Assembly: GCA_041390365.1 (NCBI GenBank) | Contig: JAWKQB010000005.1 | Span: forward strand, 32,457-96,456 | Length of the DNA: 64,000 bases | Direction: 5' to 3' | Source: Syntrophotaleaceae bacterium | GTDB lineage: Bacteria; Desulfobacterota; Desulfuromonadia; Desulfuromonadales; Syntrophotaleaceae | Part shown: piece by piece, positions 1 to 64,000 of the stretch | Position numbering within the stretch: position 1 is the first letter of the stretch | Layout: every line of letters begins with the position of its first letter | Made by a program: the position numbers and the translations under genes | Notes under the pieces: generated by a model | Told to the model about the DNA's origin: nothing | Databases searched by the model: none | The model's input: the letters and a program-made list of their open reading frames with translations, nothing else

Positions 1-420
1 GCCGATCTCTTCCAGGTCGCGGTCGGTACGGAAATCCCGCAGATAGCCGCCTGCCAGGTTGAGGGCCAACCGCGGCCCGAACCGCCACTGGAGGGTTCCC
101 CGGTACTGCTGATCGATGGAATCGAGCTGCTCCTGATCGAGGTACTTCCTCAGGCCCAGACGGGCCGTGGCATCCAGCTGCAGCCGTTCGGTTTTGCGCA
201 CAAGGTCCAGTCCGGGATAGACCGTGGTGATCCAGTGGCGCTCCTCGTCCGAATCCTCGAAAAACAGGTTGTCGTTGTACTCCTGCCGCAAGGTCAGCGA
301 GGGCACCAGTTTGAGCTGGGCGGCCATTGCGGGAACGGCCGCGACGAGGAGGATCGTCATCACCAGGAGCGCCCGACGGCAGCAGCGCCCGATTTTAGAG
401 ATAAGCCTGCAACTGCTCAT
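1..420 (-). CDS. secreted beta-barrel-like outer-membrane protein, N-terminal 140 aa only (gene runs off the window); its position fits the beta-barrel component of PEP-CTERM/EPS loci
   Basis: Absent from the ORF track because it is truncated by the window edge. Own translation from ATG at 420: MSSCRLISKIGRCCRRALLVMTILLVAAVPAMAAQLKLVPSLTLRQEYNDNLFFEDSDEERHWITTVYPGLDLVRK... This gives a signal peptide followed by an alternating strand-like pattern. It starts 13 nt after the stop of the export-protein gene. Confidence 0.45.
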   Translation of the reverse strand, partial: MSSCRLISKIGRCCRRALLVMTILLVAAVPAMAAQLKLVPSLTLRQEYNDNLFFEDSDEERHWITTVYPGLDLVRKTERLQLDATARLGLRKYLDQEQLDSIDQQYRGTLQWRFGPRLALNLAGGYLRDFRTDRDLEEIG

Positions 421-433
421 GATCGACCGCCGG

Positions 434-1963
434 TCAGGGAACGACGATGACGTCGCCGCGCTGCAGGCGGATGTTCTGATCGAGATTGTCGCCCCGCATC
501 ACCTTCTTGTAATCGAAGTCGAAGGTCCGGGTTTTTCCGTTGCCGAGCTCGCGCATGATGCGGATGTCGTCCTTGTCGGCGAAGGGATTGAGACCGCCGG
601 CCATGGCGAGAGCCTGCAGGACATTGATGTTGCTGGTGATCAGGAAACGGCCGGGGCTGTTGACCTTGCCGATGATATAGATCTGCATGCTGTTGGCCTG
701 CTTGACGTCAAGAGAGATCACCGGGTCGGGGACATAGGGCGAGAGCCGGCTCTCCAGATCCGTCTTCAGTTCGTGGAGACGCTGTCCCGCGGCCTTCACC
801 TCCCCTACCAGAGGGAGAGAGATCATCCCGTCCGGGGAGATCACCACGGTCCGGCTCAGGGCTTCGTCCTTCCACACCGACACGTCCACCACATCCCCCG
901 GCCCGAGCAGGTAGTCGCCGGGTGCGGCATTTTCGGCCGAAGGCGAGGGCGCCGGCACGAAGGCTTCGGATGCAGAAGGGGCAGACGGCTGAAAAACCGT
1001 TTCCTTCAGGACCGCAGGCTTGACGATCGCCTGCTCCAGAGCGGCACGCTCGGCCCCGGCCCGCTCAAGGATCAGCGACTCTTCCCGCTCCCGGGCGGCC
1101 TGAACCCGCAGCCTGTCCAGATCAGCCTGTTCCCGTGCAGCCGCCTCACCCGCCATCCGGTCGGCTTCGGCCTTTTTGGCCGCCGCGGCTTCGGCTCGTT
1201 CACGGGCGGCCATTTCCCGCAGACGCTCCAGCTCCGCCTGTTCACGGGCGGCCTGCTCCCGGGCCCGCCTTTCGGCTTCGGCCTTTTGCGCCTCCAGAGC
1301 TTCGGCCCGTTCGCGGGCGGCCGCGGCGCGCAGCCGCTCCAGCTCCTGCCGTTCCCTGACCTGCTGCTCCAGGGCATGAGCGGCCCGTTCGGCCTCTTCC
1401 TGTTTGGCCTTCAGGGCTTCGGCCTGCTCCCGGGCCGCCATGGCGCGCAATTTCTCCAGGTCCGCCTGTTCCGCTTCCGCTTCGTTCCGAACGGTTGCGG
1501 CGGCATAGGTGGTCGGTTCCTCACGGACGGCGGGCGCCGGTTGCGAAGGCGCAGTCTCCGCCCCCGCGCCCATGGCGGCCCGTCGCGCCTCCTCGAGACG
1601 GCGCACGGCCTCCTGGGTCTGCTGCCGGGCGGCCTCGGACTTCTGCCGGGCCTCCTTCAGCTTGGGGGAGTCCTGCTCTTTTCCGGCCTGCTCCAGAGCC
1701 AGCCGCTCCGCTTCGGCCTGCTGCGCCGCACGCCGCGCCTTTTCCAGGCGGCGCATGGCATCGAGAGCTTCCCGCTTGGTCGCGGCAGCCCTCTCCTCGA
1801 CAGACTGAACCTCTTTCTTCCGGGATTTGCCCTGATCGGGAACAGGAGCATAGTTGCCGTCATGGGGATCGTTCCACAAAGACCAGGCCCCGACCGGCAC
1901 CGGCACCATCCAAACCCCCGTCAACACCGCCGCTAGCAGGATGAGACCAAGGAAAATTCGCAT
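434..1963 (-). CDS. periplasmic polysaccharide export protein (Wza/EpsE-like, Poly_export + SLBB) carrying a ~320-aa Ala/Glu/Arg-rich repeat region
   Basis: ATG preceded by AGGAG. N-terminal TM/signal MRIFLGLILLAAVLTGVW. The C-terminal ~170 aa (PGDYLLGPGDVVDVSVW...ISLPLVGEVKAAG...IYIIGKVNSPGRF...VLQALAMAGG...LQRGDVIVVP) is the classic polysaccharide-export/SLBB signature. Confidence 0.8.
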   Translation of the reverse strand: MRIFLGLILLAAVLTGVWMVPVPVGAWSLWNDPHDGNYAPVPDQGKSRKKEVQSVEERAAATKREALDAMRRLEKARRAAQQAEAERLALEQAGKEQDSPKLKEARQKSEAARQQTQEAVRRLEEARRAAMGAGAETAPSQPAPAVREEPTTYAAATVRNEAEAEQADLEKLRAMAAREQAEALKAKQEEAERAAHALEQQVRERQELERLRAAAARERAEALEAQKAEAERRAREQAAREQAELERLREMAARERAEAAAAKKAEADRMAGEAAAREQADLDRLRVQAAREREESLILERAGAERAALEQAIVKPAVLKETVFQPSAPSASEAFVPAPSPSAENAAPGDYLLGPGDVVDVSVWKDEALSRTVVISPDGMISLPLVGEVKAAGQRLHELKTDLESRLSPYVPDPVISLDVKQANSMQIYIIGKVNSPGRFLITSNINVLQALAMAGGLNPFADKDDIRIMRELGNGKTRTFDFDYKKVMRGDNLDQNIRLQRGDVIVVP

Positions 1964-1980
1964 AACAAACTCCTGAATTC

Positions 1981-2020
1981 AGTTGCTAGTCGCTAGTTGC
2001 TGGTTGCTAGTAGTTGCCAG
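1981..2020. repeat. heptamer tandem array, unit AGTTGCT (about 5 units)
   Basis: agttgct agtcgct agttgct ggttgct agtagtt, read directly from the sequence. It fills the spacer between the export-protein start and the prsT stop. Confidence 0.9.
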
Positions 2021-2030
2021 CCCCTGACCC

Positions 2031-4433
2031 CTAGCCGCTAACCGCCGCCTTTAACGCCTTCTCCGCCTCTTCCCGGCCAATGAAGGGTTCGTTGCCAGCC
2101 AGGGATTTTTCCAGATATTTCTTCGCTTCCTCCTTGTTGCCCATATCGAGGGCAATCATCCCCAGGTGGAAGTTGATGACCGGATTTTCGGGGGAAGCGG
2201 CCAGCGCCTGCCGCAACCACTGCTGGGCTTCTGCATGATTGCCGCGCCGGTAGTGGACCCAGCCCAGGGTATCCAGGACGGAAGGATCTTCGGGAGCGAA
2301 ACTGCGGGCCTGCAGCACCAGCTTGAGCGCTTTGTCCAGCTCCTCCTGGCCGGTCGGGCCCTCGGCCAGCAGAAAGGCCAGGTCATTGGCCCCCCGCCAG
2401 AAATCCGGCTGGACCTCGAGAGCCTTTTCGAGCAGGGATATGGCACCGGAACGATCTCCCCGCCGCTGTTTCAGATAGCTGAGCGCCTGGTAGGCTCCGA
2501 CGTTGCGGGGCGTTTTTTCAAGAGCCCGCTGCAGAACGGCTTCGGCCTGTTCCATCTCCCCTTCACGCAGAAAAGATTCGGCGAGATGTTTGTAGGGGGC
2601 CGGCCAATCGGGCTGCAGGGCGATCGCCTTCTCAAATTCCTCCCGAGCCTCAGCGGGGCGCCTCTGCACGAGAAGCAGTTCCCCCTGCAGATTGTGATCA
2701 AAGGGGTTTGCCCCCCGGCGGTCGAGCCGTTTTGCAACGAAATCAACGGCTTCCTGCACCCGGCCCTGGCTGAGACTGAGCTGCATGTAGGCGGCCGCCA
2801 GCAGATCGTTGTCAGGCAGTTTCCGCACTCCTTTTTCCAGTTCGGCCAGGGCTTTGCCCGGCTCCTTCCGGCTCTGGTGCCAGGCACTCAGGCGGAGATA
2901 GCCCACGGGCAGTTCGGGCGCGTTTTCGATCAGCCGCGCATAAATCTCCCCCGCTTCAGCCGAACGCCCTTCGAAAGCGTAAAGATCGGCGGCCTGGGTG
3001 AGCACTTCCAGGTCTTCGGGATGTTTTTTCAGCCAGTCCTGGAGAAGGGTGCGGGCGGCGGCCAGCTGCCCCTGCCTCATCTGCAAGCGACTCAGAGCCA
3101 TCAGCAGCGGCCGGGATTCCGGGAAAAGGTCGAGGCCCTGCTGCAGGATGTCGGCGGCCAGATTGAGTTCCCGGTTCATGAGATGGGCATCCGCGAGACG
3201 GATCCGTGCCTCGGCAAAATCGGGACGCTCTCCGACCACAGTGCGGAAAGAGGTTACAGCCTCGGCCGCATCCCCTTTCATCAGCTGCAGGCTGCCGAGA
3301 ATATAGAGAGCGTCCACATTTTTGGCGCTGCTCTTGAGAACTTTGGAGGCAGTCTGCTCGGCCTGATCGAAATTTCCCTGCTGAAAATGAAGCCCCGCCA
3401 GGGCGGTCATCAGCTCGAGGGCTTCGGGGCTTTCGTCGTCCTTGATCCCCGAAAGCCCTTCCTGCAGCAGGGTTCTGGATTTCTCGACGTCCCCTTCGGA
3501 CTTGAGGATCAGTTCTGCCAACGCCAGCCGCACCTTGCTCAAACGGGGGTGCCCGCGGAGGCCGTCCTCCAGCAGCGTGCGGGCCTTATTGACATCGCCG
3601 CCAGCCAGGTGGAGCTCGGCGACCTGGAGCCAGGCCTGGTCCTTTTCGCCAGCCGAATCCAGGTAGTCCCGCAGCACCTCATCGGCCTCCTTCACCTGCC
3701 CGGCCTGGACATGAAGACGGGCCAGCAGGAGAGCCAGTTCGGGCTTCTCCGGATGATCCTTGCTGGCCTGGCGCAGCAGTTCGGCGGCCTTCTGAAAACT
3801 TCCGCGCAGCTGATAGTACTCGGCCAGCTTAAGCTGGAGCGGCAGGTTGGCGGGGTTGACTTCCAGTCCCTTTTCGATCAGCGCCTGGGCCTCGTCCACC
3901 CTGCCCTGCTCGCGAGAGACAACGGCCAGCAGCAGGAAGAGATCCGGCTGCTTCTCCCCTTCCTCCAGCATTTTTTTCAGGAACGGATCAACCTGCTCCC
4001 AGTTTTTCTGGGCAACCCAGACCGCTGCTTTCAGAAGCTTCGCCTCCGGATGCTGCGGTACGGCCTTCAGGACCGCCTCGGCCTCGTCCATGGCTTTTTC
4101 CGGCAGCTGGGCGCCGAGGTAGATCTTGCCGATCTGCAGGTGAGCGCCGGAGTGTTGAGGATCGAGTTCGACCGTCTTCTGGAACCGGCCAAGAGCTCCC
4201 TTGAAATTCCCCTGCGCCAGCTCAGTCATACCGAGCATGTGGTGGGCGTCGACGTATTTGGGGTCGATCTGCAGCGCGTTCTTGAATTCCAGACCGGCTT
4301 TGACATACTCCCCTTCATCGTACAGGGATTGCCCTTTGGAGAAGAACCGGGCTTTTTTCTCTTCAGGACCGCTGCAGCCGACAATGATCGATCCGATGAT
4401 CATGCACAGGGCAGCCAGAAAAATGAGTTTCAT
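2031..4433 (-). CDS. prsT: PEP-CTERM-system TPR-repeat lipoprotein
   Basis: 800 aa with lipobox (IIVGC). The whole length is TPR repeats (A..Y..G...A...F..AL..P). The size and its position next to the exporter, exosortase and EpsI fit the PrsT family. Confidence 0.7.
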   Translation of the reverse strand: MKLIFLAALCMIIGSIIVGCSGPEEKKARFFSKGQSLYDEGEYVKAGLEFKNALQIDPKYVDAHHMLGMTELAQGNFKGALGRFQKTVELDPQHSGAHLQIGKIYLGAQLPEKAMDEAEAVLKAVPQHPEAKLLKAAVWVAQKNWEQVDPFLKKMLEEGEKQPDLFLLLAVVSREQGRVDEAQALIEKGLEVNPANLPLQLKLAEYYQLRGSFQKAAELLRQASKDHPEKPELALLLARLHVQAGQVKEADEVLRDYLDSAGEKDQAWLQVAELHLAGGDVNKARTLLEDGLRGHPRLSKVRLALAELILKSEGDVEKSRTLLQEGLSGIKDDESPEALELMTALAGLHFQQGNFDQAEQTASKVLKSSAKNVDALYILGSLQLMKGDAAEAVTSFRTVVGERPDFAEARIRLADAHLMNRELNLAADILQQGLDLFPESRPLLMALSRLQMRQGQLAAARTLLQDWLKKHPEDLEVLTQAADLYAFEGRSAEAGEIYARLIENAPELPVGYLRLSAWHQSRKEPGKALAELEKGVRKLPDNDLLAAAYMQLSLSQGRVQEAVDFVAKRLDRRGANPFDHNLQGELLLVQRRPAEAREEFEKAIALQPDWPAPYKHLAESFLREGEMEQAEAVLQRALEKTPRNVGAYQALSYLKQRRGDRSGAISLLEKALEVQPDFWRGANDLAFLLAEGPTGQEELDKALKLVLQARSFAPEDPSVLDTLGWVHYRRGNHAEAQQWLRQALAASPENPVINFHLGMIALDMGNKEEAKKYLEKSLAGNEPFIGREEAEKALKAAVSG

Positions 4434-4523
4434 GTTGTCCGCCTTTCAAAGGGAAGTCGATCATTCCATAAAACCGGAGAGCAGATACTGTGGACTCATT
4501 GTAAAAATCTTGTTAGGCCTGAT

Positions 4524-6170
4524 TTAGAATACCGTTTGCAGCAATCCACCGGCCCCGGCCAGCAGAAAAAGAGCTGAAACAAGCTGCAGTTTCCTGAAAC
4601 GGTGGCGCAATTCCACCAGCAGCACCTCGAAGCTGAAAAACAGCACCAGGATTTCCGCCGCGACGATCAGCAGCCGCATCCTTTCCTGGATCGTACCCGC
4701 AAAGAGAGGGGCCGCAAGAACGATGAGAAGAATCAGCAGGTCGAGGGGCGTGCTGCGATAGCCGGAGCGCCGGGTCAGCTTGATGACCATGGTCGCCACC
4801 AGACCGAGGACCAGGAACCCACCGTCGGCCAGGTGCAGCAGAAAAACGGGCACGGGCAAATCCTTGCCGTTAAACTGTCCGAAATAGACCAGAAAGGGCA
4901 CGACCAGGAAAAAGGCACCCCGCAGCATCCAACCCCGCCAGTCCTCGGGCATGGCCAGGCCGGCCAGGAGCATTCCTCCGGTTCCTGCAAGAAACCAGGG
5001 GAACCAGGAGGGAGTGCCGACAGGCAGCAGCAAAACAAGACGCAGCCCGATCAGGGCCAGGAGTAACTTCAGGCCCGTGAATGCCCAGCGGATCGGCAGA
5101 TCGGAACCGCGGATGCCCGCCCAGGTTGACAGCAGGGGCTTTGCCAGGCGGTGAAGGGGAGAATCACTTTTCGCTTCGTGAACCGGGCTTTTCAGCAGCA
5201 GCATCGCCATGCCGGAAAATCCGGCGCATCCGGCCAGTAAACCTCCCTCGGGCCCAAAACGGAACAGGCAGGCTCCGACTGTCAGTAAAGCGTGCAGAAC
5301 ATAGATAAGGGCCACCGCTTCCGAATGGTAGAGTCCCCGGGCGAGAAGTTTATGGTGAAAATGATTGCGGTCGGCGCTGAAGGGCGGCAGCCCCCGTCTG
5401 ACCCGCTCGACCATGACCCGCAAAGTATCGAAGACCGGAAAGGCGAGCAGCATCAGCGGGAAGAAGGGACTGTAGGGGGCCTGCTGGCTCATTTCCAGGG
5501 ACAGGACGATGGCCAGAAACCCGAGCAGCTGACTGCCCGCGTCCCCCATGAAGATCGAGGCCGGATGGGTATTGAAGCGCAGGAAGCCGAAAATCGCCCC
5601 GCACACGCTGGCCGCCACCAGGGCCACCTCCCATCTTCCCGATTCGAAACCGAGCCAGGTCAGGGCCGCGAAGGTCAACAGTGAGATCCCTCCCGCCAGC
5701 CCGTCAAGCCCGTCCGCCAGGTTGATGGCATTGGTGACGCCGACGATTGCCGTCAGGGTCAGCGGGATCGATAAGAAGGGAGGCAGCAGGAATCCTTCGG
5801 GAAGCAACCCATCAAGGGAGCGAATCTGAACCCCGCCCCAGAAAATCACGATCAGGGCGGCCAACACCTGGACACCGAACTTGGTGGCTGAATTCAGCTC
5901 CCGCAGATCGTCCAGAAAACCGAAGGCCGCGATCAGGCCGGAGGCTGTCACCAACGGCAGGAGCAGGGAGGTATTCGGCATCCAGAGCAGAACCGGAATC
6001 ATGACCCCGAAAGCCATGGCCACCCCGCCGATCCGGGGGATCGGCCGCTTGTGCACCTTGCGCTCATTGGGCAAGTCCACCGCACCCCAGCGGATCGCAA
6101 AGGTCCGCAATAGCGGCACCAACGCCAGGGTGATGAACAGCGACATCAGCAGTGCGGCGAAATAGGACAT
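4524..6170 (-). CDS. undecaprenyl-phosphate HexNAc-1-phosphate transferase (MraY/WecA family, GT4) with an extra ~200-aa multi-TM C-terminal extension
   Basis: N-terminal 340 aa show WecA/WbpL-type motifs: AVDLPNERKVHKRPIPRIGG, NAINLADGLDGLAGG, FMGDAGSQLLGF, VFDTLRVMVERV. The C-terminal part is hydrophobic helices without a recognisable motif. Confidence 0.8.
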   Translation of the reverse strand: MSYFAALLMSLFITLALVPLLRTFAIRWGAVDLPNERKVHKRPIPRIGGVAMAFGVMIPVLLWMPNTSLLLPLVTASGLIAAFGFLDDLRELNSATKFGVQVLAALIVIFWGGVQIRSLDGLLPEGFLLPPFLSIPLTLTAIVGVTNAINLADGLDGLAGGISLLTFAALTWLGFESGRWEVALVAASVCGAIFGFLRFNTHPASIFMGDAGSQLLGFLAIVLSLEMSQQAPYSPFFPLMLLAFPVFDTLRVMVERVRRGLPPFSADRNHFHHKLLARGLYHSEAVALIYVLHALLTVGACLFRFGPEGGLLAGCAGFSGMAMLLLKSPVHEAKSDSPLHRLAKPLLSTWAGIRGSDLPIRWAFTGLKLLLALIGLRLVLLLPVGTPSWFPWFLAGTGGMLLAGLAMPEDWRGWMLRGAFFLVVPFLVYFGQFNGKDLPVPVFLLHLADGGFLVLGLVATMVIKLTRRSGYRSTPLDLLILLIVLAAPLFAGTIQERMRLLIVAAEILVLFFSFEVLLVELRHRFRKLQLVSALFLLAGAGGLLQTVF

Positions 6171-6182
6171 TATAAAACCAGG

Positions 6183-6217
6183 GGCTAGTGGCTGGTGGCT
6201 GGTGGCTGGTGACTGGC
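6183..6217. repeat. heptamer tandem array, unit GGCTGGT (5 units)
   Basis: ggctagt ggctggt ggctggt ggctggt gactggc. Confidence 0.9.
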
Positions 6218-6260
6218 GAAAATTAAAAGCAAACGAATAAAGGACTTCGACCTTTTATCT

Positions 6261-6301
6261 TGAACCTGATACCTGAAACCTGGCTCCTGAAACCTGAATC
6301 T
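6261..6301. repeat. heptamer tandem array, unit TGAAACC (6 units), abutting the exosortase stop codon
   Basis: tgaacc tgatacc tgaaacc tggctcc tgaaacc tgaatct. Confidence 0.9.
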
Positions 6302-7843
6302 TTACCCTTCTTTTCCCGGCAGATACTGATCGAGCAGTTGCACGACCGTCCGGGTCATCTCCTGCAGGCGGCGGTCGGCCAGTTCAACCGTTTCCTCTTT
6401 GCTGACCGGGGTTATCAGGCGCACCAGGGAGCCGTCGGTGCGCTGGTAGATCAGGGCATCCCAGAAGTTGAACAGCTTCATTTCCGCCATGCCGGTGAGA
6501 ATCCGGCCGCGCTGGGGAAACCAGTAATAGGTCAGCTGCCTGTAATCCCCCTTCTCGATGATGGCCCGCTTGATCCGAATCTGCCGGCCCTCCTCAGGGT
6601 TGATGGTCACGGTGGTCAGACCGGCGTCGTTGAAGACCCATCCGTCTCCCGGGAGGCAGGAGGAGGGAGAATGGATCGACTCCCCCTTGCGCTGGGTTTC
6701 GTAGTAGGCGATGTAGAGATTAATGACCGAACCGCGCGGGTCCCGGTAGTCGATCAGCAGGTAGTCGGAAAAATCGAGGGCATCGATATACTTCTGCTCA
6801 AGGGATTGAGGAATGCCCTGCCACTCTCCGATCCTGAGCGGGAATCCGGCCAGGGGCTGCTTGACCGGGGTCTTCTCCCGGAAATCGATCCCCTGGGCGG
6901 CGGCGACCGTGACCAGCATGAGCAGCAAACCGATCACCGCGGCGGGCAGCGGCAGAGCGCGTCCCGGGACTTCCCCCACAGCTGTCGCCGCTTCCCGGGC
7001 TGGGTTTGGGCCCAGCCGATCGGGAAATATTCGCTTGAGCAGCATCATCTCGGGGACAAGTACGCCGAGCACGAACATGAAGGTGAACCAGCCGGCGAAA
7101 TCATGGAAAAAACCTTCGGCAACGGCCGGCCCCCAGAACTGGAACAGGAAACCGGTGGCGGCAATGCGCAGACCGTTGGTCAGAACCACCAGGGGGACGG
7201 TGGACAGCACAAGCACGGCTTTCTTCCACCAGGCGCCGCGAAACATGTAGGCCAGGATCAGGCCGAGAATGATGATCGGGAACAGGTAGCGCAGGCCGCT
7301 GCAGGCATCGACCACCTGCAGCCGGGTGAAGCCGAGGTCGATGACGTTCCCCTCCCGGTAGGCGGTCATCCCCATCAGCTGCATCATGATCACGCCCATC
7401 TTCGAGGAGATCAGCTTGAGCTGCAGGGACAGGTTGGAGGCGACCAGATTGGGCGGCGGGAACATCGCCAGGCTCAACAGCAGGGGAAACCGGATGGTTT
7501 TCAGCTTCGCTCCGCCCAGATGCAGCCAGAGCAGCCCGACCGCCACCAGCCAGAGGGAAAGAAACAGCGTGAAGTATTCCCCGCCCAGTTCCCCGAGCCA
7601 GAACAGCCCAAGCCCCGGGAACACCACCAGAAGCCCCCACCAGGAAACCGTTGCCGGCACCCGGTTAAACTCGTCCCGCCTGTCCCAGATCAGGTAGGCG
7701 ACAACCAGGGGAACCAGGTAACAGTAGTTGAAATCGGGGCTGTCCCATTGAGAAAGCAGATATGGGAAGGTGTGCCGGTACAGAAGAGCAAATAAAATGC
7801 CGTAGCCCCCCACCAGGGCCAGGACCCTCCAGTTCTTCAACAT
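6302..7843 (-). CDS. exosortase (EpsH family) fused to a C-terminal EpsI-family domain
   Basis: I trimmed the ORF track entry 6302..8098 to the ATG at 7843 (MLKNWRVLALVGGYG...); the upstream extension overlaps the wecB 3' end and is non-hydrophobic junk. Exosortase signature residues are present (VVDACSGLRYL, TNGLRIA, HDFAGW). The C-terminal 200 aa has the EpsI signature (HSPSSCLPGDGW). Confidence 0.8.
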   Translation of the reverse strand: MLKNWRVLALVGGYGILFALLYRHTFPYLLSQWDSPDFNYCYLVPLVVAYLIWDRRDEFNRVPATVSWWGLLVVFPGLGLFWLGELGGEYFTLFLSLWLVAVGLLWLHLGGAKLKTIRFPLLLSLAMFPPPNLVASNLSLQLKLISSKMGVIMMQLMGMTAYREGNVIDLGFTRLQVVDACSGLRYLFPIIILGLILAYMFRGAWWKKAVLVLSTVPLVVLTNGLRIAATGFLFQFWGPAVAEGFFHDFAGWFTFMFVLGVLVPEMMLLKRIFPDRLGPNPAREAATAVGEVPGRALPLPAAVIGLLLMLVTVAAAQGIDFREKTPVKQPLAGFPLRIGEWQGIPQSLEQKYIDALDFSDYLLIDYRDPRGSVINLYIAYYETQRKGESIHSPSSCLPGDGWVFNDAGLTTVTINPEEGRQIRIKRAIIEKGDYRQLTYYWFPQRGRILTGMAEMKLFNFWDALIYQRTDGSLVRLITPVSKEETVELADRRLQEMTRTVVQLLDQYLPGKEG

Positions 7844-7904
7844 AATGCAATTCCTCGTGTTTCTGAATAAAATCACCCCCTGTTTCCGGATCGGAAACGA
7901 GGAA
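7844..7904 (-). promoter_or_regulatory. 5' UTR hairpin that can sequester the exosortase Shine-Dalgarno
   Basis: mRNA reads UUCCUCGUUUCCGAUCCGGAAACAGGGGGUGAUUUUAUUCAGAAACACGAGGAAUUGCAUUAUG. UUCCUCGU (7904-7897) pairs with ACGAGGAA (7858-7851), which contains the GAGGA SD 7-8 nt before the ATG. A nested 7-bp hairpin is GUUUCCG/CGGAAAC. Confidence 0.35.
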
Positions 7905-7932
7905 TTTTTCGTCGTAGCAAGGAAATCTAGGG

Positions 7933-7967
7933 CTTGCGCGGAGGCGTACATCGGTACGCCGCACAAG
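7933..7967 (-). terminator. stem-loop downstream of wecB (weak terminator or processing-site candidate, no clear U-tract)
   Basis: cttgcgcggaGGCGTACatcgGTACGCCgcacaag: a 7-bp GC-rich core stem plus outer pairs. It lies in the 178-nt wecB-exosortase spacer. Confidence 0.3.
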
Positions 7968-8021
7968 CAAGGCCGCGGATTGACGCCGCAACGGCGGAAA
8001 AGAACCGTTTCCGGCCGGAAA

Positions 8022-9149
8022 CTACCCCGCCATAGCTGGGCGCACCGAGAACAGTTCCGCCAGCAGATAATTCCAGATTCTCTCCGACGCCCGGCCATCC
8101 CAGTTGGGTGGCCGGCAGCCGTTCTTTCCTCTGCCGGATTTCAGGGCCTGGCGGTAGGTCTCCACTATTTTTTTTGGATCGGTCCCGGCCAGGATATTGG
8201 TGCCCTGTTCCACCGTGATCGGCCGCTCGGTATTTGATCGAATCGTCACGCAGGGGACGCCGAGAGCGGTTGTCTCTTCCTGCAGCCCGCCGCTGTCGGT
8301 CAAAACCACGGAGGCGTCCTTCCACAAAAACAGAGCTTCGCGGAAACCGAGCGGGGGCAGGAGCTTGATCTCCTCGGCCAGCACCAGACCGAACTGCTCC
8401 ATTTTTTTTCGGGTGCGAGGGTGAACGGGAAACAGAATCGCGCGTTCCTCGGCGATCCGGTTCAGAGCGGAAACGATGCCGGCAAAAACACCAGGATCGT
8501 CGACATTGGCGGGGCGATGCAGGGTCAGGAAGGCATAGCCGGGATTCTCTTCCTTAAGCTTGTGCGTGGAAAAGGTTCTCGGAGCGACCCCGACCAGTTT
8601 TTCATTCTGCTGAAACAAGTTGTCGACCATCACGTGGCCGGAAAAGAGGATTTTCTGGGGGTCCTTGCCCTCCCGCCGCAGGTTCTCCAAGGCTCCGGGC
8701 TCCGTCACGAAAAAATAATCGCTGATCGAATCGGTGACCAGGCGATTGATCTCCTCGGGCATGGTCCGGTCGCAGCTCCTCAACCCCGCCTCCACATGGG
8801 CAACGGGGATATCGAGTTTCTTGGCGACGATGCTGCAGGCCAGGGTGGAATTGACGTCGCCGACCACCATGACCAGTGCCGGTTTCACCGCCTGGCAGAC
8901 CTCCTCGAAGGCGACCATGATTCGGGCCGTCTGTCCCGCATGGGAACCGGAGCCGGCATGGAGAAAATAGTGCGGCGCCGGCAGGTCGAGATCCTCGAAA
9001 AAAGCCTGCGACATATCGTAGTCGTAATGCTGCCCGGTATGCACGATCCGGCAGTAAATCTCCGGATGCTTTCTGGCCGCATGATAAAGAGGGGCGATTT
9101 TCATGAAATTGGGTCGCGCCCCGGCCACCAGCAGTACAGTCTGTTCCAT
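8022..9149 (-). CDS. wecB: UDP-N-acetylglucosamine 2-epimerase (non-hydrolysing)
   Basis: MEQTVLLVAGARPNFMKIAPL...HTGQHYDYDMSQAFFEDLDLP...VVGDVNSTLA...HVEAGLRS.DRTMPEEINR is the canonical WecB/MnaA pattern. The ATG at 9149 has an AGGAG SD; the track start 9179 adds 10 aa. Confidence 0.9.
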   Translation of the reverse strand: MEQTVLLVAGARPNFMKIAPLYHAARKHPEIYCRIVHTGQHYDYDMSQAFFEDLDLPAPHYFLHAGSGSHAGQTARIMVAFEEVCQAVKPALVMVVGDVNSTLACSIVAKKLDIPVAHVEAGLRSCDRTMPEEINRLVTDSISDYFFVTEPGALENLRREGKDPQKILFSGHVMVDNLFQQNEKLVGVAPRTFSTHKLKEENPGYAFLTLHRPANVDDPGVFAGIVSALNRIAEERAILFPVHPRTRKKMEQFGLVLAEEIKLLPPLGFREALFLWKDASVVLTDSGGLQEETTALGVPCVTIRSNTERPITVEQGTNILAGTDPKKIVETYRQALKSGRGKNGCRPPNWDGRASERIWNYLLAELFSVRPAMAG

Positions 9150-9240
9150 GCCTGCGTCTCCTATGGTTTGCCATGTCAACAGGCTGACATCATCGGACAG
9201 TAATGTTTATCCATGGTTAATCGATTATTAATATGTTGTT

Positions 9241-9355
9241 AGTGAAAGCGGAGTGAGGAGTGAGGAGTGAGGGGTCAGGGTCAGGGTCAGGGTCAGGAAC
9301 CTGATGCCAGTAGCCAGTAGCCAGTAGCCAATAGCCAGTAGCCGGCAACCAGCCT
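9241..9355. repeat. composite short-tandem-repeat block: GAGTGAG x3, GTCAGG x4 (hexamer), CCAGTAG x7
   Basis: gagtgag gagtgag gagtgag gg gtcagg gtcagg gtcagg gtcagg ... ccagtag ccagtag ccagtag ccaatag ccagtag ccggcaa ccagcct. Track ORF 9228..9458 is just its translation (LTLTLTLT...). Confidence 0.95.
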
Positions 9356-9358
9356 TCA

Positions 9359-10987
9359 TCACAAGGCCCGAATAATCCACCGCTGTCTGAGGGGAAAGGC
9401 GGCTTTCCTTCGGCTTACGATGACGGGGCAGGGTCTTTTGACGCCGAGTTCGGGGCAATACCAGTCCCGCTCAAGGGCGATTTCACTGTCTTCGGGGCAG
9501 GTGATTTCGGCGAACGGGGCCTCCTGGTCGAAAACGATCACCCGTTTGCCGCTCTCCGGCACCAAACGGAAATCGGGGTGTACGTGCATCCGGCTTTCGA
9601 CTTGGTGAACATTCCGCCCGGTCAAACTGTCCTCGATGAGGTATTTCCGGCCGTCCCAGGTGAGGCGCCGCCGGTACCCCGGGCGGCCGCGGAAATGACG
9701 GAAGCCTTCGTGCCCGCCGCCGAACACCAGCTTGCCCTTGCTGTTCGCCAGCACTACTTTGACCGGTCGAAGGCGGCGATGGGGAGACTGGCCCCAATCG
9801 TCGATGGACAGGGTGTTGTGTCCGAGATTGCTTCTGGTGTGCCGGCAGACTTCGTCATCCTGGAAATGGCAGCATCCCGAATCGACGATCAGCCTGCGCC
9901 ATTTGAGGGTCAGTTCGAAACTGAGGAGGTCGTTGTGGGCATGCTTCGGACGGTCCCCGAGGCCCCCGGGCCCGCCGCGGATAATCACACGGTTGCCGCT
10001 GTCCGGAGACATGACATAGTACCCCGAGTCGGGGTAGGCCCAGTAATCACCTGCGGGACAGGGAGCCGCCATCCCGGTCACCCGTCTGAAATAATCCGCC
10101 AGATCCTCCCAGATGGGGGCCGCACCGGCGGCGGAGTCATCGAACAGTGCCAATTTCCCGTCGGGGTGGGACATGCCGGCCAGAAAGCGGAGCATGTCCT
10201 CGCTCCATGCCTGCATCCGAACCGGCAGTTCGGCCAGTTCAGGCTGCCCCAGGCAGAGGTTGAGGAGGTCCAGGCAATCCTCGAGGACAAGCGCCTGCTG
10301 CATCGGGCTTCCGTCCACGGGGCCACCGTCCGGCAGCACCTGCTTCTGCAAGGCGGGAAGAAGGTTCCTCGCCCCTTTCCGCCGCCATCTTTCTGCATCG
10401 CTTCCCTGGAAATAGATCCCGGCGAACAGCAGCGCCTTGCCGAATCGGATCCGCTGCACCGCCGTCCGATGGCATTCCAGGGAGCGTTCCAGCCAGGAGG
10501 CCTGTTGGCTGAGGCTCTGCAGCCACCCGGGTTTGAGGGAGCCGGCAATACCCGGAGAGAGGAAAAACTTGATCCAATTGACGATCCGCACCGCCGTTGG
10601 ATAGGGATCCCAGGCGTCCAGCGCACCCGGCAGAATATTGACCACCCAGTCGTTGAGGAGAAAGACCTTGTCCGCGGTGGAACGCCCCGGATCATGCAGG
10701 TAATCGAAACTGTGAAGATGGCAGCGCCAGTGGTGGTTCATTTCGGCCGACTTCCAGTCGAACCGGGCCGGCTTGAAACTCTTTGTGACGTTGAAAAAGG
10801 TGAAGCGGTTTTTTCCGTTTCCCGTGGCGCAGCGGGTCAGGGGCTGTTTCAGCGCCACCCCCGGGCGAACATGGACTTCGGTCGGCTTGGCGGGCAACCG
10901 GGGCTTCGGTCGCAGGCAGCGGACGACCCGGCAGGCAGTCCGGTGGGACGTGGAGCCCAGATAATGGAGCAGATGGGACAACTTCAT
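9359..10987 (-). CDS. heparinase II/III-like protein (no signal peptide)
   Basis: 542 aa. C-terminal DSGYYVM...GGPGGLGDRPKHAHNDLLSFEL...LIVDSG...HNTLSID is the heparinase II/III-like domain pattern. The N-terminus is not a secretion signal. Confidence 0.7.
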   Translation of the reverse strand: MKLSHLLHYLGSTSHRTACRVVRCLRPKPRLPAKPTEVHVRPGVALKQPLTRCATGNGKNRFTFFNVTKSFKPARFDWKSAEMNHHWRCHLHSFDYLHDPGRSTADKVFLLNDWVVNILPGALDAWDPYPTAVRIVNWIKFFLSPGIAGSLKPGWLQSLSQQASWLERSLECHRTAVQRIRFGKALLFAGIYFQGSDAERWRRKGARNLLPALQKQVLPDGGPVDGSPMQQALVLEDCLDLLNLCLGQPELAELPVRMQAWSEDMLRFLAGMSHPDGKLALFDDSAAGAAPIWEDLADYFRRVTGMAAPCPAGDYWAYPDSGYYVMSPDSGNRVIIRGGPGGLGDRPKHAHNDLLSFELTLKWRRLIVDSGCCHFQDDEVCRHTRSNLGHNTLSIDDWGQSPHRRLRPVKVVLANSKGKLVFGGGHEGFRHFRGRPGYRRRLTWDGRKYLIEDSLTGRNVHQVESRMHVHPDFRLVPESGKRVIVFDQEAPFAEITCPEDSEIALERDWYCPELGVKRPCPVIVSRRKAAFPLRQRWIIRAL

Positions 10988-11002
10988 CTCCTTTTTCCTG
11001 AT

Positions 11003-11779
11003 CTATCCCCCGGCTTGCAGAGTTTTCTTGACCTTTTCCAAAAGGACATCCAGCGCAAACAGAGGGAGCACCCTTTGACGGTGAATCCTTTTCGGTTCGG
11101 ACAGCAGCCGGTAAAGCCACTCCCCGTTCAACCGGCACCAGAAGGCCGGGGCGCGCTTGACGGTGCCGACGATCGTGTCCAGCGTGCCGCCGATCCCCTG
11201 CACCACCCTGACGGTGCGGAGGGCCTCCCTGTGACGGGCATACCAGTCCTCCTGACGGGGGGAGCCGAGGGCGATGAACAGGATATCCGCCTGCGAAGCG
11301 TTGATCCGCTCCACCAGGGCGGGCATCTCCTGTTCCTTGACATAGCCGTTGCAGCGATCGACGATGTTCAGGCCCGGATAACGCCGGACCAACTCCTCCG
11401 CCGCCCCCCGGTTCACTTCCTCCTTGGCGCCGTAAAGGAAGACCTTGTAGCCCTTTTTCGCCGCCAGGGAACAGATCGCGGCCATCAGCTCGACACCGGG
11501 GACCCGCTTCAGTCTGGCCTTGTGGAGAAGCCGCGCCGCATACACCACGCCGATGCCATCGGGGATGAGCAGGTCGGCCTGCCTGAAGGTTTCATGCAGG
11601 GCCGGATTTTTCGGCACGGAAAAATTCTTCTCCGGATTGACGGCGAAAATGGCGTGAGGCCGATCTCCCCTCTCGACGAATTCTTCCACCCTGGATACGG
11701 CCTGGTCCATGTCCACGGGATCGACCCAGACGTTCAGAACCTTCAACCGCTTCCCCCTGTCGCTTTTCAGATGATGCAC
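11003..11779 (-). CDS. WecG/TagA/CpsF-family glycosyltransferase (GT26; ManNAc/ManNAcA transferase type)
   Basis: VNPEKNF...ADLLIPDGIGVVYAARLL...VFLYGAKEEV...ADILFIALGSPRQEDW...VVQGIGGTLD. GTG start overlapping the upstream gene by 13 nt. Confidence 0.8.
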   Translation of the reverse strand: MHHLKSDRGKRLKVLNVWVDPVDMDQAVSRVEEFVERGDRPHAIFAVNPEKNFSVPKNPALHETFRQADLLIPDGIGVVYAARLLHKARLKRVPGVELMAAICSLAAKKGYKVFLYGAKEEVNRGAAEELVRRYPGLNIVDRCNGYVKEQEMPALVERINASQADILFIALGSPRQEDWYARHREALRTVRVVQGIGGTLDTIVGTVKRAPAFWCRLNGEWLYRLLSEPKRIHRQRVLPLFALDVLLEKVKKTLQAGG

Positions 11780-13584
11780 AGCAGATCCTCCAGCCTTTTG
11801 GTTTCAACCATCCCCGTGGTGCAGACGGCCGTGGCAAAGCTGACCTCTTCGGGCAGCCCCGTCCGCTCCATCCGCAGGACCCTGCCGGCCACCTTCACCC
11901 CGTAGGCCGGCGAATACCATCCGGCAGGGGGATGCAGTTCCCCGCAGGCAAGTTGAAACTCGCCCAGCACCGGGAACAGATAGACCGTGCCTGCGCCCTT
12001 GGTGATTTTCCACCAGGAGCCGTCCCGCTCGACGGCGGCCTCCGGATGAAAATGAAAATTCAGCTCGAATCGATGAGGGCCGCTGCCGGAGAAAGCATCC
12101 TGAATGAAGAAGTTGCCTCCGTCGAACTGGCGGATGGTTCTTTCATGACTGACCGGTTTTTTCAGCCTCCGGTACCCGTCGTGAAGGGCGGCGACGTCCC
12201 GCCCCTGGCGCCCGACCTGATTTACGGTCACCCGGATCGGAAAGGGCCGGCTCCAGACGAATCCCGTATCCTGCACCGCCTGATCCAGGCCATCCACGGT
12301 CACGGTGTTGTGCGCCCGGGTCCCCTTGAAGTAGCGGCGCCATTCGGGGGCTCCGTTGTAGCGGTAGGTCCCGGGATCGACGAGCAGCGGTTCCCCCTTG
12401 TGCGCCAGGGTGACCGAGAGGGCGTCGGCATGACCGTGATTGAAGAGGGGCGGCATTCCCAGAGGACCGTGGTCGAAGGTCAGCAGGGCGTCGTTTTCGG
12501 TACGGATGATTGTGTAGCCGGAATGCGGAAAAGTCAGATAAGGCCTTTTTTCGAAAATCCTTTCCGGTCTTTGCGGAGCGATCCCCGGAGCCACGGCCCA
12601 GCCGTCGTCACTGTCGCCGATGGCGGGCCAGAGCCCCGGACCGTATTGAAAGGCGGCGAGGAATTCCTCACCGGTCAGGAGCCTGTCGTGAAAATCGGCA
12701 CAGTCGGCGAGCTGGTTCTTCTGCAGAAAATCCACCACCAGCCAGTAAAGATCGAGGACGAAACGGTGGTAATCCAGGGACTGCTCGGCCGGTCCGCCGT
12801 CGGGGAGGATCTGATGGTTCAATTCCTGGCGGAGCAGGGCGACCCCCTTCTCCAGCCAGCGGGCACCATCCCCCGAACCCCGGAAAACGGCTCCGGCGAA
12901 GACCAGACCGATGCATTCGGCGATGGTGTGGTTGCCGAGGGACGAAAAGAGGGAGAGGCGGTTCTCGGTCAGCCAGGCATGCCGGAAGATCGCCTCGGCG
13001 ATCCGGTTTTTGTCGCCGGCTTCCAGGGTGTCGAGGATCTTGAGGGCGTAGAAAAAGACCGGAATGCGCAGGCCGCATTCCATGACGGAGATATAGTGGG
13101 GCCCGAACAGGAAGGGATTGTTTTCCAGCCACGCCAGCAAGGTCGCCTGGACCATGGCGGCCGCCTCCCGCTTTCTGTCCCCATCCCCGTTCGCGACCTG
13201 GAACAGGAGCGCCGCCAGGTTCTGCAGGCGGGCGGGTTCCCAGACGGCGCGGATGTCCGGGCCGGCGCCACCCCTCGGAATGGAGGCGTAAAACATCCTC
13301 CGCTCCCCCTGCTCGAACTCCTGCAGGGCGCTTTCCTCTTCATGCAGGCACCAGCGGCTCCCGTGAAGCAGATTCGTTATTTCCTCTGCCGTCAGCGCCG
13401 CCTGCACCGCCGGCAACCGGAGTGCATCCAGGGCCGGCCAGTCGACGGCGGGAACGGCAACTAGCCCGCCGCCCTTCTTGGCCGCCCCTTTCAGGCGCAG
13501 TGCCAGCGCGGCTTCCCGGGTCCGGTACCAGATCTCGGGGAGGGAGGCGTTTTTGAGGCGGGACAGGTAGTAGCCAATGTTCAT
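11767..13584 (-). CDS. heparinase II/III-like protein, second copy (alginate-lyase-like N-domain + heparinase II/III C-domain, no signal peptide)
   Basis: 605 aa. NHTIAECIGL, SLDYHRFVLDLY, FPHSGYTIIRT, FNHGHADALSVTL, LVDPGTYRY, RAHNTVTVDG. Confidence 0.7.
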   Translation of the reverse strand: MNIGYYLSRLKNASLPEIWYRTREAALALRLKGAAKKGGGLVAVPAVDWPALDALRLPAVQAALTAEEITNLLHGSRWCLHEEESALQEFEQGERRMFYASIPRGGAGPDIRAVWEPARLQNLAALLFQVANGDGDRKREAAAMVQATLLAWLENNPFLFGPHYISVMECGLRIPVFFYALKILDTLEAGDKNRIAEAIFRHAWLTENRLSLFSSLGNHTIAECIGLVFAGAVFRGSGDGARWLEKGVALLRQELNHQILPDGGPAEQSLDYHRFVLDLYWLVVDFLQKNQLADCADFHDRLLTGEEFLAAFQYGPGLWPAIGDSDDGWAVAPGIAPQRPERIFEKRPYLTFPHSGYTIIRTENDALLTFDHGPLGMPPLFNHGHADALSVTLAHKGEPLLVDPGTYRYNGAPEWRRYFKGTRAHNTVTVDGLDQAVQDTGFVWSRPFPIRVTVNQVGRQGRDVAALHDGYRRLKKPVSHERTIRQFDGGNFFIQDAFSGSGPHRFELNFHFHPEAAVERDGSWWKITKGAGTVYLFPVLGEFQLACGELHPPAGWYSPAYGVKVAGRVLRMERTGLPEEVSFATAVCTTGMVETKRLEDLLCII

Positions 13585-13588
13585 GATA

Positions 13589-15757
13589 TCAGTCGCGGGG
13601 AGTCAGGACGATACTTTCTCCGGTTCGCAGTGATTCCAGGGCCTTTAGGGTGACGAGGGTCGTGGAATGGATTTCCTCGAAGGGGATCGCGGGTCCGTTT
13701 CCTTCCAGGACGCCTTCGATGAAAGCGGTCACGCCGCTTTTCTGCCCCTTGTCCTGGACCCGGCCTCCCTTCACCCTGGCCCTGCCCCGGGCATGGATCG
13801 TCAGGGTCCGGAAATCATCCAGCACGCAGGTGCAGCCGTTGGCGAACACCTCGAGTTTCTCCTTGGCCAGGCCCTTGTCGCCGTTGGCGAAATAGGAGAC
13901 GGTTCCCACCGATCCATTTCGATACTGAAGGGTCAGCGTAAGGGTGTCGTTGGTTTCTGATGAGGATTTCATTGGGGCGGCATAAACTCTGACCGGCGGG
14001 GAGCCGTTCAGGAAGGTGAGGAAATCGACGAAATGACAGACCTCTCCGATGACCCGCCCGCCGCCTACAACGGGGTCCTGGATCCAGGAGTCCTTGGGAA
14101 TATGACCGGCGTTGACCCGGTAGGTCATCGCCATCGGCCCGCCGCCGAGCTCTTTCTTCAGCATTAGAGCCAGAGGGGCGAACCGCCGGTTGAAGCCGAC
14201 CATCAGGTGCGGCGCCTTGCCGCCGAAAGCCAGCTGGCCGTAGGTCTGGCTGATTTCCGCCAGCTGCTCCTCGTTCAGACAGAGCGGCTTCTCGACGAAC
14301 ACGTGCCGGCCCTGGCGCAGGGCCTTCAGCACGTAGTCGGCGTGGCTGTCGTGGCGGGAGGCGATGAAGACGGTATTGATCTCCTCGCAGCCGAAAATCT
14401 CCTGCTCGTCCCCCGCGCAGAACGCGAAGCCGAACCGTTCCCCCACCGACCGGGCGCTGGTGCCGGAGGCGGTCAGCACCCCCTTGAGGACGACATCGCT
14501 CCGCTTGGGGATGTTGGGGAGCAGATGGCTCTGGGCATAGGAACCCGCGCCGATGAAACCGATCCCGACCCGTGCCGCTTTTCCGGGCGCCGGCGGGCAG
14601 TGGAGGGGAATCCGGGAGGAGGAAAGAGGTGTTTCCGTCCGGTAGCGGATGAGGATGCCGACGAAAGGCTCGGATCTCTCCATCATCATGTTGTAGGCCG
14701 AGAGCGCCTCATCCAGATCGAAGGTGTGGGTGGTCAGATAGCCGACGTCGATCCGTCCGGCATGGATCAGCTCCTGGAAGGCGCGCATGTTGCGGTTTTC
14801 CGTCCAGCGCACGTAAGCGGCGGGGTAGTCGATCCCCTGCTCCTCGTAGGCCGGATCGTAGCGGCCGGGGCCGTAGGAGCAGGACATGCGCAGCTGCAGT
14901 TCCTTGCGATAGTAGTGCGGATCCCGGTCGAAACCGGTCGGTACCGCCCCCACCACCACCACGGTGGCCCGCTTGCGGCACAGCGCGCCGGCGAAGTTGA
15001 TTGGATCGAGGGAATCGGCCGCCGCGGTGATGATCACCGCATCGCAACCGAGCCCGCCGGTGAACTCCGTCACCCGCTGCTCGACCCCATTCTCCCGCCG
15101 CACCAGGGCGAGGTCGGCGCAGTGTTTGGCAGCGCTCGCAACCATGGCCGGATCGACGTCGATCCCCACGACCCGCACCCCGGAGGCTTTGAGGATCAGC
15201 GCGGAAAGCTGGCCGAGCAGTCCCAGCCCAATCACCGCGCAGGTCTCCCCGACCCGCAGGTCGGCCTGCCGCACCCCCTGCATGGCGATGGCCCCCAGGG
15301 TATTGTAGGCCGCCTGCTGCAGATCGGCGTCGGCCGGAAGGGGCACACAGAGATTCACAGGCACGCACACCACCTCGGCATGGCAGGCGCTGAGCCCGCC
15401 GCAGGCGACCAGATCCCCGACCTTGAATCCGACAACATCGGGGGCGACGCCAATCACTTCGCCGCAGGAGGAGTAGCCGAGAGGCGAATAGGCATCGAGC
15501 TTCTTCATCACCGCCCGGTAGGTCTGGGTGATCCCCTGACTCTTCAGGGTGTCGATCACCTGCCTGACCTGCTGAGGCCGCGACCGCACCTTGTCCAGCA
15601 GACTCGACCGCGCCGCCTTGACGGTACTCCCCTCGGTCCCCGCGCTGATCAGGGAATAGTGGTTGCGGACCAGCACGCAGCCGGAGGTCAGAGCCGGAGT
15701 CGGCACTTCGAGTATCTGCATAGCGCCGTTTTTCAATTTTTGCGTGAGTTGTTGCAT
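13589..15757 (-). CDS. bi-domain oxidoreductase (N-terminal Zn-ADH/MDR-like + C-terminal Gfo/Idh/MocA NAD-binding)
   Basis: 722 aa. N-terminal LVRNHYSLISAGTE...GYSSCGEV...VIGLGLLGQL. C-terminal IGFIGAGSYAQSHLLPN...VFIASRHDSHADY...VFVEKPL. Confidence 0.75.
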   Translation of the reverse strand: MQQLTQKLKNGAMQILEVPTPALTSGCVLVRNHYSLISAGTEGSTVKAARSSLLDKVRSRPQQVRQVIDTLKSQGITQTYRAVMKKLDAYSPLGYSSCGEVIGVAPDVVGFKVGDLVACGGLSACHAEVVCVPVNLCVPLPADADLQQAAYNTLGAIAMQGVRQADLRVGETCAVIGLGLLGQLSALILKASGVRVVGIDVDPAMVASAAKHCADLALVRRENGVEQRVTEFTGGLGCDAVIITAAADSLDPINFAGALCRKRATVVVVGAVPTGFDRDPHYYRKELQLRMSCSYGPGRYDPAYEEQGIDYPAAYVRWTENRNMRAFQELIHAGRIDVGYLTTHTFDLDEALSAYNMMMERSEPFVGILIRYRTETPLSSSRIPLHCPPAPGKAARVGIGFIGAGSYAQSHLLPNIPKRSDVVLKGVLTASGTSARSVGERFGFAFCAGDEQEIFGCEEINTVFIASRHDSHADYVLKALRQGRHVFVEKPLCLNEEQLAEISQTYGQLAFGGKAPHLMVGFNRRFAPLALMLKKELGGGPMAMTYRVNAGHIPKDSWIQDPVVGGGRVIGEVCHFVDFLTFLNGSPPVRVYAAPMKSSSETNDTLTLTLQYRNGSVGTVSYFANGDKGLAKEKLEVFANGCTCVLDDFRTLTIHARGRARVKGGRVQDKGQKSGVTAFIEGVLEGNGPAIPFEEIHSTTLVTLKALESLRTGESIVLTPRD

Positions 15758-15786
15758 GATCTCTCCGCCTTTATTTCAAGACATTT

Positions 15787-17112
15787 TTACAAACCAAGAT
15801 ACTCCCGCGTATCCAACTCCTGTTCCACCAGTCTGGCCTTGCCGATGGCCGTTTTTTCAGTCTGGTCGGAAAAAAGGAATCTCATGGCCATGCGATCGCC
15901 GATCAGTTCCTGCATTCTGGCCTGCATCTGCTGACAGAGATCTTCCCGGAAACCGATGCCTTTCACCAGAACGACGTCCATCTCTCCCGGACGTTTCTGA
16001 TGGATCTTGATCGACTCCAGCCCCCCGAACGCCGGGTAATGCTGGCCGAAGACGAGGCTGGTGGCGCTGATCAGTGATCCGTGGGCATCGACGATGAATT
16101 CCTGCTGCCGCCCCACGACTTCATCAATGAGAAGGTAGTTGCGGCCGCAACGGCAGGACTGGTTTGCGGCCGGGATGGCATAATCGCCGGTTCGGTAGCG
16201 AATGAGCGGCATCACCGGATTGTTGAATCCGGTCGCCACAATCTCGAACAGCTCCCTGCCCTGCTCATCGAAGACCCCTGACGGGATCAATTCGGTATAG
16301 CCGTACTGGGGATAGAAATGGAGGGTATCCGAGTACTCGCAGGCTCCTCCCAGAGCCAGACATTCGCTGTGGCCGTACCAGTGGTAGGCGCGGCAACCAA
16401 AAACCACTTCTATTTTCACCCGTTGATAGGGAAAAAGTTTTTCCGACCCGCAAAAAACGGCGGCCGGTTGGAAATCGAGCCTTTTACCGGCTGCTTCCAT
16501 GAGAGTTGCCAGCTGATACATGGTTGATGGATAGCCGTGCAGGAATTTGGGACGGATTTGATTCATTGCCGCCAGATAGTCTTGCAATCTTGAAGAGTTC
16601 AGATCAAACGAGGAAGCGAAATAGATATTGAAAAGCCTGTCGTGATGAACAAATTTTCCTTTCCCCGGTGTGCGCCCCCGAAGATTGAATATTGTATCGC
16701 CCAAGCGATAACCGACCCGGCTCCACTGATCGAAGATAAAGGCCTTTTCCACCTGGCGGGTGATGAAACGGTCCATGTAGAAAACAAAGGGCTGGCCGGT
16801 CGATCCGCCGGTAGTGCAACGCAAAACCTTATAGGAAAGTGGCCGATGAAACTGGGCCAAGTTCTCCCGCAGCATGTCTTTGTCAACCAGGGGAAGTTTG
16901 GCCACCAGAGCAAGGGGATCCGCCAACTCCCTTAGTATCGAGGATAGTTTCTCCCGGTAAAAAGGAACCTCGGCCGCAGCTTGCAGGCTTCGACCCAGAA
17001 GCTGCTTTTGCAAATTCCCCAGCATCTTTTCGTCCCAGTATTCGCTCTTTTTCAGCAAACTGCGCTTTTGGGAGAAGGTCGGGCCCAAAGCTAGATTACG
17101 CCATAGACTCAT
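15787..17112 (-). CDS. CapK / phenylacetate-CoA-ligase-like adenylate-forming enzyme
   Basis: TTGGSTGQPF, YPSTMYQLA, RYRTGDYA. I prefer the ATG at 17112 because it forms an ATGA start/stop overlap with the upstream GT gene; the track start is 17139. Confidence 0.7.
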   Translation of the reverse strand: MSLWRNLALGPTFSQKRSLLKKSEYWDEKMLGNLQKQLLGRSLQAAAEVPFYREKLSSILRELADPLALVAKLPLVDKDMLRENLAQFHRPLSYKVLRCTTGGSTGQPFVFYMDRFITRQVEKAFIFDQWSRVGYRLGDTIFNLRGRTPGKGKFVHHDRLFNIYFASSFDLNSSRLQDYLAAMNQIRPKFLHGYPSTMYQLATLMEAAGKRLDFQPAAVFCGSEKLFPYQRVKIEVVFGCRAYHWYGHSECLALGGACEYSDTLHFYPQYGYTELIPSGVFDEQGRELFEIVATGFNNPVMPLIRYRTGDYAIPAANQSCRCGRNYLLIDEVVGRQQEFIVDAHGSLISATSLVFGQHYPAFGGLESIKIHQKRPGEMDVVLVKGIGFREDLCQQMQARMQELIGDRMAMRFLFSDQTEKTAIGKARLVEQELDTREYLGL

Positions 17113-18242
17113 CGGCTTTCTCCGGGAACAATTTCGCACTCCCGAGCCTCTTCGTTCACCAGCTCGGAGAAGATCGCAACTGATCTTTGCCGGAAAGCGT
17201 CCAGGGTATAATTTGCCTGAAACTTTGCCTTGCCCCGTTGGCCGTACTCTTCGATTAAATCTGGTTGCCTAATGAATCGCCCCATGGCTGCAGCCAATGC
17301 CACCGGGTCATGATCTTTCACAAGCAAACCAGTCTGCCCGTCATCCACAATTTCGGGAATTGCGCCCTCGAAGGTAGAGATTACCGGAAGGGCATAAGCC
17401 ATGGCTTCCAACAAAACCAGCGGAAAACAGTCTTTGAAGGTCGGAAAAACCATTACGTGGGAAGAAGCAAGAATTTCGCATTTCTCTGCGCCATATTTGG
17501 GACCAAGGTATTTGACCCGATCATCCAATCCTGACTCCCGAATCCGCGCGTTGAAGAGGTCGCTATCAATCTCTTTGGTGGAGTTGCCGACAAAGACGGT
17601 GGAAAAATCCAAGCCCTGATCCTTGAGAATCCGACAGGCCTCAAGAAGAGTCATGGGCCCTTTGGTAACCACCAGGTTCGAAAGAAACAAAAACTGAATT
17701 TGGCCGCACCTTTTCGGCTTCATCTCGTTACCTGAGTCGAAATCGGTACCGTTCGGCAGGTACCGCACTCGATCCTCGGCGACAAAGCCGCTCACGTCTC
17801 GATAGAGTCCGGGAGATAGGGCTACAACCCAGGCATTTTTAAAAAACCAGCTATAGAGGCGACGATAAATGGGATGGTTTATGCCATCGGCGATACCCTT
17901 GGCATGGAGATGGAGGATGGTCCGCACCCTAAACAAACGCAGCAGTAAAACGTAAGCGCAGTCCCGCAAAAAGGTCGTACCGCTGACACAGGGTACGAAA
18001 TACGCTGCATCGGCCCGATATGTAATGAGTAGATAAAGAAGGCGAAACCAATACCCAAGAAAAAGCAGATATTTCTTCCATTGAAATTTGCCGATTTCCG
18101 AGATGGCCTGAACATAGTTGAGCGGCAATACGCGGATAGCGAACTGATCCTTCAGCAAAGGGTTCTCCACCACAAGCTGGTTGATGCGGTTGGAGCCGTG
18201 TATCGGTGGCGGCAGAGTGACCAGCATCAGCAGTTTCTTCAT
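17109..18242 (-). CDS. glycosyltransferase, GT4 (group 1) family
   Basis: 377 aa. C-terminal VMVFPTFKDCFPLVLLEAMAYALPVISTFEGAIPEIVDDGQTGLLV is the EX7E-type GT4 motif. Confidence 0.8.
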   Translation of the reverse strand: MKKLLMLVTLPPPIHGSNRINQLVVENPLLKDQFAIRVLPLNYVQAISEIGKFQWKKYLLFLGYWFRLLYLLITYRADAAYFVPCVSGTTFLRDCAYVLLLRLFRVRTILHLHAKGIADGINHPIYRRLYSWFFKNAWVVALSPGLYRDVSGFVAEDRVRYLPNGTDFDSGNEMKPKRCGQIQFLFLSNLVVTKGPMTLLEACRILKDQGLDFSTVFVGNSTKEIDSDLFNARIRESGLDDRVKYLGPKYGAEKCEILASSHVMVFPTFKDCFPLVLLEAMAYALPVISTFEGAIPEIVDDGQTGLLVKDHDPVALAAAMGRFIRQPDLIEEYGQRGKAKFQANYTLDAFRQRSVAIFSELVNEEARECEIVPGESR

Positions 18243-19372
18243 CGGCCCACCTCCAGCGAGCGGGCAAAATCGACAATTTCTTTGGCACTGGCTGAAAAGG
18301 TGTGCCGGCCGACCCGCTGCCTGGCATTATTCACCAGTTGCCTGCGGCGATCTTCGGGCAACTCCAGGACATGCATGATTTTGCGGGTGGTCCCTTCGCA
18401 ATCCTTGGGGTCGATACGAAAGCCTGTTTCCCCCTCTACGACCAAATCGTCAGTAGCCCCGGCATGAATCGACGCGACTACCAGAGTGCCGGCAGCCATG
18501 GCTTCCGGCACCACTGCACCAAAGGGATCCCGCAGGGAATGGAACACGAAGAGATCGGCGATCGTCAAAAACTTAATCAGCTCAGCCGGCGACTGAAACC
18601 CCAGGAAGTGAACCCCTTGCCACCCCTTTGCTCGGCAATGGCTTTCGTAGTCCTGTCGCTCAGGCCCGTCCCCGGCAATCAGCAGGCCTGCTTCAGGATG
18701 GTGTTTAAGAAGGAGCTCGTAGATTTGAAAAATCTCCCAATAACCTTTGGAATCTGTCAATCGCCCGATGGACAGCAAGAGCGGCGACGGATACCGCCGT
18801 CGCAGGCCACACCATTCATCACTGCCACGAAAGGCCTCCGCACTGTCTGAAAAAAAGCCGACATCGATCGGCATGACTGACGTCAGCACCCGGTCTTCTG
18901 AGAGGCCGTAATGTACAAACACATCGCGGGCACGGCTGGAAGAGGCGATAGCGCCGGCTGAACCGGATATCAGCTTGCGGCGAATCAGTCGCTTGATCCA
19001 TGAGGCCTGTTCAAGATCCTGAGCATGCAACTCGCCCCAAACCAGATGCTTTTTCCGTGCTTTGCGTGCATACAAATAGCCTGCAATGTTTGCAGGGGCG
19101 AATCCGCCGCTGATCAGCACGTCGGGGTCGAGTTTTTTCAACGCCTCTTGGACAGAATAGTTGATGTGAACCGAGAAGGGATACCCGGGGGGCTTGAAAT
19201 GAAGACCGGGCAAAAAATGGGCAGCGAAACCGAAATTATCTACTTTCCAGTGCCTCTCTTTTTCTCTGCGCGCCATCAGCACTATGTTCAAGTGCTCAAC
19301 CTGGTCTTTTATCGCCTCAAACAGCGGGAGCCGGTAGGGGGCAAGGATATTGGTGAGAATACAGACCTTCAT
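18239..19372 (-). CDS. glycosyltransferase, GT4 (group 1) family
   Basis: LFVFHSLRDPFGAVVPEAMAAGTLVVASIHAGATDDLVVEGETGF. ATGA overlap with the downstream gene. Confidence 0.8.
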   Translation of the reverse strand: MKVCILTNILAPYRLPLFEAIKDQVEHLNIVLMARREKERHWKVDNFGFAAHFLPGLHFKPPGYPFSVHINYSVQEALKKLDPDVLISGGFAPANIAGYLYARKARKKHLVWGELHAQDLEQASWIKRLIRRKLISGSAGAIASSSRARDVFVHYGLSEDRVLTSVMPIDVGFFSDSAEAFRGSDEWCGLRRRYPSPLLLSIGRLTDSKGYWEIFQIYELLLKHHPEAGLLIAGDGPERQDYESHCRAKGWQGVHFLGFQSPAELIKFLTIADLFVFHSLRDPFGAVVPEAMAAGTLVVASIHAGATDDLVVEGETGFRIDPKDCEGTTRKIMHVLELPEDRRRQLVNNARQRVGRHTFSASAKEIVDFARSLEVGR

Positions 19373-19376
19373 AGTG

Positions 19377-20894
19377 CTATGAAGTCCTCATCCCAGTTTC
19401 AGGCTGAGAAACCTTTTTTTGTCTGAGATTTAGAAACTTGAACGCCAGACCATAGAAATCAAATACCCTAGTTTTCGCTAAAAGTACGATATGGACTATA
19501 AAATAGCCGACGAAAAGTAAAGGCAACCATTTGTCTGATACACCAAGGCTGATAGATACATAAAGTGCTACTGGAATTAGCAGCAGCAGCAATTTACCTG
19601 GAGCAATGAGGGAAATTTTTCTGAATCGCCGTCGAAAAACTAGAAAGTTGGAAATACTGACTACTACAAACCCCGAGAATAGGGAAAGCGGTATCGCCAT
19701 GTCGCCTTTGTCCGAAAATCCAACCAAGATTGATGCGCTTACCATCATTCCCACCCCCTGAACTAGTGCCGAATAGCCTGACATTCCGGTTCCCTCCAGA
19801 GCTTTGTATAGCGGCTGGGTCATATAATAAAAGGCAAACGCTGTGAACATGACAAAGGTCATAAAAGCTGTGGTATTTGCTTCGCGCCCTAACCATAGTG
19901 AAATCAGCGACGGCGAAAAGCTGCCAACCAACAAGATTGCTGGAAAAAAGATGGCACAATTGAAACCAATCATGACACGGAGTATCTTGCCCAGCTCTTC
20001 AGGACGTCGCTCTAAAAGAGCAGAGGCTGCAAAAGTCCCGAGAAGAGGAGAGACCACTACCGAAACAAGCTGTGTACAAAGACGGTAGGAAACCTCAAAT
20101 GAAGCAAGACTTTCAAGATCGCAAAAGCGGGAGATCATGATCTTATAGATAGGCTCACGAAGAGTGATAACCAATGTCGCTAAATGAATGCCTATTCCGA
20201 AGCTGAGCAGACTTTTCACTGCTGCAACATCGATAAAAGTAAGTCGTTTAAGTACAAAGGGAAAGCGCTGCAGAGCCCGTCGAGAAAACAGAAAAAAAAC
20301 TAACAGGTTTGAGGCAATGCTGACAGCTCCCAAAGAATAGACATCCGGCTGGAGGGCCAAGGCGACTATAGAACCTGCTGAGTTTATCAAAAGCCAGACT
20401 AGCGAAATCATCTGGGAATAAAAATGCTCCTGGTGCCCCTCGATCAACGCTTGAAAAGGCGCTGCAATAAATCGCAAAGCAAAGCTCGCGGCGGAAACAA
20501 CAAAAACGAATACAGCTTCGTCATGCAGATCACTGGGGACGCGTAAAACATCTGTAACCAAATCACTAGCAAACATGAAGATAGCAATCAGAAAAATTAT
20601 CGCCAGAACCAGGTATATCCAGAAGGTGGCGGCAAAATAACGGCGAATCTCCCCTTCATCATCAATATTTGCTGCTACTTGGCGAACCAAACTGTTCTTG
20701 AATCCGAAATCTGTGAGGTTAACAAGGCTGATGATGACGGTATTGAAAGACCAGATGCCGAACATAGCTGTGCCCAGTCTCGAAAGGGCATAAGGCGTCA
20801 AAACGAGATAAAGAGGTATGGCCAGTACCACACGGAGAAGTCCGGCCAGAGATCCTTTTAGGAGCTTATCTTTTAATACGGCGAAATCCATCAT
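19377..20894 (-). CDS. Wzx-type oligosaccharide flippase (MOP/polysaccharide biosynthesis protein family)
   Basis: 505 aa with about 12-14 predicted TM helices. Typical N-terminus (LLKGSLAGLLRVVLAIPLYLVLTPYALSRLG...FGIW). Visibly lower G+C than the flanks. Confidence 0.7.
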   Translation of the reverse strand: MMDFAVLKDKLLKGSLAGLLRVVLAIPLYLVLTPYALSRLGTAMFGIWSFNTVIISLVNLTDFGFKNSLVRQVAANIDDEGEIRRYFAATFWIYLVLAIIFLIAIFMFASDLVTDVLRVPSDLHDEAVFVFVVSAASFALRFIAAPFQALIEGHQEHFYSQMISLVWLLINSAGSIVALALQPDVYSLGAVSIASNLLVFFLFSRRALQRFPFVLKRLTFIDVAAVKSLLSFGIGIHLATLVITLREPIYKIMISRFCDLESLASFEVSYRLCTQLVSVVVSPLLGTFAASALLERRPEELGKILRVMIGFNCAIFFPAILLVGSFSPSLISLWLGREANTTAFMTFVMFTAFAFYYMTQPLYKALEGTGMSGYSALVQGVGMMVSASILVGFSDKGDMAIPLSLFSGFVVVSISNFLVFRRRFRKISLIAPGKLLLLLIPVALYVSISLGVSDKWLPLLFVGYFIVHIVLLAKTRVFDFYGLAFKFLNLRQKKVSQPETGMRTS

Positions 20895-22018
20895 TCTCGA
20901 GCTCGCATACGTCCTTGGTTAGATGATCTAAACGAGTCGACTACTTCGGTGGCAACGCTCAAATAACTGCTCGCATAGACACTTGGATGAAATTTTGCCA
21001 CAGCCCTCTCGTTGGCCAAAATCCCCATACGGACCCGGAGCTCAGGAGATTTAGCTAGTGTTTCTAGCTTTTGTAAAAGCGCTTGGCTATCACCTCCCCG
21101 GTAGAGAACACCTGAGATCCCATTCTCAATTAATTCAGGGTGGGCGCCTTTGTCAGCCAAGACAACGGGCAGGCTCTCCAGCATTGCCTCCACAACAGCG
21201 ATTCCAAACCCTTCATCAAGCGTTGGGTTTACATAGATATCCATGGCGTTTAGATACTCACCGATTTTATCGGTATAGCCAGTAAACTTGACACTTTCTG
21301 TGATTCCTAACTGTGTAACCAATTCCTCCAACTGACCTCGAAGGCTTCCATCGCCAATCATGATTAGTCGTGCGTGAGGGAGGGTCTTTTTCAATTTTGA
21401 AAACGCAAGAATAAGCGTTTTCTGATCCCGTTGCGGAATCATGCCCCCGACATGCCCAATGACAATGTCGTTCTTACCGAATCCAAATTGTCTTCGAAGA
21501 TCACTCTTATCTCTATTGCAGAGTCTTTTCTCTACAGGATTGTGCAATACTTCCATTTTTTTGTGGGGGACTGCAAACTCTCGATGTACTGATTCTTTCG
21601 TATAGTGTGAATTGCACGTAATCTTTTCTATCCGAGGCAGTATAAACCTGGAAATGTACCGACCAACTCCTTTTCTGTAGCTAGCACTGCTATGTTCATT
21701 ATGAATTATAGGAAGATTTTTGTAGCTAGCTGTGACAAAACCTATCAATAGTGGGCGGGTGAAATGCGTACAAATGGAATCAACAGTATATTTCCGACTT
21801 AATTCTACAGATTTTCGTATGATTTCGATTACTGAAGTTGTATCAAGGCATTCAACAATTGCACCACATTGCTCAAACTCGTCCCTTAACGGAGATGGCA
21901 TATAGCAGAGGAAAATATGGCGGCATACCTTATGGTTCGCATACTTTGCAAGATACATTAGTTTACGGGGTGTTCCGCCGTACCCTGACAAACTCTCTAT
22001 GATATGAAGTAATGTCAT
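20891..22018 (-). CDS. glycosyltransferase, GT4 (group 1) family
   Basis: GHVGGMIPQRDQ, MDIYVNPTLDEGFGIAVVEAMLESLPVVLADKGAHPELIENGISG. ATGA overlaps on both sides. Confidence 0.8.
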   Translation of the reverse strand: MTLLHIIESLSGYGGTPRKLMYLAKYANHKVCRHIFLCYMPSPLRDEFEQCGAIVECLDTTSVIEIIRKSVELSRKYTVDSICTHFTRPLLIGFVTASYKNLPIIHNEHSSASYRKGVGRYISRFILPRIEKITCNSHYTKESVHREFAVPHKKMEVLHNPVEKRLCNRDKSDLRRQFGFGKNDIVIGHVGGMIPQRDQKTLILAFSKLKKTLPHARLIMIGDGSLRGQLEELVTQLGITESVKFTGYTDKIGEYLNAMDIYVNPTLDEGFGIAVVEAMLESLPVVLADKGAHPELIENGISGVLYRGGDSQALLQKLETLAKSPELRVRMGILANERAVAKFHPSVYASSYLSVATEVVDSFRSSNQGRMRARE

Positions 22019-23364
22019 TGAGAAGATTGCCTTTCCTCAGCCAAAAAAACTCTTTCCCTTTCAATCAATCCGAGAGATATCCCAAATGGAAGCAAACCAT
22101 AGCTGTAAGTAAGGGGCGCATGCACGGGCAAAACGAAAAGATAAGTCATTGACACAGCTGCAAGGGCCATACATCTAGCTTTAAACATCCCGTTGTCATA
22201 TTGTTTGTTTATTTTTACAAGAACGCATATTATCAAAATAATATTCATTACCATAATCATAAATCCAACATTACCAAATTTTATTGGTATATCTAATATC
22301 CCCATATCAATAAAGCCTAAATTATCTCCAGTAATTATTTTTCTGGCATTTCTACCAAACTTTGAATCCTTGTCAATAAATCCGTATCCAAAATAGGGTT
22401 GTTTTTCTAACAATCTTTCTCTTGATTCTGCTACTTTCTCTCGACCAATTAGGCTTCCTCCAGTATGAGTCGTTATTTCTTCGACAGCGGAAAAGACAAA
22501 TTTGTGAGTAATTTTGTTGATGGAGGCGAAATCATTGCCAATTGTAAAAGACATAAATACAAGAGCAATTAAACAAAAGCAGATTGCGAATACAAACAAT
22601 GTTGATCTAACGAAAGTTTTTGAAATTCCCTTTCCGCATATTAATAATATGGTTGGCAAAGCCACAAATGCCGCTAGAAGATATGAGCGAAAAAACGTCA
22701 ACAAGAGACCGATTGCCGACAAACCTAATTTAACAAAAGGTCTCGAAATCTCTTGAGCGTATTCATAATAAGACTTATAAAGAGATATTAAAATTACAGG
22801 CCAAAAAGGTGCATATATTTTCCAAAAAAACGCCTCTTCACTTCTCATATGATATGTCATGTTGGCTTTAAGAACTGGTCCGATTACTTGCCCAAGAATT
22901 TCCAAAACTGAATAATAAATACCTAACCAAACAAGGTATTTCCAACCCAATTCAACGCCTTTTCTTGTATCAATAAAAAGCAAGACTGCTAAAAATGAAA
23001 ATATTGTCAAAAACTCTTTTGAAGACTTTAGAGAAAAAAACAAAGAGGAATTACCTGATATCCATGGATAAAGAACCCCGTATAACCAAAACAAAAAAAA
23101 TATAGATATTGGAATAAAAAATGGAGACTTTATAAAAATTTTAATTTTATGCAATGAGACAAGGATTGATGCGAAAATTATCAAAGCTATTAGAGCATGA
23201 ATGTCAAATATCCCCTTAACGGCTATCTTCATAGGGTCAACAAATCCTAAAAATTCTGATGCCGGAAGAAGCATTAGCAATATCAAATTACCTCTCCAGA
23301 TAATTGTACTTCCAAATCCAAACATTATTATCAGAAGCAAATAAACTAGAATAAATAAATTCAT
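22015..23364 (-). CDS. Wzy-like polysaccharide polymerase / O-antigen-ligase-family membrane protein
   Basis: 449 aa, multi-pass and very hydrophobic, strongly AT-rich. Position between a GT and Wzx in a Wzx/Wzy-type cassette. No specific motif recognised. Confidence 0.5.
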   Translation of the reverse strand: MNLFILVYLLLIIMFGFGSTIIWRGNLILLMLLPASEFLGFVDPMKIAVKGIFDIHALIALIIFASILVSLHKIKIFIKSPFFIPISIFFLFWLYGVLYPWISGNSSLFFSLKSSKEFLTIFSFLAVLLFIDTRKGVELGWKYLVWLGIYYSVLEILGQVIGPVLKANMTYHMRSEEAFFWKIYAPFWPVILISLYKSYYEYAQEISRPFVKLGLSAIGLLLTFFRSYLLAAFVALPTILLICGKGISKTFVRSTLFVFAICFCLIALVFMSFTIGNDFASINKITHKFVFSAVEEITTHTGGSLIGREKVAESRERLLEKQPYFGYGFIDKDSKFGRNARKIITGDNLGFIDMGILDIPIKFGNVGFMIMVMNIILIICVLVKINKQYDNGMFKARCMALAAVSMTYLFVLPVHAPLTYSYGLLPFGISLGLIERERVFLAEERQSSQ

Positions 23365-25238
23365 TGGTTTGAAACTCGCTTCAATCGGTCAGGCCACTTA
23401 GGAATTGACGTTTCTGCAAAAGCACCTTTTCGAAGGGCCTCTATCTGCTCGTCGCTTAACCACGCATAAAGATAAAAAGCAACACCACTCCCTGGCCATT
23501 TCTTCTTTGCAAACTCCGCATATTTAGCCACTAAACTGCCAGAGCGAGCCAAAACTAATTGGTCATTTTTCTCGTAATTTCCAAAAAGAACAATTAGCTT
23601 GTCTTTATTATTCAAATCTTTTCGCACGAGGTCGATAGTTTCGAAGTCAATACGCTCACGATAATCCATGGCGAAAATAATATCGATTAATCCACTGTTG
23701 GCCCACTTGGTTTCATCTCTTCCCTCAAGAGGCCTCGTTTTTGTTTTTGGTCGAGGGTGCCCGTCCACACTTATGATTAAATCAGGTTTGATCTTCCAGG
23801 TTTGTGCAGAGAAATCTTCCAATATATGCGTAACTGCCGTATCCTGCCATCTTTGGAGACGGTCACGTGCAGGTCCGCTCACATGTTTAAGTGCATAATC
23901 TGCCCAAAAATTGTGCCCTAGATTATCCTCATAGTTCTTTCGACAATGATCAGAGGTGCAAATACCCATAGTTCTAATGTAGTCAAGATTAACTCCGTCA
24001 ACATCATAACGTTTGACCAAATCCATCATTAAATTGACAATGAATTTTCTAAATTCAATATTGTGTACGTTATATGCTTTTTCAGGAGAACCATCATCAA
24101 AAAACTGTGGATATGAGTCATTGCCTCTTTTAACTACAGTAAACCAAGGATGAACTTCAATTCCCATCGAATGTGATTTCTCTATTAAATAAGCTAATGG
24201 ATCCTCTCCAGCATCAATCCGCCTCTGAACACGTGGGTCAGCCTTAACAATAGTGGAAGGAAAATATGTCCCTTTTCCGTGCCAGACACAGGGCACATAC
24301 ACATTAAATCGCGCCCGTTTTATTCTTGCCAGAATTCGGTCTGTTTCAAATCTGGATATGGCCCACCGGATATCCTCATCAAAAATAGCTCGTGTCTCAA
24401 TGAGTGTTCCATCCTTTGTTCTTTCCTGCTTGAGTGACAATTTGAGCCCATCATTCAACCATTTGAATTTTTTATTTTCAACAAGATGAGGCTGTTTAAG
24501 TTGTTCGCGGTATAAATTGGCGACTTCTTCGTCTCTCAAAGCTTTGTCAAAAATGGTCAAGTCATCAAGACAGCCTTCGAACCCTCTGCTATGGCTGTTG
24601 GTCGCACCCTTATCAATCCCCAGAAATAGAGGACCATCCTGCAAAGATGAGGGCAAAAAGCTTTTGCTTTTCTCAGCCACTTTTTTCCCATCTATATACA
24701 GGCGACAAAATCCTTTGGGGCCGCTGTTCCATGACACTGTAATATTGGACCAGAATCCTGGTGTCAGCTTATAGGGAAGGGAGCAATGAACATGCTCTTG
24801 ATTGGAAAGAATGAAATAAAGCCGATCTGACCCTGCAGGCTCCCACCATCCTTGCGATAAAGCTAGATACCCTTTTTTACCATCTTTCCATCTAGAGGAA
24901 AAAACCGTATGAGAATTGCTATCGCCTTCTCTCCATCCGGGTTTCACCCAGATGGAGATGGTTCCTGCCGCTGTAGTCAAACCTATTGGCGGATCATACT
25001 CTGCCCAACTCGATGGTAGAAATTCAAGGCACTTTCCAGTTACATCCTCTACAATCGAGGCGTTTTTTAATTGTAAATTGCCCTTTCTGGCTGAGAAATT
25101 TATCTCCTGCTTCGGCTCACTAAAGTCTTCAAGAGCATTTGCGTCTTCGGATAAAGATCTTTTATCTCCAAATCCCATTGCCATAAGCAGTGGCAAAAGA
25201 ATGAGGAGCAGTATTTTTGGCTGAACTAAAAACCTCAT
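23361..25238 (-). CDS. secreted LamG-like (concanavalin-type) domain + glycoside-hydrolase-like GHL10 (COG1649/DUF187-type) protein
   Basis: Signal peptide MRFLVQPKILLLILLPLLMA. LamG-like GTISIWVKPGW...CRLYIDGKKV...GCLDDLTIFDKALRDEEV. TIM-barrel-like RFNVYVPCVWHG...GIEVHPWFTV...VDGVNLDYIR. Confidence 0.6.
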   Translation of the reverse strand: MRFLVQPKILLLILLPLLMAMGFGDKRSLSEDANALEDFSEPKQEINFSARKGNLQLKNASIVEDVTGKCLEFLPSSWAEYDPPIGLTTAAGTISIWVKPGWREGDSNSHTVFSSRWKDGKKGYLALSQGWWEPAGSDRLYFILSNQEHVHCSLPYKLTPGFWSNITVSWNSGPKGFCRLYIDGKKVAEKSKSFLPSSLQDGPLFLGIDKGATNSHSRGFEGCLDDLTIFDKALRDEEVANLYREQLKQPHLVENKKFKWLNDGLKLSLKQERTKDGTLIETRAIFDEDIRWAISRFETDRILARIKRARFNVYVPCVWHGKGTYFPSTIVKADPRVQRRIDAGEDPLAYLIEKSHSMGIEVHPWFTVVKRGNDSYPQFFDDGSPEKAYNVHNIEFRKFIVNLMMDLVKRYDVDGVNLDYIRTMGICTSDHCRKNYEDNLGHNFWADYALKHVSGPARDRLQRWQDTAVTHILEDFSAQTWKIKPDLIISVDGHPRPKTKTRPLEGRDETKWANSGLIDIIFAMDYRERIDFETIDLVRKDLNNKDKLIVLFGNYEKNDQLVLARSGSLVAKYAEFAKKKWPGSGVAFYLYAWLSDEQIEALRKGAFAETSIPKWPDRLKRVSNQ

Positions 25239-25279
25239 TTACTTTTTTCCCTACTTCACTAAAAATTAACCTGCTGACT

Positions 25280-25909
25280 TCACTCAAACCTCATATACGC
25301 CAACAACCACCCGATCTTCGCATACTCCGTAGCAAGCCAGCGCAACTCGCCTATTTCCATGCGAACTGTGCCGTGGGTTATTGCCTCATCGCGGGAAGGT
25401 ACAAATCGGACGGCGTAACTTTCCGGGTTGAAGACCTCTTTGCTGATGAGTCGAATCCGCCGCATGTGGTAGGGCGAACTGACGAACAGGGCCGAGCGGT
25501 AGCCGTGGAGATCCATCAGCCTTTTCGCTTCAAACGCCTCGACATGTGTGGCTTCGTAATACCTCGGCAACTTCTGCCGGGCCGGCCGCACCGTCGGAGT
25601 GAACTGATCGATGAAGCTGCTGCCGACACTCTCGATCCGTCCGTCCGGCAGCCTCTCGAAAACCGCCTGGTAGGCCGGGATGATCAGTGCGTCGGCAAAG
25701 CCGTCCCGCACCAGCTGCCGGGCTTCGAGCAGCCGATCTTCCAGCCCCGGTCCGACGAACAGGGTCACGACATCCGAACGCACCGGCTTGTCGGCATAGC
25801 GCAAAAAGCGGGGCGCCGCGTAAGCACCCAGTATGGCGATCAGCAGGAACAGAATAAGGGCCAGAATGACGACCTTCTTTGCCCTGCTGAAAAATCGATT
25901 CAAAAGCAT
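25280..25909 (-). CDS. DUF218 / YdcF-ElyC-family membrane-anchored protein
   Basis: LIIPAY..., FVSSPYHMRRIRL signature. Trimmed to the ATG at 25909 (MLLNRFFSRAKKVVILALILFLL...). The track extension to 25960 is a translation of the GTGAGGG heptamer array. Confidence 0.7.
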   Translation of the reverse strand: MLLNRFFSRAKKVVILALILFLLIAILGAYAAPRFLRYADKPVRSDVVTLFVGPGLEDRLLEARQLVRDGFADALIIPAYQAVFERLPDGRIESVGSSFIDQFTPTVRPARQKLPRYYEATHVEAFEAKRLMDLHGYRSALFVSSPYHMRRIRLISKEVFNPESYAVRFVPSRDEAITHGTVRMEIGELRWLATEYAKIGWLLAYMRFE

Positions 25910-25918
25910 GTCTAAACC

Positions 25919-25950
25919 CGTGAGGGGTGAGGGGTGAGGAGTGAGGGGTA
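25919..25950. repeat. heptamer tandem array, unit GTGAGGR (4-5 units)
   Basis: tgagggg tgagggg tgaggag tgagggg taac. Confidence 0.9.
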
Positions 25951-25984
25951 ACTTCCTCAACCATCAAAAGCTTGTTAAACCTCG

Positions 25985-26015
25985 CAAGGCGTAATGCGTG
26001 AAGCGTAATGGGTTG
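25985..26015. repeat. heptamer tandem array, unit GCGTAAK (4 units)
   Basis: ggcgtaa tgcgtga agcgtaa tgggttg. Confidence 0.85.
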
Positions 26016-26130
26016 AACCACCGATATGGCAAGAAAAGCGGATCATTACTCGCTTTCCTGCTTTATCCGCGAATGCGAAGCATCAGATTTGATCAGCGTC
26101 CAATTCCACCTTTGACTTCTGTTCTTTACC

Positions 26131-26163
26131 TGTAGCCAGTAGCCTGTCGCCAGCAGCCAGCCT
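26131..26163. repeat. heptamer tandem array, unit AGTAGCC (5 units), ends at the glmS stop
   Basis: tgtagcc agtagcc tgtcgcc agcagcc agccttt. Confidence 0.85.
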
Positions 26164-26166
26164 TTG

Positions 26167-27996
26167 CTACTCCACCGTCACGCTCTTCGCCAGGTTGCGC
26201 GGCTGGTCGACGTCGGTGCCTTTTAGGACCGCCACGTGGTAGGCGAGGAGCTGGAGGGGGATGGTCAGCAGTACCGGCAGCAGGATCTGCTCCGCTTCCG
26301 GGATCTCGATCACGTCCTCCGCCAGATTGCGCAGTCCCTCGTCGCCCCGATTGCAGATGGCGATGATGCGGCCCGAGCGGGCGGCGACTTCCTGGATATT
26401 GCCGAGGGTCTTTTCGTAGTTAGGGGAGCGGGGAACCAGCACCACCACCGGCAGGTTTTCGTCGATCAGGGCGATGGGACCGTGCTTCATCTCGCCGGCC
26501 GGATAGCCTTCGGCGTGGATGTAGGAAATCTCTTTGAGTTTGAGCGCCCCTTCGAGAGCGATGGGATAGGTGGTGCCGCGGCCCAGATAGAGAAAATCGC
26601 GGGCCCCGTGGTATTTGTGGGCAATACGCTCGATCTCGCCGTCGATCTGCAGAACCTCTTCGAGAAGCAGCGGCAGTTTGACCAGGGAGGCCTGCAGGCT
26701 GAGCCCCTTTTCGCAGCTGATGGTCTCCTTCGCCCGGCCGATGGCCAGGGTGAGCAGCTGCAGCGCCACCAGTTGGGTGGTGAAGGCCTTGGTGGAGGCG
26801 ACGCCGATTTCGGGACCGGCATGGGTGTAGATCACCCCCTGGGAGGCGCGGACGATGGAAGAATCGACAACATTGCAGATGGCGACCGCGAGAGCTCCCT
26901 TTTCCCGGGCCTCGCGCAGAGCGGCGAGGGTGTCGGCGGTTTCGCCGGACTGGGAGATGGCCAGCACCAGGGTCCGCTCGTCGATGACCGGATTGCGGTA
27001 GCGGAATTCGGAGGCGATGTCGACCTCCACCGGGATCCGGCAATATTTCTCGAGGAGGAACTTGCCGACCAGAGCGGCGTGCCAGGAGGTGCCGCAGGCG
27101 ACGATCACCAGCCTCTCGATGCTTGCCAGCTGCTCGGCGGAGAGACCGAGGTCGTCAAGGGCGACGCCGCCGGTTTTTTCGCACAGCCGCCCGGCGAGGG
27201 TATCGGCCACTGCCCGGGGCTGCTCATAGATTTCCTTGAGCATGAAATGACGGTAGCCGCCCTTTTCCGCCATCAGGGGCGACCAGTCGACATGTTTCGC
27301 CGTCTTGGCCTGCAGGCGACCTTCGAGATCGGTGAAAATGACTTCGCGGTCGCGGAACACGGCAACTTCGCCGTCATCGAGATAGACGAACTCGCGGGTA
27401 TGGTTCAGGATGGCCGGGGCGTCGGAAGCGATGAAAAACTCCCGTTCGCCAAGCCCCACCACCAGCGGCGAACCCTGGCGGGCGGCGATCAGCGTGCCGG
27501 GGTCTTCTTCGTTGACGATGCACAGGGCGTAGGCCCCTTTCAGCTCCCGCAGGGCGTGACGCACCGCCGTCTCGAAATTCTCCCCCAGCTTCAGATGCTG
27601 ATTGATGAGATGGCTGATGACTTCGGTGTCGGTCTGGCTCCGGAAGTCATGCCCCAGGCGGACGAGGTTTTCCTTGAGCTCGCGGTGATTCTCGATGATG
27701 CCGTTGTGCACCACGAACACGCCGCCGCCGCGATGGGGATGGGCGTTTTCTTCACAGGGGCGGCCGTGGGTGGCCCAGCGGGTGTGGCCGATCCCCAGGC
27801 TGCCGCCAAGGGGCGTCGCCTCCAGGAGCCGGGCCAGGTTGGCCAGCTTCCCCTCGCTGCGCAGCATCTCGGCGCCGCGGCCGTTGATGGTGCAGATCCC
27901 GGCCGAGTCGTAGCCGCGGTACTCGAGCTTTTCAAGCCCGCCCAAAATGATCGGCGCCGCCTCCCTGCCTCCGACATATCCGACGATTCCGCACAT
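26167..27996 (-). CDS. glmS: glutamine--fructose-6-phosphate aminotransferase (isomerising)
   Basis: 609 aa. [10 protein letters not shown]-terminal nucleophile, two SIS domains, C-terminal ...[10 protein letters not shown]. Confidence 0.97.
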
Positions 27997-28016
27997 GGTT
28001 TGCTCCTTTTAAAATC

Positions 28017-28044
28017 GTGAGGAGTGAGGGGTGAGGAGTAAATC
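28017..28044. repeat. heptamer tandem array, unit GTGAGGR (3-4 units); its last unit overlaps the dehydrogenase stop codon by 2 nt
   Basis: gtgagga gtgaggg gtgagga gtaaatc. Confidence 0.9.
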
Positions 28045-29329
28045 ACAATCTCCACAACCGCATCCCCTGCTCCCGGATAGCGTCGGGGCAGAAGGCGCCC
28101 TTGACGTCCACGAACACCGAGCCGTTCAACAGCTCGCGGAAGGTCTGGGGGGGCAGATGGACGTACTGCTGGTGGGCCACGGCGACGATGACGGCCGAGG
28201 CGGGCTTGAGTTCCTCAAAGGGGACCAAGTCGAAGCCGTATTCATGGGCCACTTCCGCCGGGTCGGCCAGGGGATCGTGGACCTGCACGCCGACCCCGTA
28301 GTCCTGCAGTTCGCGGATGACGTCGATGACCCGCGAATTGCGGATGTCCGGGCAGTTCTCCTTGAAGGTGACGCCGAGCACGGTAACGGTCGATCCGAGG
28401 ATGTTGTGACCGTCGTGGATCATCTCCTTGATGGTCCGCTGGGCAATGAAATGACCCATGCCGTCGTTGATGCGCCGCCCGGCGAGGATGACCTGCGGAT
28501 TGTAGCCGAGGCTTTCCGCCTTGTGAGTGAGGTAGTAGGGATCGACGCCGATGCAGTGGCCGCCGACCAGGCCGGGTTTGAAAGGGAGGAAGTTCCACTT
28601 GGTGGATGCCGCGGCCAGCACCTCGTTGGTGTCGATGTTCATGCGGTCGAAGATGACTGCCAGCTCGTTCATCAGTGCGATGTTGAGATCCCGCTGGGTG
28701 TTTTCGATGACCTTTGCCGCTTCAGCCACCCTGATCGAAGAAGCCCGGTAGACACCGGCGGTCACCACCGATTCGTAGACCCGGGCGACGATGTCGAGGG
28801 TCGCCGCATCCTGGCCGGAAACGACCTTGCGGATCTTGGCGAAGCTGTGCTCCCGGTCCCCCGGGTTGATCCGTTCCGGGCTGTAGCCCAGGGTGAAGTC
28901 CTCCCCGCATTTCAGTCCCGATATCCTCTCCAGGACCGGGGCGCATTCCTCTTCGGTGGCCCCGGGATAGACCGTCGATTCGTAGACCACGATGTCGCCC
29001 TTCTTCAGGGCCCGGCCCACCGTTTCGGAGGCGGCCAGCAGCAGGGACAGATCAGGCCGCTTCGACCCGTCGACCGGCGTCGGCACGGCGACGATGTGAA
29101 AATCGGCCCAATGCAGCTCCTCGACGGCGCTGGTGTAGATCACATCCGTTTCGGCGAGTTCCGGATAGGTGGCCTCCCCGGTGCGGTCGTGGCCGGCCTT
29201 GAGTTCGGCGATCCGCTGCTTGTCGATATCGAACCCGATTGTCCTGCCGACCCTGCCGAAGGCCACCGCTACAGGCAACCCGACATAGCCGAGACCGATC
29301 ACCGAAACTTTGCGTTGATGAATTCCCAT
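28043..29329 (-). CDS. UDP-N-acetyl-hexosamine 6-dehydrogenase (nucleotide-sugar dehydrogenase, TviB/WbpO/WecC group)
   Basis: VSVIGLGYVGLPVAVAFG...GFDID..RI.EL..G.D, VPTPV, GGHCIGVDP catalytic Cys motif. 428 aa. Confidence 0.85.
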   Translation of the reverse strand: MGIHQRKVSVIGLGYVGLPVAVAFGRVGRTIGFDIDKQRIAELKAGHDRTGEATYPELAETDVIYTSAVEELHWADFHIVAVPTPVDGSKRPDLSLLLAASETVGRALKKGDIVVYESTVYPGATEEECAPVLERISGLKCGEDFTLGYSPERINPGDREHSFAKIRKVVSGQDAATLDIVARVYESVVTAGVYRASSIRVAEAAKVIENTQRDLNIALMNELAVIFDRMNIDTNEVLAAASTKWNFLPFKPGLVGGHCIGVDPYYLTHKAESLGYNPQVILAGRRINDGMGHFIAQRTIKEMIHDGHNILGSTVTVLGVTFKENCPDIRNSRVIDVIRELQDYGVGVQVHDPLADPAEVAHEYGFDLVPFEELKPASAVIVAVAHQQYVHLPPQTFRELLNGSVFVDVKGAFCPDAIREQGMRLWRL

Positions 29330-29350
29330 CTGTGCTCCGTTGTAATAAAG

Positions 29351-29472
29351 CCGTAAGGCGTGAGGCGTTGTTTAAAACCCGTAAGGCGTGATGCGTGAAA
29401 CTTAATGGGTAAAATCAACAATCTGTTGTTAGCCTTTCACGCATTACGCATTACGCTTTACGATTTACGGCT
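29351..29472. repeat. inverted pair of heptamer arrays (CCGTAAG/GCGTGAK versus CACGCAT/TACGCWT) able to form a long imperfect hairpin
   Basis: cgtaaggcgtgatgcgtgaaa (29380-29400) is complementary to tttcacgcattacgcattacg (29435-29455) with 2 mismatches in 21. The loop is 34 nt. Confidence 0.9.
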
Positions 29473-29678
29473 TTCTTCGCAAGCGGTCCGGCTATCTCGT
29501 GCTGATGCCAGTAGCCGCATAGGACACAGGTTACCCCTCTGATCTTTCCCTCCGAGACGGTTGCCCGGGTGACATACATGCCGATCCTGGCCTGGCATTT
29601 GGGGCACCTGAGGTGTTCCCGCTTGGCGGGATTGTCCCTGCGGCGGTGAGTCTCACAATCGATGATTCCGCGTTCCAT
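29451..29678 (-). CDS. small zinc-ribbon protein (75 aa), function unknown
   Basis: Two CxxC pairs (CPKC ... CVLC) about 25 aa apart, in a basic protein. The last 9 codons lie in the CNTTACG heptamer array. Coding status is uncertain. Confidence 0.4.
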   Translation of the reverse strand: MERGIIDCETHRRRDNPAKREHLRCPKCQARIGMYVTRATVSEGKIRGVTCVLCGYWHQHEIAGPLAKKAVNRKA

Positions 29679-29724
29679 TGGTATCGCTCCAATTGCTCCT
29701 CTTCGGGCGCGCTTGATTTCACCT

Positions 29725-29752
29725 ATTACGCATTACGTATTACGAATTACGG
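29725..29752. repeat. heptamer tandem array, unit ATTACGN (4 units), overlapping the VKOR-DsbA stop region
   Basis: tattacg cattacg tattacg aattacg. Confidence 0.9.
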
Positions 29753-30711
29753 CTTTTCTTCTCTGCCTCTTTCGAAAGCCGCTCGATCTCCTTCAGAACA
29801 TTGCCGTACCCCTTGTGGGTTTCGCTGCTGCCCTTCTGATAAACCACGAGGGTGGGGGTGCTGCGGATTCCGTCCTCGGTCAAAAGCTGGTTGTAGAAGC
29901 TGAAATCGGCGGGCTGCTCGGGGCAGACCGCGTCGCTGCCCATCTTCCTCAGAAAGGCCTGAAGGGTGGCGGGGGTCGTCAGATCCTCTTTGGCTGCGGC
30001 AAACAGCAGATTCCGGTCGAGGAGCGCTTCGCGGATGCCGACCCCGGGCTTCAGCATGGCGAGAAAGCAGGTGGCATAGAGCGGCGTCGGCCGGTGCATG
30101 GGGACATCGATGAAAACGACCTTTGCCCGGCCGCTTTCGACCAGGGCGACGAGACCCTCTTCCAGCTCCGGTTCTAGCCTTCCGCAGGGGCCGCAGAAGT
30201 AATCGGTGTAGAGGCGGATCTCGGTGGGGCCGGTGCCGAAAACGGGCAGCGCGGAGGGCGACTCCCCATAGCTGACCACCGGGGCCGCGGCGAAGGAGAG
30301 CAGCAGGAACAGAAAACCGAGAGGCACGGCCACCGCCAGCGACCGGAAACGTTTGGCCTGGAAATTGACCAGAAACAAGCCGATCACAACCCCGCCGAAC
30401 GTCAGGCAGAAGGGGCAGTAATCACCGGTGCGCACCTGGTAGCCGATCAGAAAAACCTCCGCCCCGACCCCGCTCGCCAGCATCCACCAGGCCGGCAGAT
30501 GCCAATCCCGGAGAATGCAGAAGGTGAGGGCGCCCAGGTAGAAGATGCCGATCAGGTTCAGGTCAAGCCCGGCCAGGGTACCGCTGACCCCGGCACAGGA
30601 ATCGGAACAGTTCAGGTACAGGATGATCGTTCCGAAACCCACCACCAGCAACGCCAGGCTGATCAGACGCCTGGTGTCCAGCGACGGCAGCAATACTTCG
30701 ATGCGATGCAT
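29740..30711 (-). CDS. VKOR-family membrane thiol oxidoreductase fused to a periplasmic DsbA/thioredoxin-like domain
   Basis: N-terminal 4-5 TM helices with loop cysteines (NCSDSC) and a membrane CPFC. C-terminal YTDYFCGPCGRLEPELEE thioredoxin-fold CxxC. Confidence 0.7.
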   Translation of the reverse strand: MHRIEVLLPSLDTRRLISLALLVVGFGTIILYLNCSDSCAGVSGTLAGLDLNLIGIFYLGALTFCILRDWHLPAWWMLASGVGAEVFLIGYQVRTGDYCPFCLTFGGVVIGLFLVNFQAKRFRSLAVAVPLGFLFLLLSFAAAPVVSYGESPSALPVFGTGPTEIRLYTDYFCGPCGRLEPELEEGLVALVESGRAKVVFIDVPMHRPTPLYATCFLAMLKPGVGIREALLDRNLLFAAAKEDLTTPATLQAFLRKMGSDAVCPEQPADFSFYNQLLTEDGIRSTPTLVVYQKGSSETHKGYGNVLKEIERLSKEAEKKSRNS

Positions 30712-30730
30712 GGGTAATCTCCTGAAAGCA

Positions 30731-30789
30731 GGGGCTAGGGGCTGGGGGGTAAGGGTTATTCAAGACCTCAGTAGCCGATAGCCAGATTC
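30731..30789. repeat. two short heptamer arrays (GGGGCTR x4, then CAGTAGC-type x3)
   Basis: ggggcta ggggctg gggggta agggtta ... cagtagc cgatagc cagattc. Confidence 0.8.
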
Positions 30790-30881
30790 GGGAGCCACTC
30801 TAGTTAGCACTTTTTCGTTATTTATTTGTTTTCTGCTAGAGGTCGGTTAGATCGGAAGGGGGGCATCCTAAACCTTTTTCT

Positions 30882-30965
30882 GAACGCAGATAAATGCGGA
30901 TAAAGGCGGATAAAATCTTCATCGGCTTTAGATATATCTGTGTAAATCCGCCTTTATCTGCGTTC
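30882..30965. repeat. long bulged inverted repeat (20 bp of stem, 10-nt duplicated bulge, 34-nt loop)
   Basis: gaacgcagataaa[tgcggataaa]ggcggat ... atccgcc tttatctgcgttc. Both arms were read directly from the sequence. Confidence 0.85.
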
Positions 30966-30990
30966 GCTCAAAAGTGTTTTTTCCCTTTTC

Positions 30991-31017
30991 TCTGTGAGCT
31001 CTGTGCGCTCTGTGGTG
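30991..31017. repeat. 9-nt direct repeat x3 (TCTGTGNGC)
   Basis: tctgtgagc tctgtgcgc tctgtggtg, just downstream of the parvulin gene stop. Confidence 0.8.
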
Positions 31018-31036
31018 ATAGCTTTTAAAACGGGAT

Positions 31037-32005
31037 TCAAGGAATTATTTCAACCCTTGCGGCGGCTCGGCGGGAGTCAAGGAATTCCTTGATCTGTGGC
31101 CCGGCCTTGGCTGCCCGCACTTCCTGCAGGGCCCTGGATCTGAGATTGTCGAAAGCAGGAAGCTCGGCCACCTGATGTTCCCGGACGAGGATGAGATGGA
31201 CGCCGTCATCGGTCACAACCGGTTCGCTGATCTCACCCGCCGCCAGGGCAAAGGCCACCTCGGAAAAGGGGCGCACCATTTCGACGAAGGTGAAGCAGCC
31301 GAGATCCCCGCCCTGCTCCCTGCTGGGGCAGTCGGAGTGTTTTCGGGCCAGCTCGGCGAAATCCTCCCCGGCCAGGAACCGCTTCCGAAGTTCCCCGATC
31401 TCCCGGCGGACGCGCTGCTGTCCCGACTGGCCCTCCTCGTCGGCAACCGCTTTCAGGATGTGGGCCGCACAAACCTTGTCAGGGCTGCCGAGACTGCCGG
31501 CATGCTCCCGATACCAGGCCTGGGCTTCCTCTTCGGTGACTTTCTGAGCGCGAATGAACCTGACATCGAGAAAATCGCGGATCATTTCACTTCTTGTCAG
31601 CTCTTTGAGCAGCTGCATTTCGTTGACGCCGAGTTCCTGCAGTTCACGGGAAAAGGCCGCTTCGCTGCGGAATTGCGATTTCAGGGCGGCGAGCTTTTTC
31701 ATGGCCGCGGGTCCGTTCGGCTTCCAGCCGGCGTTCACCGCTTCCTGATAGAGAATTTCCCGCCGGATCAGGCTTTCCAGAAGATCCTCGCGACCGACCG
31801 GCGGGGCAACCGTCACCAATCCGCCGGGAGCCGCCTGGCGCAGTTGACGCCGCCACTGCCATTCCAGCTCCCCGGCGGTGATCGGGACATCATTCACCCG
31901 CGCAATGACCCGCTCCGGATTCTGTTCGCCGGCAAAAAGCGGGGAGACACTTAAAAGGAGGATGCAACCAAGCAAGGTGAAAACAAGGGGATATCGAAAT
32001 AGCAT
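31037..32005 (-). CDS. secreted parvulin-type peptidyl-prolyl isomerase (SurA/PpiC-like; EpsD-type position in PEP-CTERM loci)
   Basis: Signal peptide MLFRYPLVFTLLGCILLLSVSPLFA. SurA-like N-domain. Rotamase core AAHILK...FAELARKHSDCPS...GGDLGCF....MV.PF..VAF.L..GEIS.PV.T..G.HLI. Confidence 0.8.
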   Translation of the reverse strand: MLFRYPLVFTLLGCILLLSVSPLFAGEQNPERVIARVNDVPITAGELEWQWRRQLRQAAPGGLVTVAPPVGREDLLESLIRREILYQEAVNAGWKPNGPAAMKKLAALKSQFRSEAAFSRELQELGVNEMQLLKELTRSEMIRDFLDVRFIRAQKVTEEEAQAWYREHAGSLGSPDKVCAAHILKAVADEEGQSGQQRVRREIGELRKRFLAGEDFAELARKHSDCPSREQGGDLGCFTFVEMVRPFSEVAFALAAGEISEPVVTDDGVHLILVREHQVAELPAFDNLRSRALQEVRAAKAGPQIKEFLDSRRAAARVEIIP

Positions 32006-32040
32006 TATCTATCTCTTTTAAAATTTAAATCCACAAATGC

Positions 32041-32136
32041 GTTAGGTGTGAGGAGTGAGGCGTAAAAGCCTTTTACCAATCACGCATTACGCTTTACGAA
32101 TTACGGACTTCGAATTTACCAGCCACCAGCCCCTGC
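32041..32136. repeat. heptamer arrays: GTGAGGN x3-4, then CACGCAT/TACGNNT x5 running into CCACCAG-type units
   Basis: gttaggt gtgagga gtgaggc gtaaaag ... cacgcat tacgctt tacgaat tacggac ttcgaat ttaccag ccaccag. Confidence 0.9.
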
Positions 32137-32139
32137 CTT

Positions 32140-32943
32140 TCACTGCAACGTATTCTTGATCACTTTCTGCCGATAGTTCTGAACCAGGTGTTCGACTTCA
32201 ATCTTTTTCAGGCCGGTGATCGGTTCCTTGGCCAGCAGGGCGGAAAACACTCCCTTGTTTTCGTAGGCGTCGAGCAGGTCGGAGGCAGCCGCGCTCAATT
32301 CGGCGTTGTGGGCCGTGCAGCGGTCCCGCTGCCCGGTAGTGTACTGGAGCTTTTTCTCCAGCTGCTGCCCGGTCGCCGCCAGCTTATCGGACTTATCGTT
32401 GGCCTGTTTCAGGGCGGTTTTCAGCTGGCCGTTTTCAGTCTTCAGCTGTTCGTTGCGGGCCTTCTCCGCCGTCATCTTCTCGTTCGTCCGGGCGATCTCC
32501 TGCTGCAATTCCCGGATCTGCCGCTGGGCCTTTCCCACCGAGGTCTGGCTGTTCTGCACCAGCCCGTCGTACTCCTCCTGGAGCTTGTCCAGCTGGGTTT
32601 TCAGGGTTTCGCTCAGCCGCTGGGCCTGTTCGGCCCGGACCCTTTCTTCCGCGTGGCGGCGCTGCAGCTGGTCCATTTGGCCATTCAGTTCGGCCACCTG
32701 TTGAAGATGGGCCCGCTGGGTCCTGCTGTGCTGAAAAAATCCGAAGCCCCCCCCAGCCATGGCAAACAGCAGTACCCCGATCAGGGCGAACATCCAGGGC
32801 CGTGCGGACTGCCCGGAGCCCTGCTCCTGCGGATCCGACGCTCGGGGCGGTTCCAGTCCTGAAGGTGGGGCGATCTTCACGCTCGGCGTTGCGGGCGCCT
32901 CCGGTGATGGTGCGTTGTCATTCTGCCGGCCGGGAATTTTCAT
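32140..32943 (-). CDS. membrane-anchored coiled-coil protein, function unknown
   Basis: Trimmed to the ATG at 32943 (MKIPGRQNDN...). One TM (PWMFALIGVLLFAMAGGGFGFF), then about 170 aa of heptad-like Q/E/K-rich sequence. Confidence 0.55.
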   Translation of the reverse strand: MKIPGRQNDNAPSPEAPATPSVKIAPPSGLEPPRASDPQEQGSGQSARPWMFALIGVLLFAMAGGGFGFFQHSRTQRAHLQQVAELNGQMDQLQRRHAEERVRAEQAQRLSETLKTQLDKLQEEYDGLVQNSQTSVGKAQRQIRELQQEIARTNEKMTAEKARNEQLKTENGQLKTALKQANDKSDKLAATGQQLEKKLQYTTGQRDRCTAHNAELSAAASDLLDAYENKGVFSALLAKEPITGLKKIEVEHLVQNYRQKVIKNTLQ

Positions 32944-32960
32944 GGCGATTTCCTTTAATC

Positions 32961-33037
32961 CGTAAGTCGTAAGACATAAAACGTAAGGGGTAGAGATTAA
33001 AACCAATTACGCTTTACGCATCACGCTTTACGATGTT
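32961..33037. repeat. 11 in-phase heptamers switching from CGTAAGN to the complementary CGCTTTA/CGCATCA orientation
   Basis: cgtaagt cgtaaga cataaaa cgtaagg ggtagag attaaaa ccaatta cgcttta cgcatca cgcttta cgatgtt. Confidence 0.9.
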
Positions 33038-34545
33038 TAAAACTTCGCATTCAGATCCACCTGCAGGGTGTCGACGCCGAGCTGTTCCCGCTCGATCTCG
33101 TCGGATGACTGCCACTTGGCGCTGAGCCAGGTATTCTTCATCAGACCGAATTCTGCGCCGGCCACCCAGCCCTTGGAGTTGGTGCCGCCGAGGTGGAAGT
33201 CGGAATCGGTGAAGGAACTGAGTACTGCGTCGGCCTCGATGTATCGATAGTAGCCGTAAACGTTCCAGCGTCCCAAATCGTCGACCTTTTCGTGGCCGAT
33301 GGCGGCACCGAACATATAGCCCATATCCTGGTCGCCTTCGAAGAATTCGAAGCCGCTCCGTTCATCCACCTCCTCTTTGTCATAGCCGATATTCTTGACA
33401 TACTCGCCGAGAAACACCAGATGGATGGGATCCCATAAAGCGATGTCGAGGGTGGCGAGGATGTCGAGTTCATGGAAATCGGCGGCAAGGCCGACGATGC
33501 TGTCCCCGCCGAGGTTCAGAATCGGGGTATTGTCAAGTTGCAGGGACCTGGGGGAGGCATCCTCCTCGAGAGAAGTATCCCCTCCAAGGGGGTCCGTCTG
33601 CTGCCGCCCCTCGGTGTGGGTGAAATGGTAGTAGGCGGCGGCCATGTTGAAACGGACCAGGTCATGGCGGCCAACGTTGATTCCGACCTGCCCGCCATAG
33701 AGCCATTTATCCTTTTCAGACCGCTCGATCTCCTGAATGGGGAAGGCACCGACCGTGGCGAAGGCTCCAAGCCAGTCGAGGTACTGCTGGCGGTAGGTAA
33801 GGGCCAGTCCCTCGAAGTTCAGGTCCTTGTCCCAGATTAGGTCGGTAGAGAACCAGGGGTTGGGGATACGGCCGCCGGTGACGGACAGCAGCGGGATCGG
33901 CCGCCACTCCAGATAGGCTTGGTCGAAAAGCACGCTGTCCTTGTTGAAGGTATCGCCAAGCGTGTCGTTGGTGGAGATTGGATCATCGTCGTTGCCGGTC
34001 GCCAGGCGAAAGGCCGCCTTGAGTTCGTCGGTGACCTGCGCGGCCAGAGAGATGCGGGCACGGTAGCGGAAACGCTGACGATCCTCGGTGGTGTTGATAA
34101 TGGAGTCAAGATCATTGGGATCCGGAAAAGATTCGAAATTCCCCTCATCAAAATAATCACCCTGATACCGCAGGCGGATGTCGCCGCCGATCTTGATCCG
34201 ATTCAGCCAATCGGGCAGTTTGATGGCCGGCTGCGCGGGTGCAGCCTGGGTGGCAGGGGCGGGCGAGGAGGTCAGCCGGACTGAACCGTCCGCACTTTCG
34301 ACCGCTCTCACCGGAGCCCTTTCCTCCCGGATTTCGGCTGCAGGCACCTCAACCACAGACCGCTTCTGCAGCATTACGGCCTCGTCCGCGCTCAGCACCC
34401 CCTTCTCCCGCAACAGATCGATCAGGGCGGACAGATCGACATTGCCGCCACCGCCGGAAACCGCGGCAGAGGAATGCATGGGTGCCAACAGAAAACATCC
34501 GATCATCAAAAGCCCGCTTAAAAACAGCGCAAATGGCTGCAGCAT
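33037..34545 (-). CDS. outer-membrane beta-barrel (porin-like) protein, not a TonB-dependent receptor
   Basis: ATG at 34545 with an AGGAGGA SD. Signal peptide MLQPFALFLSGLLMIGCFLLAPMHSSAAV. Aromatic-rich alternating strands and a C-terminal ...VDLNAKF beta-barrel signature. About 500 aa with no plug-domain or TonB-box pattern. Confidence 0.55.
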   Translation of the reverse strand: MLQPFALFLSGLLMIGCFLLAPMHSSAAVSGGGGNVDLSALIDLLREKGVLSADEAVMLQKRSVVEVPAAEIREERAPVRAVESADGSVRLTSSPAPATQAAPAQPAIKLPDWLNRIKIGGDIRLRYQGDYFDEGNFESFPDPNDLDSIINTTEDRQRFRYRARISLAAQVTDELKAAFRLATGNDDDPISTNDTLGDTFNKDSVLFDQAYLEWRPIPLLSVTGGRIPNPWFSTDLIWDKDLNFEGLALTYRQQYLDWLGAFATVGAFPIQEIERSEKDKWLYGGQVGINVGRHDLVRFNMAAAYYHFTHTEGRQQTDPLGGDTSLEEDASPRSLQLDNTPILNLGGDSIVGLAADFHELDILATLDIALWDPIHLVFLGEYVKNIGYDKEEVDERSGFEFFEGDQDMGYMFGAAIGHEKVDDLGRWNVYGYYRYIEADAVLSSFTDSDFHLGGTNSKGWVAGAEFGLMKNTWLSAKWQSSDEIEREQLGVDTLQVDLNAKF

Positions 34546-34626
34546 ACTTTCCTCCTGGGTATTTGAAAAAGTAATCAACAATTAGAAGCCGTAATACATT
34601 GTGCGTAAGGCACAATAGGTTTTAAC

Positions 34627-34654
34627 CCCTCACTCCTCACCCCTCACTCCTCAC
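34627..34654. repeat. heptamer tandem array, unit YCCTCAC (reverse orientation of GTGAGGR), 4 units
   Basis: ccctcac tcctcac ccctcac tcctcac. Confidence 0.9.
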
Positions 34655-34660
34655 GCGTTC

Positions 34661-35344
34661 CTATCCTCTCGCCGAAATTTTCACATACATCGCCAGCGGC
34701 ATGTCCGGCGGGGGGGGCTCCCGCAACTGGAGGACGGGCAGCACCTCGAGCAGGGCCCGGTCCATCCGGTCGTCGCCGGAGGAATCGACCAGCTTGAAGT
34801 CGATTATGCGTCCGGTGGCATCGAGCTCTATCCGGACCTTGGCCTTGTTGTCCCCTTCGGGCCAGCCTCCGGATTGTTCGAGAACCCTGCGCATCTCCCG
34901 GCGGATCTGGTCTTGAAGCATGCGGGTGTACCAGGCGTACTTGCGCAGCAGCGAACTCTCTCCGATGTCGCCCCCGATGAGGGACCGACCGCCCTTCTTG
35001 CCGACCAGCCCGAAACCATCCCCCCCGGCGCTCCCCTCGGCATCGACACCGAGGTTCTCGCCGGGCGGCGGCTCATCGGAACTTTCGGCCACATCCTCCT
35101 GCGCCTGCGGTTCCGGCTCGATGATCTCCTCCTCTTCCACCTCGGGAGGAGGCGGCTCCTCCTCGGGCGGAGGCGGGGGCGGAGGCGGCTTGACCAGGGT
35201 TACCATGGTCATCTGGCCCTTAGGCTTGATCTCGCCGGAAAACAGCAACGCCTTGAGCATCCAGATGCCGAGGGCCAGGAAAAGCACCACCACCGCAATG
35301 TAGGCGATCCAGATGGGCTGGAAGCCTTTGTTTTTCTTTGCCAT
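34661..35344 (-). CDS. tonB: TonB-family energy transducer
   Basis: Trimmed to the ATG at 35344 (MAKKNKGFQPIWIAYIAVVVLFLALGIW). Pro/Glu-rich spacer PPPPPPPPEEEPPPPEVEEEE. The C-terminal approx. 80 aa are TonB_C-like. The track extension to 35479 is a translation of the GAGTCCC array. Confidence 0.7.
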   Translation of the reverse strand: MAKKNKGFQPIWIAYIAVVVLFLALGIWMLKALLFSGEIKPKGQMTMVTLVKPPPPPPPPEEEPPPPEVEEEEIIEPEPQAQEDVAESSDEPPPGENLGVDAEGSAGGDGFGLVGKKGGRSLIGGDIGESSLLRKYAWYTRMLQDQIRREMRRVLEQSGGWPEGDNKAKVRIELDATGRIIDFKLVDSSGDDRMDRALLEVLPVLQLREPPPPDMPLAMYVKISARG

Positions 35345-35361
35345 TATGAAAATCCGTATTT

Positions 35362-35508
35362 CAAGTCCCGAGTCTTTAATACGGTCCCGAGTCCCGAGTC
35401 CCGAGTCCCGAGTCCCGAGTCCTGAGTCCTGAGTCCTGAGTACTGAGTCCTGAAGCCTGGACCTTGGACCCGGGACCATGGACCGCCTTTTGACCTTGGA
35501 CCGCCCCT
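35362..35508. repeat. 21 in-phase heptamers (147 bp) filling the ExbD-TonB spacer; the unit drifts GAGTCCC -> GAGTCCT -> GGACCNN
   Basis: ggtcccg agtcccg x4 agtcctg x3 agtactg agtcctg aagcctg gaccttg gacccgg gaccatg gaccgcc ttttgac cttggac. Confidence 0.95.
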
Positions 35509-35914
35509 ATTTAACCAACTTCTGCGTCACCAGACCCAACTGAGTGATGTCGAGTTTCATCAGCACATCGAGTATGCCGATGATCTGGCTGTAAAACACC
35601 TGTTCGTCGCCGCGGACCACCACCGGCAGATTGGGGTCGGCGGCCTTGTACTGCCGCAGCATGGTTTCGAGTTCGGCCATGGTCACCGGGTAGCTGTCCA
35701 GGTAGATCTGTCCGTCGGCGGCCACGGTGATCGCCTTGGTGCTCGGCTTGACCTCGCTGACCACATTGCTCGCCTTGGGCAGGTTGATCTTGATCCCCTG
35801 CACGGCGGAGGTCACGGCGATAATGAAGACCACGAGCAGGGTCCAGGCCAGGTCGAGCAAAGGGGTGACGTTGATATCGTCCATCACCTTCTGGTCGTAA
35901 AGATCGCGTCTCAT
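35507..35914 (-). CDS. exbD: ExbD/TolR-family biopolymer transport protein
   Basis: 135 aa. INVTPLLDLAWTLLVVFII single TM with the conserved Asp, and a periplasmic ExbD fold pattern. Stop/start is 1 nt from the exbB-like gene. Confidence 0.8.
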   Translation of the reverse strand: MRRDLYDQKVMDDINVTPLLDLAWTLLVVFIIAVTSAVQGIKINLPKASNVVSEVKPSTKAITVAADGQIYLDSYPVTMAELETMLRQYKAADPNLPVVVRGDEQVFYSQIIGILDVLMKLDITQLGLVTQKLVK

Positions 35915-35915
35915 G

Positions 35916-37688
35916 TCAGTCCCCGAATTCCTGGTCCACCATGTTGGCGAACTGGTCGACGAACAGGCCGAGGTCGGCGGCGATGATCTTCACCTTGCTG
36001 GCCAGGAAGTTGTAGCCGAACAGGGCCGGGATGGCCACGATCAGGCCGGCGACGGTGGTTGCGAGGGCCGAGGCGACCCCCGGTGCGATGGCCATGATGC
36101 TGGCTTCCCCCGCCAACGCCAGGGCGGCGAAGGTGTTCATGACCCCCCAGACGGTGCCGAGCAACCCGAGGAAAGGGCCGCCGCTGATGGCCAGGGTCAG
36201 CAGTACCAGGCCGTTGTTGATGCGGCGGTTCTGCTCCATGTAGCCGTTCTCGAGAACGGTGCGGAAGATGTTGAAAGCCTTGGACGAGAGTTTCGGATTC
36301 TCCAGGTGGGCATGCTTTTCACCCCACTGGCGCAGATCCTCCACCCCCTTGCGGAAGATGGTGAACAGGGGGGAATTGCCGTATTCCTCCTCCTTCCCGT
36401 AAAGGGCGTCGAGATCATGGGCATGGCTGAAGGCGTTCAGGAACTGCTCGTTTTCCCGCTGCATCAGGCGGAAGGCGTAGGTCTTGTTGACCAGCAGCAT
36501 GACGCTCAGAGCACCGAGCAGAAAGAGCAGGCCGATGATGATCCAGCCGTCGGCGGTGATGTTGTCGGCCACGGTGGCGATAAGCAGGGAGGAGACGCCG
36601 CTGCCTTCACCGGCTTCGATGCTGCCGTAGCCGAGCAGTGCGCTGGTCGGCCCCTGGCTCTGATAGAGCGCGGTGAACCACCCGGGCGACCGGGCGGCCC
36701 GCCCCAGGATCACGTCGTCCAGATCTCCCCGGAAGGAACGGGTGCCGTCGGGGGCGCCGCCGAGCGCCAGATCGCCGGGGAACCGGGACAGGGCGAAGGG
36801 AATGGAACCGCTTCCGGACTCGCGGCCGTCGAGATAGAGGGTTACCGCCCGCTCGGGGGTGATTGTCACCGCCAGATGCTGCCAGGACCCGGCGGTCAGG
36901 TCGCCTGCCATCTGCAGGGCGACGACGGTCTCCCCGGCGGCCATGCGGACATAGGGGCGCAGACCGTCGACGGAAATCTGCAGACTGCGCTCTTCATTGC
37001 CGCCCTGAAACAGTACGGCATTGTTCTGGGCATCCGCAGGCCGAATCCAGACGGCAAAGGTAAAGCCGGCGCTGAAATCGAGGGAAGGTGAGGACGGGAT
37101 GGAAATCCGGTCGCCGTCCTGGCGAAGGCTGAGGCCGTTGCCGGCCAAACCTGGAACCCCGAGCGCTCCGCTGAAGGTTCCGGGGTGATTGCCGTAGGCG
37201 GTGGCGTCGCGGGGGGCTCCTTCCGCCTGGTCAAAGTGATAGACCAGCGCCTGGTCGGCGTCGAAGGTTCCGCCCGCGTCCTGGGCATCGGCTGCCTGCG
37301 CGTTGCCCCAGTACATCCAGATTGTTTCTTGCACCGAGCCTGCGGTGAGTCGGGGCACCTTGACCCAGACCAGCGCCATCTCCTCAGCAACACTGAACCG
37401 CTCGACGTGGTATTTCAGCGGGGTCTTGTCATCCGCATCGACGAAGCGCAGATCGGTCCCGTCCTCCTTGCCGCTGCTGAAATCGAAGTTGCCCGAATGC
37501 AGCCGCACCAGCACCGGCATGTCGGTCTGGCTTTCGGCGAGACCGGCGGCGCCGGCATCGAGGGTGATTTTCTGCCGAAACTGCCAGTTCTTGTCCCACC
37601 AGGCCGATGCCGCCCCCGGCATCATCCCGAGCACAAGCCCCAGCAGCATCCAGATCGCGATTTTTTTGTTAAAACCATTTAAAAACAC
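35916..37688 (-). CDS. DUF2341 + LamG (concanavalin-like) periplasmic domains fused to a MotA/TolQ/ExbB proton-channel domain
   Basis: GTG start with a GGAGG SD and a signal/TM segment. WWDKNWQFRQKITLD...LRFVDADDKTPLKYHVERF (DUF2341 pattern). FTFAVWIRP...WQHLAVT...LYLDG...GDLDDVILGRAARSPGW (LamG). C-terminal LLGLLGTVWGVMNTF...PGVASALATTVAGLIVAIPALFGYNFL (ExbB/TolQ). Confidence 0.8.
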   Translation of the reverse strand: MFLNGFNKKIAIWMLLGLVLGMMPGAASAWWDKNWQFRQKITLDAGAAGLAESQTDMPVLVRLHSGNFDFSSGKEDGTDLRFVDADDKTPLKYHVERFSVAEEMALVWVKVPRLTAGSVQETIWMYWGNAQAADAQDAGGTFDADQALVYHFDQAEGAPRDATAYGNHPGTFSGALGVPGLAGNGLSLRQDGDRISIPSSPSLDFSAGFTFAVWIRPADAQNNAVLFQGGNEERSLQISVDGLRPYVRMAAGETVVALQMAGDLTAGSWQHLAVTITPERAVTLYLDGRESGSGSIPFALSRFPGDLALGGAPDGTRSFRGDLDDVILGRAARSPGWFTALYQSQGPTSALLGYGSIEAGEGSGVSSLLIATVADNITADGWIIIGLLFLLGALSVMLLVNKTYAFRLMQRENEQFLNAFSHAHDLDALYGKEEEYGNSPLFTIFRKGVEDLRQWGEKHAHLENPKLSSKAFNIFRTVLENGYMEQNRRINNGLVLLTLAISGGPFLGLLGTVWGVMNTFAALALAGEASIMAIAPGVASALATTVAGLIVAIPALFGYNFLASKVKIIAADLGLFVDQFANMVDQEFGD

Positions 37689-37713
37689 AGTGAAACCTCC
37701 GTTTTAAATTCGG

Positions 37714-37748
37714 TAACTAGTAGCTAGTAAATAGTGGCTAGTCGTTAT
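37714..37748. repeat. heptamer tandem array, unit TRRCTAG (5 units)
   Basis: taactag tagctag taaatag tggctag tcgttat. Confidence 0.85.
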
Positions 37749-37761
37749 TTTCTCACTGCTT

Positions 37762-40700
37762 TTAAAGCACAAACCCAGTGACCTCGACATCCAGCCACTT
37801 GCCGAGGAAGTCGTCCACCACCTTGGCGGGGGTCAGACCATCCCGCGGGCCGAAGCTGGCCGCCTGTTCGACCAGACTGCTGACTTCGGTCAAACTGGAA
37901 ACGCCGGCCAGGGCACCAAGTCCCGAGGTGCCGGAAGAGGTCGGAACCCCGACGGAACCGAGGGAGAAGCTGATGTTCTGAGCATTGCGCACCTCGGTGG
38001 CGGCCAGCAGAATGCGCCCGCCGGCGATGCCCGCCTCACCGGCGTCGATGATCCCCTCGGGAGCGACGAGGATGATGTCGCCAGGATCGGGCTTCTCCTT
38101 TATCCCAGCCACACCGTCCGGATCGTAGGTCAGGGCGCGGATGCCGCTGCCAACAGCAGGCGGAGAATAGGAAACTCGATATTCGCCATACTCATCCACA
38201 TATATAGTTTTGTCTGTCTGGCTGATGGCAGTGCGGGAACCACGGCCGGCATTAATGTCCCCCTGGTCGGCCCAGACAAAAATATCGCTTCCGCCATAAG
38301 TCATGACTCTCGATTCAAAGACGTTCAGATCACCGATATTCAAGATCGAAATATCGCCTCCCGCAGTGGTAAAAATACCCGTGCCCTTGTTGGTCCCGCT
38401 GTCGTTGATGCTGCTGCGGCCCACGTCGATATCCCCTGCAGCTGCGATGTAGATGTTGGAGGCTCCAGCAGTGGTGCTGATCAATGATTCCACCATTTTG
38501 AGATAACCTCTGCCAGCCTGGCGTTCCGTAATCCCCGGCGCCGGGCCAAAAACCATTTCGATGAGCTCGCTGCGTGCTTTTTCGACGATGGCATTGGCAT
38601 CAGCCGTGCGGCCGTCGGCCTGGGCCTCGACCAATTCCTGTCCGTAAACCTTGAGTGCGGCGAAAAACACGGCAGCGTCCTCCAGGGAAAAGTTCTCTGT
38701 TGCGTCCGTGGTGGAAACCTTCGTATCGTAACCCACCAGCACCAGCAGGTCGGCCCCCTCTGACCCCAAAGCCGAGTTTTTTGCACTGCCGCTGGCAACG
38801 ATTCCTCGCGAGGTTCCGAGATCAAGGCTGTACCCGGCCTGAACAATCAGCGCACCGGGGCCGCCCTGTTCAATGCCGAACAGGGATTCCGTGGCCGTAT
38901 TTTTCTTCAGTGCCGACTCCACCACGATACTGTTGCTTGCGGAAATGAGAGAAACATCATCCTCATTGAAGTTTTGGCCTACGTACCGAAGATAGCGAAT
39001 ATCTCCTCCGGCGGTGATGTGTGCCATCTTGGGCAACCGAAAGGCGATGTTCTCGATGTTGCGACCGGCTGTTATCTCGATGGCCTGGCCGTCGTCCTTG
39101 TGCAGGTCGCTGTTGCGATTTGACGCCTCGGCACTGAAAAACTGACTTTTGTCGATGGACCCATCCGTGGCGTAAACATCTGCGGGATCGTCATCGTTCA
39201 TGATAATGCCAGAAATGGTTTGCCCAACAGACTCGGCTCTAATGTCTCGCCCGGCAACCAACTGCAGATTGCCCTCGCTGGACGGGAGCATTCCGAAAAG
39301 CTGCTTCAACACGATGTCGCGGCCCGCTTGGATCACCACGGTTGCCGGCAGCACGCTTCGCCACCAATCCTTTGCGTCGTCGGAGGGATAAATAGGATGT
39401 TCGCCATACAGGACAACGTCCCCACCGATGCTTTGCAGGAACATACTGGTCTCCTCGGTCATACCAAGGGTCCAAGTGGTACTGGAGGATGTCATGCCCT
39501 CGTGATCAGGATGAGCAATGAAAGGATCGACCACTGATGCGTGCAGATCTCCCTGAGCGGTGACCTGCAGGACAGTATCGAGTATTTCGAAGGACTGCTG
39601 GTCGTCGGTTGCACCTATATTACCCAGGGAGGCAATAGAGGCCGTTCCCTGCCGGTTGAGAAACCTCCCCGACAGGTCGCCGCCGGCGCTCAGCGTAAAG
39701 TTGCCGCTGCCGAACGTACCGGCCTGGGTAGTGAAGTCGGCGCCTGTCCGCACCGTCAGGTTTCCACCTCCCAGAGTGGCCAGTCCCTGAGTGGTACTCG
39801 ACCCGTCGTAACTGGGTTGCCAGGAATATTTCCTCACTCGTCTGCCATTGATCATGACCAGCTTTGAAGTTACCTTATCCCAACCATTCCTGTTGTATCC
39901 CCCGATGATCGAACCATCCACATCGACAAAAACATCGCCACCGTGATCGTAATCCCAGTAATCAGTTGCCCCCGCCTGCGCCTCTCCCAGGGTGCGCACG
40001 GTTCCCAGTGTGTTTCCGCTCTGATTGAGGGACAGGTTACCGCCGATCCGCAGATCGATGTCGCCGGTGGCGGTCTGGATGACCCCGCCGTTGATGGTCA
40101 GGTTACCTTCGGTCCTTACCTCTACGGCACCAGAATAGGAACCGATGTTGAAGGGGATGGCCGAAGAGATCATGGTGCCGCCATTGACTGCGGCGGTGCC
40201 GATATGAATGCTGTCACCGGCAGCCAGCGTGACCGGCCCGCTTTCGCTGTAGACCTGCAGATTGTTGCCGATGGTGAGGGTCCCCGTATCGCGAACCGTG
40301 GCGGTAAAATCGGCGGCAGCCGGATCTGCGCCTGCCACCAGACTGATACCCCAGGAATCCTGTACGGGGCTCGTGGTCATTACTCCATTGCCATCCCTGA
40401 CAGTGCCAGTCACTGTCATGTTGCCAGCAGCACGAACCACCAGGTTGCCGAGTACGTTCGAATCCGAAAGATTCAACGCACCGACCGTCAGGTTCCCGTC
40501 GGACGTCGCCTCGATTCCGGCTCGCAACTGCAGTGCCTCGATGTCGGTCGATTCGAGAGCCAGGTTATCGAAGAGATCTTCCGCATTGGCGATCCAGGCT
40601 TCGGCATCGGCCAGATAGGAATTGAAGATGATCTGATTCAAAGGACCGTCGACCGAGTAGGTTTCCACTCCTTCGGCAATGACCTTATCGGCCCCGATGA

Positions 40701-43700
40701 TCGTGCCCTGCAGATTTATGCCGGTGCTGCCGGCTACGCCGTCCTCTCGGGCAGCTCGGAAATGGATTGATCCGCCTTGACCGCTGCCCGAAGCATCAAT
40801 CAGCGCACCAGAAGCCATGTTGACCCACCCGTCACGGCTGTTCAGAACCACCGAACCGCCCTCGCCTGCGTCACCGGAAACATCGATAAGGCTGCCTGAG
40901 GCAAGAGTGAGATCCTGCCCGGAGTGAAGCTCCACCGTTCCTCCGGAGTCCCCGGACGCATCAAGTGTTCCCGCCAGGCTCACCCCACCTGCGTCAGCGG
41001 CCAGGTAAACCTCCTGCGCCCTCACGATATCGGCCGCGGCGATGTTCAGGTCGCCGCTGCGCGCACGCACGGCGATGCGTTCATCAAAACCTCCTTCATG
41101 CAGTTGCGTATTGAGGGAGGAAAAATCGGCAACAGCGGCAATGTCCATATCGAAGGAGCCGCCATGGCCATTCTCCGACCCGCGCCGGCCGCGTAATTCG
41201 CCGGCCAGATTCACCCCGCCTGTGCCATCAACCAGTTTGATGCTCCCCGCATCCCCCTGCGCACCACCGGAGACGTCGATCAGGGAGCCTGCGGCCAGAT
41301 CGATTTCACCGTCTTCGGCGATTACCTGGACACGTCCACCGGAAAAATAGGCGTTGCCTCGGTTCAGAATCTTTCCGTTTTCCTCAACAGACACACTGTC
41401 CGAGCCGTTCAGGGTCGTGGTCCCCGCGGTATTGTCGACGATGCTGTCGACCCGGATGGTGCCTGCAGCGATTTCGAAGCGTCCTCCGGCATTGCCGGCT
41501 TCCGGGATACCGTCATCACCACCGAGAATGGCGACGGTACCGATTCCGCCGTCGATGAGGTAATCAGCTGCTTCATAGGTATCCAGGCTGTTGCGCTCTC
41601 CGGTTACCTTCACCAGCGGCGTGCTGACAGTCAAATCTCCATCCAGGGTGAAGGACCCCTGTCCCGTAACCGAAACCTTCTCGGCGGCCTCGATATTGAT
41701 GGTTCGGAATCCGTCGGTGCGGACATCGCCGTTCGCCATCTGCACGACGTTGGCCACCAGGGTGAGATTGCCGATATCCTCGGCGCTGCCTTCGTTCGAT
41801 TTTTGCCCGCTGTTGCCCAAGATAATGGTTTGGGCGGCAAGACGGACATCGCCTCCATTACCCACCAGTCGGGCCTCATCGAGGTAAAGCTGGTTGTTCA
41901 CCTCCAGGTTAAAGCTGCCGTTGAATGCTATGTCCGATTCGCTTTTCAGGCCGATATTGGCGATATTTTCGAACAAGGACCAGAATTCCCTGGTAATGAC
42001 CAAACCCTGCTCTCCACCGGTGTCATCGCCCTCGACGAAAACGATCCGCTTGCCCAGCAGGTTGACGGTGCTGTTGTCGATCTGGAAATGACCCTCCAGG
42101 CCATCCCCCCGCAGTTCGAGATCGTTCGTGGCCAAATTCAAGGCATCGGACACATGAACCTTCGATCCTTCCCCCAACACTACCTCGACATCCGGAGCAT
42201 TGAAGGTGACCTCTCCGGCCTCGATGGTCGAGTCCTTCATCAGATAGATGCCGTTTTCGCCATCGGCCAGATCTCCATTTTTGCCGCAAGTCAGGGTAAG
42301 GCTGGTCCCGGCAACCTGCAATTCGCTGCCTTCCTCCAGGGTGATTTTGGTGGTTTTGTCCTCCTGACCCAGCTCGACGGCGGCAAAGCCGGACAGGGCT
42401 CCACCGTCGATCAGCAGTGTGTCCAGATGTTCCGCGGACAAGCCATCGGCAAAACCGAACTCATCCCAGGCGATAGCCGAGGTTCCTTGGCTGGAAGCCG
42501 TGACCACCACCTCTGCGCCGCTGAGAGTCATGCTGCCGCCGGTATACAGTCCCTCGAGGGGCGACGCGTTGAGGGTGCCGTCAACAACAGTGGTCTCTCC
42601 CAGCAGGGAAATGCTGCCGGCATCCCCTTGGGCGAAGGCGGCCACTTCAAAATCACCTTCCGCCAGCAGGTCCCTGAGTTTGCGTACCGAATAGCTTTTG
42701 AGGGCTGCCGCATCTATGTCTGTCCCCTGCCAGGTCTGGTAACCGGCAACGATCCGGTAGCCTTCCTCGGTATACTGAGCGCCCCCCGCCTGGTAAATAG
42801 TCCCCAGGTCCGCAAGCACCAAAGCATTTTCGAACTGGGAATACTCATCGGCCAGCTCGGCGTATTGCTCGGCCATCAGGGCGTACTGCTCGGCCTGGCG
42901 GCCGTAATCGGCCGCCTCCTGCCGGTATTGCTCGGCCAGAGCCGTATACTGCGCTGCGGAGATTTCGTCTTCGGCGCCAGCGGCCAAAGCCTCGTTTTCC
43001 ACGGCCAGAGCCGCGCTTTCCGCTGCCAGTTCGGCCTTTTGCCCCGACTGCCGGGTGTAATCCTGCCGGATCTCGGTGTAGGCCGAGGCTACCAGGGCAT
43101 AATCCTCGGAAACCACCGAGTAGACTCCGTCAGCAACTCCCTCGACCCCCTGCAGATACACCGCTTCGCCCGGCAATTGCTGATCAGGGTCGGGCACCAC
43201 GATCAGGGCTCCGCTCAAAGGATTGGTGCTGCCGTCGACCCCGGGCTGAAACTGGTAGGCGAAAATCGCCCCACCGCCCGAGACGTCGATCTGGGCCCCT
43301 TCAGCCATCAGCACCTGTTCCCCGGAAATGGTCACCCCATGGCCGAGTGCCTCTGTAACCTCTTCATGATCGCGCTCGCTCGCCGAAGTATCCTTTGTGT
43401 CATTGAACCAGGTTCCATCGGCGAGAGTACCGTAGGCGGTCGCCCCGGACCCCGTCGTGCGCAAAAGACTGCCTGGGGCCAGGTAAACCCGCCCGGAATT
43501 TTCATCGTCACCTTCGCCTGTGGCGATTAAGGCTACAGTTCCGTAGGGCGCTTCGATTGTGCCCCGATGCTCAATACCTCCCCCGGCCTCCAGCGTAATG
43601 CTGCCGCCAGCGGATGTCAGGGCTCTGGTGCTGTCGATAGAGCCAGGCAAGGTCGTGATTTTGCCGCCGATCTGGAACTTGAAATCCGCGGTAAGGGCTG

Positions 43701-46700
43701 AAGAAAAACTATCCTGATCGGCTAAACCTGATCCTGCAAAGGCCGCGAATTCGCCTGCCAGATCATCGGGCACCTCGGGGAATATCCTCCCGGTCATTAT
43801 AAGGTCGCCGCTGTGGGCCAACTTGCCGGACCAGGTCAAACTATCTGAATCATCACGAAGACGAAGCTGGTAATCGAAATCGCTTACCCGCAATTCCCGG
43901 TCGGCCCCCAGGTAGACATTATCGAAGCCTGAAAGCTGAAGGTCCCCGACCAGGTCGATCCATTCACCGGCTAGAACCAGTTGTCCCTCGCCAATAGCCA
44001 CCGCATCGGCATCCTCAAAGACCCCCACCGAATTGATCAAACGCACCCAGGGAGACTCCAGCCATACGTCCGCATCTTCCCCGGCCGTAATCCTTGTTGT
44101 ATCCAGAACCAGGGAACGGTCTAATCGGGCGCTAATTTCACCGTTGAACGACAATCCGCTATAGCCGCGCAGAGTGAGGGCATCGAACCCGCCGGCAAGC
44201 CAATAATCAAAGTCCTCGCTGTCCAAAGACCAGTTCGTGGTCAAGTCGGTGTTGATCAAGGTCAGAGAACCACCCTGACCACTGGCCCTGTAAGCTTTGG
44301 CGAGGAGTTGACCACCCAGTTCAAGATTTGCGAAGGACAAGGTAATCTCCCCCGGATCCCCGCCGATGGGCACCTGGTTCAGTCGATGGTATTTATCCCG
44401 TATCCAGGTACGGGTGTCAGGTGCGGCGGATACATCAACAACCGCTCCTTCGGCAATCAGCAGGGTATCGCTCGAGGTTATAGTCACCGAGCCCCCGTCA
44501 TGGGGGGACTGCGACCGGACCAGACCTGAGGCAGGTGCGGTGCCGGGCTCATTCCAGCCGCCCGCCAGGATGCGGGCCTCTTCACCGAGAATCAGGGGGT
44601 CATACCCCAGCGTGGCGAAGGTACTCGAAGCCGTCACATTCACCTCACCAGCCAGGGCTTCCAGCACACCGTTGATCTCCACCCCTGGACCGGAAATGCC
44701 GATCTGCCCGGTCGGCCCGACACTCAGGGTGGCACCGCTTTCCACTATGGTTCGGGCGATCCTCGTTTCTTCCTCTGGCACAGAGGGGTCCGGCTTGGCA
44801 TCGATTGGTTTACCGGAGGCCAGTGTGATTGTCGATGCACCGAGGTATCCAGGCAGCGGCTGTCCATCGGCGGCATTGGGAACCTGCCAAGCCGTGCTGC
44901 TGGGGAAGATGCCCAGAGCTTCGTAACGGGATTGTTCGGCACTGGTTTCTGTGTTGAATTCGCTTCCCGGTTGAAGCCGGGCAACCGAAGGTTGAAGATG
45001 GACACCGCTTTTTACAATCAAATCTCGAGCACTTTTGAGATTGATACGTGTGAAGCCGCTGTCTCTCAATTGGGTGGTGCTCAGAACCAGTCCTTCATAC
45101 CCGGGAGGCAACTCGCTGTCCGCCGTCATACCGCTGTCACCCACCAAAGCAGCGGTAACAGTTAAATCCGACGCATGAAGATTGAGTTCGCTGCCTGTCT
45201 GTCCGATCAGGGCCAGACCGGTCAGCTCACCGTCCAGGAACAGGGCGTCGCCCTGGATGGTCAGGCTGCCGGCATCGCCCCCCTCAATGTCTCCGTCCTC
45301 CGACCACTGGTAGCCTCCGCTGACGTCAATGCGGCTTCCTTGGGCCAACACAAGAGCGCAGACCGGTGAAGCCAAATCTGAAATTGTGACCGTTCCACCA
45401 TCGAGAATGCCCTGCACGATGCTGTCGCTGCCGCTTACAAGGCGATTGTCGTTCCGTTCCCCGGACACGTCGATCACCGCTTTTTCGCCGAGATAGAAAC
45501 GGCTTTCATATTCTCCATAGCGGGGGTCAGCTTCAGTGGTTGAAGTTACGTTTTCCAGGAGGGAGTAGGCCAGGTCTCCCGACGGAACATACACCCTGCC
45601 CTCCTGAATGATGCGCCGGGCATAAACCGATAGACTTCCCCCCGCCTGCAACCCGATCTCTGCATTTTCAGCCAGGGTGAATTCTCCATTGGTTGATACG
45701 GTCAGGCTGCCCAAACCGGCCTCTTCGATCTTCCGTGCAGAAATGATATTGATCTGATTCTCATTGAGTTCGTCTGATTCCGAAAAATCACTCAAAGACG
45801 TAGTTGAATCGACAACCCGCACTGATTCGAGGATTGCATCGCGATCGCCCGGACTATTGTTATCCCCAATCAATTCCCCAAGCTGCAGGAAACCTCCCTT
45901 GGGCCGTAACAGGCTGAGAAGCCCCTTCGCCTCTTCTTTATTGTCGTAAATCTGATAGGCGCCTATTGTGGCCTGACCCTTGAGGACCCCGTCGAGGACG
46001 ATACGGGGCGCGATGAGTTTCAGAATGCCTGCATCGGCTCCGGCGACATGGTCGGGGATATATTTTTCGACGTTCTTTGTCGCACTGTACCTGCCCCACT
46101 GAGAGGCACTGGCAATGTCGGGTAAGGAACTGCCGGAAACGAGCCCGGTAACTTCGACAGTTCCGGAATCATATTCGATGCCGCCACCGGAAAAATCCAA
46201 CAGCGCTCCATCGCGGACGATAATATCAGCGGTGTTGCCGGCTTCCTGGTTGAGACCGGAATTGATGATTATGGTACCGCCGGTGGTGGCAAGCTCGGCT
46301 GCGGTCTGCTCCTGGGTGTTCAGAACGCCGCTGACATCCCCGATGGCCGAACCCTCGGTAGCCAGGAAACGAATGGTCTGACCCTGCAGTATCCCGCCTT
46401 TCTGGGCAAAATAATCCCGCAGTTCCAGGCTGTTGAGGGTTGTTTCGAGCACCAGGGATTCGGCGCCCTTGGTGACCCAAAGACCGCTGACGTCGATGAT
46501 GCTGTCCTCAGCCAGATAGACTCTCTCACCTGCATCAATAGTTACATTGCCCGAAGGAGCGTCGATGATGCCGCGATGTTCCACTCGCGCCACCGTGTCT
46601 TCGCTGTCATAGGAAATGCCGTGAATCTTGATGTTGGCATCAACCTGAATATTTTTATCCACTACATAGGTCTCAGTGGACGGGGTAATCGGGGTACTGG

Positions 46701-47850
46701 TACGGCTATTTTCCCCTGTACTGACCAGTTTGGAGGCCATCAGTTCTATCTGACTGGCTTTTTCAGGCGACGTGGCGGCCATTGCGTCCCAATTCTGGTA
46801 TACTTCATTGCCGTACATTCCGATTAATCCAAGATTGGCCTCCAGAGCACCTCCTTCATATACTATTTCTACTAATCCTTGGTTGTTTATCTGCTCACGT
46901 ACGTTCTCCCAGTTTTGTTCATTGATTGTTATCTCGTTGCCTTCTGCATCTATAAAAACGATGTCAACATCCTCTCCTCTTTTCAGATTTTCCAGATAAT
47001 TCCAGTTTTCATTGGATATATTTTTTCCTTCGCTTTTTGTTTCTTTCAATACAACCCGTCCTAACTGATTAACTACCTCGCCGGCATTCTCCTGAACCAC
47101 ATTTACCCTATAGCCCAGCTCGATGCGCGTCTGAGACTCAGTCTCCTGCTCCAGCAAAACCTTCGTACCTGCAGCCAATCCGATCTGTCCCGCGGTTGCA
47201 CTGATGGTGTCCTCGTTGACGACCTTTTGGCCCAGCAGAAAAATCCGTCCACCAACCTCTGTGGCGGTGATAGTTCCCTGATTGCGGATGCCGTAGCCGG
47301 AGTCGGTTGCCGCGTAGTCGGCAAGACCCATGTAGTCTTCCGCCTGAAAGGTCAGGTTGTTGTTGATAAAGTTGGTATCGCTGATATTGAGGGTGGAAGC
47401 GGTCAGGGAGCCGACGTTGACCTGGGAGCCTTCGCCGAAGAGGATGCCGTTCTGGTTGATCAGGTAGATATGGCCGTCTGCTTTGAGCGTGCCGTAGATC
47501 TGACTGGGGTTTTGGTCGTGGATGCGATTGAGGGCGGCCCAGCTGCTGTTGCCCTGCTGCTCGAAATAGGTGGTGGCACCCTTGCCGATGTTGAAGGATT
47601 CCCAGTCGATGATGACTTTGGAGGTTTTCTGGTGGATGGTCAGAGTATCGCCTGAATAGTTGGCTTCGGCCACAGTGTCCGGGTCCACGCCTGAGGGAAC
47701 CGCCACATTGAACCCCGTGGGCAGGGTTCCTTCCGGCACATTGGGCAGGTCGGCGGCGTTGTTGAAAGCCGAATACCGGCCGGCATAACTCGCCACGGGT
47801 GCGAAGGTCAACAGCCACACCAGCCATGCAGCACATATTTTTCGCAACAT
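37762..47850 (-). CDS. giant two-partner-secretion exoprotein (TpsA, filamentous-haemagglutinin-like beta-helix adhesin), 3362 aa
   Basis: Signal peptide. N-terminal TPS domain (TLTIHQKTSKVIIDWESFNIGKGATTYFEQ...AALNRIHDQNPSQIYGTLKADGHIYLINQNGILFGEGSQVNVGSLTAST). The remaining approx. 3000 aa are Gly/Asp/Ser/Thr-rich beta-helix-type repeats. Confidence 0.9.
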   Translation of the reverse strand: MLRKICAAWLVWLLTFAPVASYAGRYSAFNNAADLPNVPEGTLPTGFNVAVPSGVDPDTVAEANYSGDTLTIHQKTSKVIIDWESFNIGKGATTYFEQQGNSSWAALNRIHDQNPSQIYGTLKADGHIYLINQNGILFGEGSQVNVGSLTASTLNISDTNFINNNLTFQAEDYMGLADYAATDSGYGIRNQGTITATEVGGRIFLLGQKVVNEDTISATAGQIGLAAGTKVLLEQETESQTRIELGYRVNVVQENAGEVVNQLGRVVLKETKSEGKNISNENWNYLENLKRGEDVDIVFIDAEGNEITINEQNWENVREQINNQGLVEIVYEGGALEANLGLIGMYGNEVYQNWDAMAATSPEKASQIELMASKLVSTGENSRTSTPITPSTETYVVDKNIQVDANIKIHGISYDSEDTVARVEHRGIIDAPSGNVTIDAGERVYLAEDSIIDVSGLWVTKGAESLVLETTLNSLELRDYFAQKGGILQGQTIRFLATEGSAIGDVSGVLNTQEQTAAELATTGGTIIINSGLNQEAGNTADIIVRDGALLDFSGGGIEYDSGTVEVTGLVSGSSLPDIASASQWGRYSATKNVEKYIPDHVAGADAGILKLIAPRIVLDGVLKGQATIGAYQIYDNKEEAKGLLSLLRPKGGFLQLGELIGDNNSPGDRDAILESVRVVDSTTSLSDFSESDELNENQINIISARKIEEAGLGSLTVSTNGEFTLAENAEIGLQAGGSLSVYARRIIQEGRVYVPSGDLAYSLLENVTSTTEADPRYGEYESRFYLGEKAVIDVSGERNDNRLVSGSDSIVQGILDGGTVTISDLASPVCALVLAQGSRIDVSGGYQWSEDGDIEGGDAGSLTIQGDALFLDGELTGLALIGQTGSELNLHASDLTVTAALVGDSGMTADSELPPGYEGLVLSTTQLRDSGFTRINLKSARDLIVKSGVHLQPSVARLQPGSEFNTETSAEQSRYEALGIFPSSTAWQVPNAADGQPLPGYLGASTITLASGKPIDAKPDPSVPEEETRIARTIVESGATLSVGPTGQIGISGPGVEINGVLEALAGEVNVTASSTFATLGYDPLILGEEARILAGGWNEPGTAPASGLVRSQSPHDGGSVTITSSDTLLIAEGAVVDVSAAPDTRTWIRDKYHRLNQVPIGGDPGEITLSFANLELGGQLLAKAYRASGQGGSLTLINTDLTTNWSLDSEDFDYWLAGGFDALTLRGYSGLSFNGEISARLDRSLVLDTTRITAGEDADVWLESPWVRLINSVGVFEDADAVAIGEGQLVLAGEWIDLVGDLQLSGFDNVYLGADRELRVSDFDYQLRLRDDSDSLTWSGKLAHSGDLIMTGRIFPEVPDDLAGEFAAFAGSGLADQDSFSSALTADFKFQIGGKITTLPGSIDSTRALTSAGGSITLEAGGGIEHRGTIEAPYGTVALIATGEGDDENSGRVYLAPGSLLRTTGSGATAYGTLADGTWFNDTKDTSASERDHEEVTEALGHGVTISGEQVLMAEGAQIDVSGGGAIFAYQFQPGVDGSTNPLSGALIVVPDPDQQLPGEAVYLQGVEGVADGVYSVVSEDYALVASAYTEIRQDYTRQSGQKAELAAESAALAVENEALAAGAEDEISAAQYTALAEQYRQEAADYGRQAEQYALMAEQYAELADEYSQFENALVLADLGTIYQAGGAQYTEEGYRIVAGYQTWQGTDIDAAALKSYSVRKLRDLLAEGDFEVAAFAQGDAGSISLLGETTVVDGTLNASPLEGLYTGGSMTLSGAEVVVTASSQGTSAIAWDEFGFADGLSAEHLDTLLIDGGALSGFAAVELGQEDKTTKITLEEGSELQVAGTSLTLTCGKNGDLADGENGIYLMKDSTIEAGEVTFNAPDVEVVLGEGSKVHVSDALNLATNDLELRGDGLEGHFQIDNSTVNLLGKRIVFVEGDDTGGEQGLVITREFWSLFENIANIGLKSESDIAFNGSFNLEVNNQLYLDEARLVGNGGDVRLAAQTIILGNSGQKSNEGSAEDIGNLTLVANVVQMANGDVRTDGFRTINIEAAEKVSVTGQGSFTLDGDLTVSTPLVKVTGERNSLDTYEAADYLIDGGIGTVAILGGDDGIPEAGNAGGRFEIAAGTIRVDSIVDNTAGTTTLNGSDSVSVEENGKILNRGNAYFSGGRVQVIAEDGEIDLAAGSLIDVSGGAQGDAGSIKLVDGTGGVNLAGELRGRRGSENGHGGSFDMDIAAVADFSSLNTQLHEGGFDERIAVRARSGDLNIAAADIVRAQEVYLAADAGGVSLAGTLDASGDSGGTVELHSGQDLTLASGSLIDVSGDAGEGGSVVLNSRDGWVNMASGALIDASGSGQGGSIHFRAAREDGVAGSTGINLQGTIIGADKVIAEGVETYSVDGPLNQIIFNSYLADAEAWIANAEDLFDNLALESTDIEALQLRAGIEATSDGNLTVGALNLSDSNVLGNLVVRAAGNMTVTGTVRDGNGVMTTSPVQDSWGISLVAGADPAAADFTATVRDTGTLTIGNNLQVYSESGPVTLAAGDSIHIGTAAVNGGTMISSAIPFNIGSYSGAVEVRTEGNLTINGGVIQTATGDIDLRIGGNLSLNQSGNTLGTVRTLGEAQAGATDYWDYDHGGDVFVDVDGSIIGGYNRNGWDKVTSKLVMINGRRVRKYSWQPSYDGSSTTQGLATLGGGNLTVRTGADFTTQAGTFGSGNFTLSAGGDLSGRFLNRQGTASIASLGNIGATDDQQSFEILDTVLQVTAQGDLHASVVDPFIAHPDHEGMTSSSTTWTLGMTEETSMFLQSIGGDVVLYGEHPIYPSDDAKDWWRSVLPATVVIQAGRDIVLKQLFGMLPSSEGNLQLVAGRDIRAESVGQTISGIIMNDDDPADVYATDGSIDKSQFFSAEASNRNSDLHKDDGQAIEITAGRNIENIAFRLPKMAHITAGGDIRYLRYVGQNFNEDDVSLISASNSIVVESALKKNTATESLFGIEQGGPGALIVQAGYSLDLGTSRGIVASGSAKNSALGSEGADLLVLVGYDTKVSTTDATENFSLEDAAVFFAALKVYGQELVEAQADGRTADANAIVEKARSELIEMVFGPAPGITERQAGRGYLKMVESLISTTAGASNIYIAAAGDIDVGRSSINDSGTNKGTGIFTTAGGDISILNIGDLNVFESRVMTYGGSDIFVWADQGDINAGRGSRTAISQTDKTIYVDEYGEYRVSYSPPAVGSGIRALTYDPDGVAGIKEKPDPGDIILVAPEGIIDAGEAGIAGGRILLAATEVRNAQNISFSLGSVGVPTSSGTSGLGALAGVSSLTEVSSLVEQAASFGPRDGLTPAKVVDDFLGKWLDVEVTGFVL

Positions 47851-47867
47851 TGTCGCCCCCTATCGAA

Positions 47868-47923
47868 AATCAGTGATCAGTCATGATTGATCAGTGATCG
47901 GTGTTCAATGACTGAAACCTGAC
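47868..47923. repeat. heptamer tandem array, unit GATCAGT (8 units)
   Basis: aatcagt gatcagt catgatt gatcagt gatcggt gttcaat gactgaa acctgac. Confidence 0.9.
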
Positions 47924-47967
47924 CAGAAAATAGATTTGTTATTTAGCGTGGACCAGCAACAAGCAAC

Positions 47968-49575
47968 CTAAAAGTAATATTTCAGCCGGAAATGGCCCCG
48001 GATGTCGCCGCTGTCGGCGCGGGCGGTGGCCGAGAGGGCCATGGCCAGGTCGAGCTCGTAATCGAACATCTTCCACAGTTCGCCGCGCAGACCCAGTCCG
48101 GTGCCCTGCAGTTCGAACTCGTCCGTCTGATCGGGCAGGGGATCCTTGACCCACAAACGGGCATAGTCGTAGAACAGATAGGGGCGCAGTTCCATCCAGT
48201 TCTCCCAGCCGGCCAGTTTGCCGACGTCGGGCAGCAGCCATTCGATGGAGGCGCGGACCCCGTTGTCCCCGAGGGAATCGCTCTCCTTGTAGCCGCGAAC
48301 GCTTTCCATGCCGCCGGCGGAGAACTGCTCGCTGGACACAAGCGGTTCGCTGGCCACCTGACCCTTGACCGCCAGGGCCAGGTCCATGTCCCAGGGCAGC
48401 TGCTGCTCCCGCTCCAGGCCGACATTCAGGTAGAAGTAGTCGCCCCGGGCCTGGTAGCGCTTGCCGGAGAACTCCTCCTCGCTGCCGACCAGACCGCGAA
48501 AATGCCAGTTGAGGGCGGCCTGCAGGCGGGTGTTCCCCGTCTTGCCGAGCAGGGTGCCGTTGTAGCCAATGGAGAAGGGGAGGTAGGAGATGGGGGTTTC
48601 GGTGTCCTCCTCGTCCTCGCCGACAAAACCGAGGGTTTCCTCGAAATCCTTGTAGTCCACGCCAAAGCTGATGGAGTGGTAATACTTCTTGTAAGGGTCC
48701 AGGGGCACCAGATAGCGGGCGCCGAGAATGAAACCCTTGCCGATGACGTTGAAGCCCTCGCCGAAGGCGGTCTCGCTGTCGGTCCACAGGGCGTAGCCGG
48801 CCAGGTAATGCTTTTTCTGCCAGGGCGTCGGCAGCACGTAGGAGCCGCCGAGGACCTGCACCTCACTCGGCTCCAGGGGCGCTGTCTGGTACTGGAAGGA
48901 GGCCGAATGCTTGCGCTGCCAGAGATTGTCGTAGCGGATCAAGCCATTGAGCCGCAGCTCGCTGGTATCGTGAGTCGAGCGGTTGTTTATTTCGACACTT
49001 GCATGCAGAGGCATCCGGTCCTCGACGGTCAGCACCACGTCGTCCACCCCCATGTCCCGGGCCGGCTCCAGCTTGAGCCGCACGGTCAGGTCGGGGTTGG
49101 CGTTGAGGGCGTTGAGCTGCTCTTCCACATCGGGGATGTAGATGATCTTTCCCGGCTGCAGCGCGGGCAGCTCCTCCATAATGCCGGCCTTGGTGAAGTA
49201 GCGGTTTTCGTTGACCAGCACCTGGCCGATGCGTGATTCGATCACCTTGAGACGGATTTCGCCCCCCTCGACCATCTGCTCCGGAATGTTGACCATCACC
49301 CGCAGGAAGCCGTTTTCCTGGTAGAACTTCTCCAGCTTGGTCCGGGCGTCCTCGACGACATCGGCGGTTTTTTCAGGACCGGTAAATTCCATGAGCAGTT
49401 CGTCGAGCAGTTCGCCGGGATACAGGGTGTTGCCCTCGACGACGAACTGGCGGATCTCGAAGGTCGGCCCTGCGTCGGTCTCCGCAGATTGTTCCTCAGC
49501 CCAGACCGTGGATGCCAGAAACCCTGCCGCAAGGATGAGACTCAAGATGCTTACAGCCAAACGCAGCGTCCTCAA
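47968..49575 (-). CDS. TpsB transporter (ShlB/FhaC/HecB family, POTRA + 16-strand barrel)
   Basis: POTRA-like FEIRQFVVEGNTLYP...LEKFYQENGFLRV. Barrel ending ...GHFRLKYYF. I prefer the TTG at 49575 (GGAGGA SD 6 nt upstream, giving MRTLRLAVSILSLILAAGFLASTVWA). The track ATG at 49656 adds 27 aa that are a translation of heptamer repeats. Confidence 0.85.
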   Translation of the reverse strand: MRTLRLAVSILSLILAAGFLASTVWAEEQSAETDAGPTFEIRQFVVEGNTLYPGELLDELLMEFTGPEKTADVVEDARTKLEKFYQENGFLRVMVNIPEQMVEGGEIRLKVIESRIGQVLVNENRYFTKAGIMEELPALQPGKIIYIPDVEEQLNALNANPDLTVRLKLEPARDMGVDDVVLTVEDRMPLHASVEINNRSTHDTSELRLNGLIRYDNLWQRKHSASFQYQTAPLEPSEVQVLGGSYVLPTPWQKKHYLAGYALWTDSETAFGEGFNVIGKGFILGARYLVPLDPYKKYYHSISFGVDYKDFEETLGFVGEDEEDTETPISYLPFSIGYNGTLLGKTGNTRLQAALNWHFRGLVGSEEEFSGKRYQARGDYFYLNVGLEREQQLPWDMDLALAVKGQVASEPLVSSEQFSAGGMESVRGYKESDSLGDNGVRASIEWLLPDVGKLAGWENWMELRPYLFYDYARLWVKDPLPDQTDEFELQGTGLGLRGELWKMFDYELDLAMALSATARADSGDIRGHFRLKYYF

Positions 49576-49594
49576 CGCTTTTCCTCCATATAAA

Positions 49595-49705
49595 ATTCGT
49601 AATTCGTGATGCGTAAGGCGTAAGGGGTAAAATTCGGTCAAAAACCTTGGCTTCATGGCTACAAGCCTTTCTCACCAATTACCTGTTACGCCTTACGATT
49701 CACGG
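49595..49705. repeat. inverted pair of heptamer arrays (ATTCGTA/AGGCGTA versus GTTACGC/CTTACGA)
   Basis: cgtaaggcgtaa (49612-49623) is perfectly complementary to ttacgccttacg (49686-49697). The arrays flank a spacer of about 40 nt. Confidence 0.9.
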
Positions 49706-50896
49706 CATTTCAGTTTCCGCCAGTGCGCGCAGTTCCCGATACAGGATATTTCCGTCCTTGAACCCTTCCGCCTTCTGCAGAACCTCCCCATCAGGATTCA
49801 GGTAGACGACCATCGGGTAGTTTTCCTGCCCGAACTTCTCCTTGAACTGCTTTTCCACGTCCGAATTGATCTTCAGCCAGACGAACCGGTCCTGAAGACT
49901 TTTGACCCGGGGATCCTCCACGCTCTCGCCAAGCAGACGCTTGCACCAGGAACACCAGTCGGCGTAGAGAACCAGGACCGCCGGCTTGTTTTCCTGCCGG
50001 GCCCGTTTCAGGCCGCTGTCGAACTCCTCGCCCCAGACGATGATCTTTTCGTCGTAGGTACCGGCAGGAACCCGGGACAGAACCTCCAGGTCGAGAACGA
50101 GCGCCTTGCCGATCGTCAGGGGGTTGGCGTCCACCGTGAAAGAGACTCCATCGGTTGCCACGATTCTGCCCTTGCGGTCCTCGAGCATGAATTCGGCTCC
50201 GAGTTTGGGAGTAAGCCGCGTGAGGATCTTCTGATCCTCGACAAGGATCTGCACGGTGCCGAACGGTTCCTCTATCTCTTTTCCGTTTTCAGCCTGCATT
50301 TCGAGAACAACCGAACTTTCCTCGACTTTTGCGACCCTGGTCTGAATATAGGGTGAAAGGTGCAATTCCCTGCCGACCTCAGGAAAGCCGCCGGTCAATT
50401 GCACATATCTTTCTGCGGGCAGTACCAGGCTGACGGGAAAAACCTTTTCGCAGGGCAGCTCACGACGCAGAGAGGGATCGGCAGGGCCGAAAGCCTCCTC
50501 AGAAGGTACGGTCACAGTGCGGCTTTGGCCGGGAACCATGTCGAGCACCGCGCTCGCCAGTCCGGGCACGACAGCCGCCTTCCCGGCAACAACCTCCTCG
50601 GGCCGATACGCTTCCGGATCACGGTAACCGTCCATTCTGGCCCTGTCCGGATCGCGGGCCACTCCCTCGCGGGTAGTGTAGAGCAACCGACCGTCCTCCA
50701 GGGTCGCCGTCACCTCGACGGTCACGACATCTCCCGGGCCGACCGGACTGGAAGGAACCTCGGCAGAGGATGCATTTTTCGCCGTATCGATGACCGGAGA
50801 TGCGCAGCCAGCGGCAAAGAGGGCTCCAGTCAGGCCCAAAAGGCATAAACAGCTGAGACATAACCTTTTCAAGCAGATGCGCACCAGACCGATCAT
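49700..50896 (-). CDS. lipoprotein: SlyD-like FKBP-type PPIase domain(s) fused to a C-terminal thioredoxin-fold domain
   Basis: Lipobox LFAAGC. GDVVTVEVTATLEDGRLLYTT ... VDANPLTIGKALVLDLEV (FKBP/SlyD pattern). C-terminal AVLVLYADWCSWCKRL (Trx CxxC). ATGA overlap with the upstream FKBP gene. Confidence 0.65.
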   Translation of the reverse strand: MIGLVRICLKRLCLSCLCLLGLTGALFAAGCASPVIDTAKNASSAEVPSSPVGPGDVVTVEVTATLEDGRLLYTTREGVARDPDRARMDGYRDPEAYRPEEVVAGKAAVVPGLASAVLDMVPGQSRTVTVPSEEAFGPADPSLRRELPCEKVFPVSLVLPAERYVQLTGGFPEVGRELHLSPYIQTRVAKVEESSVVLEMQAENGKEIEEPFGTVQILVEDQKILTRLTPKLGAEFMLEDRKGRIVATDGVSFTVDANPLTIGKALVLDLEVLSRVPAGTYDEKIIVWGEEFDSGLKRARQENKPAVLVLYADWCSWCKRLLGESVEDPRVKSLQDRFVWLKINSDVEKQFKEKFGQENYPMVVYLNPDGEVLQKAEGFKDGNILYRELRALAETEMP

Positions 50897-51705
50897 GGAA
50901 TCTGACTCTCCTCTCCCCTGGAAACCTCAACATCGCAAACCAGATTCTGGCCGGCCAGAGGATGACCATAATCAACGGTGAAAAAGGCATCGTCCACATC
51001 GGCAACCTTGCCAACCATAGGACCCGAACGCACCAGATCTCCTTTTTCCACTAGGATTTCCAGCAGATAGGAGTTCTGATCGGCACTGACCCTGGCCCTG
51101 CCAAAGGGGGTATCGATCAATTCGCCGACGGGGGCGTGAAAGTCGACCACCACTTCGCTTTCGCTGACTGAAGTCACTTTTCCCGGGATGGCCGGATCGA
51201 AGGTCATTTCCTGACCAATTTCGGGATTTTTCCCGGTCCGGCCTTTGTATTCATCGACGGTCATATGCAGCCCTCGGGGGCGCCGCCGCACCTTCGCCAG
51301 CCTTATGGTCCCGGAGGGCCTGACCGGGGCCTTGGCCGCGGCAACTTCAATCCCGCTCAAAGTCCCCGGTACCTGACCAACGACGGCCTGTCCAAGCTGA
51401 ACGGCGATGGCATCAGCAAAATCGAAGGGGGCCGAGCCGCTCTGGGAAACCTTTTCCTGGCCTGCGATCCATTCAAGAGGAGCATCGTTTTTCAGAGCCA
51501 GGTAGATGGCGGACCTCTTCTCCTCGGGGCTGATCGCTCCATCCCTGTAGGTGGAGGCGGTCAGTTCGCCATTTTTCAGGCGGCAGACATAATTTATCCG
51601 CACCCTGTCACCGCTCCGGAAAGGCATTTCATTCTGCGCAGCCGCCGGATATGACACCAAAATGGCTGCGCCCAACAACAAATAAGTAAATAGAGAGAAC
51701 TTCAT
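50893..51705 (-). CDS. secreted SlyD-like FKBP-type peptidyl-prolyl isomerase
   Basis: ATG at 51705 with a GGAG SD (MKFSLFTYLLLGAAILVSYPAAA signal). GDRVRINYVCRLKNGELTAST ... VDYGHPLAGQNLVCDVEV. Confidence 0.7.
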   Translation of the reverse strand: MKFSLFTYLLLGAAILVSYPAAAQNEMPFRSGDRVRINYVCRLKNGELTASTYRDGAISPEEKRSAIYLALKNDAPLEWIAGQEKVSQSGSAPFDFADAIAVQLGQAVVGQVPGTLSGIEVAAAKAPVRPSGTIRLAKVRRRPRGLHMTVDEYKGRTGKNPEIGQEMTFDPAIPGKVTSVSESEVVVDFHAPVGELIDTPFGRARVSADQNSYLLEILVEKGDLVRSGPMVGKVADVDDAFFTVDYGHPLAGQNLVCDVEVSRGEESQIP

Positions 51706-51741
51706 AGGCACTCCGTCAATTCGCGTCATTTATCCGGGCGG

Positions 51742-51793
51742 CAAAAAAACAAAACCCCAGCCGATAGGGTGCAATAAACCCTCTCGGCTGGGG
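51742..51793 (-). terminator. strong Rho-independent terminator, 37 nt upstream of the FKBP start codon
   Basis: Minus-strand RNA CCCCAGCCGAGAGGG-UUUAUUGCA-CCCUAUCGGCUGGGG (14 bp, 1 mismatch) followed by UUUUGUUUUUUUG. Confidence 0.8.
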
Positions 51794-51920
51794 CTGTTCG
51801 ATACCTGATAAGGTCGAACCGGTAACCCGGCCTCTGGTGTCCGATACTTTTCGCGGCCGAAAAGGCCGTATTTCCGGTCGCCGGCTGCCTCAAAAGATTC
51901 CCGGACGACACGGGAACTTT
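51794..51920 (-). promoter_or_regulatory. structured leader (candidate riboswitch, attenuator or small RNA) ending in the terminator above
   Basis: Successive hairpins in the minus-strand RNA: UUCCCG-ugucguc-CGGGAA; CCG-GAA-AUAC[CGGCC-uuuuc-GGCCG]CGAAAAGUAUCGG; GUUCGA-ccuuaucaggua-UCGAAC. No upstream minus-strand gene exists, because the neighbouring gene is divergent. Confidence 0.45.
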
Positions 51921-52109
51921 TTATAGAAGAGAAATGTTAGGAGAATATTTTTTGAATCGCCTTTCTGACAATTTTTTGACCGGGCCTTTTCCGCTTCATT
52001 TTTTACACCCCCTCCTTGACCTTCATAGGCGGAGGTGGGGATAATTACAGCTCCAGGAGGCTGGTTACCATCTTTTTCAATTCCATTCTCAACAACAAAG
52101 GTCTTTCAT

Positions 52110-53153
52110 ATGCATTTGTTTTTTCGTCGTTTTTTCCCCCTGATCACCCTTCCGCTCGCCATTGCCTGCTGTGTGCCGCAACCGGAAGTTGCCTCTCCCG
52201 ATCCGGTTCGATTGCAACAGCCCGATGCCAGCACCACCAACCCGGCCAGCGCCGACTTCGACCGCTGGGTGGAGGAGCTGGCCATCGAGGCGAGGAGCCG
52301 GGGGATCAGTGAAACCACCCTTGCGGACGCCCTGACCGGCCTGCAGCCTATCCCGCTGGCAGTAAAAGCGGCAGGGAAACAGGCCGAAGATGTTTTTTCC
52401 GCCCGCCGCTATCTGGAACGGATGGTCTCGGAGAACCGGATTCGCCAGGGCATTCTGCAGATACGGGAAAAAGAGGCTCTTTTTGAAAGGGTTCACGACA
52501 CCTACGGAGTGCAGCCGGCCTACCTCGCAGCCTTGTGGGCCATCGAAAGCGATTTCGGCAAGGGCAAGGCCCGCTTTCCCCTGGTCGGGGCACTGGCGAC
52601 CCAGGCATGGCAGGGCCAGCGCCGCGAATTTTTTCGCCGCGAGCTGCTGGCGGCCCTGGAAATCCTCGACCGGGAGGGGATGAAAAGCGCCGACCTGCGC
52701 GGTTCGTGGGCGGGGGCGAGCGGGCAGTTCCAGTTCATCCCCACCAGTTACCTCCACTATGCGGTCGATTTCGACGGCGACGGTCACCGTGATATCTGGA
52801 CCGATCCCGCGGACGCCCTTGCCTCGGCGGCGAATTTTCTCAAGGAGGCGCGCTGGCGGCCGGATCAGGAATGGGGCAGGGAAATTCAGCTGCCCGCCAG
52901 GTTCGATCCCGCCCTGGCCGGACTGAAGGTGCGCAAGCCTCTGGCGGAATGGCGGAAACAGGGGCTCGCTGAAGCCGCCGGCCCCGCGGATCGGATGGCC
53001 TCACTCCTGCTGCCCGACGGCCCGGAAGGACCGGCCTTTCTGGTCTTCGACAATTTTCGCGTGCTGATGCGCTGGAACCGCTCCAGCTCCTTTGCCCTGG
53101 CTGTCGGAACCCTGGCGGACAGGATTGAAATGGGAGTGAGGAGTGAGGGGTAA
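52110..53153 (+). CDS. lytic murein transglycosylase (MltB/SLT_2 family) lipoprotein
   Basis: Trimmed to the ATG at 52110 (MHLFFRRFFPLITLPLAIACC lipobox). YGVQPAYLAALWAIESDFG, GSWAGASGQFQFIPTSY, AVDFDGDGHRDIW. Confidence 0.85.
   Translation: MHLFFRRFFPLITLPLAIACCVPQPEVASPDPVRLQQPDASTTNPASADFDRWVEELAIEARSRGISETTLADALTGLQPIPLAVKAAGKQAEDVFSARRYLERMVSENRIRQGILQIREKEALFERVHDTYGVQPAYLAALWAIESDFGKGKARFPLVGALATQAWQGQRREFFRRELLAALEILDREGMKSADLRGSWAGASGQFQFIPTSYLHYAVDFDGDGHRDIWTDPADALASAANFLKEARWRPDQEWGREIQLPARFDPALAGLKVRKPLAEWRKQGLAEAAGPADRMASLLLPDGPEGPAFLVFDNFRVLMRWNRSSSFALAVGTLADRIEMGVRSEG
53132..53152. repeat. heptamer array GAGTGAG-type (3 units) spanning the mltB-like stop and the hydrolase GTG start
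   Basis: gggagtg aggagtg aggggta. Confidence 0.8.
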
Positions 53154-54069
53154 CGGGCCAATCGTCAAGCATTCGTCTAATGACCGCCGTCTGCGGCTGC
53201 CCGACGGCCGCAGGCTCGGATACGCCGAATTCGGAGTTCTCGACGGGCAGCCGGTGATCTACATGCACGGGCTGCCCGCTTCCCGCCTGGAAGCCCGCAT
53301 CGCCGATCGTGCGGCCCGGAAGGTGGGTATCCGCATCATTTCCCCTGATCGTCCCGGCATGGGGCTTTCCGATTTCCAAACCGGCCGCACCCTGTCAGCC
53401 TGGTCTGAAGACGTGGGGCACCTGGCCGACAGCCTGTACCTGGAGCGGTTTTCCCTGCTTGGGGTTTCAGGCGGTGGGCCCTATGCCCTGGCCTGCGCCA
53501 GCAGCATGTCCCGTCGACTGCGCGCTGTAGGCCTGGTCGGGGCTCTCGGTCCGATGGCGGTTCCCCACCTCGGCAGATCGATGAAGCCGCCGGCCCGGTT
53601 CAGTTTCCACCTGGCCCGCAATTTTCCCCGATTGTCCCGCCTGCTCTATGGCGAATTGATCGGCCGGCTGCTGCGGCAATGGCCGGATCTCGTCACCCTG
53701 CTGCTGCAGCCTGCCGAGGCCGACCGCCCGGTGCTTGCCGATCCCGATGTCTCGGTTATTTTGACGAATTCGATCAAGGAGGCTCTACGCCAGGGAGGAC
53801 AAGGCCCGGTACGGGATCTTCAACTGCTGGGGGAGGAGTGGGATTTCGATTTGAACCGGATCGACTGCCCGGTCCATTTATGGCACGGGGAACAGGACGC
53901 GACGGTGCCGATCGTGATGGGCCGCTATCTCGCCCATGTCATTCCCGGCTGCCAGTCCCGTTTCTATAAGAAGGAAGGCCATTTTTCCCTGCCGGTCGGG
54001 CACATGGAGGAAATTCTTTCGGACATCAGCAGCGGGGTGGGGCGGGGATCGATAAAAAACCTCGTCTAG
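53143..54069 (+). CDS. alpha/beta-fold hydrolase
   Basis: LPDGRRLGYAEFG...PVIYMHGLPASRLE, nucleophile elbow LLGVSGGGPYA, C-terminal HLWHGEQDATVP ... EGHFS. The start (GTG at 53143) is uncertain. Confidence 0.75.
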   Translation: MRGNGPIVKHSSNDRRLRLPDGRRLGYAEFGVLDGQPVIYMHGLPASRLEARIADRAARKVGIRIISPDRPGMGLSDFQTGRTLSAWSEDVGHLADSLYLERFSLLGVSGGGPYALACASSMSRRLRAVGLVGALGPMAVPHLGRSMKPPARFSFHLARNFPRLSRLLYGELIGRLLRQWPDLVTLLLQPAEADRPVLADPDVSVILTNSIKEALRQGGQGPVRDLQLLGEEWDFDLNRIDCPVHLWHGEQDATVPIVMGRYLAHVIPGCQSRFYKKEGHFSLPVGHMEEILSDISSGVGRGSIKNLV

Positions 54070-54073
54070 CCTG

Positions 54074-54355
54074 TTATTTCGCTGCGGCTACTCTTCTTTC
54101 CACCACAGAGAAGGCCCGGCAGCGCTGCAGGGAGTAGCTGTTCCAGGTCCGGCTGAAAACCTTGATGGCGATGTCCGGGCAGATGCTGGCGCACAGGGCG
54201 CAGCCTGCGCAATTCCCCACGTCATCAAATCTGGCAACCGGAAATCCCTGCTCGCTCACCTGTTCCTTCAGGGTGATCAAGTTTCTGGGGCAGGCGGTTG
54301 TACAGAGAGCGCACCCCTTGCACCTGTCCTGGTCAATTTCTATTCCCACCGGCAT
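54074..54355 (-). CDS. 2x[4Fe-4S] ferredoxin-domain protein
   Basis: CKGCALCTTACP and CAGCALCASICP motifs. The start is ambiguous (ATG 54355 or TTG 54376). Confidence 0.75.
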   Translation of the reverse strand: MPVGIEIDQDRCKGCALCTTACPRNLITLKEQVSEQGFPVARFDDVGNCAGCALCASICPDIAIKVFSRTWNSYSLQRCRAFSVVERRVAAAK

Positions 54356-54505
54356 ATCCTGTCTTTTCGGCAACAATGGAAAACCCCCTCCCTTCGAGAA
54401 GGGGGGGCTTGAAACCGGCAGAGTCTATGGCCCTTTAGGGAAAAAGTCAACAGAACAGAATTTGCAGCACCACTGCAAACGCGCACCATCCTCCAAAAAC
54501 ATGCA

Positions 54506-55342
54506 TTATTTCAAATTACCCGCTGCTTTGTCCCGGTGGGAAAAACCCAGACCTGCCAACCCCTCCCGGAGATCCTTGAGTGCCGCCTCGATCAGGGCTT
54601 GTACCGCAGCCTGATCGGTTCCGGTAGCGGCCAGCAGGATATCCAACTCCGGCATCTCTCCCGGTTCACCTGCCAGGGATTTGATGTAGACGGCGGGGTG
54701 GGCGGGAACCACCCGGCGGAGCACCGGCTCGAGCAGCGATTCGTCATTGCAGCAGACGGTCAATGTATGCAGGGCTGAAAGACCGCCCTGGAAGGTCTTT
54801 TGCAGAAAAGGCTGCATGGAGGTGGTAAAGATTCCCTTCAGTTCCGGGGGTACGCCGGGCAGACTGATGATGGTCGTTTCGCCGGCTTGCAGCAGGACTC
54901 CGGGAGCGGTACCGGCCGGATTGGTCAGCGGGATCGCCCCTTTGGGAAGATAAGCCATCTTCTCCCGGGCCGGGTTGAGCCCTCCGAATTCGAGAATGCC
55001 CCGGGCATGGAAGTCATCGTAGCTTTTGCGGATCATTTCCCGGGCCTGTTCGTGCAGTTCAAGGGGAAATCCGACCCCCTCCGCCACAGCCGCAAGAGTG
55101 AGATCGTCGGCCGTCGGGCCCAGCCCTCCCGAGGTGAGGATGACTTCCGGGCGTCGGCCCAGTGCCGCCCCCAATTCCCCGGCAATGGTTCCAAGATCGT
55201 CCCGCAACACCGTGCTGCGCACCACCTGGCCGCCAAGCCGATGAATTTCGTGGCAGAGCCACTGCGTATTGGTATCCAGAATTTCACCGTTGAGAATTTC
55301 ATTGCCGATAATGAAAATTTCCACGAAAACCGGTTTTGTCAT
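54506..55342 (-). CDS. CinA-like / MoCF-biosynthesis (molybdopterin-binding) domain protein
   Basis: VEIFIIGNEILNGEILDTNTQWLCHEI..LG......VLRDD...I.......R.EVILTSGGLGPTADDLT. Confidence 0.8.
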   Translation of the reverse strand: MTKPVFVEIFIIGNEILNGEILDTNTQWLCHEIHRLGGQVVRSTVLRDDLGTIAGELGAALGRRPEVILTSGGLGPTADDLTLAAVAEGVGFPLELHEQAREMIRKSYDDFHARGILEFGGLNPAREKMAYLPKGAIPLTNPAGTAPGVLLQAGETTIISLPGVPPELKGIFTTSMQPFLQKTFQGGLSALHTLTVCCNDESLLEPVLRRVVPAHPAVYIKSLAGEPGEMPELDILLAATGTDQAAVQALIEAALKDLREGLAGLGFSHRDKAAGNLK

Positions 55343-55525
55343 AGCTTCAATTCCCCCCAGCGGTCACCCCTCCGAACGACCGGCTTGCGATCAGCGGAGT
55401 CTCTTTTCACAAAGACCCCGCAACTTCTTCCTTTTTCATTTGAACCTTCATCAAGCGTAGCAGCAATTATCATTATTACAATCGAAAGAATCGTATCTAG
55501 TCTAAACGAGTGAGGTTACAGCGTT

Positions 55526-56554
55526 TCATCGCCGCACCCTGAATTCGTCGGGAGGCGATTCCGGGTCGGGGGAGCCGCGGAAGGTCCAATAGAGAAAAGC
55601 CAGGGAAGGGGCGAGAATGATCACGCCGAAAGGCAGCACGGTGAAAAAGGCGATCAGGGTTTCGCGGGGAGCTGCCGCCTCGGAGATCGTCAGCTGGCCA
55701 AGCAGAAGATCGGGGTAGAGGGCGACGCCGAAACCGAGCAGGGTGAAGGCCACTGTCGCCCCCGCTCCAAACTGTGCCGCGAAAAACTTGCGTCTCCAAA
55801 GCAGAAACTCGGTTGCGGCACCAAAGAGGACTGCCAGGGAAATGCACACCAGGGTCCGGGGCAGCAAAAGACGGGCAGCGAACCCGGGGGCGTCGAAAAA
55901 GGCGACGGGTATTTCCAGCGTGGTCAACATCCCCAGCACAAGAGCCGCAATCATGCCGCGACGGCGGAAGTCCTCCCTCAGGTCTCCCTGAGTCCTGACC
56001 GTCATGTAGATGGGAGCGAGGTAGGCACAGATGGCCAGGCCGATCAGTCCGCCAACAATGGTAAACGGAGTGATCCAGTCCCAGGGGCCTGTCGCCGCGC
56101 CTTGCGCCGTCAGCCTCAATTCTCCCCCCGCCGTAGCGGCTACGGCCATGCCCAGGGCCAGGGGCGTGAGCATGCTGGACACTTCGAAACTGCGGGCAAT
56201 GAAAGGCACCCCCCGGCCGGTTTCACGCCCGAAATGGCGAAAGGCGAAGGCGGCACCGCGAAAGTTGATCCCCACCAGCGCGATCACCAGCGGGACCAGC
56301 AGGGCGGTAAAAAGTGTGGAAAAGGCCCGGGGGAAGACCATGAACAGCACCACGACGACGTAGATCAGCCAGACGTGATTTGTCTCCCAAACAGGACCGA
56401 TGGCTTGAAACAGGCTTTCACGCTGTTCCTTTTTCCGGGGCCCGGAGGCCAGGGCGGTCCAGATCCCGCCGCCGAAATCCGCTCCCCCGAAGGCGGCGTA
56501 CATGATCAGACCGAGCAGCAGGGCTCCGGCAGCCAGGTCAGAGAGAGTCACCAT
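55526..56554 (-). CDS. cydB: cytochrome bd-type quinol oxidase subunit II
   Basis: Multi-TM. LIMYAAFGGADFGGGIW N-terminus typical of CydB. Overlaps the cydA 3' end. I prefer the second ATG (56554) on SD spacing. Confidence 0.85.
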   Translation of the reverse strand: MVTLSDLAAGALLLGLIMYAAFGGADFGGGIWTALASGPRKKEQRESLFQAIGPVWETNHVWLIYVVVVLFMVFPRAFSTLFTALLVPLVIALVGINFRGAAFAFRHFGRETGRGVPFIARSFEVSSMLTPLALGMAVAATAGGELRLTAQGAATGPWDWITPFTIVGGLIGLAICAYLAPIYMTVRTQGDLREDFRRRGMIAALVLGMLTTLEIPVAFFDAPGFAARLLLPRTLVCISLAVLFGAATEFLLWRRKFFAAQFGAGATVAFTLLGFGVALYPDLLLGQLTISEAAAPRETLIAFFTVLPFGVIILAPSLAFLYWTFRGSPDPESPPDEFRVRR

Positions 56555-57863
56555 GAACATCCTCCCGGGAACCGTCCGTGGAAGGTTCGCGCTTCAGCAG
56601 CATTTTGACCAGTCCGCCGGTGAGCAGGATATACACGATCAGAAAAACGGCCAAAACGATGGCCAGCCCACCGCTGGGATTGGCCCCCTCCGCAACCTTC
56701 ATGACACCTTGAATAATCCAGGGTTGCCGGCCGAATTCGGTGACCAGCCAGCCGGATTCGAGGGCGATCAGGCCGAAAGGGGCGGCCGCGACCAGCAGCC
56801 AGAGCAGGGGGCGACTGGCGGCAAAATTCCGCCTGCGCCAGGCGTGCCACCAGAACCATCCCGCAGCCAGAGCCATGATGAAAAAGGAACCGACCATGAG
56901 CTGAAAGAATGGATGCACCCAACGGGGGTCAGGCACCTCATCGGCGGGAAAATCGTTCAGTCCGACAACGACGGCATCCGGGTCCTTAAAAGCGAGCAGG
57001 CTCAACATCTTCGGTACGCGAAGAGCGAAATGGACCTCGCCCGTTGCCGGATCCGGCCAGCCGCCGAGAATCAGGGGAGCTCCCGCCATTGTTTCGAAGT
57101 GAGACTCGGCCGCCGCCAGCTTCGCGGGCTGGTGGCGGGCCAGAAAAGACGCCGACCAATCGCCGCTGAACAGCATGAAGGGCAGGGTCAAGCTGCCCAC
57201 CGCCATGGCCAACAGCAGCGCCTTCCTGAAATAGAGGCTGTTCTGCCGCCGCAGCAAGGCAAAGGCATAGATTCCCGCCATGCCGAAGGCCGTGGCGGTG
57301 AAGGCTGCCAGAGTGCCGTGCACCGCCTGATGGGCGAAAGCAGGATTCATCATCGCCCGCAACGGCGAAATGTCGGTGAGTGCGCCGCTGTCCAGTGTGA
57401 AGCCGGCCGGCGTATTCATCCAGGAGTTTGCACTGATGACGAAAACGGCGGACAGGGCGGCCGACAGAGCCAGGGGGATGGTGCACAAGAAGAGGGCCCG
57501 TCGCGAGAGACGTCTTTCTCCGTAGATGTAGAGGGCGAGAAAAATGGCTTCGGTGAAAAAGGCGTAGCCTTCCATCCAGAAGGGCATGCCGATCAGCGGC
57601 CCGCTGAACTCCATGAACCGCGGCCACAATAATCCGAGTTCGAAGGAAAGTACCGTACCCGACACGGCACCTATTGCGAACAGCAGGCCCGCCGGGCGGA
57701 TCCACCGGCGGGCCATGTCGTGGTAGAGTTCGTTGCCGGTTTTTAGAGAGATCCCCTCGGCAAGCATCAACATCAGCGGCAGTCCGATGCCGATGGTGGC
57801 ATAGATGATATGAAAGCCGAGGGATATGCCCATCAGGGCACGAGCGGCCAGAACATTGTCCAT
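56538..57863 (-). CDS. cydA: cytochrome bd-type quinol oxidase subunit I (short Q-loop type)
   Basis: LARALMGISLGFHIIYATIGIGLPL, FWGKLF-like region, GWLVTEFGRQPW near the C-terminus. 441 aa. Confidence 0.9.
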   Translation of the reverse strand: MDNVLAARALMGISLGFHIIYATIGIGLPLMLMLAEGISLKTGNELYHDMARRWIRPAGLLFAIGAVSGTVLSFELGLLWPRFMEFSGPLIGMPFWMEGYAFFTEAIFLALYIYGERRLSRRALFLCTIPLALSAALSAVFVISANSWMNTPAGFTLDSGALTDISPLRAMMNPAFAHQAVHGTLAAFTATAFGMAGIYAFALLRRQNSLYFRKALLLAMAVGSLTLPFMLFSGDWSASFLARHQPAKLAAAESHFETMAGAPLILGGWPDPATGEVHFALRVPKMLSLLAFKDPDAVVVGLNDFPADEVPDPRWVHPFFQLMVGSFFIMALAAGWFWWHAWRRRNFAASRPLLWLLVAAAPFGLIALESGWLVTEFGRQPWIIQGVMKVAEGANPSGGLAIVLAVFLIVYILLTGGLVKMLLKREPSTDGSREDVHGDSL

Positions 57864-57908
57864 GATCGGCCTTTATACCGGCAACGCCGGCGGTTTGGGT
57901 TTTTCGGC

Positions 57909-58316
57909 CTATCTGCCCGGCAGCCTGCTGGAGGCCTGCCGGTCCATGCGCTCTTTTTCTTCCGCGTAATCGATGCTGTAGCGAGCCCAGGGACGAACTT
58001 TGAGCCGGGGATATCCAATCGGCTCCTCCGTGCCTTCGCAGAGGCCGTAATCGCCCGTATTGAATTTTTCCAGGGCCCGGTTCACCTCCCGTAGAAGCTT
58101 GTATTCCTTTTCGAGAACACGCAGCTGTACGGTTTGCATCTGATTTGTCGAAGCCTGATCGATCTCTTCCATGTTGTCGTCCGGATTCGATTCGAAATCC
58201 CTGACCCTCATGAGGTCAATGGATTTGATCACCTCCTGGCGTTTGGTCAGCAGCAACTGCCGGAGTTCGTCCAGCTGCTCTTCGGTCAACTCTTTGGGTT
58301 CATTGCTATATGCCAT
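57909..58316 (-). CDS. DksA/TraR-family protein lacking the Cys4 zinc finger
   Basis: Coiled-coil LTEEQLDELRQLLL...EEIDQAS with an acidic tip. The C-terminal DYGLCEGTEEPIGYPRLKVRPWARYSIDYAEE has a single Cys where DksA has CxxC...CxxC. Confidence 0.65.
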   Translation of the reverse strand: MAYSNEPKELTEEQLDELRQLLLTKRQEVIKSIDLMRVRDFESNPDDNMEEIDQASTNQMQTVQLRVLEKEYKLLREVNRALEKFNTGDYGLCEGTEEPIGYPRLKVRPWARYSIDYAEEKERMDRQASSRLPGR

Positions 58317-58568
58317 GGCAAACGTGGCCCCCCTGTTTCAATTTTGGGATGTGGTTGCTGTTTCCGGAAATATTAGGATCTCTCCGCCGGATGTCAAGAC
58401 GGTTTTCCACATCAGCCTCTTCTGGTACAGCATGCAGGGCTCTTATCGCCATGAACCAGCGGACCCGGATGTTTTTTTGTTAGAAAACTGTTAGAATTCT
58501 AACCGGGAACAATTTGATGTCCCTATAGTGGACCGGATAATACCCATTGTTAATAAAAAGGACAATCA

Positions 58569-59339
58569 ATGGAATTCATCCATAATTGCCGGTTAGTGAC
58601 AATCAACATCGGTTTATACAAAAGGTGGAGAGTGGCAACCGGAATTGTGGTTGTGTTTTTTCTGGCAAGCCTGAGCGGTATTTTGTATTCGCCTCTGGAG
58701 GAGTGGTCGGCGAAATTCGCTAACAGAAACTACAATGGGGAGGGATTGATCGAAATACTGGAAGCGTTCTTTTGGCTTTCGGCCTCGCTGGCCTACCTTT
58801 TCCTGCTGATCAGAAACGTCAGGCAAAGAAGATGGACGATGACTTCAACCTGGTTTCTGTTTTTCACCTGTTTCTGTTTTCTGGCATTTGGCGAAGAGGT
58901 CAGCTGGGGACAGCATATTTTCCATTTTCAACCGACTGAAACTGTTATTTCCTTTAATAAGCAGAACGAATTCAACATCCACAATCTGAACCTGTCGAAA
59001 ATATTTGACCTGGAAAAAGAATACAACCTGACCTATTTCCTGAATCCTCTTTTCTATGCCCTTTGCGGAATCCTCTGGCTGGTCGTTCCGCTGCTGAAAA
59101 AAGCCGGCTGGCTGCAACGAAACCGTTTGTTTGCAGCACTGCCGGCTCCTTCCTACCCTACCGTCCTTTTCTTGGGCGCCAATATCGCCGCTTATATCAT
59201 CGTGGACAAACTGTTTTTCGATATCGGTGAGATCTTCGAGCTGGCCCTGGCTTTAACCGGCCTCATGGTTCCACTGGATATAATGTTCGACGACAGTATT
59301 CAACCCGCAGCTTTTTCCTTTTGTAAAAAGGCGGCCTGA
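58569..59339 (+). CDS. hypothetical multi-pass membrane protein
   Basis: 256 aa with 5-6 hydrophobic helices and a FGEEVSWGQHIF motif. Lower G+C than its surroundings. No family assignment possible by eye. Confidence 0.5.
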   Translation: MEFIHNCRLVTINIGLYKRWRVATGIVVVFFLASLSGILYSPLEEWSAKFANRNYNGEGLIEILEAFFWLSASLAYLFLLIRNVRQRRWTMTSTWFLFFTCFCFLAFGEEVSWGQHIFHFQPTETVISFNKQNEFNIHNLNLSKIFDLEKEYNLTYFLNPLFYALCGILWLVVPLLKKAGWLQRNRLFAALPAPSYPTVLFLGANIAAYIIVDKLFFDIGEIFELALALTGLMVPLDIMFDDSIQPAAFSFCKKAA

Positions 59340-59356
59340 TTCTCTGCAGCGGCTTC

Positions 59357-59380
59357 GAGCCATCCGTTTCGGGATGGCTC
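59357..59380. terminator. hairpin between convergent genes (possible bidirectional terminator, no U-tract)
   Basis: GAGCCATCC-gtttcg-GGATGGCTC, 9-10 bp. Confidence 0.35.
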
Positions 59381-59393
59381 GCAATGCGGCAGC

Positions 59394-60257
59394 TTAAACC
59401 GTGACCACGCCTTTGACTCTGCCGACCATACCCCCCGCTGCAGCGGCGATAGCACCGAGCAGAAGAGCAAAGAAGGACCAGATGGCAGCCTGCGCAAGGG
59501 CATCTGTAATCTGCTCGGCCCTTTGGGTCACCTGTTCGCCGAACTGCTGCACCTGCTGCCGCGCCTGCTGATAGGTGTTCACCCACCGATCGACTGTCGA
59601 CTCGGCTTCCTGTTCGCTCATATCGGTGTACTGCGTCAAAATGCCGGTGATTTTTTGTTTATCCTGAGGTGTGATCTCAGGCTGCTGGAAAACTTGGCGG
59701 ATGGTGTTGGTCAGTTCGGCGACCGCATCCTCGCCGCCTCTTTGCCTGATCTGTTCCATGATCTGCTGACCCTCCTGCATGATCGCCTGCATCGGGTCCT
59801 GTCCGGTCATCATTTCCGCCATCCCCGGCGCCACCGCCGACATGAACTGCCCGGCCATTCTCAGGGTATTCTGCATCAGGTTGAAGGTTCCGCCGACAAC
59901 GGCTCCCAACAGGTTGGCGAGAAAGACCATGCTGATGATAAAGGTAAGCGACCATGTGACCAGACCGTGCAGGGCGCCATCCCATTTCCTCTGCATCCCG
60001 GCGAACCGGCTGGTCACCCACCCGCCGATAAACAGGGAGATGATCCAGCTTAAGATCCACCAGATGGTCGTACCGATGCCGAGACCGCCAAAAGGATTCT
60101 GTTCGGTAGCGGGATTCACCGCAAACAATCCGATCGCCATCCCCAGCAGAACCAGCATCATCATGGTCACCAGGGTTATGGAAGTACCGGCAAAAATGGC
60201 CCGCCAGGAAACGTTCGATATGGAATCGGTTCGCGGCAATGCTTGTCCGTTGGTCAT
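59394..60257 (-). CDS. hypothetical membrane protein (4 N-terminal TM helices, Q/E-rich helical middle, C-terminal TM)
   Basis: 287 aa with coherent hydrophobic/amphipathic organisation. No recognisable motif. Confidence 0.5.
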   Translation of the reverse strand: MTNGQALPRTDSISNVSWRAIFAGTSITLVTMMMLVLLGMAIGLFAVNPATEQNPFGGLGIGTTIWWILSWIISLFIGGWVTSRFAGMQRKWDGALHGLVTWSLTFIISMVFLANLLGAVVGGTFNLMQNTLRMAGQFMSAVAPGMAEMMTGQDPMQAIMQEGQQIMEQIRQRGGEDAVAELTNTIRQVFQQPEITPQDKQKITGILTQYTDMSEQEAESTVDRWVNTYQQARQQVQQFGEQVTQRAEQITDALAQAAIWSFFALLLGAIAAAAGGMVGRVKGVVTV

Positions 60258-60373
60258 AAGAACCTCCTGTCGAATCGGGTGTTTTCAGATACGGGGCATA
60301 ATTAAACTCTTCAAACATGCTAGCACCTCGATAATCGGAATCAAGGGGCGGCATGGAAAATATGACCCGCTCT

Positions 60374-61291
60374 TCACCGGTTCCAGGTGGTAAGATCCAG
60401 ATCTTGCAACAGTCTGCTGACTGCCAGTTCCTTGGCCTTGGCTTCGATGTCGACAGTGGCCGTCAGCGATCGCCAGGGCTCCGGAAAATCGGCAGGATCG
60501 ATGTAATCGGCATGAACCCGCGGATCGGAGGAACCCCAGCCGTGCCGGGGTGAGGAAAGGTGAAAATATGGCTCACGCCCGGTTCCGTGCCAGGTCTGGA
60601 CAGTCCGTTCGGTGGCTTCGGCAACGCTCAGACCATCACCGTTGCACCGGTGGTGATGGACGTCGAAAATAAGCGGCACCCGCAGTTCGCGGCAAATGGG
60701 CAGGAGATCGCTTACGGTAAACAGGCGGTCGTCATTTTCCAGGGTCAGTCGCTGCTGCAGGGCCGGGGGCAGTCGGGGGAAAACCTTCACGATTCTGCTC
60801 AGCGCAGCTCGCTTGTCGCCATAGGCGCCCCCGCCGTGAATGTTGATGACATCCGCACCGACCAGTTCTGCGACCCGGGTCTGGTACTCGAGTTCGGCGA
60901 TGGACGCCTGCAGCACCTCCGGTTTGGGAGCTGAAAGCAGAACGAACTGATCAGGGTGAAAACTGAGCCTCAGATTCCGGCTCCTGGCAAATTCGCCGGC
61001 TTTGACGAGCAGACCGGTAATCTGTTTTCCGTCGGGCAGGTCCTCGAGCCGGTAACCGACCAGGGGATGAGTGAACAGCGGAAAAAGTTGAGAAAGAATA
61101 CGAAAAGCGCCGAAGCCGAGACGATGGGTCTCGACCAGGGCGGCCAGCAGGGAGCCTGCGTTGTGCAGACACAGTTCGTTTAATCTGGCAAGCTGACTGG
61201 AGCGCTCCAGATTCAAAAGGGATTTAGCGGTCGTGCGGCGAAAGCGGATGGGAGCTTCATTGAAAATGCAGCATAAACCGAAGCGCAGCAT
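60374..61291 (-). CDS. uvsE: UV damage endonuclease (UvdE/UvsE)
   Basis: Trimmed to the ATG at 61291 (MLRFGLCCIF...). RLSFHPDQFVLL, VINIHGGG, TLENDD, IFDVHHH are UVDE TIM-barrel motifs. The track extension overlaps the rpsD 3' end. Confidence 0.85.
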   Translation of the reverse strand: MLRFGLCCIFNEAPIRFRRTTAKSLLNLERSSQLARLNELCLHNAGSLLAALVETHRLGFGAFRILSQLFPLFTHPLVGYRLEDLPDGKQITGLLVKAGEFARSRNLRLSFHPDQFVLLSAPKPEVLQASIAELEYQTRVAELVGADVINIHGGGAYGDKRAALSRIVKVFPRLPPALQQRLTLENDDRLFTVSDLLPICRELRVPLIFDVHHHRCNGDGLSVAEATERTVQTWHGTGREPYFHLSSPRHGWGSSDPRVHADYIDPADFPEPWRSLTATVDIEAKAKELAVSRLLQDLDLTTWNR

Positions 61292-61373
61292 CGGACCCTC
61301 CCCTCTCCGAGCCTTCTCGGGCTGTTTCTTCAGCCGTTGAAGGCCGGGTTGGCACTCGCTGCCGAAGCGGGGA

Positions 61374-62003
61374 TCACTTGGAATACAGCTCCACCACCAG
61401 ATGTTCTTCAAAGGCGGGGCTGGTCATTTCCTGCCGCTGCGGCAGAGCCTTGACCTCGCCGCGGAAATTGGTTCGATCGAGCTCCACCCAGGAAGCCAGC
61501 CCGCGGCGCGGCGCGGCTTCCAGGTTTTCGTTGATTCTGGGAATCTTACGGCTTCTCTCCCTGAGCTCGATGACGTCTCCGGGCCGTACCAGGCTGGAGG
61601 GGATCGACTCCTTGCGGCCATTGACCAGAAAATGACCGTGATTGACCAGCTGGCGGGCTTCGGCGCGGGTCGTGGCAAAACCAAGTCGATAAACGATACT
61701 ATCAAGGCGCCGCTCGAGCAAGACCAGCAGATTTTCACCGGTCACACCCTTCATTCGTTCGGCCTTGCGGAAGAGATTCCGAAACTGCTTTTCCCGAAGT
61801 CCGTAGGTTTGCCTCATCTGCTGCTTTTCCCGAAGCTGCTTGCCATACTCGGACACCTTGCCCCGGCGCGCTCCGTGCTGCCCTGGCGGATAATCCCGGC
61901 GGCGAATGCCGCATTTATCGGAAAGGGACCTGTCACCCTTGAGATAGAGGCACTGGCCGGCTCTTCGGCACAATCGACAGGTCGGTCCCGTATATCGTCC
62001 CAT
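61374..62003 (-). CDS. rpsD: 30S ribosomal protein S4
   Basis: [21 protein letters not shown]......C...R.YPPGQHG...K.SEYG.QLREKQ, S4 RNA-binding domain, 209 aa, AAGGAG SD. Confidence 0.95.
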
Positions 62004-62070
62004 GGATGTTCTCCTTTCTATAGGTGACCATATTACTCCTGTTTCAGGTCAAAAGAAAAGGAAAGTCGAC

Positions 62071-62110
62071 AGCACACGGACGAACACGGACTGTCACGGA
62101 CCTGCATGGA
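62071..62110. repeat. four direct repeats of CAYGGAC with exact 10-bp phasing, 70-110 nt upstream of the rpsD start
   Basis: agcacacgga cgaacacgga ctgtcacgga cctgcatgga (c). Confidence 0.85.
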
Positions 62111-62126
62111 CAGAAGTTTTTCCCTG

Positions 62127-62912
62127 TCAGTCCGTGTGCCTTTGCCCGTGGAGATGCCCGGCCACTTCCCGGAAATAATCATCCAGATCGCCGTCCACAA
62201 AATAGCGGTGGGGCGCCGGGGGCAGCATGACCGGGCCTTTGTTGACGATGATGGTGGTGGCGCGCGTACCCTGGGGAAGGTAGGCGGCGGGGGCGACCTG
62301 GAGGGAGGATCCGAGAACGAGCAGAAGATCGCAATGATAGACCAGACGCTCAGCCTCACCCAACCATTCGAGGGTTTCCCCGAAAAACACGATTTCCGGC
62401 TTGATCACCCCAAGACAGGAAGGGCAGAAGGGAACCGGAGGCATGGGACTGCTGCTCATGACCTTTTCCCACCAGTCGTAGGTGAGATCGGCGAAGCGCT
62501 TGCTGCAGGAGGTGCAGTCGGCGGCCCGGGGCGAGCCGTGCAGTTCGACCACCGCCCGGCTGCCGGCCAGCTGGTGCAGCATGTCGATGTTTTGGGTGAT
62601 CACCGCCTCCAGCAGGCCTTTCTGCTCCAGGTCTGCGAGAAAGCGGTGGGTGAAGGTCGGTTCGATATTTTTCACCATGCCGACAAAATCCCGGCAGAAT
62701 TCGTAGAAATACCGGGGGTCCTGCCGGAACCAGTCGATCTCGAAAACCTTTTCAGGATCATAGAGACGGGTGACATAAAGTCCCTGCGGACCGCGAAAGT
62801 CAGGAATTCCGGCTGCAGTCGAAAGCCCCGCCCCGGTCAGAACGACCACGGACCTGGCCTTTTGAATCATTGCGGCGCAGCGAGCCGGTTCAATGGATTG
62901 GAATGATGACAT
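62127..62912 (-). CDS. cobB: NAD-dependent protein deacylase (Sir2 family)
   Basis: Trimmed to the ATG at 62912 (MSSFQSIEPARCAAMIQKARSVVVLTGAGLSTAAGIPDFRG). QNIDMLH, CTSC...CPSC zinc site, VVLGSSLQV. The track extension overlaps the next gene. Confidence 0.85.
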   Translation of the reverse strand: MSSFQSIEPARCAAMIQKARSVVVLTGAGLSTAAGIPDFRGPQGLYVTRLYDPEKVFEIDWFRQDPRYFYEFCRDFVGMVKNIEPTFTHRFLADLEQKGLLEAVITQNIDMLHQLAGSRAVVELHGSPRAADCTSCSKRFADLTYDWWEKVMSSSPMPPVPFCPSCLGVIKPEIVFFGETLEWLGEAERLVYHCDLLLVLGSSLQVAPAAYLPQGTRATTIIVNKGPVMLPPAPHRYFVDGDLDDYFREVAGHLHGQRHTD

Positions 62913-62938
62913 CGGCCGTATCTCAGGGTCGAAAGAGT

Positions 62939-63844
62939 TTAAGCGCCTTGTTTGACTCCCGAAGAAGCCTTCAACTCCCGCCAGCGCTCGGCGGTATAGG
63001 TCTGGTAGTTGATTTCCCCCCGGCATTTGCGGCAAACCACATTCCTTCTGCGACGCTCGGCCGTGAGGGTCCAGCAGCCGTTGCGACACTGAACAATGTA
63101 ACGCGGCGGGCAGAAACGCCGGTCGTGGCAGCGCTCGCCTGAACCGCCTATCTCAAGGGCCTTGGCCTGCCAGACGGCATCGTGATTGTGTCGGTGCCCG
63201 ACCAGGGCGTGGGCGATTTCATGCAGCAGCGTATCGAGAATTTCCTCATCCGATGCCTGTCGGGCGAACTGCAGAGACAGGGTTATCCGCTTTTGCCGAT
63301 ACTGGCAGCTGCCTGCACGCCGGACGGCATGGTCGAAATCGAAACGCCAGGCGGCAAGACCATGCTCGGCCAGCAATTTTTCGGCGAGGCGGCCAACGCG
63401 CTGCAGGCCTTCCGGCGAGCGAACGGTGGATGCTGTGAGTTCGCCTTCTATCAAGGCCAAAAGGCCGTAGGGAACGGCGTACTCGTCGTCATTGTCGCAG
63501 ATAACGTGAGCCCTTTTGGCATTCAGGCGGACGATGCATCCTTCAAGCAACTGGCGCCGGCAGGAGAACCGGACCCTTTCCCCGACATGGAGATTGCCGG
63601 GCGAGAGAACCTGCCGCGGCAGGCTTTTCGGCGGGGAGGACTCTTTTTCGCCAATGGCGGGCACTGCAGGGGCATGCAGCGGCAGCAGGCAATCCTTCAG
63701 TATTCGGTAGCTTTGCCGGTCGGTGCCGAGGATCAGGGCGTGCACCGATTCGAGACGGGCTACCGTTCCTGTCAGTTCACGACCCTGGTACTCAAACCGG
63801 ACCTGAGCGCCGACCAGGGTGGAAGATCGTCTCTGGCAGGGCAT
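62939..63844 (-). CDS. SprT-like zinc metalloprotease-domain protein
   Basis: ITLSLQFA...LDTLLHEIAHALVG..H.HD..W (HExxH). C-terminal Cys-rich zinc ribbon (CRNGC...CRKCRGE). The N-terminus has two similar approx. 50-aa modules. Confidence 0.7.
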   Translation of the reverse strand: MPCQRRSSTLVGAQVRFEYQGRELTGTVARLESVHALILGTDRQSYRILKDCLLPLHAPAVPAIGEKESSPPKSLPRQVLSPGNLHVGERVRFSCRRQLLEGCIVRLNAKRAHVICDNDDEYAVPYGLLALIEGELTASTVRSPEGLQRVGRLAEKLLAEHGLAAWRFDFDHAVRRAGSCQYRQKRITLSLQFARQASDEEILDTLLHEIAHALVGHRHNHDAVWQAKALEIGGSGERCHDRRFCPPRYIVQCRNGCWTLTAERRRRNVVCRKCRGEINYQTYTAERWRELKASSGVKQGA

Positions 63845-63899
63845 GGCAACTCCTGGTTGGGGTCATCGACCCATGACACATTAGGTGTGATGGCCTGAT

Positions 63900-64000
63900 T
63901 TAGGCATCGAATCCAAGCTCCCCCACCACGACCAGCTGGCGCACCAGAGCGTATCTCCGCACCTTGATCCGAACCAAGGCACAGTTGGACGATTCTACAA
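63900..64000 (-). CDS. 3' end (last approx. 32 codons) of an unidentified gene running off the window
   Basis: Own translation ...ESSNCALVRIKVRRYALVRQLVVVGELGFDA* with a TAA stop at 63902-63900. No family recognised. Confidence 0.2.
   Translation of the reverse strand, partial: VESSNCALVRIKVRRYALVRQLVVVGELGFDA

Follow-up and report, generated by a model that had tools for sequence, protein, structure and literature searches.

At many gene junctions of the analyzed DNA (64,000 nt of a contig from an uncultured, Geobacter-like Syntrophotaleaceae bacterium, referred to as the window), the intergenic spacer contains tandem arrays of seven-nucleotide units. This raises the question of whether the arrays are genuine, how they arose and what effect they may have on the genes between which they lie.

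Heptad arrays between stop codon and ribosome binding site

All arrays listed in a preliminary description of the window were recovered by sequence reading and Tandem Repeats Finder (TRF) with the coordinates and units given there, and an independent count likewise resulted in 16 array-bearing junctions (Table 1). Across the intergenic DNA (4,260 nt), TRF reported 21 rows with a period of 7 nt, 6 with a period of 14 nt and just 3 with other periods, whereas the coding DNA (59,740 nt) yielded a single period-7 row. For the concatenated intergenic DNA, 19 period-7 rows were observed, which is well above the mean of 0.10 (maximum 1) found in 100 dinucleotide-preserving shuffles. The intergenic lag-7 identity was 0.337 (baseline ~0.25, a deviation of ~13 sd), followed by 0.312 at lag 14 and 0.293 at lag 21, whereas autocorrelation of the coding DNA revealed a 3-nt period only. 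This confirms them as genuine non-coding arrays with a 7-nt period; their earlier exclusion as CRISPR is upheld.

At the 16 junctions, the arrays were found between the stop codon and the ribosome binding site (RBS), and their boundaries respect the gene boundaries exactly. Fifteen junctions belong to minus-strand operons; the remaining one is the plus-strand gene overlap at 53133-53148. The flanking genes include EPS/exosortase, ExbBD-TonB-porin and two-partner secretion (TPS) genes. The density of arrays, ~4 per 10 kb across the first 53 kb, is what is unusual in the window. Both divergent promoter spacers of the window are free of arrays. The same had been pointed out for five junctions with ATGA overlaps, which is true but trivial, since a spacer is absent there; these junctions are located in a low-GC glycosyltransferase island (~16-25.3 kb). 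The ORF starts called naively at 25960, 33006 and 49656 extend into arrays; they are probably incorrect. A coding interpretation of the GAGTCCY/GGACC arrays was rejected, as within the long ORF the TonB homology begins only at residue 46.

Table 1. Heptad arrays and paired elements of the window. Fold z-scores and minimum free energies (MFE, kcal/mol) are predictions.
Position	Strand	Element	Location	Program	Remarks
1981..2011		(AGTTGCT)4.4, direct array	Fills spacer from TPR gene stop to Poly_export gene RBS	TRF	GTTGCT core as in G. metallireducens class 1
6183..6216		(GGCTGGT)4.9	Directly 5' of glycosyltransferase-4 gene start	TRF	No obvious Shine-Dalgarno (SD) sequence after array
6263..6298		(AACCTGA)5.1; transcript reads TTCAGGN	Directly behind exosortase gene stop	TRF	Core as in G. 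metallireducens class 3 (MTYCTGA)
9250..9343		Three abutting arrays: (GGAGTGA)3.3, (GGGTCA)4.3 (6-nt period), (GCCAGTA)5.4		TRF	RNA structure not significant (z -1.7)
25920..25949		(GTGAGGG)4.3; transcript reads CCCCTCA	Adjoins DUF218 gene ATG on upstream side	TRF	
25982..26017		CGTAAT-type arm, 3 units			Nearly identical to 3' arm at glmS-downstream junction of L188 (81% GlmS)
26129..26160		(GTAGCCA)4.1; transcript reads CTGGCTN	Begins 6 nt past glmS stop	TRF	GGCTGGN array at orthologous position in L188
28017..28039		(GTGAGGA)3.3	Bulk of 46-nt spacer between UDP-glucose dehydrogenase gene and glmS	TRF	
29345..29475	-	Heptad hairpin: CGTAAnn arm, apex, nnTTACG arm, additional short arm	CGTAAnn arm begins within final codons of 75-aa zinc-ribbon ORF and provides its stop		MFE -37, z -3.0
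29719..29751		(ATTACGA)3.9 arm	Covers final codons and stop of thioredoxin-like gene	TRF	
30712..30790	-	Opposed arms (AGGGGCT)2.7 and (AGTAGCC)2	5' of thioredoxin-like gene start	TRF	
32040..32125	-	Composite: CGTAAnn arm (4 units), tight apex GGTAAAAGGCTTTTACG, CCTCACn/TTACG arm			Arms complementary in part only; fold z-score not significant
32950..33036	-	Heptad hairpin	From porin stop to RBS of next gene		MFE -30, z -4.9; AGTAA/TTACT hairpin at this junction in L002 (71%), none in 59-61% relatives
34625..34654		(CCTCACT)3.9; transcript reads GTGAGGR	Directly behind TonB stop	TRF	Small separate hairpin follows next
35360..35506	-	~21 heptads, non-coding: GGTCCnn units paired with (GGGACTC/GGACTCA)n, the latter being the GAGTCCY array described earlier	GGTCCnn units behind ExbD stop		MFE -68.6, z -4.1; GGACC core as in G. 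metallireducens Gmet_H4
37713..37742		(GTAGCTA)4.3	TPS exoprotein stop to ExbB RBS	TRF	AGTRATG/TTACT hairpin in place of array in L186 (78%)
47869..47911		(ATCAGTG)6.1	5' of TPS exoprotein start	TRF	Fold z -2.2; GTTGCTT twice behind ShlB-type gene stop (~47945-47960)
49575..49702	-	Heptad hairpin, apex GGCTTGTAGCCATGAAG	First unit includes TGA stop of upstream gene		MFE -45, z -4.3; same apex in glmS-downstream element of L188
53133..53148	+	(GGAGTGA)2.3	Overlap of SLT transglycosylase and hydrolase genes	TRF	Units serve also as SD, GTG start and stop context

Paired arms, shared termini and polarity

The arrays occur in two forms, either as unpaired direct arrays or as two complementary arms, a G-rich one with a GTRA core and, behind it, a C-rich one with a TYAC core. 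In the paired form, found at about one third of the junctions, the arm and its reverse complement are predicted to fold into an imperfect stem-loop of 25-45 bp (-30 to -69 kcal/mol, z -3 to -4.9). For the four hairpins with z-scores of -3.0, -4.9, -4.1 and -4.3, none of 200 shuffles folded equally well. Half of the arrays have neither a partner arm nor structure. The complementary families had been listed before, but the main structural conclusion, namely that they form foldable pairs of arms, had not been drawn. CGTRA 5' units are accompanied by TYACG 3' units in six elements and AGTRA by TYACT in four, and the two arms remain complementary across lineages. The summed predicted stability was -572 kcal/mol for the sense and -567 kcal/mol for the antisense RNA; since these are equal, a palindrome at the DNA level fits as well as a role at the RNA level.

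At least six unrelated unit families were identified within 50 kb (GTRA, CTGG/CCAG, GGACC/GGGAC, TCAGG, GTTGC and CTAGC). In the first of them the GTRA/TYAC core is nearly invariant, the other unit positions being free. The units of the families defined earlier are present, but CGTAAG and GTGAGGR are not separate: both are variants of one CGTRAGG-type element with the conserved non-repeat termini AAAnCCGTRA ... TYACGGnTTT, which recurs at non-orthologous sites. The CGTAA/TTACG hairpins represent a dispersed family, because their non-repeat termini and apex are common to different junctions, also in the relative with 81% GlmS identity. In family D3, a stretch of 45 nt is common to five window arms; it comprises the non-repeat terminus ...ATTACGGCTTT and an inner AGCCTTTYAC. 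The R-arms of families D2 and D5 start with AAAAYCCGTRAGG at five sites, and the apex GGCTTRTAGCCATGAR at 49650 of the window reappears in L188, where it lies at another junction. The best arm-to-arm identity was 84%, and no two copies are near-identical. The arrays had been set apart from classical single-palindrome REP elements; given the conserved termini at non-orthologous sites, a REP/MITE-like dispersal may nevertheless have taken place.

In the paired GTRA/TYAC elements of this clade, the R-arm comes first in 10 of 10 cases. The same order was found in GTDB loci (39 vs. 5, among the matches listed) and in IMG/VR loci (31 vs. 2), and the polarity with the G-rich arm first holds across phyla. 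It is invariant under strand swap and therefore not assignable to the transcribed strand. In 59 pairs a stop codon was confined to the first arm, in 3 it was confined to the second; without the GTGAGGR family, which served as search query, the numbers were 8 and 1. Units with a stop codon were weakly enriched in other genomes (63% observed, 55% expected). Three genes of the window obtain their stop codon from an array (29451, small ORF; 29740; 49700). In other phyla, the arrays are over-represented in convergent and depleted in divergent spacers (58 vs. 21, based on crude ORF calls).

Relatives and known counterparts

Heptad elements occupy the same junctions in the window and in the relatives L188, L186 and L063 (72-81% protein identity), where the intergenic lag-7 identity reaches up to 0.48. 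The signal is weaker in L002 (71%; lag-7 identity 0.30, z 3.5), and the spacers of L003, L005 and L185 (57-61%) have a length of 8-40 nt with neither repeats nor a lag-7 signal; the junctions that measure 8-40 nt in the more distant relatives span 46-410 nt in the window. Between close relatives, arrays turn over at one and the same junction. At the same junctions, L187 (93% GlmS) carries four copies of another element with inverted repeats, TTAACAGGGATG...ATCCCTGTTAA, from which we infer that the spacers were repeatedly colonised. The best named GlmS matches of the window belong to Desulfuromonadales/Geobacter (~70% identity), consistent with the deltaproteobacterial host assumed before.

The heptad repeats are not new in kind, as the class has been reported for cyanobacteria, Xanthomonas, Beggiatoa and Geobacter metallireducens. 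The cyanobacterial STRR sequences, proposed earlier as an analogue, are of the right kind: they are 7-bp repeats which form hairpins between co-transcribed genes, and for those between hupS and hupL an effect on transcript stability or translational coupling was proposed (PMC2670836). In the intergenic DNA of G. metallireducens, 49 (GGGACCG)4 elements and 53 opposite-strand pairs of tandem 7-9-nt repeats were described, the latter for example between the co-transcribed proB-proA and moaA-mosC genes (Aklujkar et al., 2009; PMC2700814). These paired families have the cores found in the window (GGACC, TCAGG, GTTGCT), although class 3 carries the stop in the second, C-rich arm, unlike the first-arm stops observed here. 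An excess of heptamer SSRs, recognised in numerous bacteria since 2007, and an explanation of such an excess by polymerase slippage are both cited in PMC4692102. When GTDB genomes were scanned for (GTGAGGR)3, hits came from at least a dozen phyla, among the matches listed. In view of the G. metallireducens catalogue, the heptamer excess and these hits, the statement that such repeats are unexpected in a deltaproteobacterium was too strong.

Origin and possible role of the elements

With moderate confidence, we favor the explanation that these are STRR-like intergenic elements, of which the lineage maintains a few 7-nt unit families by slippage, arm matching, dispersal and survival in untranslated DNA, with an effect on the intercistronic RNA. 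Slipped-strand mispairing by 7 nt would let arrays grow, shrink and homogenise; this is suggested by perfect runs such as (GAGTCCC)5, (GGGTCA)4 and (GGAGTGA)3, which grade into mutated units, the gradual decay already noted before. Intrastrand template switching, selection for pairing or a combination of the two could create the second arm or keep it matched to the first. Entire elements would then be copied to new junctions by some recombination or transposition route. Such a step is needed because local slippage alone does not account for unit families that reappear, with non-repeat termini in common, at many junctions; nothing encoding it was found in the window. The elements would persist only where they are untranslated. 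The arm met first, on either strand, would hold TGA, TAA or TAG once per 7 nt and thus close all three reading frames within 21 nt, so that an element landing on or growing over a gene end would still terminate translation. In a polycistronic mRNA, the paired form would be an intercistronic stem-loop, probably modulating segment stability, leaky termination or translational coupling, while unpaired C-rich, G-poor arrays may provide an unstructured leader ahead of the next start codon. The effect per single gene is probably modest. The nearly identical 3' arm kept at the glmS junction of the 81% relative could point to purifying selection on some specific function instead of near-neutral turnover.

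The dispersal would have a different basis if the paired elements were non-autonomous MITE/REPIN-type mobile elements with heptad-built inverted ends, moved by a transposase acting in trans and altered by slippage only after insertion. The shared D3 terminus, the common R-arm start, the apex found at a second junction in L188 and the repeated colonisation indicated by L187 fit this, and a fixed end-polarity is expected from a transposase-defined terminus; in G. metallireducens, IS110 and IS481 copies lie at fixed distances from class-1 pairs. We nevertheless consider it unlikely, as a consistent target-site duplication was not found, arm length and unit number are highly variable, many arrays are unpaired, the window was found to contain no transposase or RAYT-like gene, and the 84% arm identity gives no sign of recent transposition.

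It is likewise unlikely that a DNA- or RNA-binding protein uses the arrays as multivalent sites, with one protomer per heptad and a dimer or oligomer on paired arms. Candidates would be nucleoid proteins like IHF/HU, which Aklujkar et al. suggested for the G. metallireducens pairs (PMC2700814), or single-strand binders whose footprint is ~7 nt, for instance cold-shock or S1-domain proteins, following MacGregor's proposal for TAACTGA (PMC4679880). Unit families do recur at many junctions and in relatives, the GTRA/TYAC core resembles a recognition core, and deletion of the heptamer repeats upstream of Nostoc recO altered the responsiveness to LexA/NtcA ~2-fold in reporter assays (bioRxiv 10.1101/2022.06.06.494920). 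However, the number of unrelated families is too high for one protein, units decay gradually and arrays turn over at junctions shared by close relatives. Moreover, the arrays are intra-operonic and not at promoters, and a candidate protein was not found among the window genes.

A function of the hairpins as leaky, bidirectional intrinsic terminators or attenuators, which would set the gene stoichiometry in long envelope operons, appears rather improbable. The predicted stems are long and stable, with AAAG on their 5' side and a short U-run on the 3' side (GGGUUUUAAAC, ACGAAUUUUAUAU, ACGAUUUUAAAA), the bias towards convergent spacers in other phyla agrees with termination, and such a role was once suggested for one STRR hairpin (PMC2670836). 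But the U-runs comprise just 3-4 nt, the AU-rich stems carry large apical loops, and no hairpin passed a terminator scan, with no excess over shuffles in 25-38 kb. Half of the arrays are unpaired and unstructured, and since the downstream genes are part of the same functional modules (ExbB-ExbD-TonB-porin), efficient termination would be harmful.

Little credence can be given to contingency loci, in which copy-number changes switch surface-structure genes (EPS, TonB, TPS exoprotein) on or off: the arrays do cluster in cell-envelope operons, some runs are perfect and an ATG located upstream shares the tonB reading frame across the array, but most arrays are imperfect and lie from stop to RBS, where a change of 7 nt leaves reading frame and promoter spacing intact, the TonB homology begins past the array, and the same phenomenon extends to housekeeping junctions, glmS among them, and to non-pathogenic phyla. 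An artefact of assembly or scaffolding is very unlikely, indeed practically negligible: although the Logan short-read contig L001 (SRR28338172), the sole independent contig from this strain, ends 10 nt into the GAGTCCY array, the longest one, whose copy number is thus uncertain, it is 100% identical to the window over 10.5 kb (35393-45914) including the array at 37713, the arrays keep exactly to gene boundaries, and contigs from five unrelated metagenomes carry homologous heptad elements at the same junctions.

Occurrence and placement of the arrays

The arrays reported in the preliminary description for 16 gene junctions (positions 1981 to 53152) were all found in the sequence and by TRF. In the 4,260 nt of intergenic DNA, 21 period-7 and 6 period-14 TRF rows were detected, with 2.3 to 9.6 copies per period-7 row; the 59,740 coding nucleotides yielded a single period-7 row. 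Coding overlap of the arrays is limited to the last few codons of genes. The comparison with shuffled DNA and the lag-7 autocorrelation proposed in the preliminary description both confirmed the periodicity: shuffled intergenic DNA gave 0.10 period-7 rows compared to 19 observed, and the intergenic identity was 0.337, 0.312 and 0.293 at lags 7, 14 and 21, respectively, compared to ~0.25, a signal absent from the coding DNA of the window. GTRA or TYAC cores follow one another three or more times at 7-nt intervals in 15 places, with ~0.02 such runs expected by chance according to our own estimate. The families recurring within the 64-kb window are the GTRA-core runs (15 sites), CCAGTAG (3 sites) and GGCTGGT (3 sites).

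An independent assembly was available as a Logan contig (SRR28338172), which matches the window at 100% identity for 10,522 nt before it stops, 10 nt inside the longest array. This contig was also the sole exact match at the protein level; of the 120 GTDB loci listed in the distribution analysis, none overlaps the window. Comparable arrays were found on contigs of relatives from unrelated samples. An assembly artefact was ruled out by these two observations.

In transcript sense, the arrays of a spacer follow the stop codon and are separated by a short stretch rich in A/U from the Shine-Dalgarno sequence (SD) and the start codon. The arrays interrupt assemblies of short reads and lead ORF callers astray: starts that are probably false were called at 25960, 33006 and 49656, together with one artefactual N-terminal extension of 45 aa. 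The first ATG of the longest ORF for TonB (34661-35479, minus strand) lies within the heptad arrays, so that 45 residues are encoded by repeats. Homology to the relatives starts at residue 46 and the true start lies downstream of the array.

From 53 to 64 kb heptad arrays are otherwise missing; three copies of GTCCGTG at 10-nt spacing were found at ~62030-62075 upstream of rpsD, beyond the region of the preliminary description. Upstream of the thioredoxin-like gene, a spacer of 325 nt contains an inverted repeat with a 10-nt period at 30870-30965 (GCGGATAAAG units vs. CTTTATCCGC units; arms of 31 nt, 81% complementary), which is organized like the heptad elements and differs in period, as well as a (CTCTGTGAG)2.8 array at 30990-31014.

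Nearly all genes between 0.4 and 51.7 kb are located on the minus strand and form cell-envelope operons (Pfam). The low-GC island, probably a horizontally acquired polysaccharide module, has no arrays because it has no spacers. The two-partner secretion pair is located directly upstream of ExbB(DUF2341-LamG)-ExbD-TonB-porin, an order kept in all relatives examined. The N-terminal half of the Poly_export coding sequence (1046-1471) contains four copies of a 111-nt repeat with 62-78% identity, probably encoding a repeated coiled-coil segment. The best named homologs of GlmS (~70%) and ExbB (40-57%) belong to Desulfuromonadales, Geobacteraceae and "Deltaproteobacteria" MAGs, which places the host in a divergent, uncultured lineage of the Desulfuromonadia type.

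Positions of arrays, paired elements and genes. Unpaired units are written in transcript sense. R-arm, G-rich arm with GTRA core; Y-arm, C-rich arm with TYAC core; MFE, predicted minimum free energy.
Feature	Position	Strand	Description
Unpaired array	1981		(TAGCAAC)n
Unpaired arrays	6183-6298		(TTCAGGN)n, (CCAGCCA)n
Unpaired arrays	9250-9343		(CTGGCTA)5, (CCTGAC)4, (CCTCACT)3
Unpaired array	28017		(CTCCTCA)3
Unpaired array	37713		(CTAGNNA)4
R-arm/Y-arm pair	29345-29475		fold of 29330-29470, MFE −37 kcal/mol, z −3.0
R-arm/Y-arm pair	32040-32125		
R-arm/Y-arm pair	32950-33036		fold of 32945-33040, MFE −30 kcal/mol, z −4.9
R-arm/Y-arm pair	35360-35506		GGTCC units vs. GGGAC units, MFE −69 kcal/mol, z −4.1
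R-arm/Y-arm pair	49575-49702		fold of 49565-49702, MFE −45 kcal/mol, z −4.3
Zinc-ribbon ORF (CPKC...CVLC), 75 aa	29451-29678	−	unannotated; ...AVNRKA* through two units, stop in the third
Thioredoxin-like gene	end at 29740		stop inside arm
Gene ending in arm	end at 49700		TGA in first unit of arm
EPS module			polysaccharide-export, TPR, glycosyltransferase-4, exosortase (EpsH), UDP-GlcNAc 2-epimerase, heparinase-like genes, WecG (Pfam)
Low-GC island	~15,800-25,300		GC 36-52% vs. ~60% elsewhere; ATGA or similar 4-nt gene overlaps; three GT4 glycosyltransferases, flippase, Wzy-like polymerase, GHL10/Laminin_G protein
Further genes			glmS, UDP-glucose dehydrogenase, thioredoxin-like gene, SurA-like PPIase, coiled-coil protein, Porin_5 porin (Pfam)
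TonB system			TonB, ExbD, ExbB fused to DUF2341 and Laminin_G (Pfam)
Two-partner secretion (TPS) pair	37762-47850 and 47968-49569	−	3,362-aa TPS-domain/DUF3739 exoprotein and ShlB/FhaC-type transporter
Inverted-repeat element, ~90 nt, contig L187	~480-560, 2005-2095, 3985-4075, 4115-4205		GAATTAACAGGGATGnACAGGATnnACAGGAT ... ATCCTGnnnATCCCTGTTAAAT

Paired arms and their turnover among relatives

Two forms of the arrays could be distinguished. For the unpaired direct arrays, no fold reached significance (z between +1.3 and −1.7). In the paired form, GTRA cores recur every 7 nt in a first, G-rich arm, and TYAC cores recur every 7 nt in the C-rich arm that comes after it; for the stem-loops of the four regions with a predicted MFE in the table, none of 200 shuffles folded equally well. 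The abutting of different families noted in the preliminary description is partly explained by this pairing, as neighboring "families" frequently represent both arms of a single element.

CGTAAG and GTGAGGR units had been listed as separate families, an assignment that is not upheld: both belong to one dispersed element family, as judged from shared arm ends. Five window arms (repeat family D3) share 45 nt, including the non-repeat outer end ...ATTACGGCTTT and the inner AGCCTTTYAC. The R-arms of families D2 and D5 all begin with AAAAYCCGTRAGG, the next units being GTGAGG or CGTAAGG. The sequence between the arms at ~49650, GGCTTGTAGCCATGAAG, recurs as GGCTTATAGCCATGAG downstream of glmS in the relative L188, at a non-orthologous junction. 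At the orthologous glmS-downstream junction, a (GGCTGGN)n array directly follows the stop codon in both the window and L188, and the 3′ arm is almost identical (CCCATTACGCTTCACGCATTACGCCTTGCGAGG vs. CCCATTACGCCTCACGTATTACGCCTTACGGG).

For the comparison, relatives with ExbB or GlmS identities of ~93, 81, 78, 72, 71, 61, 59, and 57% were analyzed. Heptad elements were found at matching junctions in L188 (81%), L186 (78%), L063/L184 (72%), and L002 (71%). The intergenic lag-7 identity reached 0.48 in L063 and was weaker in L002 (0.30, z 3.5); strict TRF or X-drop detection misses the arrays of these two, whose degenerate heptads are revealed by spacer reading and lag-7 analysis. In L185 (61%), L003 (59%), and L005 (57%), the spacers are 8-40 nt long, without lag-7 signal and without GTRA/TYAC runs. 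With elements in the 71-81% relatives and short, repeat-free spacers in the 57-61% relatives, pre-existing tight junctions were therefore colonized in one clade.

The turnover of the elements is real and not instantaneous. Downstream of the porin gene, the window has a CGTAA/TTACG hairpin and L002 an AGTAA/TTACT hairpin; at the TPS-ExbB junction, an unpaired CTAG array in the window corresponds to an AGTRATG/TTACT hairpin in L186. In L187 (93% GlmS identity), the glmS-flanking arrays are replaced by four copies of another inverted-repeat element, which occupy junctions that bear heptad arrays in the window and L188.

The two arms covary. Six elements, of which four lie in the window and two in L188, combine CGTRA units on the 5′ side with TYACG units on the 3′ side, and four others (L186, two in L063, L002) combine AGTRA units with TYACT units, with essentially no mixing; each heptad was therefore changed jointly on both sides. 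Such covariation requires either selection for pairing or copying between the arms, e.g., by template switching. A selection at the RNA level was examined by comparing the summed MFE of sense and antisense RNA, which was equal (−572 vs. −567 kcal/mol). No bias toward either strand was thus seen, and the covariation fits paired RNA or DNA alike.

Stop codons and arm polarity

The GTRA core supplies a TGA or TAA once per 7 nt, so that three units give stops in all three frames. Three window genes end inside an arm. One of them, the zinc-ribbon ORF, is missed by naive ORF calling at 100 aa and resembles, by eye, an L002 gene of 93 aa in the corresponding position (shared KCPKC...VSEG...CVLCGYW motif).

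In the inverted pairs of other genomes, a stop codon is present in the first arm (top strand) alone in 59 cases and in the second arm alone in 3. Without the retrieval seed GTGAGGR the numbers are 8 and 1, respectively; class 3 of the paired G. metallireducens repeats is an exception. Stop-bearing units account for 17 of 20 in the window and for 63% elsewhere (55% expected). A selection of units for containing stops was discarded as a general law since it is weak elsewhere; the asymmetry between first and second arm alone survives.

The purine-rich arm comes first in all ten paired elements of the window clade. Outside the clade, the G-rich arm was found first in 70 and second in 7 cases (other phyla 39 vs. 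5; IMG/VR 31 vs. 2). The GC skew of the spacers changes from +0.19 after stops to −0.20 before starts in the window (p = 9e-6) and from +0.60 to −0.39 in other phyla (Spearman −0.57). This gradient was dropped as a rule of transcript sense, since reverse complementation leaves the pattern as it is; the polarity is thus a property of the palindrome and silent on the transcribed strand. Candidate causes are safe insertion, the avoidance of SD- or start-like G-rich sequence adjacent to true starts, or a defined terminus recognized by a mobilizing enzyme. If upheld in an unbiased census, the polarity rule constrains any mechanism. Together with the arm covariation and the first-arm stops in all frames, the G-rich arm in first position forms a set of regularities testable at genome scale.

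Relation to known repeats and possible origin

Heptanucleotide arrays have been reported since 1990 for cyanobacteria, Xanthomonas, Beggiatoaceae, Bacteroidetes and G. metallireducens; to our knowledge, no study has established what they do or how they arise. The finding of the preliminary description is real and was well described, and the window elements are a dense new case of this known class, not a new kind of element. The window adds a very dense case from an uncultured Desulfuromonadia lineage, with relatives that have or lack the elements.

In G. metallireducens, (GGGACCG)4 occurs 49 times, and 24, 21, and 8 pairs of (GTTGCTYN)4, (TCTCCGTSY)3, and (MTYCTGA)5, respectively, are located on opposite strands (Aklujkar et al., 2009, PMC2700814). 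These repeats are intergenic, including proB-proA and moaA-mosC, and absent from G. sulfurreducens (PMC2700814). Transposase genes of IS110 (ISGme8) and IS481 (ISGme9) adjoin class-1 pairs at fixed distances (PMC2700814, Table S4), and there are hints that the tandem repeats are IS target sites or related to IS ends. The window shows the same arrangement of three to five tandem units of 7-9 nt as opposite-strand pairs in one intergenic region. Within the same order-level group, both sets are mostly paired at variable distance, lie also between co-transcribed genes and are lineage-specific. Common cores are GGACC (35458, TGGACCN), TCAGG (6263, TCAGGNN, the reverse complement of which fits MTYCTGA), GTTGCT (1981 and 47950), and TCCGTG (~62040; class 2, TCTCCGTSY), and the purine-rich arm also comes first in the class-3 pair read. 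However, CGTRAGG/CCTYACG, dominant in the window, is not among the families described for G. metallireducens, where periods of 8-9 nt are common compared to the dominant 7 nt here. The density is ~150 sites per 4 Mb in G. metallireducens and ~20 per 53 kb in the window; no period-7 arrays were found in 21.8 kb around the G. metallireducens glmS, so the density is much higher in the window lineage.

The STRR units of heterocystous cyanobacteria are CCCCAGT, TTGGTCA, and CAACAGT. Like the window arrays, they are 7-bp tandem units, intergenic, often located between co-transcribed genes and able to form hairpins. STRR units fall into a few genome-specific families; a few families also recur within the 64-kb window. 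The STRR analogy of the preliminary description applies to the 7-nt tandem units and the non-coding placement and not to the host. STRR are defined taxonomically for cyanobacteria, another phylum with other units, and only GTGAGG-type arrays, found also in Nostoc MAGs, are shared. With the best named GlmS and ExbB homologs in Desulfuromonadales/Geobacter, the window elements are therefore "STRR-like", not strict STRR. The hairpin-capable 7-bp repeats between hupS and hupL were proposed to act in transcript stabilization, translational coupling or termination (PMC2670836).

In Xanthomonas, GGGAATC forms ~185 arrays, some as inverted pairs and variable between close species, and GGGGAYT was described for Nostoc (Rehm et al., 2015, PMC4692102). 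Many bacterial genomes show an excess of heptamer SSRs; slippage related to the polymerase footprint was offered as a hypothesis for it (cited in PMC4692102). In Beggiatoaceae, 169 sets of TAACTGA repeats occur near start codons without SD (MacGregor, 2015, PMC4679880); TAACTGA is also found in cyanobacteria and Bacteroidetes, mixed heptamers in Microcystis and Bacteroidetes, and repeat-free relatives have shorter spacers (PMC4679880). Each of these genomes favors one or a few heptamers, and the intergenic arrays, 2-26 units long, number in the hundreds. They resemble the window in some inverted pairs, mixed heptamers, arrays often abutting SD-less starts, differences in length and sequence at the same junction of close relatives, and shorter spacers in repeat-free relatives (PMC4692102, PMC4679880). 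Whereas those studies followed one unit family each, at least six families coexist and abut in the window, where G-quadruplex potential is restricted to the GTGAGGG subset. Neither survey reported Desulfobacterota. In Nostoc, deletion of heptamer repeats changed reporter regulation ~2-fold (bioRxiv 10.1101/2022.06.06.494920).

Two other classes do not fit. CRISPR repeats are 24-48 nt long with unique spacers, in contrast to 7-nt head-to-tail units without spacers, and were correctly excluded by the preliminary description. SSR contingency loci share short, slippage-prone tandem units near surface-structure genes. They are perfect tracts of 1-7-nt units in reading frames or between promoter elements, where gain or loss of a unit switches expression, whereas the window arrays are imperfect and located between stop codon and RBS, with the TonB start downstream of the array.

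We propose that arm-matched heptad elements, driven by slippage, may have spread among untranslated operon junctions, where they would be tolerated because they self-terminate translation. Their action, if any, would be that of an intercistronic structure. What is descriptive in this account was observed directly; how the elements arise and spread, and what they do, is inferred.

That the elements are mobile in the manner of MITEs or REPINs is considered unlikely. Like REP/BIME/REPIN sequences, they are extragenic, intercistronic or 3′ of genes, and form imperfect palindromes and inverted hairpin doublets with conserved termini. The outer 5′ end carries a GT-purine-purine motif in both, GTAG in REPs and CCGTRA in the window. 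REPs, however, are single palindromes of a fixed 20-40 nt without 7-nt periodicity and with a GTAG-type head, whereas the window arms are heptad arrays of variable length. No consistent target-site duplications were found around the hairpins, and no RAYT (Y1 transposase) among the 40 window proteins scanned by Pfam (a set without the TPS exoprotein at 37762-47850 and the sirtuin-adjacent ORF at 62939-63844).

A role of the arrays in protein binding, as proposed for the G. metallireducens repeats in the form of IHF/HU or regulator sites (PMC2700814), is judged rather improbable for the window.

A further reading concerns the wide distribution of the units. (GTGAGGR)3 was found in 57 IMG/VR contigs and gave at least 120 matches in GTDB representatives; among the matches listed are Planctomycetota, Cyanobacteria, Beta- and Gammaproteobacteria, Gemmatimonadota, Bacteroidota, Clostridia, Campylobacterota, Acidobacteriota, Actinomycetota and at least six Desulfuromonadales/Geobacter MAGs. 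Many of the 8-kb loci among these matches contain 4-14 more period-7 arrays with unrelated units, often as inverted pairs. According to crude ORF calls at these loci, 234 of 331 arrays are intergenic, with 105 arrays in co-directional, 58 in convergent and 21 in divergent spacers. The non-seed units are highly diverse between genomes, and the families are therefore genome-specific, as in Xanthomonas, Nostoc and Beggiatoaceae. It is quite doubtful that all heptad palindromes are a single cross-phylum class with a built-in grammar (G-rich arm first on both strands, stops facing incoming ribosomes, arms kept complementary), produced or disseminated by a dedicated factor capable of horizontal transfer. 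Candidates for such a factor would be a heptad-specific nucleic-acid-binding protein, a polymerase or repair variant, or a Y1/IS110-type recombinase. If this were true, the Desulfuromonadia lineage of the window would be a hyper-colonized host and the factor could be found by phylogenetic profiling.

A function of the hairpins as leaky terminators is very improbable: U-runs after the stems measure 3-4 nt, and a search for a short GC-rich stem with a 3-8-nt loop, followed by a tract with U at 5 or more of 8 nt, gave no array-associated site and no excess over shuffles in 25-38 kb. A search for canonical promoters likewise gave nothing. Rfam 15 returned no match at the gathering score in the window, L188, L187, and L063.

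Eight of the IMG/VR contigs (L013, L018, L045, L050, L052, L056, L057, and L058) are AT-rich and "viral", two of them labeled GVMAG. They carry (GTGAGGA)3-4, ~130 nt of A/T-rich DNA and (TCCTCAC)3-4, always with the purine arm first. In L018, the GTGAGGA unit is located inside a larger inverted duplication.

Follow-up and report, generated by a model that had tools for sequence, protein, structure and literature searches.

A conserved gene cassette combining a two-partner secretion pair with a Ton-like module at the head of an exopolysaccharide locus

The core genes considered here, encoding TpsB, TpsA, a DUF2341-LamG-TolQ/ExbB fusion, ExbD, a TonB-like protein, a Porin_5 barrel, and a coiled-coil protein, form a tightly conserved cassette and not a chance neighbourhood. 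Their synteny across phyla is near-obligate, and it is therefore very likely that the two-partner secretion (TPS) pair and the Ton-like module constitute one functional unit. In the window, that is, the whole stretch of 64,000 nucleotides from a Syntrophotaleaceae bacterium that was analysed (GCA_041390365.1, JAWKQB010000005.1:32457-96456), the cassette precedes, as its head, an XrtD/PrsT PEP-CTERM exopolysaccharide (EPS) locus.

The synteny survey started from the fused ExbB and covered 80 species genomes, of which the 75 with sufficient upstream sequence were used to count TPS genes. In 71 of these 75 genomes, TPS genes are no more than 10 kb away from the fused ExbB; they are adjacent to it in 64 according to the automatic criterion (67 after correction of three ORF-overlap artefacts). 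ExbD (80/80), TonB (75/75), and Porin_5 (69/70) are found beside it, and at least 54 of 64 loci have the coiled-coil gene after Porin_5. Across phyla, the fused ExbB almost never occurs without adjoining TPS, ExbD, TonB, Porin_5, and coiled-coil genes; the taxa include Desulfobacterota, Nitrospirota, NC10, as well as Alpha-, Beta- and Gammaproteobacteria. Linkage is kept through changes in gene order (TpsA-TpsB-ExbB or TpsB-ExbB...CC-TpsA). In the reverse survey, starting from TpsB in metagenomes, the fused ExbB follows in 13 loci, with no counter-example where the flank extends past TpsA/TpsB. A preliminary description had proposed the link between the Ton-like module and TPS, and had set lack of synteny beforehand as the ground for giving it up; the forward and reverse surveys decisively point the other way. 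Four loci have no TPS gene within reach, and the Burkholderia loci possess TpsB with no TpsA within 10 kb.

In the window, a leader and eleven consecutive minus-strand genes (29740-51729) had been proposed; all are in place, the genes being recovered by ORF mapping together with Pfam and NCBIfam scans. The co-directional string is real, but it is not peculiar to these 22 kb: each large annotated ORF between 434 and 51729 (approximately 51 kb, including the entire EPS locus) is encoded on the minus strand. The domain annotation likewise agrees with the proposed absence of a TonB-dependent receptor in cis, with no Plug or TonB_dep_Rec domain among the annotated ORFs of the window. All features of the string given below are on the minus strand, except for one tandem repeat that is not assigned to a strand.

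The TPS pair consists of TpsB (47968-49656), an Omp85-family exporter with POTRA domains (Pfam POTRA_2 and ShlB), and the 3362-aa TpsA (37762-47850), which has a TPS domain at the N-terminus (4e-25; TIGR01901, 1e-23), a long beta-helical shaft, a C-terminal DUF3739 (6e-34), and only 3 cysteines. POTRA1 of TpsB starts approximately 12 residues past the signal peptide, and the profile alignment to CdiB (6wim) runs from residue 44 onwards. Judged from these alignments, TpsB appears to be without the H1 plug helix and linker, in contrast to FhaC and CdiB. For the last 272 aa of TpsA, AlphaFold2 predicts a beta-helix for residues 1-210 and low confidence for residues 211-272. The latter harbour a terminal beta-strand motif, KWLDVEVTGF (37771-37800), in a region with pLDDT below 50 that is left unfolded in the model. 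Searched with a strict pattern, 55 of 65 cassette TpsAs have this motif in their final 60 aa, the remainder being mostly near-matches or frameshifts; windows drawn at random from these proteins gave no occurrence. The motif is thus conserved on the flexible tail of essentially all cassette TpsAs. We regard it as a candidate epitope that may resemble the TonB and TolA boxes.

The adjoining motor genes encode a stator and a TonB-like arm. The stator A-subunit (35916-37688) is the predicted fusion of a signal/TM helix, a periplasmic head of DUF2341 and LamG (Laminin_G_3), and a TolQ/ExbB-type channel with three TM segments (MotA_ExbB), all domains being supported by Pfam. Its AlphaFold2 model has a pLDDT of 91. 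Foldseek assigns the C-terminal half to TolQ of E. coli and A. baumannii (TM-score 0.85, normalised to target length) and the N-terminal half to jelly-roll lectin folds; the NCBIfam TolQ model reaches 141 bits, below its cut-off of 221. The lectin-type folds of the modelled head suggest a binding role. The same didomain also serves as a repeat module in giant surface proteins. The B-subunit (35507-35914; Pfam, NCBIfam) is of the ExbD/TolR type with a transmembrane Asp in TPLLDLAW. Together with the retained ExbB motifs GLLGTVxG and APGVA and the TolQ-like fold of the model, this conserved residue points to a competent motor. The TonB-like transducer (34661-35344; Pfam, NCBIfam) comprises an N-terminal TM segment, a Pro-rich spacer, a conserved Gly-rich motif, and a TonB_2 C-terminal domain. 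A tandemly repeated heptamer (GTCCCGA x 9.6; 35384-35450; repeat detection) between exbD and tonB inflates its ORF (34661-35479). By comparison with relatives of 223-240 aa, translation probably begins at Met46 (35344), resulting in 227 aa. The succession of ExbD and TonB genes thus corresponds to what had been described.

Further downstream, the plugless beta-barrel was confirmed as a Porin_5 protein (PF16930, E = 1e-118; 33037-34545 within an ORF of 33037-34581). Its N-terminus is extended by a helical periplasmic segment, and a ...DLNAKF signal lies at the C-terminus. The best PDB entries by profile are 8bys and 8bym (E = 4e-9, stalk region covered), which we take to be Veillonella OmpM; on this assumption the barrel resembles OmpM in its sequence profile. 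The next gene encodes the expected membrane-anchored periplasmic coiled-coil protein (32140-32943 within an ORF of 32140-33006), consisting of a TM or signal segment followed by a coiled coil and, according to the alignment, a conserved C-terminal domain with one invariant Cys. In Proteobacteria, the corresponding protein has a signal peptide.

The preliminary description considered the combination undescribed, a claim that has to be withdrawn. In P. aeruginosa, PA0690-PA0699 comprise pdtA, phdA, pdtB, exbB2, exbD2, tonB4, PA0696 (a putative porin), PA0697, PA0698 (a YbjN protein), and PA0699 (a PpiC protein), and linkage of TPS, exbBD, and PA0696 homologues across several genera was noted by Llamas et al. 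2009. Published order and annotations strongly indicate that the cassette in the window belongs to this gene-cluster family, pdtA-(phdA)-pdtB-exbB2-exbD2-tonB4-PA0696-PA0697-(PA0698)-PA0699, with PA0693 and PA0696 as the presumed counterparts of the DUF2341-LamG stator subunit and of Porin_5. Two Burkholderia loci (L074 and L164) have the order TpsB, DUF2341-LamG-ExbB, ExbD, TonB_2, Porin_5, a 230-aa protein, YbjN, and rotamase, equal to the published order and annotations of PA0692-PA0699, with FecR/DUF4880 and T2SSK genes upstream; for B. vietnamiensis, tpsB with exbBD and PA0696 homologues adjoining PUMA3 has been published. PA0692-PA0699 constitute a phosphate-starvation, sigma-VreI operon. 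Co-transcription from PphdA extends from pdtB through PA0701, and PdtA, PA0696, and PA0698 co-accumulate at low phosphate. Transposon mutants in tpsA, tpsB, PA0695, and PA0696 show unchanged virulence in zebrafish, an assay whose scope does not include secretion. New here are the lectin-fold head on a TolQ-like stator, the OmpM-like porin, the apparent loss of H1 in TpsB, and the conserved strand motif in the TpsA tail.

We see an even chance that the cassette acts as one envelope-spanning system in which the TonB-like arm engages the periplasmic TpsA tail and thereby controls gating, retention or release of the fibre. TpsB, apparently devoid of the H1 plug helix, would export the beta-helical shaft of TpsA with the N-terminus leading. 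The DUF3739 end and the flexible tail with KWLDVxVxGF would remain periplasmic, by analogy to FhaB and CdiA, whose C-terminal parts remain in the periplasm. The C-terminal domain of the TonB-like protein would then take the KWLDVxVxGF strand by beta-augmentation, as TonB binds the TonB box and TolA binds the N-terminus of TolB, and the five lectin-fold stator heads may participate. Proton flow via the TolQR-like stator would be converted into a force that gates TpsB, such that the fibre is retained, tensioned or released, with the stalked porin and the coiled-coil protein as a putative scaffold on the outer-membrane side and in the periplasm. Two-partner secretion is otherwise self-sufficient, which counts against this mechanism, as do the Burkholderia loci without TpsA within 10 kb and the four loci devoid of TPS genes; the unchanged virulence in zebrafish gives no support.

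Energised uptake similar to HxuCBA is the alternative that survives best, and we consider it unlikely. TpsA would capture an extracellular polymer or nutrient, Porin_5 would import it, the TonB-like protein would act on the periplasmic extension of the porin, and the lectin-fold heads would take over the cargo on the periplasmic side. The H. influenzae hxuCBA operon is a published example of TPS cooperating with TonB-dependent import, the P. aeruginosa homologue is part of a phosphate-scavenging regulon with the Hxc secretion system and secreted phosphatases, and the stator head has a fold of carbohydrate-binding type. Also, a conserved strand-like motif, VRVPYVPE, occurs in the periplasmic extension of 33 of the 69 Porin_5 proteins surveyed (proteobacterial and NC10 versions); it is, however, absent from Porin_5 of the window and from the other Desulfobacterota and Nitrospirota versions. 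Moreover, Porin_5 lacks a plug and does not belong to the TonB-dependent receptors, and the solved structure closest to it by profile (presumably OmpM) combines the functions of a diffusion porin and a tether of the outer membrane. TpsA with more than 3000 aa is far larger than known scavenger proteins, and the cassette of many lineages stands at the head of an EPS-export locus and not of a nutrient regulon.

We give little credence to a Tol-Pal-like tether, in which the stator and arm, together with the coiled-coil protein in a role akin to that of CpoB and the stalked porin acting like an OmpM-type tether, would locally stabilise or remodel the outer membrane. The membrane could then carry so large a fibre along with a thick matrix, and TpsA itself would not be acted on directly. 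Although TolQ, TolR, and TolA are the top-scoring NCBIfam models and TolQ is the top structural match, every Tol model scores below its curated cut-off and TolB and Pal homologues are absent. The coiled-coil partner is conserved and the Porin_5 profile matches the presumed OmpM entries including the stalk, whereas the transducer spacer is of the Pro-rich TonB type without the long TolA helix. The tether also leaves the conserved TpsA tail motif and the near-obligate TPS linkage unexplained.

A slim chance remains for a helper of EPS/PEP-CTERM export, in which motor and barrel would energise export, anchoring or remodelling of the adjoining XrtD/PrsT-type polysaccharide or of its sorted proteins, the lectin head would bind glycan, and TpsA would act as a matrix scaffold. 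The EPS locus of the window, downstream and in the same orientation, encodes an exosortase XrtD (569 bits, cut-off 400), PrsT, and a PEP-CTERM-type exporter. At least 24 of 59 loci have EPS or PEP-CTERM markers in the 10 kb downstream; exosortase or PrsT adjoins the cassette in six (L003, L012, L030, L041, L124, L125), and in several Beta- and Gammaproteobacteria the gene immediately after that for the coiled-coil protein is a Poly_export gene. The association is thus far above chance and frequent, but not universal: the Pseudomonas and Burkholderia versions are without EPS/PEP-CTERM genes and have PUMA3 and Hxc genes alongside, and the first three downstream genes are heterogeneous in a Pfam census. 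The proposed position beside an EPS/exosortase locus therefore stands as a frequent arrangement and not as a general one. In addition, the EPS locus carries its own Wza-like exporter, and the TPS linkage is much tighter than the EPS linkage. Finally, independent neighbouring modules, with the Ton-like genes serving distant TonB-dependent receptors, are strongly disfavoured and very improbable: several TonB systems per bacterium are common and the P. aeruginosa TonB module has been termed "still uncharacterized" in the literature, but synteny is near-obligate across phyla despite rearrangements, P. aeruginosa transcribes the genes as a single operon, and neither the unusual head nor the dedicated porin and coiled-coil partners occur outside this context.

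The window also contains lineage-specific accessories on both sides of the core. Downstream, the expected parvulin PPIase (31037-32005) has SurA_N and rotamase domains (Pfam); it is a recurrent accessory, also found downstream in L001, L003, L017, L020, L021, L028, L032, L034, and Burkholderia, and represented by PA0699 in P. aeruginosa. The last gene (29740-30711), described as a VKOR-DsbA fusion, encodes a polytopic membrane domain and a DsbA/thioredoxin-like domain (Pfam Thioredoxin_4, CGPC). The latter part of the label holds, whereas VKOR is unsupported by Pfam, NCBIfam, and PDB sequence search, with only CxxxC and CxxC motifs (CSDSC, CPFC) visible in the membrane domain. The protein was detected in 2 of 59 loci, the closest relatives L001 and L002 only.

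Upstream, an attenuator-type leader precedes the cassette (51706-51971). It combines a sigma70-like promoter match (TTGTCA-16-AATATT, 51971-51944), a structured 5' region (folding z = -4.3), and, directly 5' of the first gene, an intrinsic terminator hairpin of -34 kcal/mol (stem approximately 51745-51797, then a U-run). The upstream gene, SLT_2 on the plus strand, is divergent; hence the hairpin cannot terminate another gene. Of the suggested riboswitch-like leader, the structured attenuator-like part is retained and the riboswitch identity gains no support: no Rfam family reached the gathering threshold (best E-value 0.14), and nhmmer detected no homologue in 160 related loci. The first two genes encode, as anticipated, a secreted FKBP and an FKBP-thioredoxin lipoprotein. 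The former (50893-51705) is SlyD-like with a signal peptide; its matches are weak (FKBP26_IF, SlyD/FkpB C-terminal, with only a C-terminal signature of SlyD type), and its ORF extends to 51729 with a likely start at ATG 51705 (MKFSLF...) preceded by a GGAG ribosome-binding site. The lipoprotein (49700-50896) has a visible lipobox (AAGC), FKBP_C (1e-7), and Thioredoxin_7 (1e-11, CSWC motif). It is kept 5' of TpsB in relatives, and a homologue of the first FKBP is located directly 5' of TpsB in most close relatives. The FKBP gene pair is a clade-specific accessory of the cassette, present in 29 of 35 close relatives versus 2 of 32 distant ones.

All eleven minus-strand genes named in the preliminary description are recovered by the ORF map together with Pfam and NCBIfam scans. 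The series starts with a secreted FKBP with a signal peptide and a weak SlyD-type signature in Pfam and NCBIfam (50893-51729, the most likely start being 51705) and a lipoprotein combining FKBP_C and thioredoxin domains (49700-50896). It continues with the seven genes to which we refer as the cassette: TpsB with POTRA_2 and ShlB domains (47968-49656); TpsA, a protein of 3362 aa with a TPS domain and a C-terminal DUF3739 (37762-47850; Pfam and NCBIfam); a fusion of DUF2341, Laminin_G_3 and MotA_ExbB, hereafter the fused ExbB (35916-37688); ExbD (35507-35914); a TonB_2 protein (34661-35479); a Porin_5 barrel (33037-34581, E = 1e-118); and a coiled-coil protein recognised from the ORF map and domain scans (32140-33006). 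A protein with SurA_N and parvulin domains (31037-32005) and a membrane protein with a Thioredoxin_4 domain (29740-30711) complete the series. All eleven genes lie on the minus strand, and domains are Pfam assignments unless indicated otherwise. The annotated ORF of the TonB_2 protein starts too far upstream: its codons 1-45 are the translated (GTCCCGA) x 9.6 repeat of the exbD-tonB spacer, and the start is therefore set at Met46 (35344) as the most likely position. The last gene had been read as a VKOR-DsbA fusion; Pfam gives Thioredoxin_4 alone (5.5e-5), NCBIfam gives nothing and a PDB sequence search returns thioredoxins only, leaving the VKOR identity without support. The co-directional string of 22 kb is confirmed, but the run extends beyond it: all large annotated ORFs of the window down to position 434 are also on the minus strand, and those between the cassette and this position form an XrtD/PrsT PEP-CTERM exopolysaccharide (EPS) locus. 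Shared strand alone is therefore weak evidence for a single unit.

Stronger evidence comes from comparison across genomes. A protein search returns hundreds of homologues sharing the three-domain architecture of the fused ExbB. Restricted to one genome per species, the neighbourhood survey comprises 80 loci (35-71% identity) from Desulfobacterota, Nitrospirota, NC10 and Gamma-, Beta- and Alphaproteobacteria, the closest being an uncultured Syntrophotalea MAG (Desulfobacterota). Components were counted by phmmer with the window proteins against six-frame ORFs, the denominators being loci with enough flank. A TPS gene lies directly upstream of the fused ExbB in 64 of 75 loci (67 once three ORF-overlap artefacts are corrected) and within 10 kb in 71 of 75. 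Nearby are also ExbD (80/80), TonB (75/75), Porin_5 (69/70) and the coiled-coil protein (at least 54/64), so that the synteny proposed as a check on the preliminary description is strongly borne out. The gene order of the window is retained in G. pickeringii at just 40% identity. In some loci the order is permuted (TpsA-TpsB-ExbB; TpsB-ExbB followed at a distance by coiled-coil protein and TpsA; Porin_5 shifted upstream), and the persistence of linkage despite permutation argues for selection on co-inheritance. A reverse survey of metagenomes, started from TpsB, finds its nearest relatives followed by a giant TpsA, and then by fused ExbB, ExbD, TonB and Porin_5 in 13 of 13 loci with a long enough flank. 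Neither all-against-all clustering of neighbours nor a census of Pfam domains in 140 ORFs downstream reveals a universal gene beyond the coiled-coil protein, and the core is therefore set at seven genes. These form a conserved, co-inherited set, which is co-transcribed in P. aeruginosa.

The preliminary description regarded the combination as undescribed; its gene content and order have, however, been published for P. aeruginosa PA0690-PA0699. The papers on the sigma factor VreI list PA0690 (tpsA/pdtA), PA0691 (phdA), PA0692 (tpsB/pdtB), PA0693 (exbB2), PA0694 (exbD2), PA0695 (tonB homologue/tonB4), PA0696 (putative outer-membrane porin), PA0697 (unknown), PA0698 (YbjN family) and PA0699 (PpiC-type PPIase). 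PA0690-PA0699 are induced by sigma-VreI and PhoB upon phosphate starvation, a single promoter drives transcription from phdA to PA0701, and PdtA, PA0696 and PA0698 accumulate at low phosphate. Llamas et al. (2009) linked the cell-surface signalling system PUMA3 (VreA/VreI/VreR) to TPS, exbBD and PA0696 homologues in other bacteria, among them P. fluorescens, P. entomophila, B. vietnamiensis, R. palustris and Janthinobacterium. The window genes match the published PdtAB-ExbB2D2-TonB4-PA0696 list in content and order, from a giant TpsA and TpsB through ExbB, ExbD, TonB homologue, outer-membrane porin and helical protein to the PpiC-type PPIase. Two Burkholderia loci of the same family as the window, L074 (B. 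lata) and L164, connect the two: downstream of FecR/DUF4880 and T2SSK genes, they have the order TpsB, DUF2341-LamG-ExbB, ExbD, TonB_2, Porin_5, a 230-aa protein, YbjN and rotamase, which is the order of PA0692-PA0699 and ties the family of the window to the P. aeruginosa cluster. No TpsA is found within 10 kb in either locus. Upstream of TpsB both carry a transposase-like plus Phd-antitoxin-like ORF, DUF4915 and APS-kinase genes (L074:2038-3846), and a DegP-like protease is encoded downstream, an arrangement that echoes phdA of P. aeruginosa.

We assign the window cassette to the PA0690-PA0699 family on the basis of synteny and published annotation. In collections that contain no Pseudomonas chromosome, P. 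aeruginosa is not among the best 120 or best 80 homologue matches listed, and the matches listed in a protein search seeded from Burkholderia are all at 61% identity or more, none from Pseudomonas. The window differs from the P. aeruginosa cluster in that it lacks vreAIR, Hxc, phdA and YbjN, has two additional FKBP genes, the thioredoxin-domain membrane protein and a terminator-containing leader, and places the cassette beside an XrtD PEP-CTERM EPS locus in a Desulfuromonadales-like genome. Among the annotated ORFs of the window, neither an ECF sigma gene nor a FecR gene is found, and with them any sign of control by PUMA3 and PhoB is missing; the window has the leader with its terminator instead. 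Later literature adds nothing on the P. aeruginosa cluster, and we found no functional description for DUF2341, DUF3739, Porin_5 (PF16930) or the combination of PEP-CTERM, hemagglutinin and TonB. The system of the window is a further member of a recorded, mechanistically uncharacterised cluster family, with lineage-specific accessories and an EPS context.

Several anatomical features are new, beginning with the stator subunit, the fused ExbB. In its AlphaFold2 model (pLDDT 91), a helix at the N-terminus is followed by two beta-sandwich domains (residues 37-360) and three transmembrane helices in a bundle. For the bundle, Foldseek returns TolQ from the TolQR(A) complexes of E. coli and A. baumannii (TM-score 0.85, normalised to target length); for the head, it returns jelly-roll lectin folds, namely clostridial neurotoxin binding domains, a trans-sialidase lectin domain and pentraxin. 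The DUF2341-LamG didomain also occurs as a repeated module in giant proteins, the largest of 7800 aa (1338 clusters at E <= 1e-30), which fits a role in binding. In a 2025 survey of stator evolution, DUF2341 appears merely as an unexplained N-terminal appendage. Pfam supports all three motor proteins (MotA_ExbB 4e-27, ExbD 2e-23, TonB_2 2e-9). Judged by conservation, the motor carries the residues needed for proton conduction: the transmembrane Asp of ExbD ('LDLA') is conserved in 83 sequences, and the ExbB channel motifs are conserved as well. A Pro-rich spacer and the C-terminal domain are present in the TonB-like protein.

Judged by their domains, both partners of the secretion pair belong to type Vb, TpsA with its TPS domain (PF05860 4e-25; TIGR01901 83 bits versus a cut-off of 29) and TpsB as an Omp85-family barrel with ShlB-type POTRA domains (ShlB 1e-17, POTRA_2 1e-13; CdiB 6wim, E = 5e-22). 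POTRA1 of TpsB begins about 12 residues past the predicted signal-peptide cleavage site, and the alignment with CdiB starts at CdiB residue 44. The TpsB of this cassette family thus seems to be without the linker and H1 plug helix known from FhaC and CdiB, which are typical of TpsB proteins, not strictly defining. The window TpsB has an unusually long stretch of about 30 residues ahead of the hydrophobic core of its signal peptide. All cassette TpsAs share a conserved DUF3739 region, after which come a linker, a strand motif and, at the very end, an acidic tail. In Desulfobacterota and Nitrospirota the motif reads KW[LI][DE]V[KE]V[IV][GD]F, and the proteobacterial version is [ST]F[LI][ST]V[ED]V[IL]G[FL]G[DE]; the strict pattern is found in 55 of 65 TpsA tails and in none of the random windows. 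In the AlphaFold2 model of the TpsA C-terminus, 210 residues form a beta-helix and the last 60 have a pLDDT below 50. Such low confidence is characteristic of short linear epitopes, which fold when they are bound. Foldseek gives no significant match for this model (generic beta-helices at E > 0.4).

Accounts of two-partner secretion generally assign it no energy input at the outer membrane. Here, a proton-motive-force (PMF) stator-transducer set, a porin and a coiled-coil protein are near-obligately tied to one TpsA/TpsB family in at least six major lineages, which suggests that some step is energised, be it gating, retention, release or the import of cargo. This raises the question of what role a PMF motor has in two-partner secretion. 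The C-terminal regions of FhaB and CdiA are retained in the periplasm while secretion undergoes a regulated pause, the C-terminal domain of TolA binds a short N-terminal strand of TolB, and TonB binds the TonB box. Because of this retention, and because the terminal strand of TpsA is the sole universally conserved short motif of the cassette outside the motor, we favour by analogy a model in which the C-terminal domain of the TonB-like protein would capture the TpsA strand, as TonB does with its box or TolA with the N-terminus of TolB. The lectin-fold heads may in addition contact the DUF3739 domain. The PMF could then supply the force with which the H1-less TpsB is gated, or with which the fibre is held, tensioned or released, with the stalked porin and the coiled-coil protein as a putative scaffold. 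As a tentative and still doubtful extension of this model, the cassette would constitute the first PMF-coupled type Vb secretion/adhesin system, in which a TonB-like transducer driven by a lectin-headed, TolQR-like stator grips the periplasm-retained C-terminal strand of TpsA, gates the H1-less TpsB and holds, retracts or fires the fibre. If true, it would represent an overlooked control of surface fibres, and a widespread one, since the cassette ranges from Desulfobacterota to Pseudomonas and Burkholderia. The pairs FhaB/FhaC and CdiA/CdiB share with the cassette the TPS domain and an Omp85 exporter with POTRA domains; the cassette differs by its apparently H1-less TpsB, by a TpsA ending in DUF3739 and the conserved strand instead of a prodomain or toxin, and by the PMF motor encoded alongside.

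An alternative reading assigns the motor to energised uptake through the Porin_5 barrel, as in HxuCBA of Haemophilus influenzae, where a TPS pair is coupled genetically and functionally to a TonB-energised outer-membrane protein. The barrel ends in a C-terminal ...DLNAKF signal and has a periplasmic extension with a conserved helix. Its profile matches PDB entries 8bys and 8bym (E = 4e-9), which we take to be OmpM of Veillonella parvula; the aligned part comprises the N-terminal stalk and the two ends of the barrel. This indicates a stalked, plugless porin. Compared with OmpM, it lacks the SLH domain, and the periplasmic extension bears another helix motif (LIxLLxxKGVxxxEEA). The phosphate-starvation regulon of Pseudomonas speaks for uptake, as does a conserved VVRVPYVPE strand, with an amphipathic helix behind it, that 33 of 69 Porin_5 proteins, proteobacterial and NC10, carry in their periplasmic extension (L033-L083 of the surveyed loci, for example L044:13036-14661). 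Against it stand the missing plug and the loss of VRVPYVPE from the Porin_5 of the window and of other Desulfobacterota and Nitrospirota, which also rules out this motif as a universal TonB box. No Plug or TonB_dep_Rec domain is found among the annotated window ORFs, and hence no cognate TonB-dependent transporter (22-strand barrel, plug, TonB box), in line with the preliminary description, which saw no TonB-dependent receptor in cis. HxuC, in contrast, is a classical plugged transporter of this kind, and the hxu operon has no genes for ExbB, ExbD or TonB, whereas the cassette encodes its own motor.

A tether resembling Tol-Pal is suggested by TolQ as the nearest stator fold, by TolQ, TolR and TolA as the top NCBIfam models, and by the periplasmic coiled-coil partner. 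The latter protein has a signal peptide or membrane anchor and a conserved C-terminal domain; a PDB profile search returns generic coiled coils only. The Tol scores all fall short of their equivalog cut-offs (TolQ 141 bits versus 221, TolR 81 versus 127, TolA 28 versus 59), as do those for ExbB (75 versus 206) and ExbD (66 versus 216), and among the NCBIfam models for ExbB, ExbD and TonB the generic tonB_Cterm alone passes (32 versus 27). The cassette contains no TolB or Pal genes, and neither the Pro-rich, TonB-type spacer nor the N-terminal lectin head of the stator corresponds to Tol-Pal. In the Agl-Glt and Agl-Nfs systems of Myxococcus, a TolQR-type motor, TonB-domain proteins and plugless barrels drive a surface process other than uptake, acting on an adhesin or polysaccharide. 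The cassette has none of the many other Glt/Nfs components and is widespread in taxa without known gliding, and TPS is not known to be part of the Agl systems.

A third possibility is that the motor assists EPS or PEP-CTERM export. At least 24 of 59 loci have markers of EPS or PEP-CTERM systems no more than 10 kb downstream, and an exosortase or PrsT adjoins the cassette in several further loci; the association proposed in the preliminary description is far above chance, but not universal. That the cassette consists of unrelated neighbouring genes is effectively excluded. P. aeruginosa and Burkholderia bear the same cassette and are genetically tractable, so that the role of the motor is testable there, with four features as handles: the lectin-fold head, the conserved strand at the end of TpsA, the H1 helix that TpsB apparently lacks and the OmpM-like porin. 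An answer would extend to many environmental bacteria whose cassette heads polysaccharide loci of biofilms or flocs.

In the window, the EPS locus includes an exosortase-EpsI fusion that scores as XrtD of the VPLPA-CTERM type (569 bits versus a cut-off of 400), next to a PrsT TPR protein (357 versus 312) and a WecA-like initiating transferase (2031-8098, outside 29740-51920). A low-GC island within it (20000-25200; 0.36-0.47 versus about 0.60) holds genes for a Wzy-like polymerase and a GT4 glycosyltransferase as well as a gene combining LamG and GHL10, and looks like a horizontally exchanged, serotype-type segment. The product of the latter gene (23361-25238; Laminin_G_3 and the glycosyl-hydrolase-like GHL10) is a second LamG protein, which may bind the same glycan as the stator's LamG head.

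The accessory genes have a narrower distribution than the core. One or both FKBP genes are found upstream of TpsB in 29 of 35 close (Desulfobacterota-like) relatives versus 2 of 32 distant ones, a parvulin follows the coiled-coil gene in scattered lineages, and the thioredoxin-domain membrane protein is found in the two nearest relatives only. Clustering and the 140-ORF census show parvulin, EPS, T2SS and regulator genes sporadically downstream. The cassette proteins are nearly free of Cys, except for one invariant Cys in the coiled-coil protein. This speaks against reading the thiol-oxidoreductase genes as evidence for a disulfide-rich cargo; apart from that one Cys, these modules are without an obvious disulfide substrate in the cassette.

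Upstream of the first gene, a 329-nt spacer separates the FKBP from a divergently oriented SLT_2 gene (52035-53153). The spacer contains a sigma70-like match (51971-51944), RNA structure above background (z = -4.3) and a strong hairpin with U-run (-34 kcal/mol) ending about 40 nt ahead of the start codon, an arrangement that is the anatomy of an attenuator or a riboswitch expression platform. The leader had been called riboswitch-like, and structured RNA and terminator are indeed present. Rfam, however, finds no family at gathering thresholds in the whole window, and a permissive search of the leader gives best E-values of 0.14-0.39, well under gathering scores; the riboswitch label is therefore dropped. 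Since an nhmmer search of 160 related loci reveals nothing homologous ahead of the cassette, the leader may be a regulatory element specific to the lineage of the window. In Desulfobacterota-like loci, (C/G)TAACA elements, often in pairs, are located 40-100 nt 5' of the first cassette gene (window about 51940-51950; upstream regions of L096, L098, L105, L108, L119, L120, L123, L124, L125 and L128) and may mark a common regulator or an alternative-sigma site. Eleven metagenome loci (L089, L090, L096, L099, L101, L103, L107, L115, L122, L138 and L140) have a small conserved ORF (MDRMKRLIETI...F.GYIKINFSQGSLGRIEK...) about 200 nt upstream of the FKBP gene; it is not in the window, where the structured leader takes its place.

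We note that tandem arrays of 7-nt units occur in or beside at least 11 gene junctions of the long minus-strand string, the unit differing from array to array (1981-2011, 6183-6216, 6263-6298, 9250-9272, 9306-9343, 25920-25949, 29439-29462, 29725-29751, 34628-34654, 35384-35450 and 47869-47911). The longest is the (GTCCCGA) x 9.6 array of the exbD-tonB spacer (35384-35450), and none is found in the window between 52 and 64 kb. Possible roles are mRNA processing, spacing or slippage. The spacers 29330-29739 and 30712-31036 are long and highly structured (-135 and -79 kcal/mol, respectively) and hold a long perfect hairpin together with CGTAATG/ACGCATT-type repeats. Situated between the accessories of the cassette and the sugar-nucleotide genes, they probably represent REP-like elements or the boundaries of operons.

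Follow-up and report, generated by a model that had tools for sequence, protein, structure and literature searches.

A TolQ/ExbB-type stator with a predicted DUF2341-LamG periplasmic head, encoded in a conserved block beside a giant two-partner secretion system

Introduction

Proton-driven 5:2 motors of the Ton and Tol type are known mainly from uptake and envelope integrity; in Escherichia coli the Tol-Pal operon has the order tolQ-tolR-tolA-tolB-pal-cpoB. Type V secretion is the textbook case of export without an energy source, and in the FhaB prodomain of Bordetella and CdiA of E. coli the C-terminal part of the giant TpsA exoprotein is thought to be periplasmic during or after export. A TolQR-type motor working with a TonB-like protein in a non-uptake role has its precedent in the Agl-Glt machinery of Myxococcus xanthus, in which AglRQS, the TonB-like GltG and outer-membrane proteins act on a surface adhesion complex (PMC3169522).

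The closest described locus is that of Pseudomonas aeruginosa PAO1, with the published order pdtA-phdA-pdtB-exbB2-exbD2-tonB4-PA0696..PA0699. Its products include a TPS exoprotein, TpsB, ExbB, ExbD, TonB (ExbB2-ExbD2-TonB4; PA0693-PA0695), a putative porin, an unknown protein, a YbjN-family protein and a PpiC PPIase. A single promoter transcribes phdA, pdtB, exbB2D2, tonB4 and PA0696-PA0701 (PMC4971064). The locus is part of the PhoB/sigma-VreI regulon, is switched on in phosphate-starved cells and lies beside an alkaline-phosphatase secretion system. Its motor is termed “still uncharacterized” in the literature. Transposon mutants of PA0695 (the tonB homologue) and PA0696 behaved as wild type in VreI-induced zebrafish lethality, the sole phenotype tested (PMC2729926), which speaks neither for nor against a role in secretion.

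The fusion of a DUF2341 domain to such a stator is already known under the public annotation ‘DUF2341 domain-containing protein’, and the window gene described here is one more member of this widespread, catalogued family, the uncharacterised ExbB2 type. A literature search on DUF2341, DUF3739, their Pfam accessions and ExbB together with TPS found no functional study; it returned only one paper, which mentions the DUF2341 appendage as uncharacterised (PMC12505986).

Results

Architecture of the stator

The window, i.e., the whole 64,000-nucleotide stretch of a Syntrophotaleaceae contig that was analysed, contains the stator gene and its neighbours listed in Table 1. The translated gene contains all three peptides quoted in the initial annotation, and the architecture proposed there (signal segment, DUF2341, LamG and a C-terminal three-helix ExbB/TolQ stator of ~220 residues) was borne out by profile search, all Pfam matches lying above their curated cut-offs: DUF2341 (PF10102) at residues 76-163 (73.5 bits vs 23.4), Laminin_G_3 (PF13385) at 192-334 (77.9 bits vs 27.6) and MotA_ExbB (PF01618) at 469-571 (94.9 bits vs 22.9). 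The head had likewise been placed in the periplasm, and the prediction made here agrees: hydropathy revealed a hydrophobic signal-peptide segment at residues 10-28, with a cleavage site between A-S-A and WW, and this segment, together with the N-out topology of TolQ and ExbB, predicts that the N-terminus is outside. In homologues, A29 is nearly invariant at this site, and W30 and W31 are invariant. The same hydropathy profile placed TM1 at 382-400, TM2 at ~495-517 and TM3 at ~538-560, with all three also appearing as helices in the AlphaFold2 model. Since the signal peptide would be cleaved at this site and TM1 begins at 382, the mature periplasmic head should comprise ~345 amino acids (30 to ~375).

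The AlphaFold2 model of the full protein is confident (mean pLDDT 88.7): residues 37-150 and 186-359 form two beta-sandwiches, and a linker of low confidence at 362-368 (pLDDT <50) leads to the helical stator. D380-G381, at the end of the linker, are invariant columns of the homologue alignment, and the polar threonines of TM2 and TM3 (T512, T519 and T545) are invariant across 81 homologues. Taken together, the gene codes for a proton-channel motor subunit that bears a large folded domain, predicted to be periplasmic. It is to be noted that the genome contains 10 MotA_ExbB-family matches; the gene is therefore a specialised paralogue.

Table 1. Positions in the window of the stator gene, its predicted domains and the neighbouring features
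Feature	Position	Strand	Remarks
ExbB2-type stator gene	35916..37688	minus	GTG start, 590 aa
Signal peptide (predicted)	37602..37688	minus	residues 1-29, cleavage after A-S-A; hydropathy and AxA site
DUF2341 beta-sandwich	37179..37601	minus	residues 30-170; Pfam and AF2 model
LamG (Laminin_G_3) jelly-roll	36609..37178	minus	residues 171-360; Pfam, sequence match to 4qvs, Foldseek
Flexible linker and amphipathic pre-membrane helix	36546..36608	minus	residues 361-381, ending D380-G381
TolQ-like stator part	35919..36545	minus	residues 382-590; invariant T512, T519, T545
ExbD/TolR-type partner	35507..35914	minus	135 aa, transmembrane Asp21; start 1 nt after ExbB stop
Heptamer tandem array	35384..35450	not assigned	9.6 copies, in ExbD-TonB spacer
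TonB/TolA-like transducer	34661..35344	minus	probable 227 aa from ATG 35344
Porin_5 outer-membrane barrel	33037..34545	minus	N-terminal periplasmic helical extension, no plug domain
Membrane-anchored coiled-coil protein	32140..32943	minus	conserved small C-terminal domain
SurA-like parvulin PPIase	31037..32005	minus	frequent block member
Giant TpsA	37762..47850	minus	3362 aa; TPS domain 63-246, DUF3739 3187-3304
TpsA C-terminal strand motif WLDVEVTGF	37771..37797	minus	residues 3352-3360
TpsB transporter	47968..49656	minus	POTRA_2 and ShlB barrel

Comparison with the Tol and Ton motors

Alignment with solved TolQ chains covers the last 219 amino acids of the stator completely (81 bits; Foldseek TM 0.83-0.86), whereas ExbB matches them only in part. 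Neither equivalog profile of NCBIfam was reached, the scores being 141.4 bits for TolQ (TIGR02796, cut-off 221) and 75 bits for ExbB (TIGR02797, cut-off 206.2). Membership in the broader MotA/TolQ/ExbB family (PF01618) is indicated by the profile score, the three transmembrane helices with their conserved Thr, and the adjacent ExbD with its transmembrane Asp; judged by these features, the protein is best explained as the A subunit of a putative proton-driven motor of the TolQR/ExbBD-type 5:2 class, termed here the ‘ExbB2 type’. The ExbD partner scored 83.3 bits in profile search, and its Asp21 lies within TPLLDLAW, a motif conserved among 82 homologues. The TonB/TolA-like transducer consists of one transmembrane helix, a Pro/Glu-rich rod and a TonB_2 C-terminal domain; the SHLS-type His of the canonical TonB helix is absent in the window protein, and among its homologues any His near this helix occurred in only 13 of 67, at no fixed position. 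Since the helix is devoid of the canonical TonB/TolA His, the way in which it couples to the stator may not be the textbook one.

The order of stator, TolR-like protein, Pro-rich transducer, outer-membrane partner and coiled-coil protein echoes that of the E. coli tol-pal operon. Unlike Tol-Pal, however, the block lacks TolB and Pal, its transducer helix has no His, and the stator carries a 345-aa head, for which the solved TolQ chains, at 220-232 aa, have no room. With ExbB-ExbD-TonB the block shares the MotA_ExbB and ExbD families, the TonB_2 domain and the Pro-rich spacer, but it contains no plug-containing transporter, and its stator falls under the ExbB equivalog cut-off. The only barrels of the block are Porin_5 and TpsB, neither of which matched Plug or TonB_dep_Rec; a conserved TonB box was not found in the Porin_5 protein, and the TpsB N-termini share no conserved motif and thus no TonB box. 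In the window TpsB, POTRA1 starts ~12 aa past the predicted signal-peptide cleavage site.

A Zorya-like motor of anti-phage defence was also considered and rejected: PADLOC gave no matches for the stator, ExbD, the TonB-like protein or the porin, its matches being limited to coiled-coil noise for a 288-aa protein.

The periplasmic head

The DUF2341 half, with a mean identity of 56% to homologues, is the best conserved periplasmic part, surpassing even the TolQ part (47% on average), and the LamG half is the least conserved part of the protein (35%); by this sequence measure it is DUF2341, not LamG, that is the constrained half of the head. Modelled alone, DUF2341 reached a pLDDT of 86 in AlphaFold2, and comparison of this model with PDB folds gave no match better than E 0.27 and TM 0.33. 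A sequence search of the PDB returned LamG relatives only and no solved structural relative of DUF2341. The LamG part matched the LamG domain 4qvs in sequence and LamG/pentraxin-type folds in Foldseek (E ~1e-9), which, together with the Laminin_G_3 match, agrees with the lectin-like fold originally assigned to it. Clostridial neurotoxin binding domains also ranked high in Foldseek; they reflect only the generic LamG-like jelly-roll, and no functional inference was drawn from them. No diagnostic ligand-site motif was identified in the LamG domain. The DUF2341+LamG cassette occurs in up to 21 tandem copies in giant proteins elsewhere, and the stator head, by its sequence, is one copy of this widespread repeat cassette.

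A conserved block with a giant two-partner secretion pair

Two genes upstream of the stator encode a two-partner secretion (type Vb) pair, as identified by matches to TPS (89.7 bits), adhes_NPXG (83), ShlB (64.8) and POTRA_2 (51.1). No terminator-like site was found on the coding strand between the block genes in the window. The conserved block comprises TpsB, TpsA (TPS plus C-terminal DUF3739), ExbB, ExbD, the TonB/TolA-like protein, the plug-less Porin_5, the coiled-coil protein and the PPIase, and recurs in at least 587 genomes of about eight phyla. Its conservation was counted in 83 related loci, with denominators varying by gene, from Thermodesulfobacteriota, Nitrospirota, NC10, Planctomycetota, Verrucomicrobiota, Myxococcota and the alpha-, beta- and gamma-proteobacteria. 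ExbD was found in 80/80 loci, a TonB-like gene after it in 73/74, Porin_5 in 63/66 and the coiled-coil protein in 57/62, and TpsA or TpsB was directly upstream of the module in 64/70. Among the six apparent exceptions to the last count, in three (L034, L035 and L065) a giant ORF with DUF3739 lies at another place in the genome, and the same holds for L037, the upstream flank of which was too short to count; in L038, TpsA sits further upstream; L083 was left out of the genome-wide DUF3739 check; and an NC10 MAG (L018) has the motor block, yet no detectable DUF3739 in its genome. A phyletic profile was also drawn up: DUF3739 was present in 7/301 sampled genomes of the phylum, all seven with DUF2341 on the same contig, and in six of them within ~1 kb.

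The TpsA proteins also share a terminal strand motif, xLxVEVxGFG, which follows a low-complexity linker and lies 2-26 aa from the C-terminal end; 40 of 51 tails fit the strict pattern and nearly all others are near-matches. This motif could act as a periplasmic handle.

The constancy of these neighbours bears on two further claims of the initial annotation. Its view that the head recognises a periplasmic substrate directly, rather than acting only through TonB, does not fit the near-constant TonB/TolA-like gene after ExbD, because of which the head is taken to add to this transducer and not to replace it. The annotation had also pointed to a second LamG domain in the EPS cassette protein at 23361-25238, which indeed exists (Laminin_G_3 at 86-240, fused to GHL10). 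The implied tie was not sustained, as polysaccharide genes, searched with the window EPS proteins as queries, were near the module in only ~13/84 loci and TpsA (DUF3739) and TpsB almost everywhere; EPS linkage was thus rejected as a core feature. The block does abut polysaccharide genes in the window, in Geobacter pickeringii and in one delta MAG. A gene for an MltB-like lytic transglycosylase adjoins the block in the window, and an SLT gene follows it in two other loci (L002 and L003).

Comparison with the P. aeruginosa locus

The window block matches the P. aeruginosa locus in gene order, and in product descriptions from the TPS exoprotein to the PpiC PPIase; the window genes thus belong to a locus of the PdtA/PdtB-ExbB2 type (PA0690-PA0699 in P. 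aeruginosa), the PAO1 side of the comparison being the published gene order. The window differs in lacking vreAIR-like sigma/anti-sigma genes, phdA and a YbjN gene; in their place it carries additional genes for exported folding proteins of the FKBP and thioredoxin types. A homologue search seeded with a gammaproteobacterial protein returned no named P. aeruginosa entry among the best 120. However, a Klebsiella plasmid carries a locus of exactly PAO1-like order, including ECF sigma, FecR and LysR genes. Its ExbB (612 aa; DUF2341, LamG and MotA_ExbB) aligns with the window stator (P0001) over residues 26-589 at 35% identity, and its TpsA has TPS and DUF3739 domains and the same terminal strand motif. 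Orthology of PA0693 to the window stator is therefore proposed on the basis of synteny and this plasmid proxy.

Discussion

Because the gene almost always adjoins giant-fibre genes, the motor probably serves the giant secreted fibre. The reading that we favour, and to which we give a slightly better than even chance, is that of a Tol/Ton-like motor dedicated to the two-partner secretion fibre; it is supported by the stator architecture, the TolQ-like channel residues, the block conservation, the DUF3739 profile, the TpsA tails and the P. aeruginosa operon. According to this model, removal of the signal peptide would leave the predicted ~345-aa head periplasmic, joined to TM1 by a short, flexible tether, and five heads per motor would form a periplasmic crown. 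The channel part has kept its conserved Thr, and the partner ExbD its transmembrane Asp. Joined in a fixed block with the TonB/TolA-like rod, the stalked plug-less Porin_5, the inner-membrane coiled-coil protein, the PPIase and the TPS pair, the motor would be part of an envelope-spanning apparatus dedicated to the TpsA fibre. The TpsA C-terminus would stay periplasmic, as in FhaB and CdiA; the C-terminal domain of the TonB-like protein, the head crown or both would keep hold of it, and proton flow may then control a step in fibre display, tensioning or release, the head acting in addition to the TonB-like protein.

The likeness to FhaB and CdiA lies in a giant TpsA with a C-terminal part thought to be retained in the periplasm, retention of the DUF3739 end being inferred; those systems, in contrast, have no dedicated motor. 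The likeness to the Myxococcus Glt machinery is a functional one; the latter has neither a TPS pair nor a DUF2341/LamG head. Several points weigh against the favoured reading: the TPS systems characterised so far do without an energy source (PMC5422565); the LamG half, proposed as the ‘lectin’, is the least conserved; the transducer helix has no canonical His; and the NC10 MAG has the motor block without detectable DUF3739.

A bolder version, tentative and on balance improbable, would make this a type Vb subclass mechanically coupled to the proton-motive force, in which the motor, via the rod and a five-fold DUF2341/LamG crown, grips the retained C-terminal strand of TpsA and, at TpsB or at the stalked porin, pulls, rotates or gates the fibre so as to finish its export, put it under tension or let it go. 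If true, such a subclass would break with the rule that no energy source drives type V secretion. With a strand motif common to the TpsA C-termini, the coupling hypothesis can be put directly to the test.

Alternatively, the head may bind no external ligand and instead form a crown, structural or regulatory in role, that packs around the periplasmic domains of ExbD or the rod of the TonB-like protein, setting stator height, gating or plugging the channel, or assembling the complex. DUF2341, which adjoins the mature N-terminus, is on average better conserved than the TolQ part, as one would predict if it touched conserved partners within the complex, and the cassette recurs as a general-purpose module in giant multi-repeat proteins. 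Such a role is compatible with the favoured reading and meets nothing directly against it; taken alone, however, it leaves the strict coupling to DUF3739-type TpsA unexplained, and we consider it unlikely as the full account.

An equally doubtful proposal is nutrient uptake, whereby TpsA would capture an external substrate, e.g., a phosphate-containing polymer, and the Ton-like motor would drive its import via Porin_5, as in HxuA/HxuB/HxuC. The constant presence of a TonB-like protein and an outer-membrane barrel, the phosphate-regulated setting of the P. aeruginosa counterpart, and the HxuABC precedent of a TPS pair with a TonB-dependent transporter speak for it. Nonetheless, the Porin_5 protein has neither a plug-type match nor a conserved TonB box, the TpsA is a fibre of >3000 aa and not a small scavenger, and the periplasmic head is given no role.

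Least probable, and very unlikely in our view, is the reading of the initial annotation that the head is a true lectin for a periplasmic polysaccharide (nascent EPS or peptidoglycan), coupling the motor to glycan export or the cell wall: the LamG fold is common among carbohydrate-binding proteins, and polysaccharide and lytic transglycosylase genes lie beside some blocks as noted above, but polysaccharide genes lie near only a minority of the loci, in contrast to the nearly universal TPS genes, LamG domains bind proteins too, and DUF2341 has no solved relative.

That a motor is so tightly tied, at the genetic level, to a giant secreted fibre across hundreds of species is a hint of an energy-requiring step or of a force-bearing surface organelle. 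The details added here are that the head is one repeat cassette, that DUF2341 is its constrained half, and that TpsA proteins have a strand motif in common at their C-terminal end, the window being a clean example of the Desulfuromonadales-type block. Block carriers include P. aeruginosa, soil Burkholderiales, methanotrophs and Geobacter, with copies also on conjugative plasmids.

Domain architecture and predicted topology of the stator protein

The initial annotation described an ExbB/TolQ proton channel with a DUF2341 and LamG head, and this fusion is real: the translation contains every peptide quoted there, and the Pfam search proposed as a check detected DUF2341 (residues 76-163), Laminin_G_3 (192-334) and MotA_ExbB (469-571), all well over curated cut-offs. 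The three-domain architecture was common to 120/120 of the best database homologues. In NCBIfam, TolQ scored higher than ExbB, neither reaching its own equivalog cut-off; the last 219 amino acids matched solved TolQ chains over their full length (TM 0.83-0.86 by Foldseek; 81 bits by PDB sequence search), whereas both searches matched solved ExbB chains only partially. Since the genome holds ten MotA_ExbB-family matches, this stator is regarded as a specialised paralogue.

The N-terminus carries a signal peptide ending in A-S-A, with predicted cleavage before WW, and hydropathy marks three subsequent TM helices. Among 81 homologues, the -1 Ala was nearly invariant, and the mature N-terminus, WWxxxWxxR, was invariant. 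The signal peptide and the TolQ topology together predict a periplasmic head. The proton-path residues of the TolQ-like channel are conserved in sequence, and an ExbD partner is present. An AlphaFold2 model built from an 81-sequence alignment was confident (pLDDT 88.7); in it, a low-confidence linker (362-368) joins two beta-sandwiches to the helical stator. The head is thus a real, folded domain. DUF2341 alone, modelled separately (pLDDT 86), had no significant PDB neighbour.

The head alone was searched against 1.84 billion cluster representatives, giving 1339 matches at E<=1e-30, the top ones being giant proteins (1,000-7,800 aa) that repeat the whole DUF2341+LamG unit at 25-34% identity, with up to 21 tandem copies and a length of up to 7,867 aa among P0123-P0270; therefore, the head is a single copy of a widespread two-domain cassette. 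A few of these giants additionally have FG-GAP or CarboxypepD_reg domains. Mean identity to the window across the ExbB2-type family was 56% for DUF2341 versus 35% for LamG (47% for the TolQ-like part, 79% for TM2-TM3), so that it is DUF2341, rather than the lectin-like LamG, that forms the constrained half of the head.

The gene block in the window

The block genes and their flanking folding genes share a strand and are closely spaced, and none of the gaps between them held a terminator-like site. Their order is two exported FKBP-type proteins, TpsB, TpsA, the stator, ExbD, a TonB/TolA-like protein, a Porin_5 barrel, a membrane-anchored coiled-coil protein, a SurA-like PPIase and a thioredoxin-like membrane protein. 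TpsA (3362 aa) has a TPS (two-partner secretion) domain and a C-terminal DUF3739. ExbD, which retains the TM Asp21, starts 1 nt past the stator stop. The longest, annotated ORF of the TonB-like gene reads through a heptamer array, and its true start is probably further downstream, as tabulated. The flanking folding genes are lineage-specific, with no counterparts among 84 related loci save the thioredoxin-like protein in one (L004).

Features of the window
Feature	Position	Strand	Remarks
LamG (Laminin_G_3) + GHL10 glycosyl-hydrolase-like fusion	23361-25238		Inside Wzy/flippase/GT4 polysaccharide cluster
Multi-TM protein, C-terminal thioredoxin-like domain	29740-30711		Flanking folding gene
TonB-like gene, probable start	35344		ATG
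Heptamer array, GTCCCGA / GGACTCR	35384-35450 (wider 35362-35508)		About 9.6 copies, perfect phase; fills ExbD-TonB spacer
ExbB2-type stator gene	35916-37688	minus	GTG start, 590 aa
21-nt tandem repeats in tpsA	42848-43029		Ala/Glu/Gln/Tyr-rich helical stretch (..AEQY..), mid-fibre
TpsB	47968-49656		POTRA1 starts about 12 residues past predicted signal-peptide cleavage site
FKBP-thioredoxin fusion	49700-50896		Flanking folding gene
Second FKBP-like protein	50893-51729		Flanking folding gene
MltB-like lytic transglycosylase	52035-53153	plus	SLT_2 343 bits; divergent, upstream of block

Conservation of the neighbourhood

With each species represented by a single genome, at least 587 relatives were found, the best 80 of which came from Thermodesulfobacteriota, Nitrospirota, NC10, Planctomycetota, Verrucomicrobiota, Myxococcota and alpha-, beta- and gammaproteobacteria. 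Related loci were searched iteratively with the window proteins, and counts were limited to loci with enough flank. Neighbourhood conservation was unusually high: ExbD was present in 80/80, the TonB-like gene in 73/74, Porin_5 in 63/66 and the coiled-coil protein in 57/62, while a Tps gene lay directly upstream in 64/70 (TpsA in 45, TpsB in 19). Among the six exceptions (L018, L034, L035, L038, L065 and L083), TpsA was present further upstream in L038, and a search of the genomes of L034, L035, L065 and L018 found a giant ORF with DUF3739 elsewhere in the first three and none in L018, an NC10 MAG. Such an ORF was also found elsewhere in the genome of L037, a locus left out of the count for its short upstream flank. 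Of 301 genomes sampled evenly across the window's phylum, 7 carried DUF3739, all seven having DUF2341 on the same contig, six within about 1 kb.

Four betaproteobacterial loci (L060, L063, L065 and L069, from Azonexus, Methyloversatilis, Derxia and one MAG) have two ExbD genes in tandem after the stator, and Methylovulum miyakonense HT12 carries the complete block twice on one scaffold (L049, L059). In L002 and L003 the block is followed by an SLT gene and then a T2SS-like cassette.

A terminal strand motif in TpsA

In the window TpsA, DUF3739 is followed by a Ser/Gly/Ala/Thr-rich linker, and the protein ends in ...FLGKWLDVEVTGFVL. A strict alternating pattern (hydrophobic-L-x-V-E/D-V-x-G-F/Y-G-D/E) fitted 40/51 TpsA tails of the related loci, 2-26 residues before the end, and nearly all remaining tails had an obvious variant. 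The C-terminal domains of TonB and TolA bind TonB boxes and TolB by beta-augmentation. The TpsA motif resembles what would be expected of a strand captured in this manner, and is a possible candidate for a handle on the fibre.

Proposed mechanism and alternatives

The stator/ExbD pair is strictly coupled, genetically, to a TPS system of the DUF3739 type and to a TonB-like rod, a stalked porin without a plug and a coiled-coil protein. The sequence predicts a TolQ-like channel bearing an exported, tethered head of two beta-sandwiches. In the proposed mechanism, the block may encode an envelope-spanning apparatus acting on the giant fibre, whose C-terminal end would stay periplasmic, as in FhaB and CdiA, gripped by the TonB-like domain and/or a crown of five heads. 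We favour, with moderate confidence, a motor dedicated to the TPS fibre, its head forming a periplasmic crown beside TonB, for docking or as a structural element. A stronger version, with secretion energised or force transmitted via the terminal strand, is less likely than not. A TPS review describes type V secretion as having no energy source (PMC5422565), and for that reason such a motor-TPS coupling would matter, if real.

Two negatives bear on the mechanism. The TM helix of the window's TonB-like protein lacks the canonical TonB/TolA His, and no conserved motif was found in TpsB N-termini, the homologues having only a variable low-complexity linker before POTRA1. In the window TpsB, POTRA1 lies so near the predicted cleavage site that an FhaC-like N-terminal plug helix cannot fit.

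Ton-like uptake through the widely retained Porin_5 barrel is unlikely. A purely structural or regulatory crown appears similarly improbable.

Glycan recognition by the head, as the initial annotation proposed, is also unlikely. The LamG part does resemble generic LamG and pentraxin-type jelly-rolls (Foldseek, PDB sequence search), and polysaccharide genes adjoin the block in the window and in Geobacter pickeringii. However, polysaccharide genes were near the block in only about 13/84 loci and Tps genes nearly everywhere; thus, the conserved partner is the TPS system and not the EPS cassette. The second LamG domain noted earlier in that cassette is indeed present, but by conservation the LamG-GHL10 protein is unrelated to the motor block.

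Relation to a published Pseudomonas locus

In an evolutionary survey (PMC12505986), DUF2341 appears as an appendage to ExbB-like subunits and is called uncharacterised. For the pdtA locus of P. aeruginosa, Llamas et al. 2009 (PMC2729926) listed as sigma-VreI targets PA0690 (tpsA), PA0692 (tpsB), PA0693/4 (exbB2/exbD2), PA0695 (tonB homologue), PA0696-8 and PA0699 (PpiC PPIase), already saw TPS, exbBD and PA0696 homologues co-occurring in other bacteria, and found zebrafish lethality unaltered in PA0695 and PA0696 mutants. A 2016 paper reported phdA, pdtB, exbB2D2, tonB4 and PA0696-PA0701 to be transcribed from one promoter (PMC4971064).

The whole block also occurs on the conjugative IncFIB plasmid pKqq_SB98_1 of Klebsiella quasipneumoniae (L085; NZ_CP084804.1 116733-150466), as ECF sigma, FecR-like, TpsA (TPS+DUF3739), TpsB, ExbB, ExbD, TonB, Porin_5, hypothetical, YbjN, PPIase, hypothetical and LysR, which reproduces, gene for gene, the order published for PAO1. 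The plasmid ExbB (612 aa; DUF2341, LamG, MotA_ExbB) aligns to residues 26-589 of the window protein. With this plasmid as proxy, synteny points to orthology between the window gene and its PAO1 counterpart; the finding is therefore another member of a recorded but unexplained family and locus.

The plasmid block adjoins IS26/IS3 elements and an ars operon. In PLSDB, the stator gene occurred in twelve records, including a second Klebsiella plasmid and replicons of Cupriavidus, Burkholderia, Ralstonia, Variovorax, Methylomagnum, Methylosinus and Aquabacterium.
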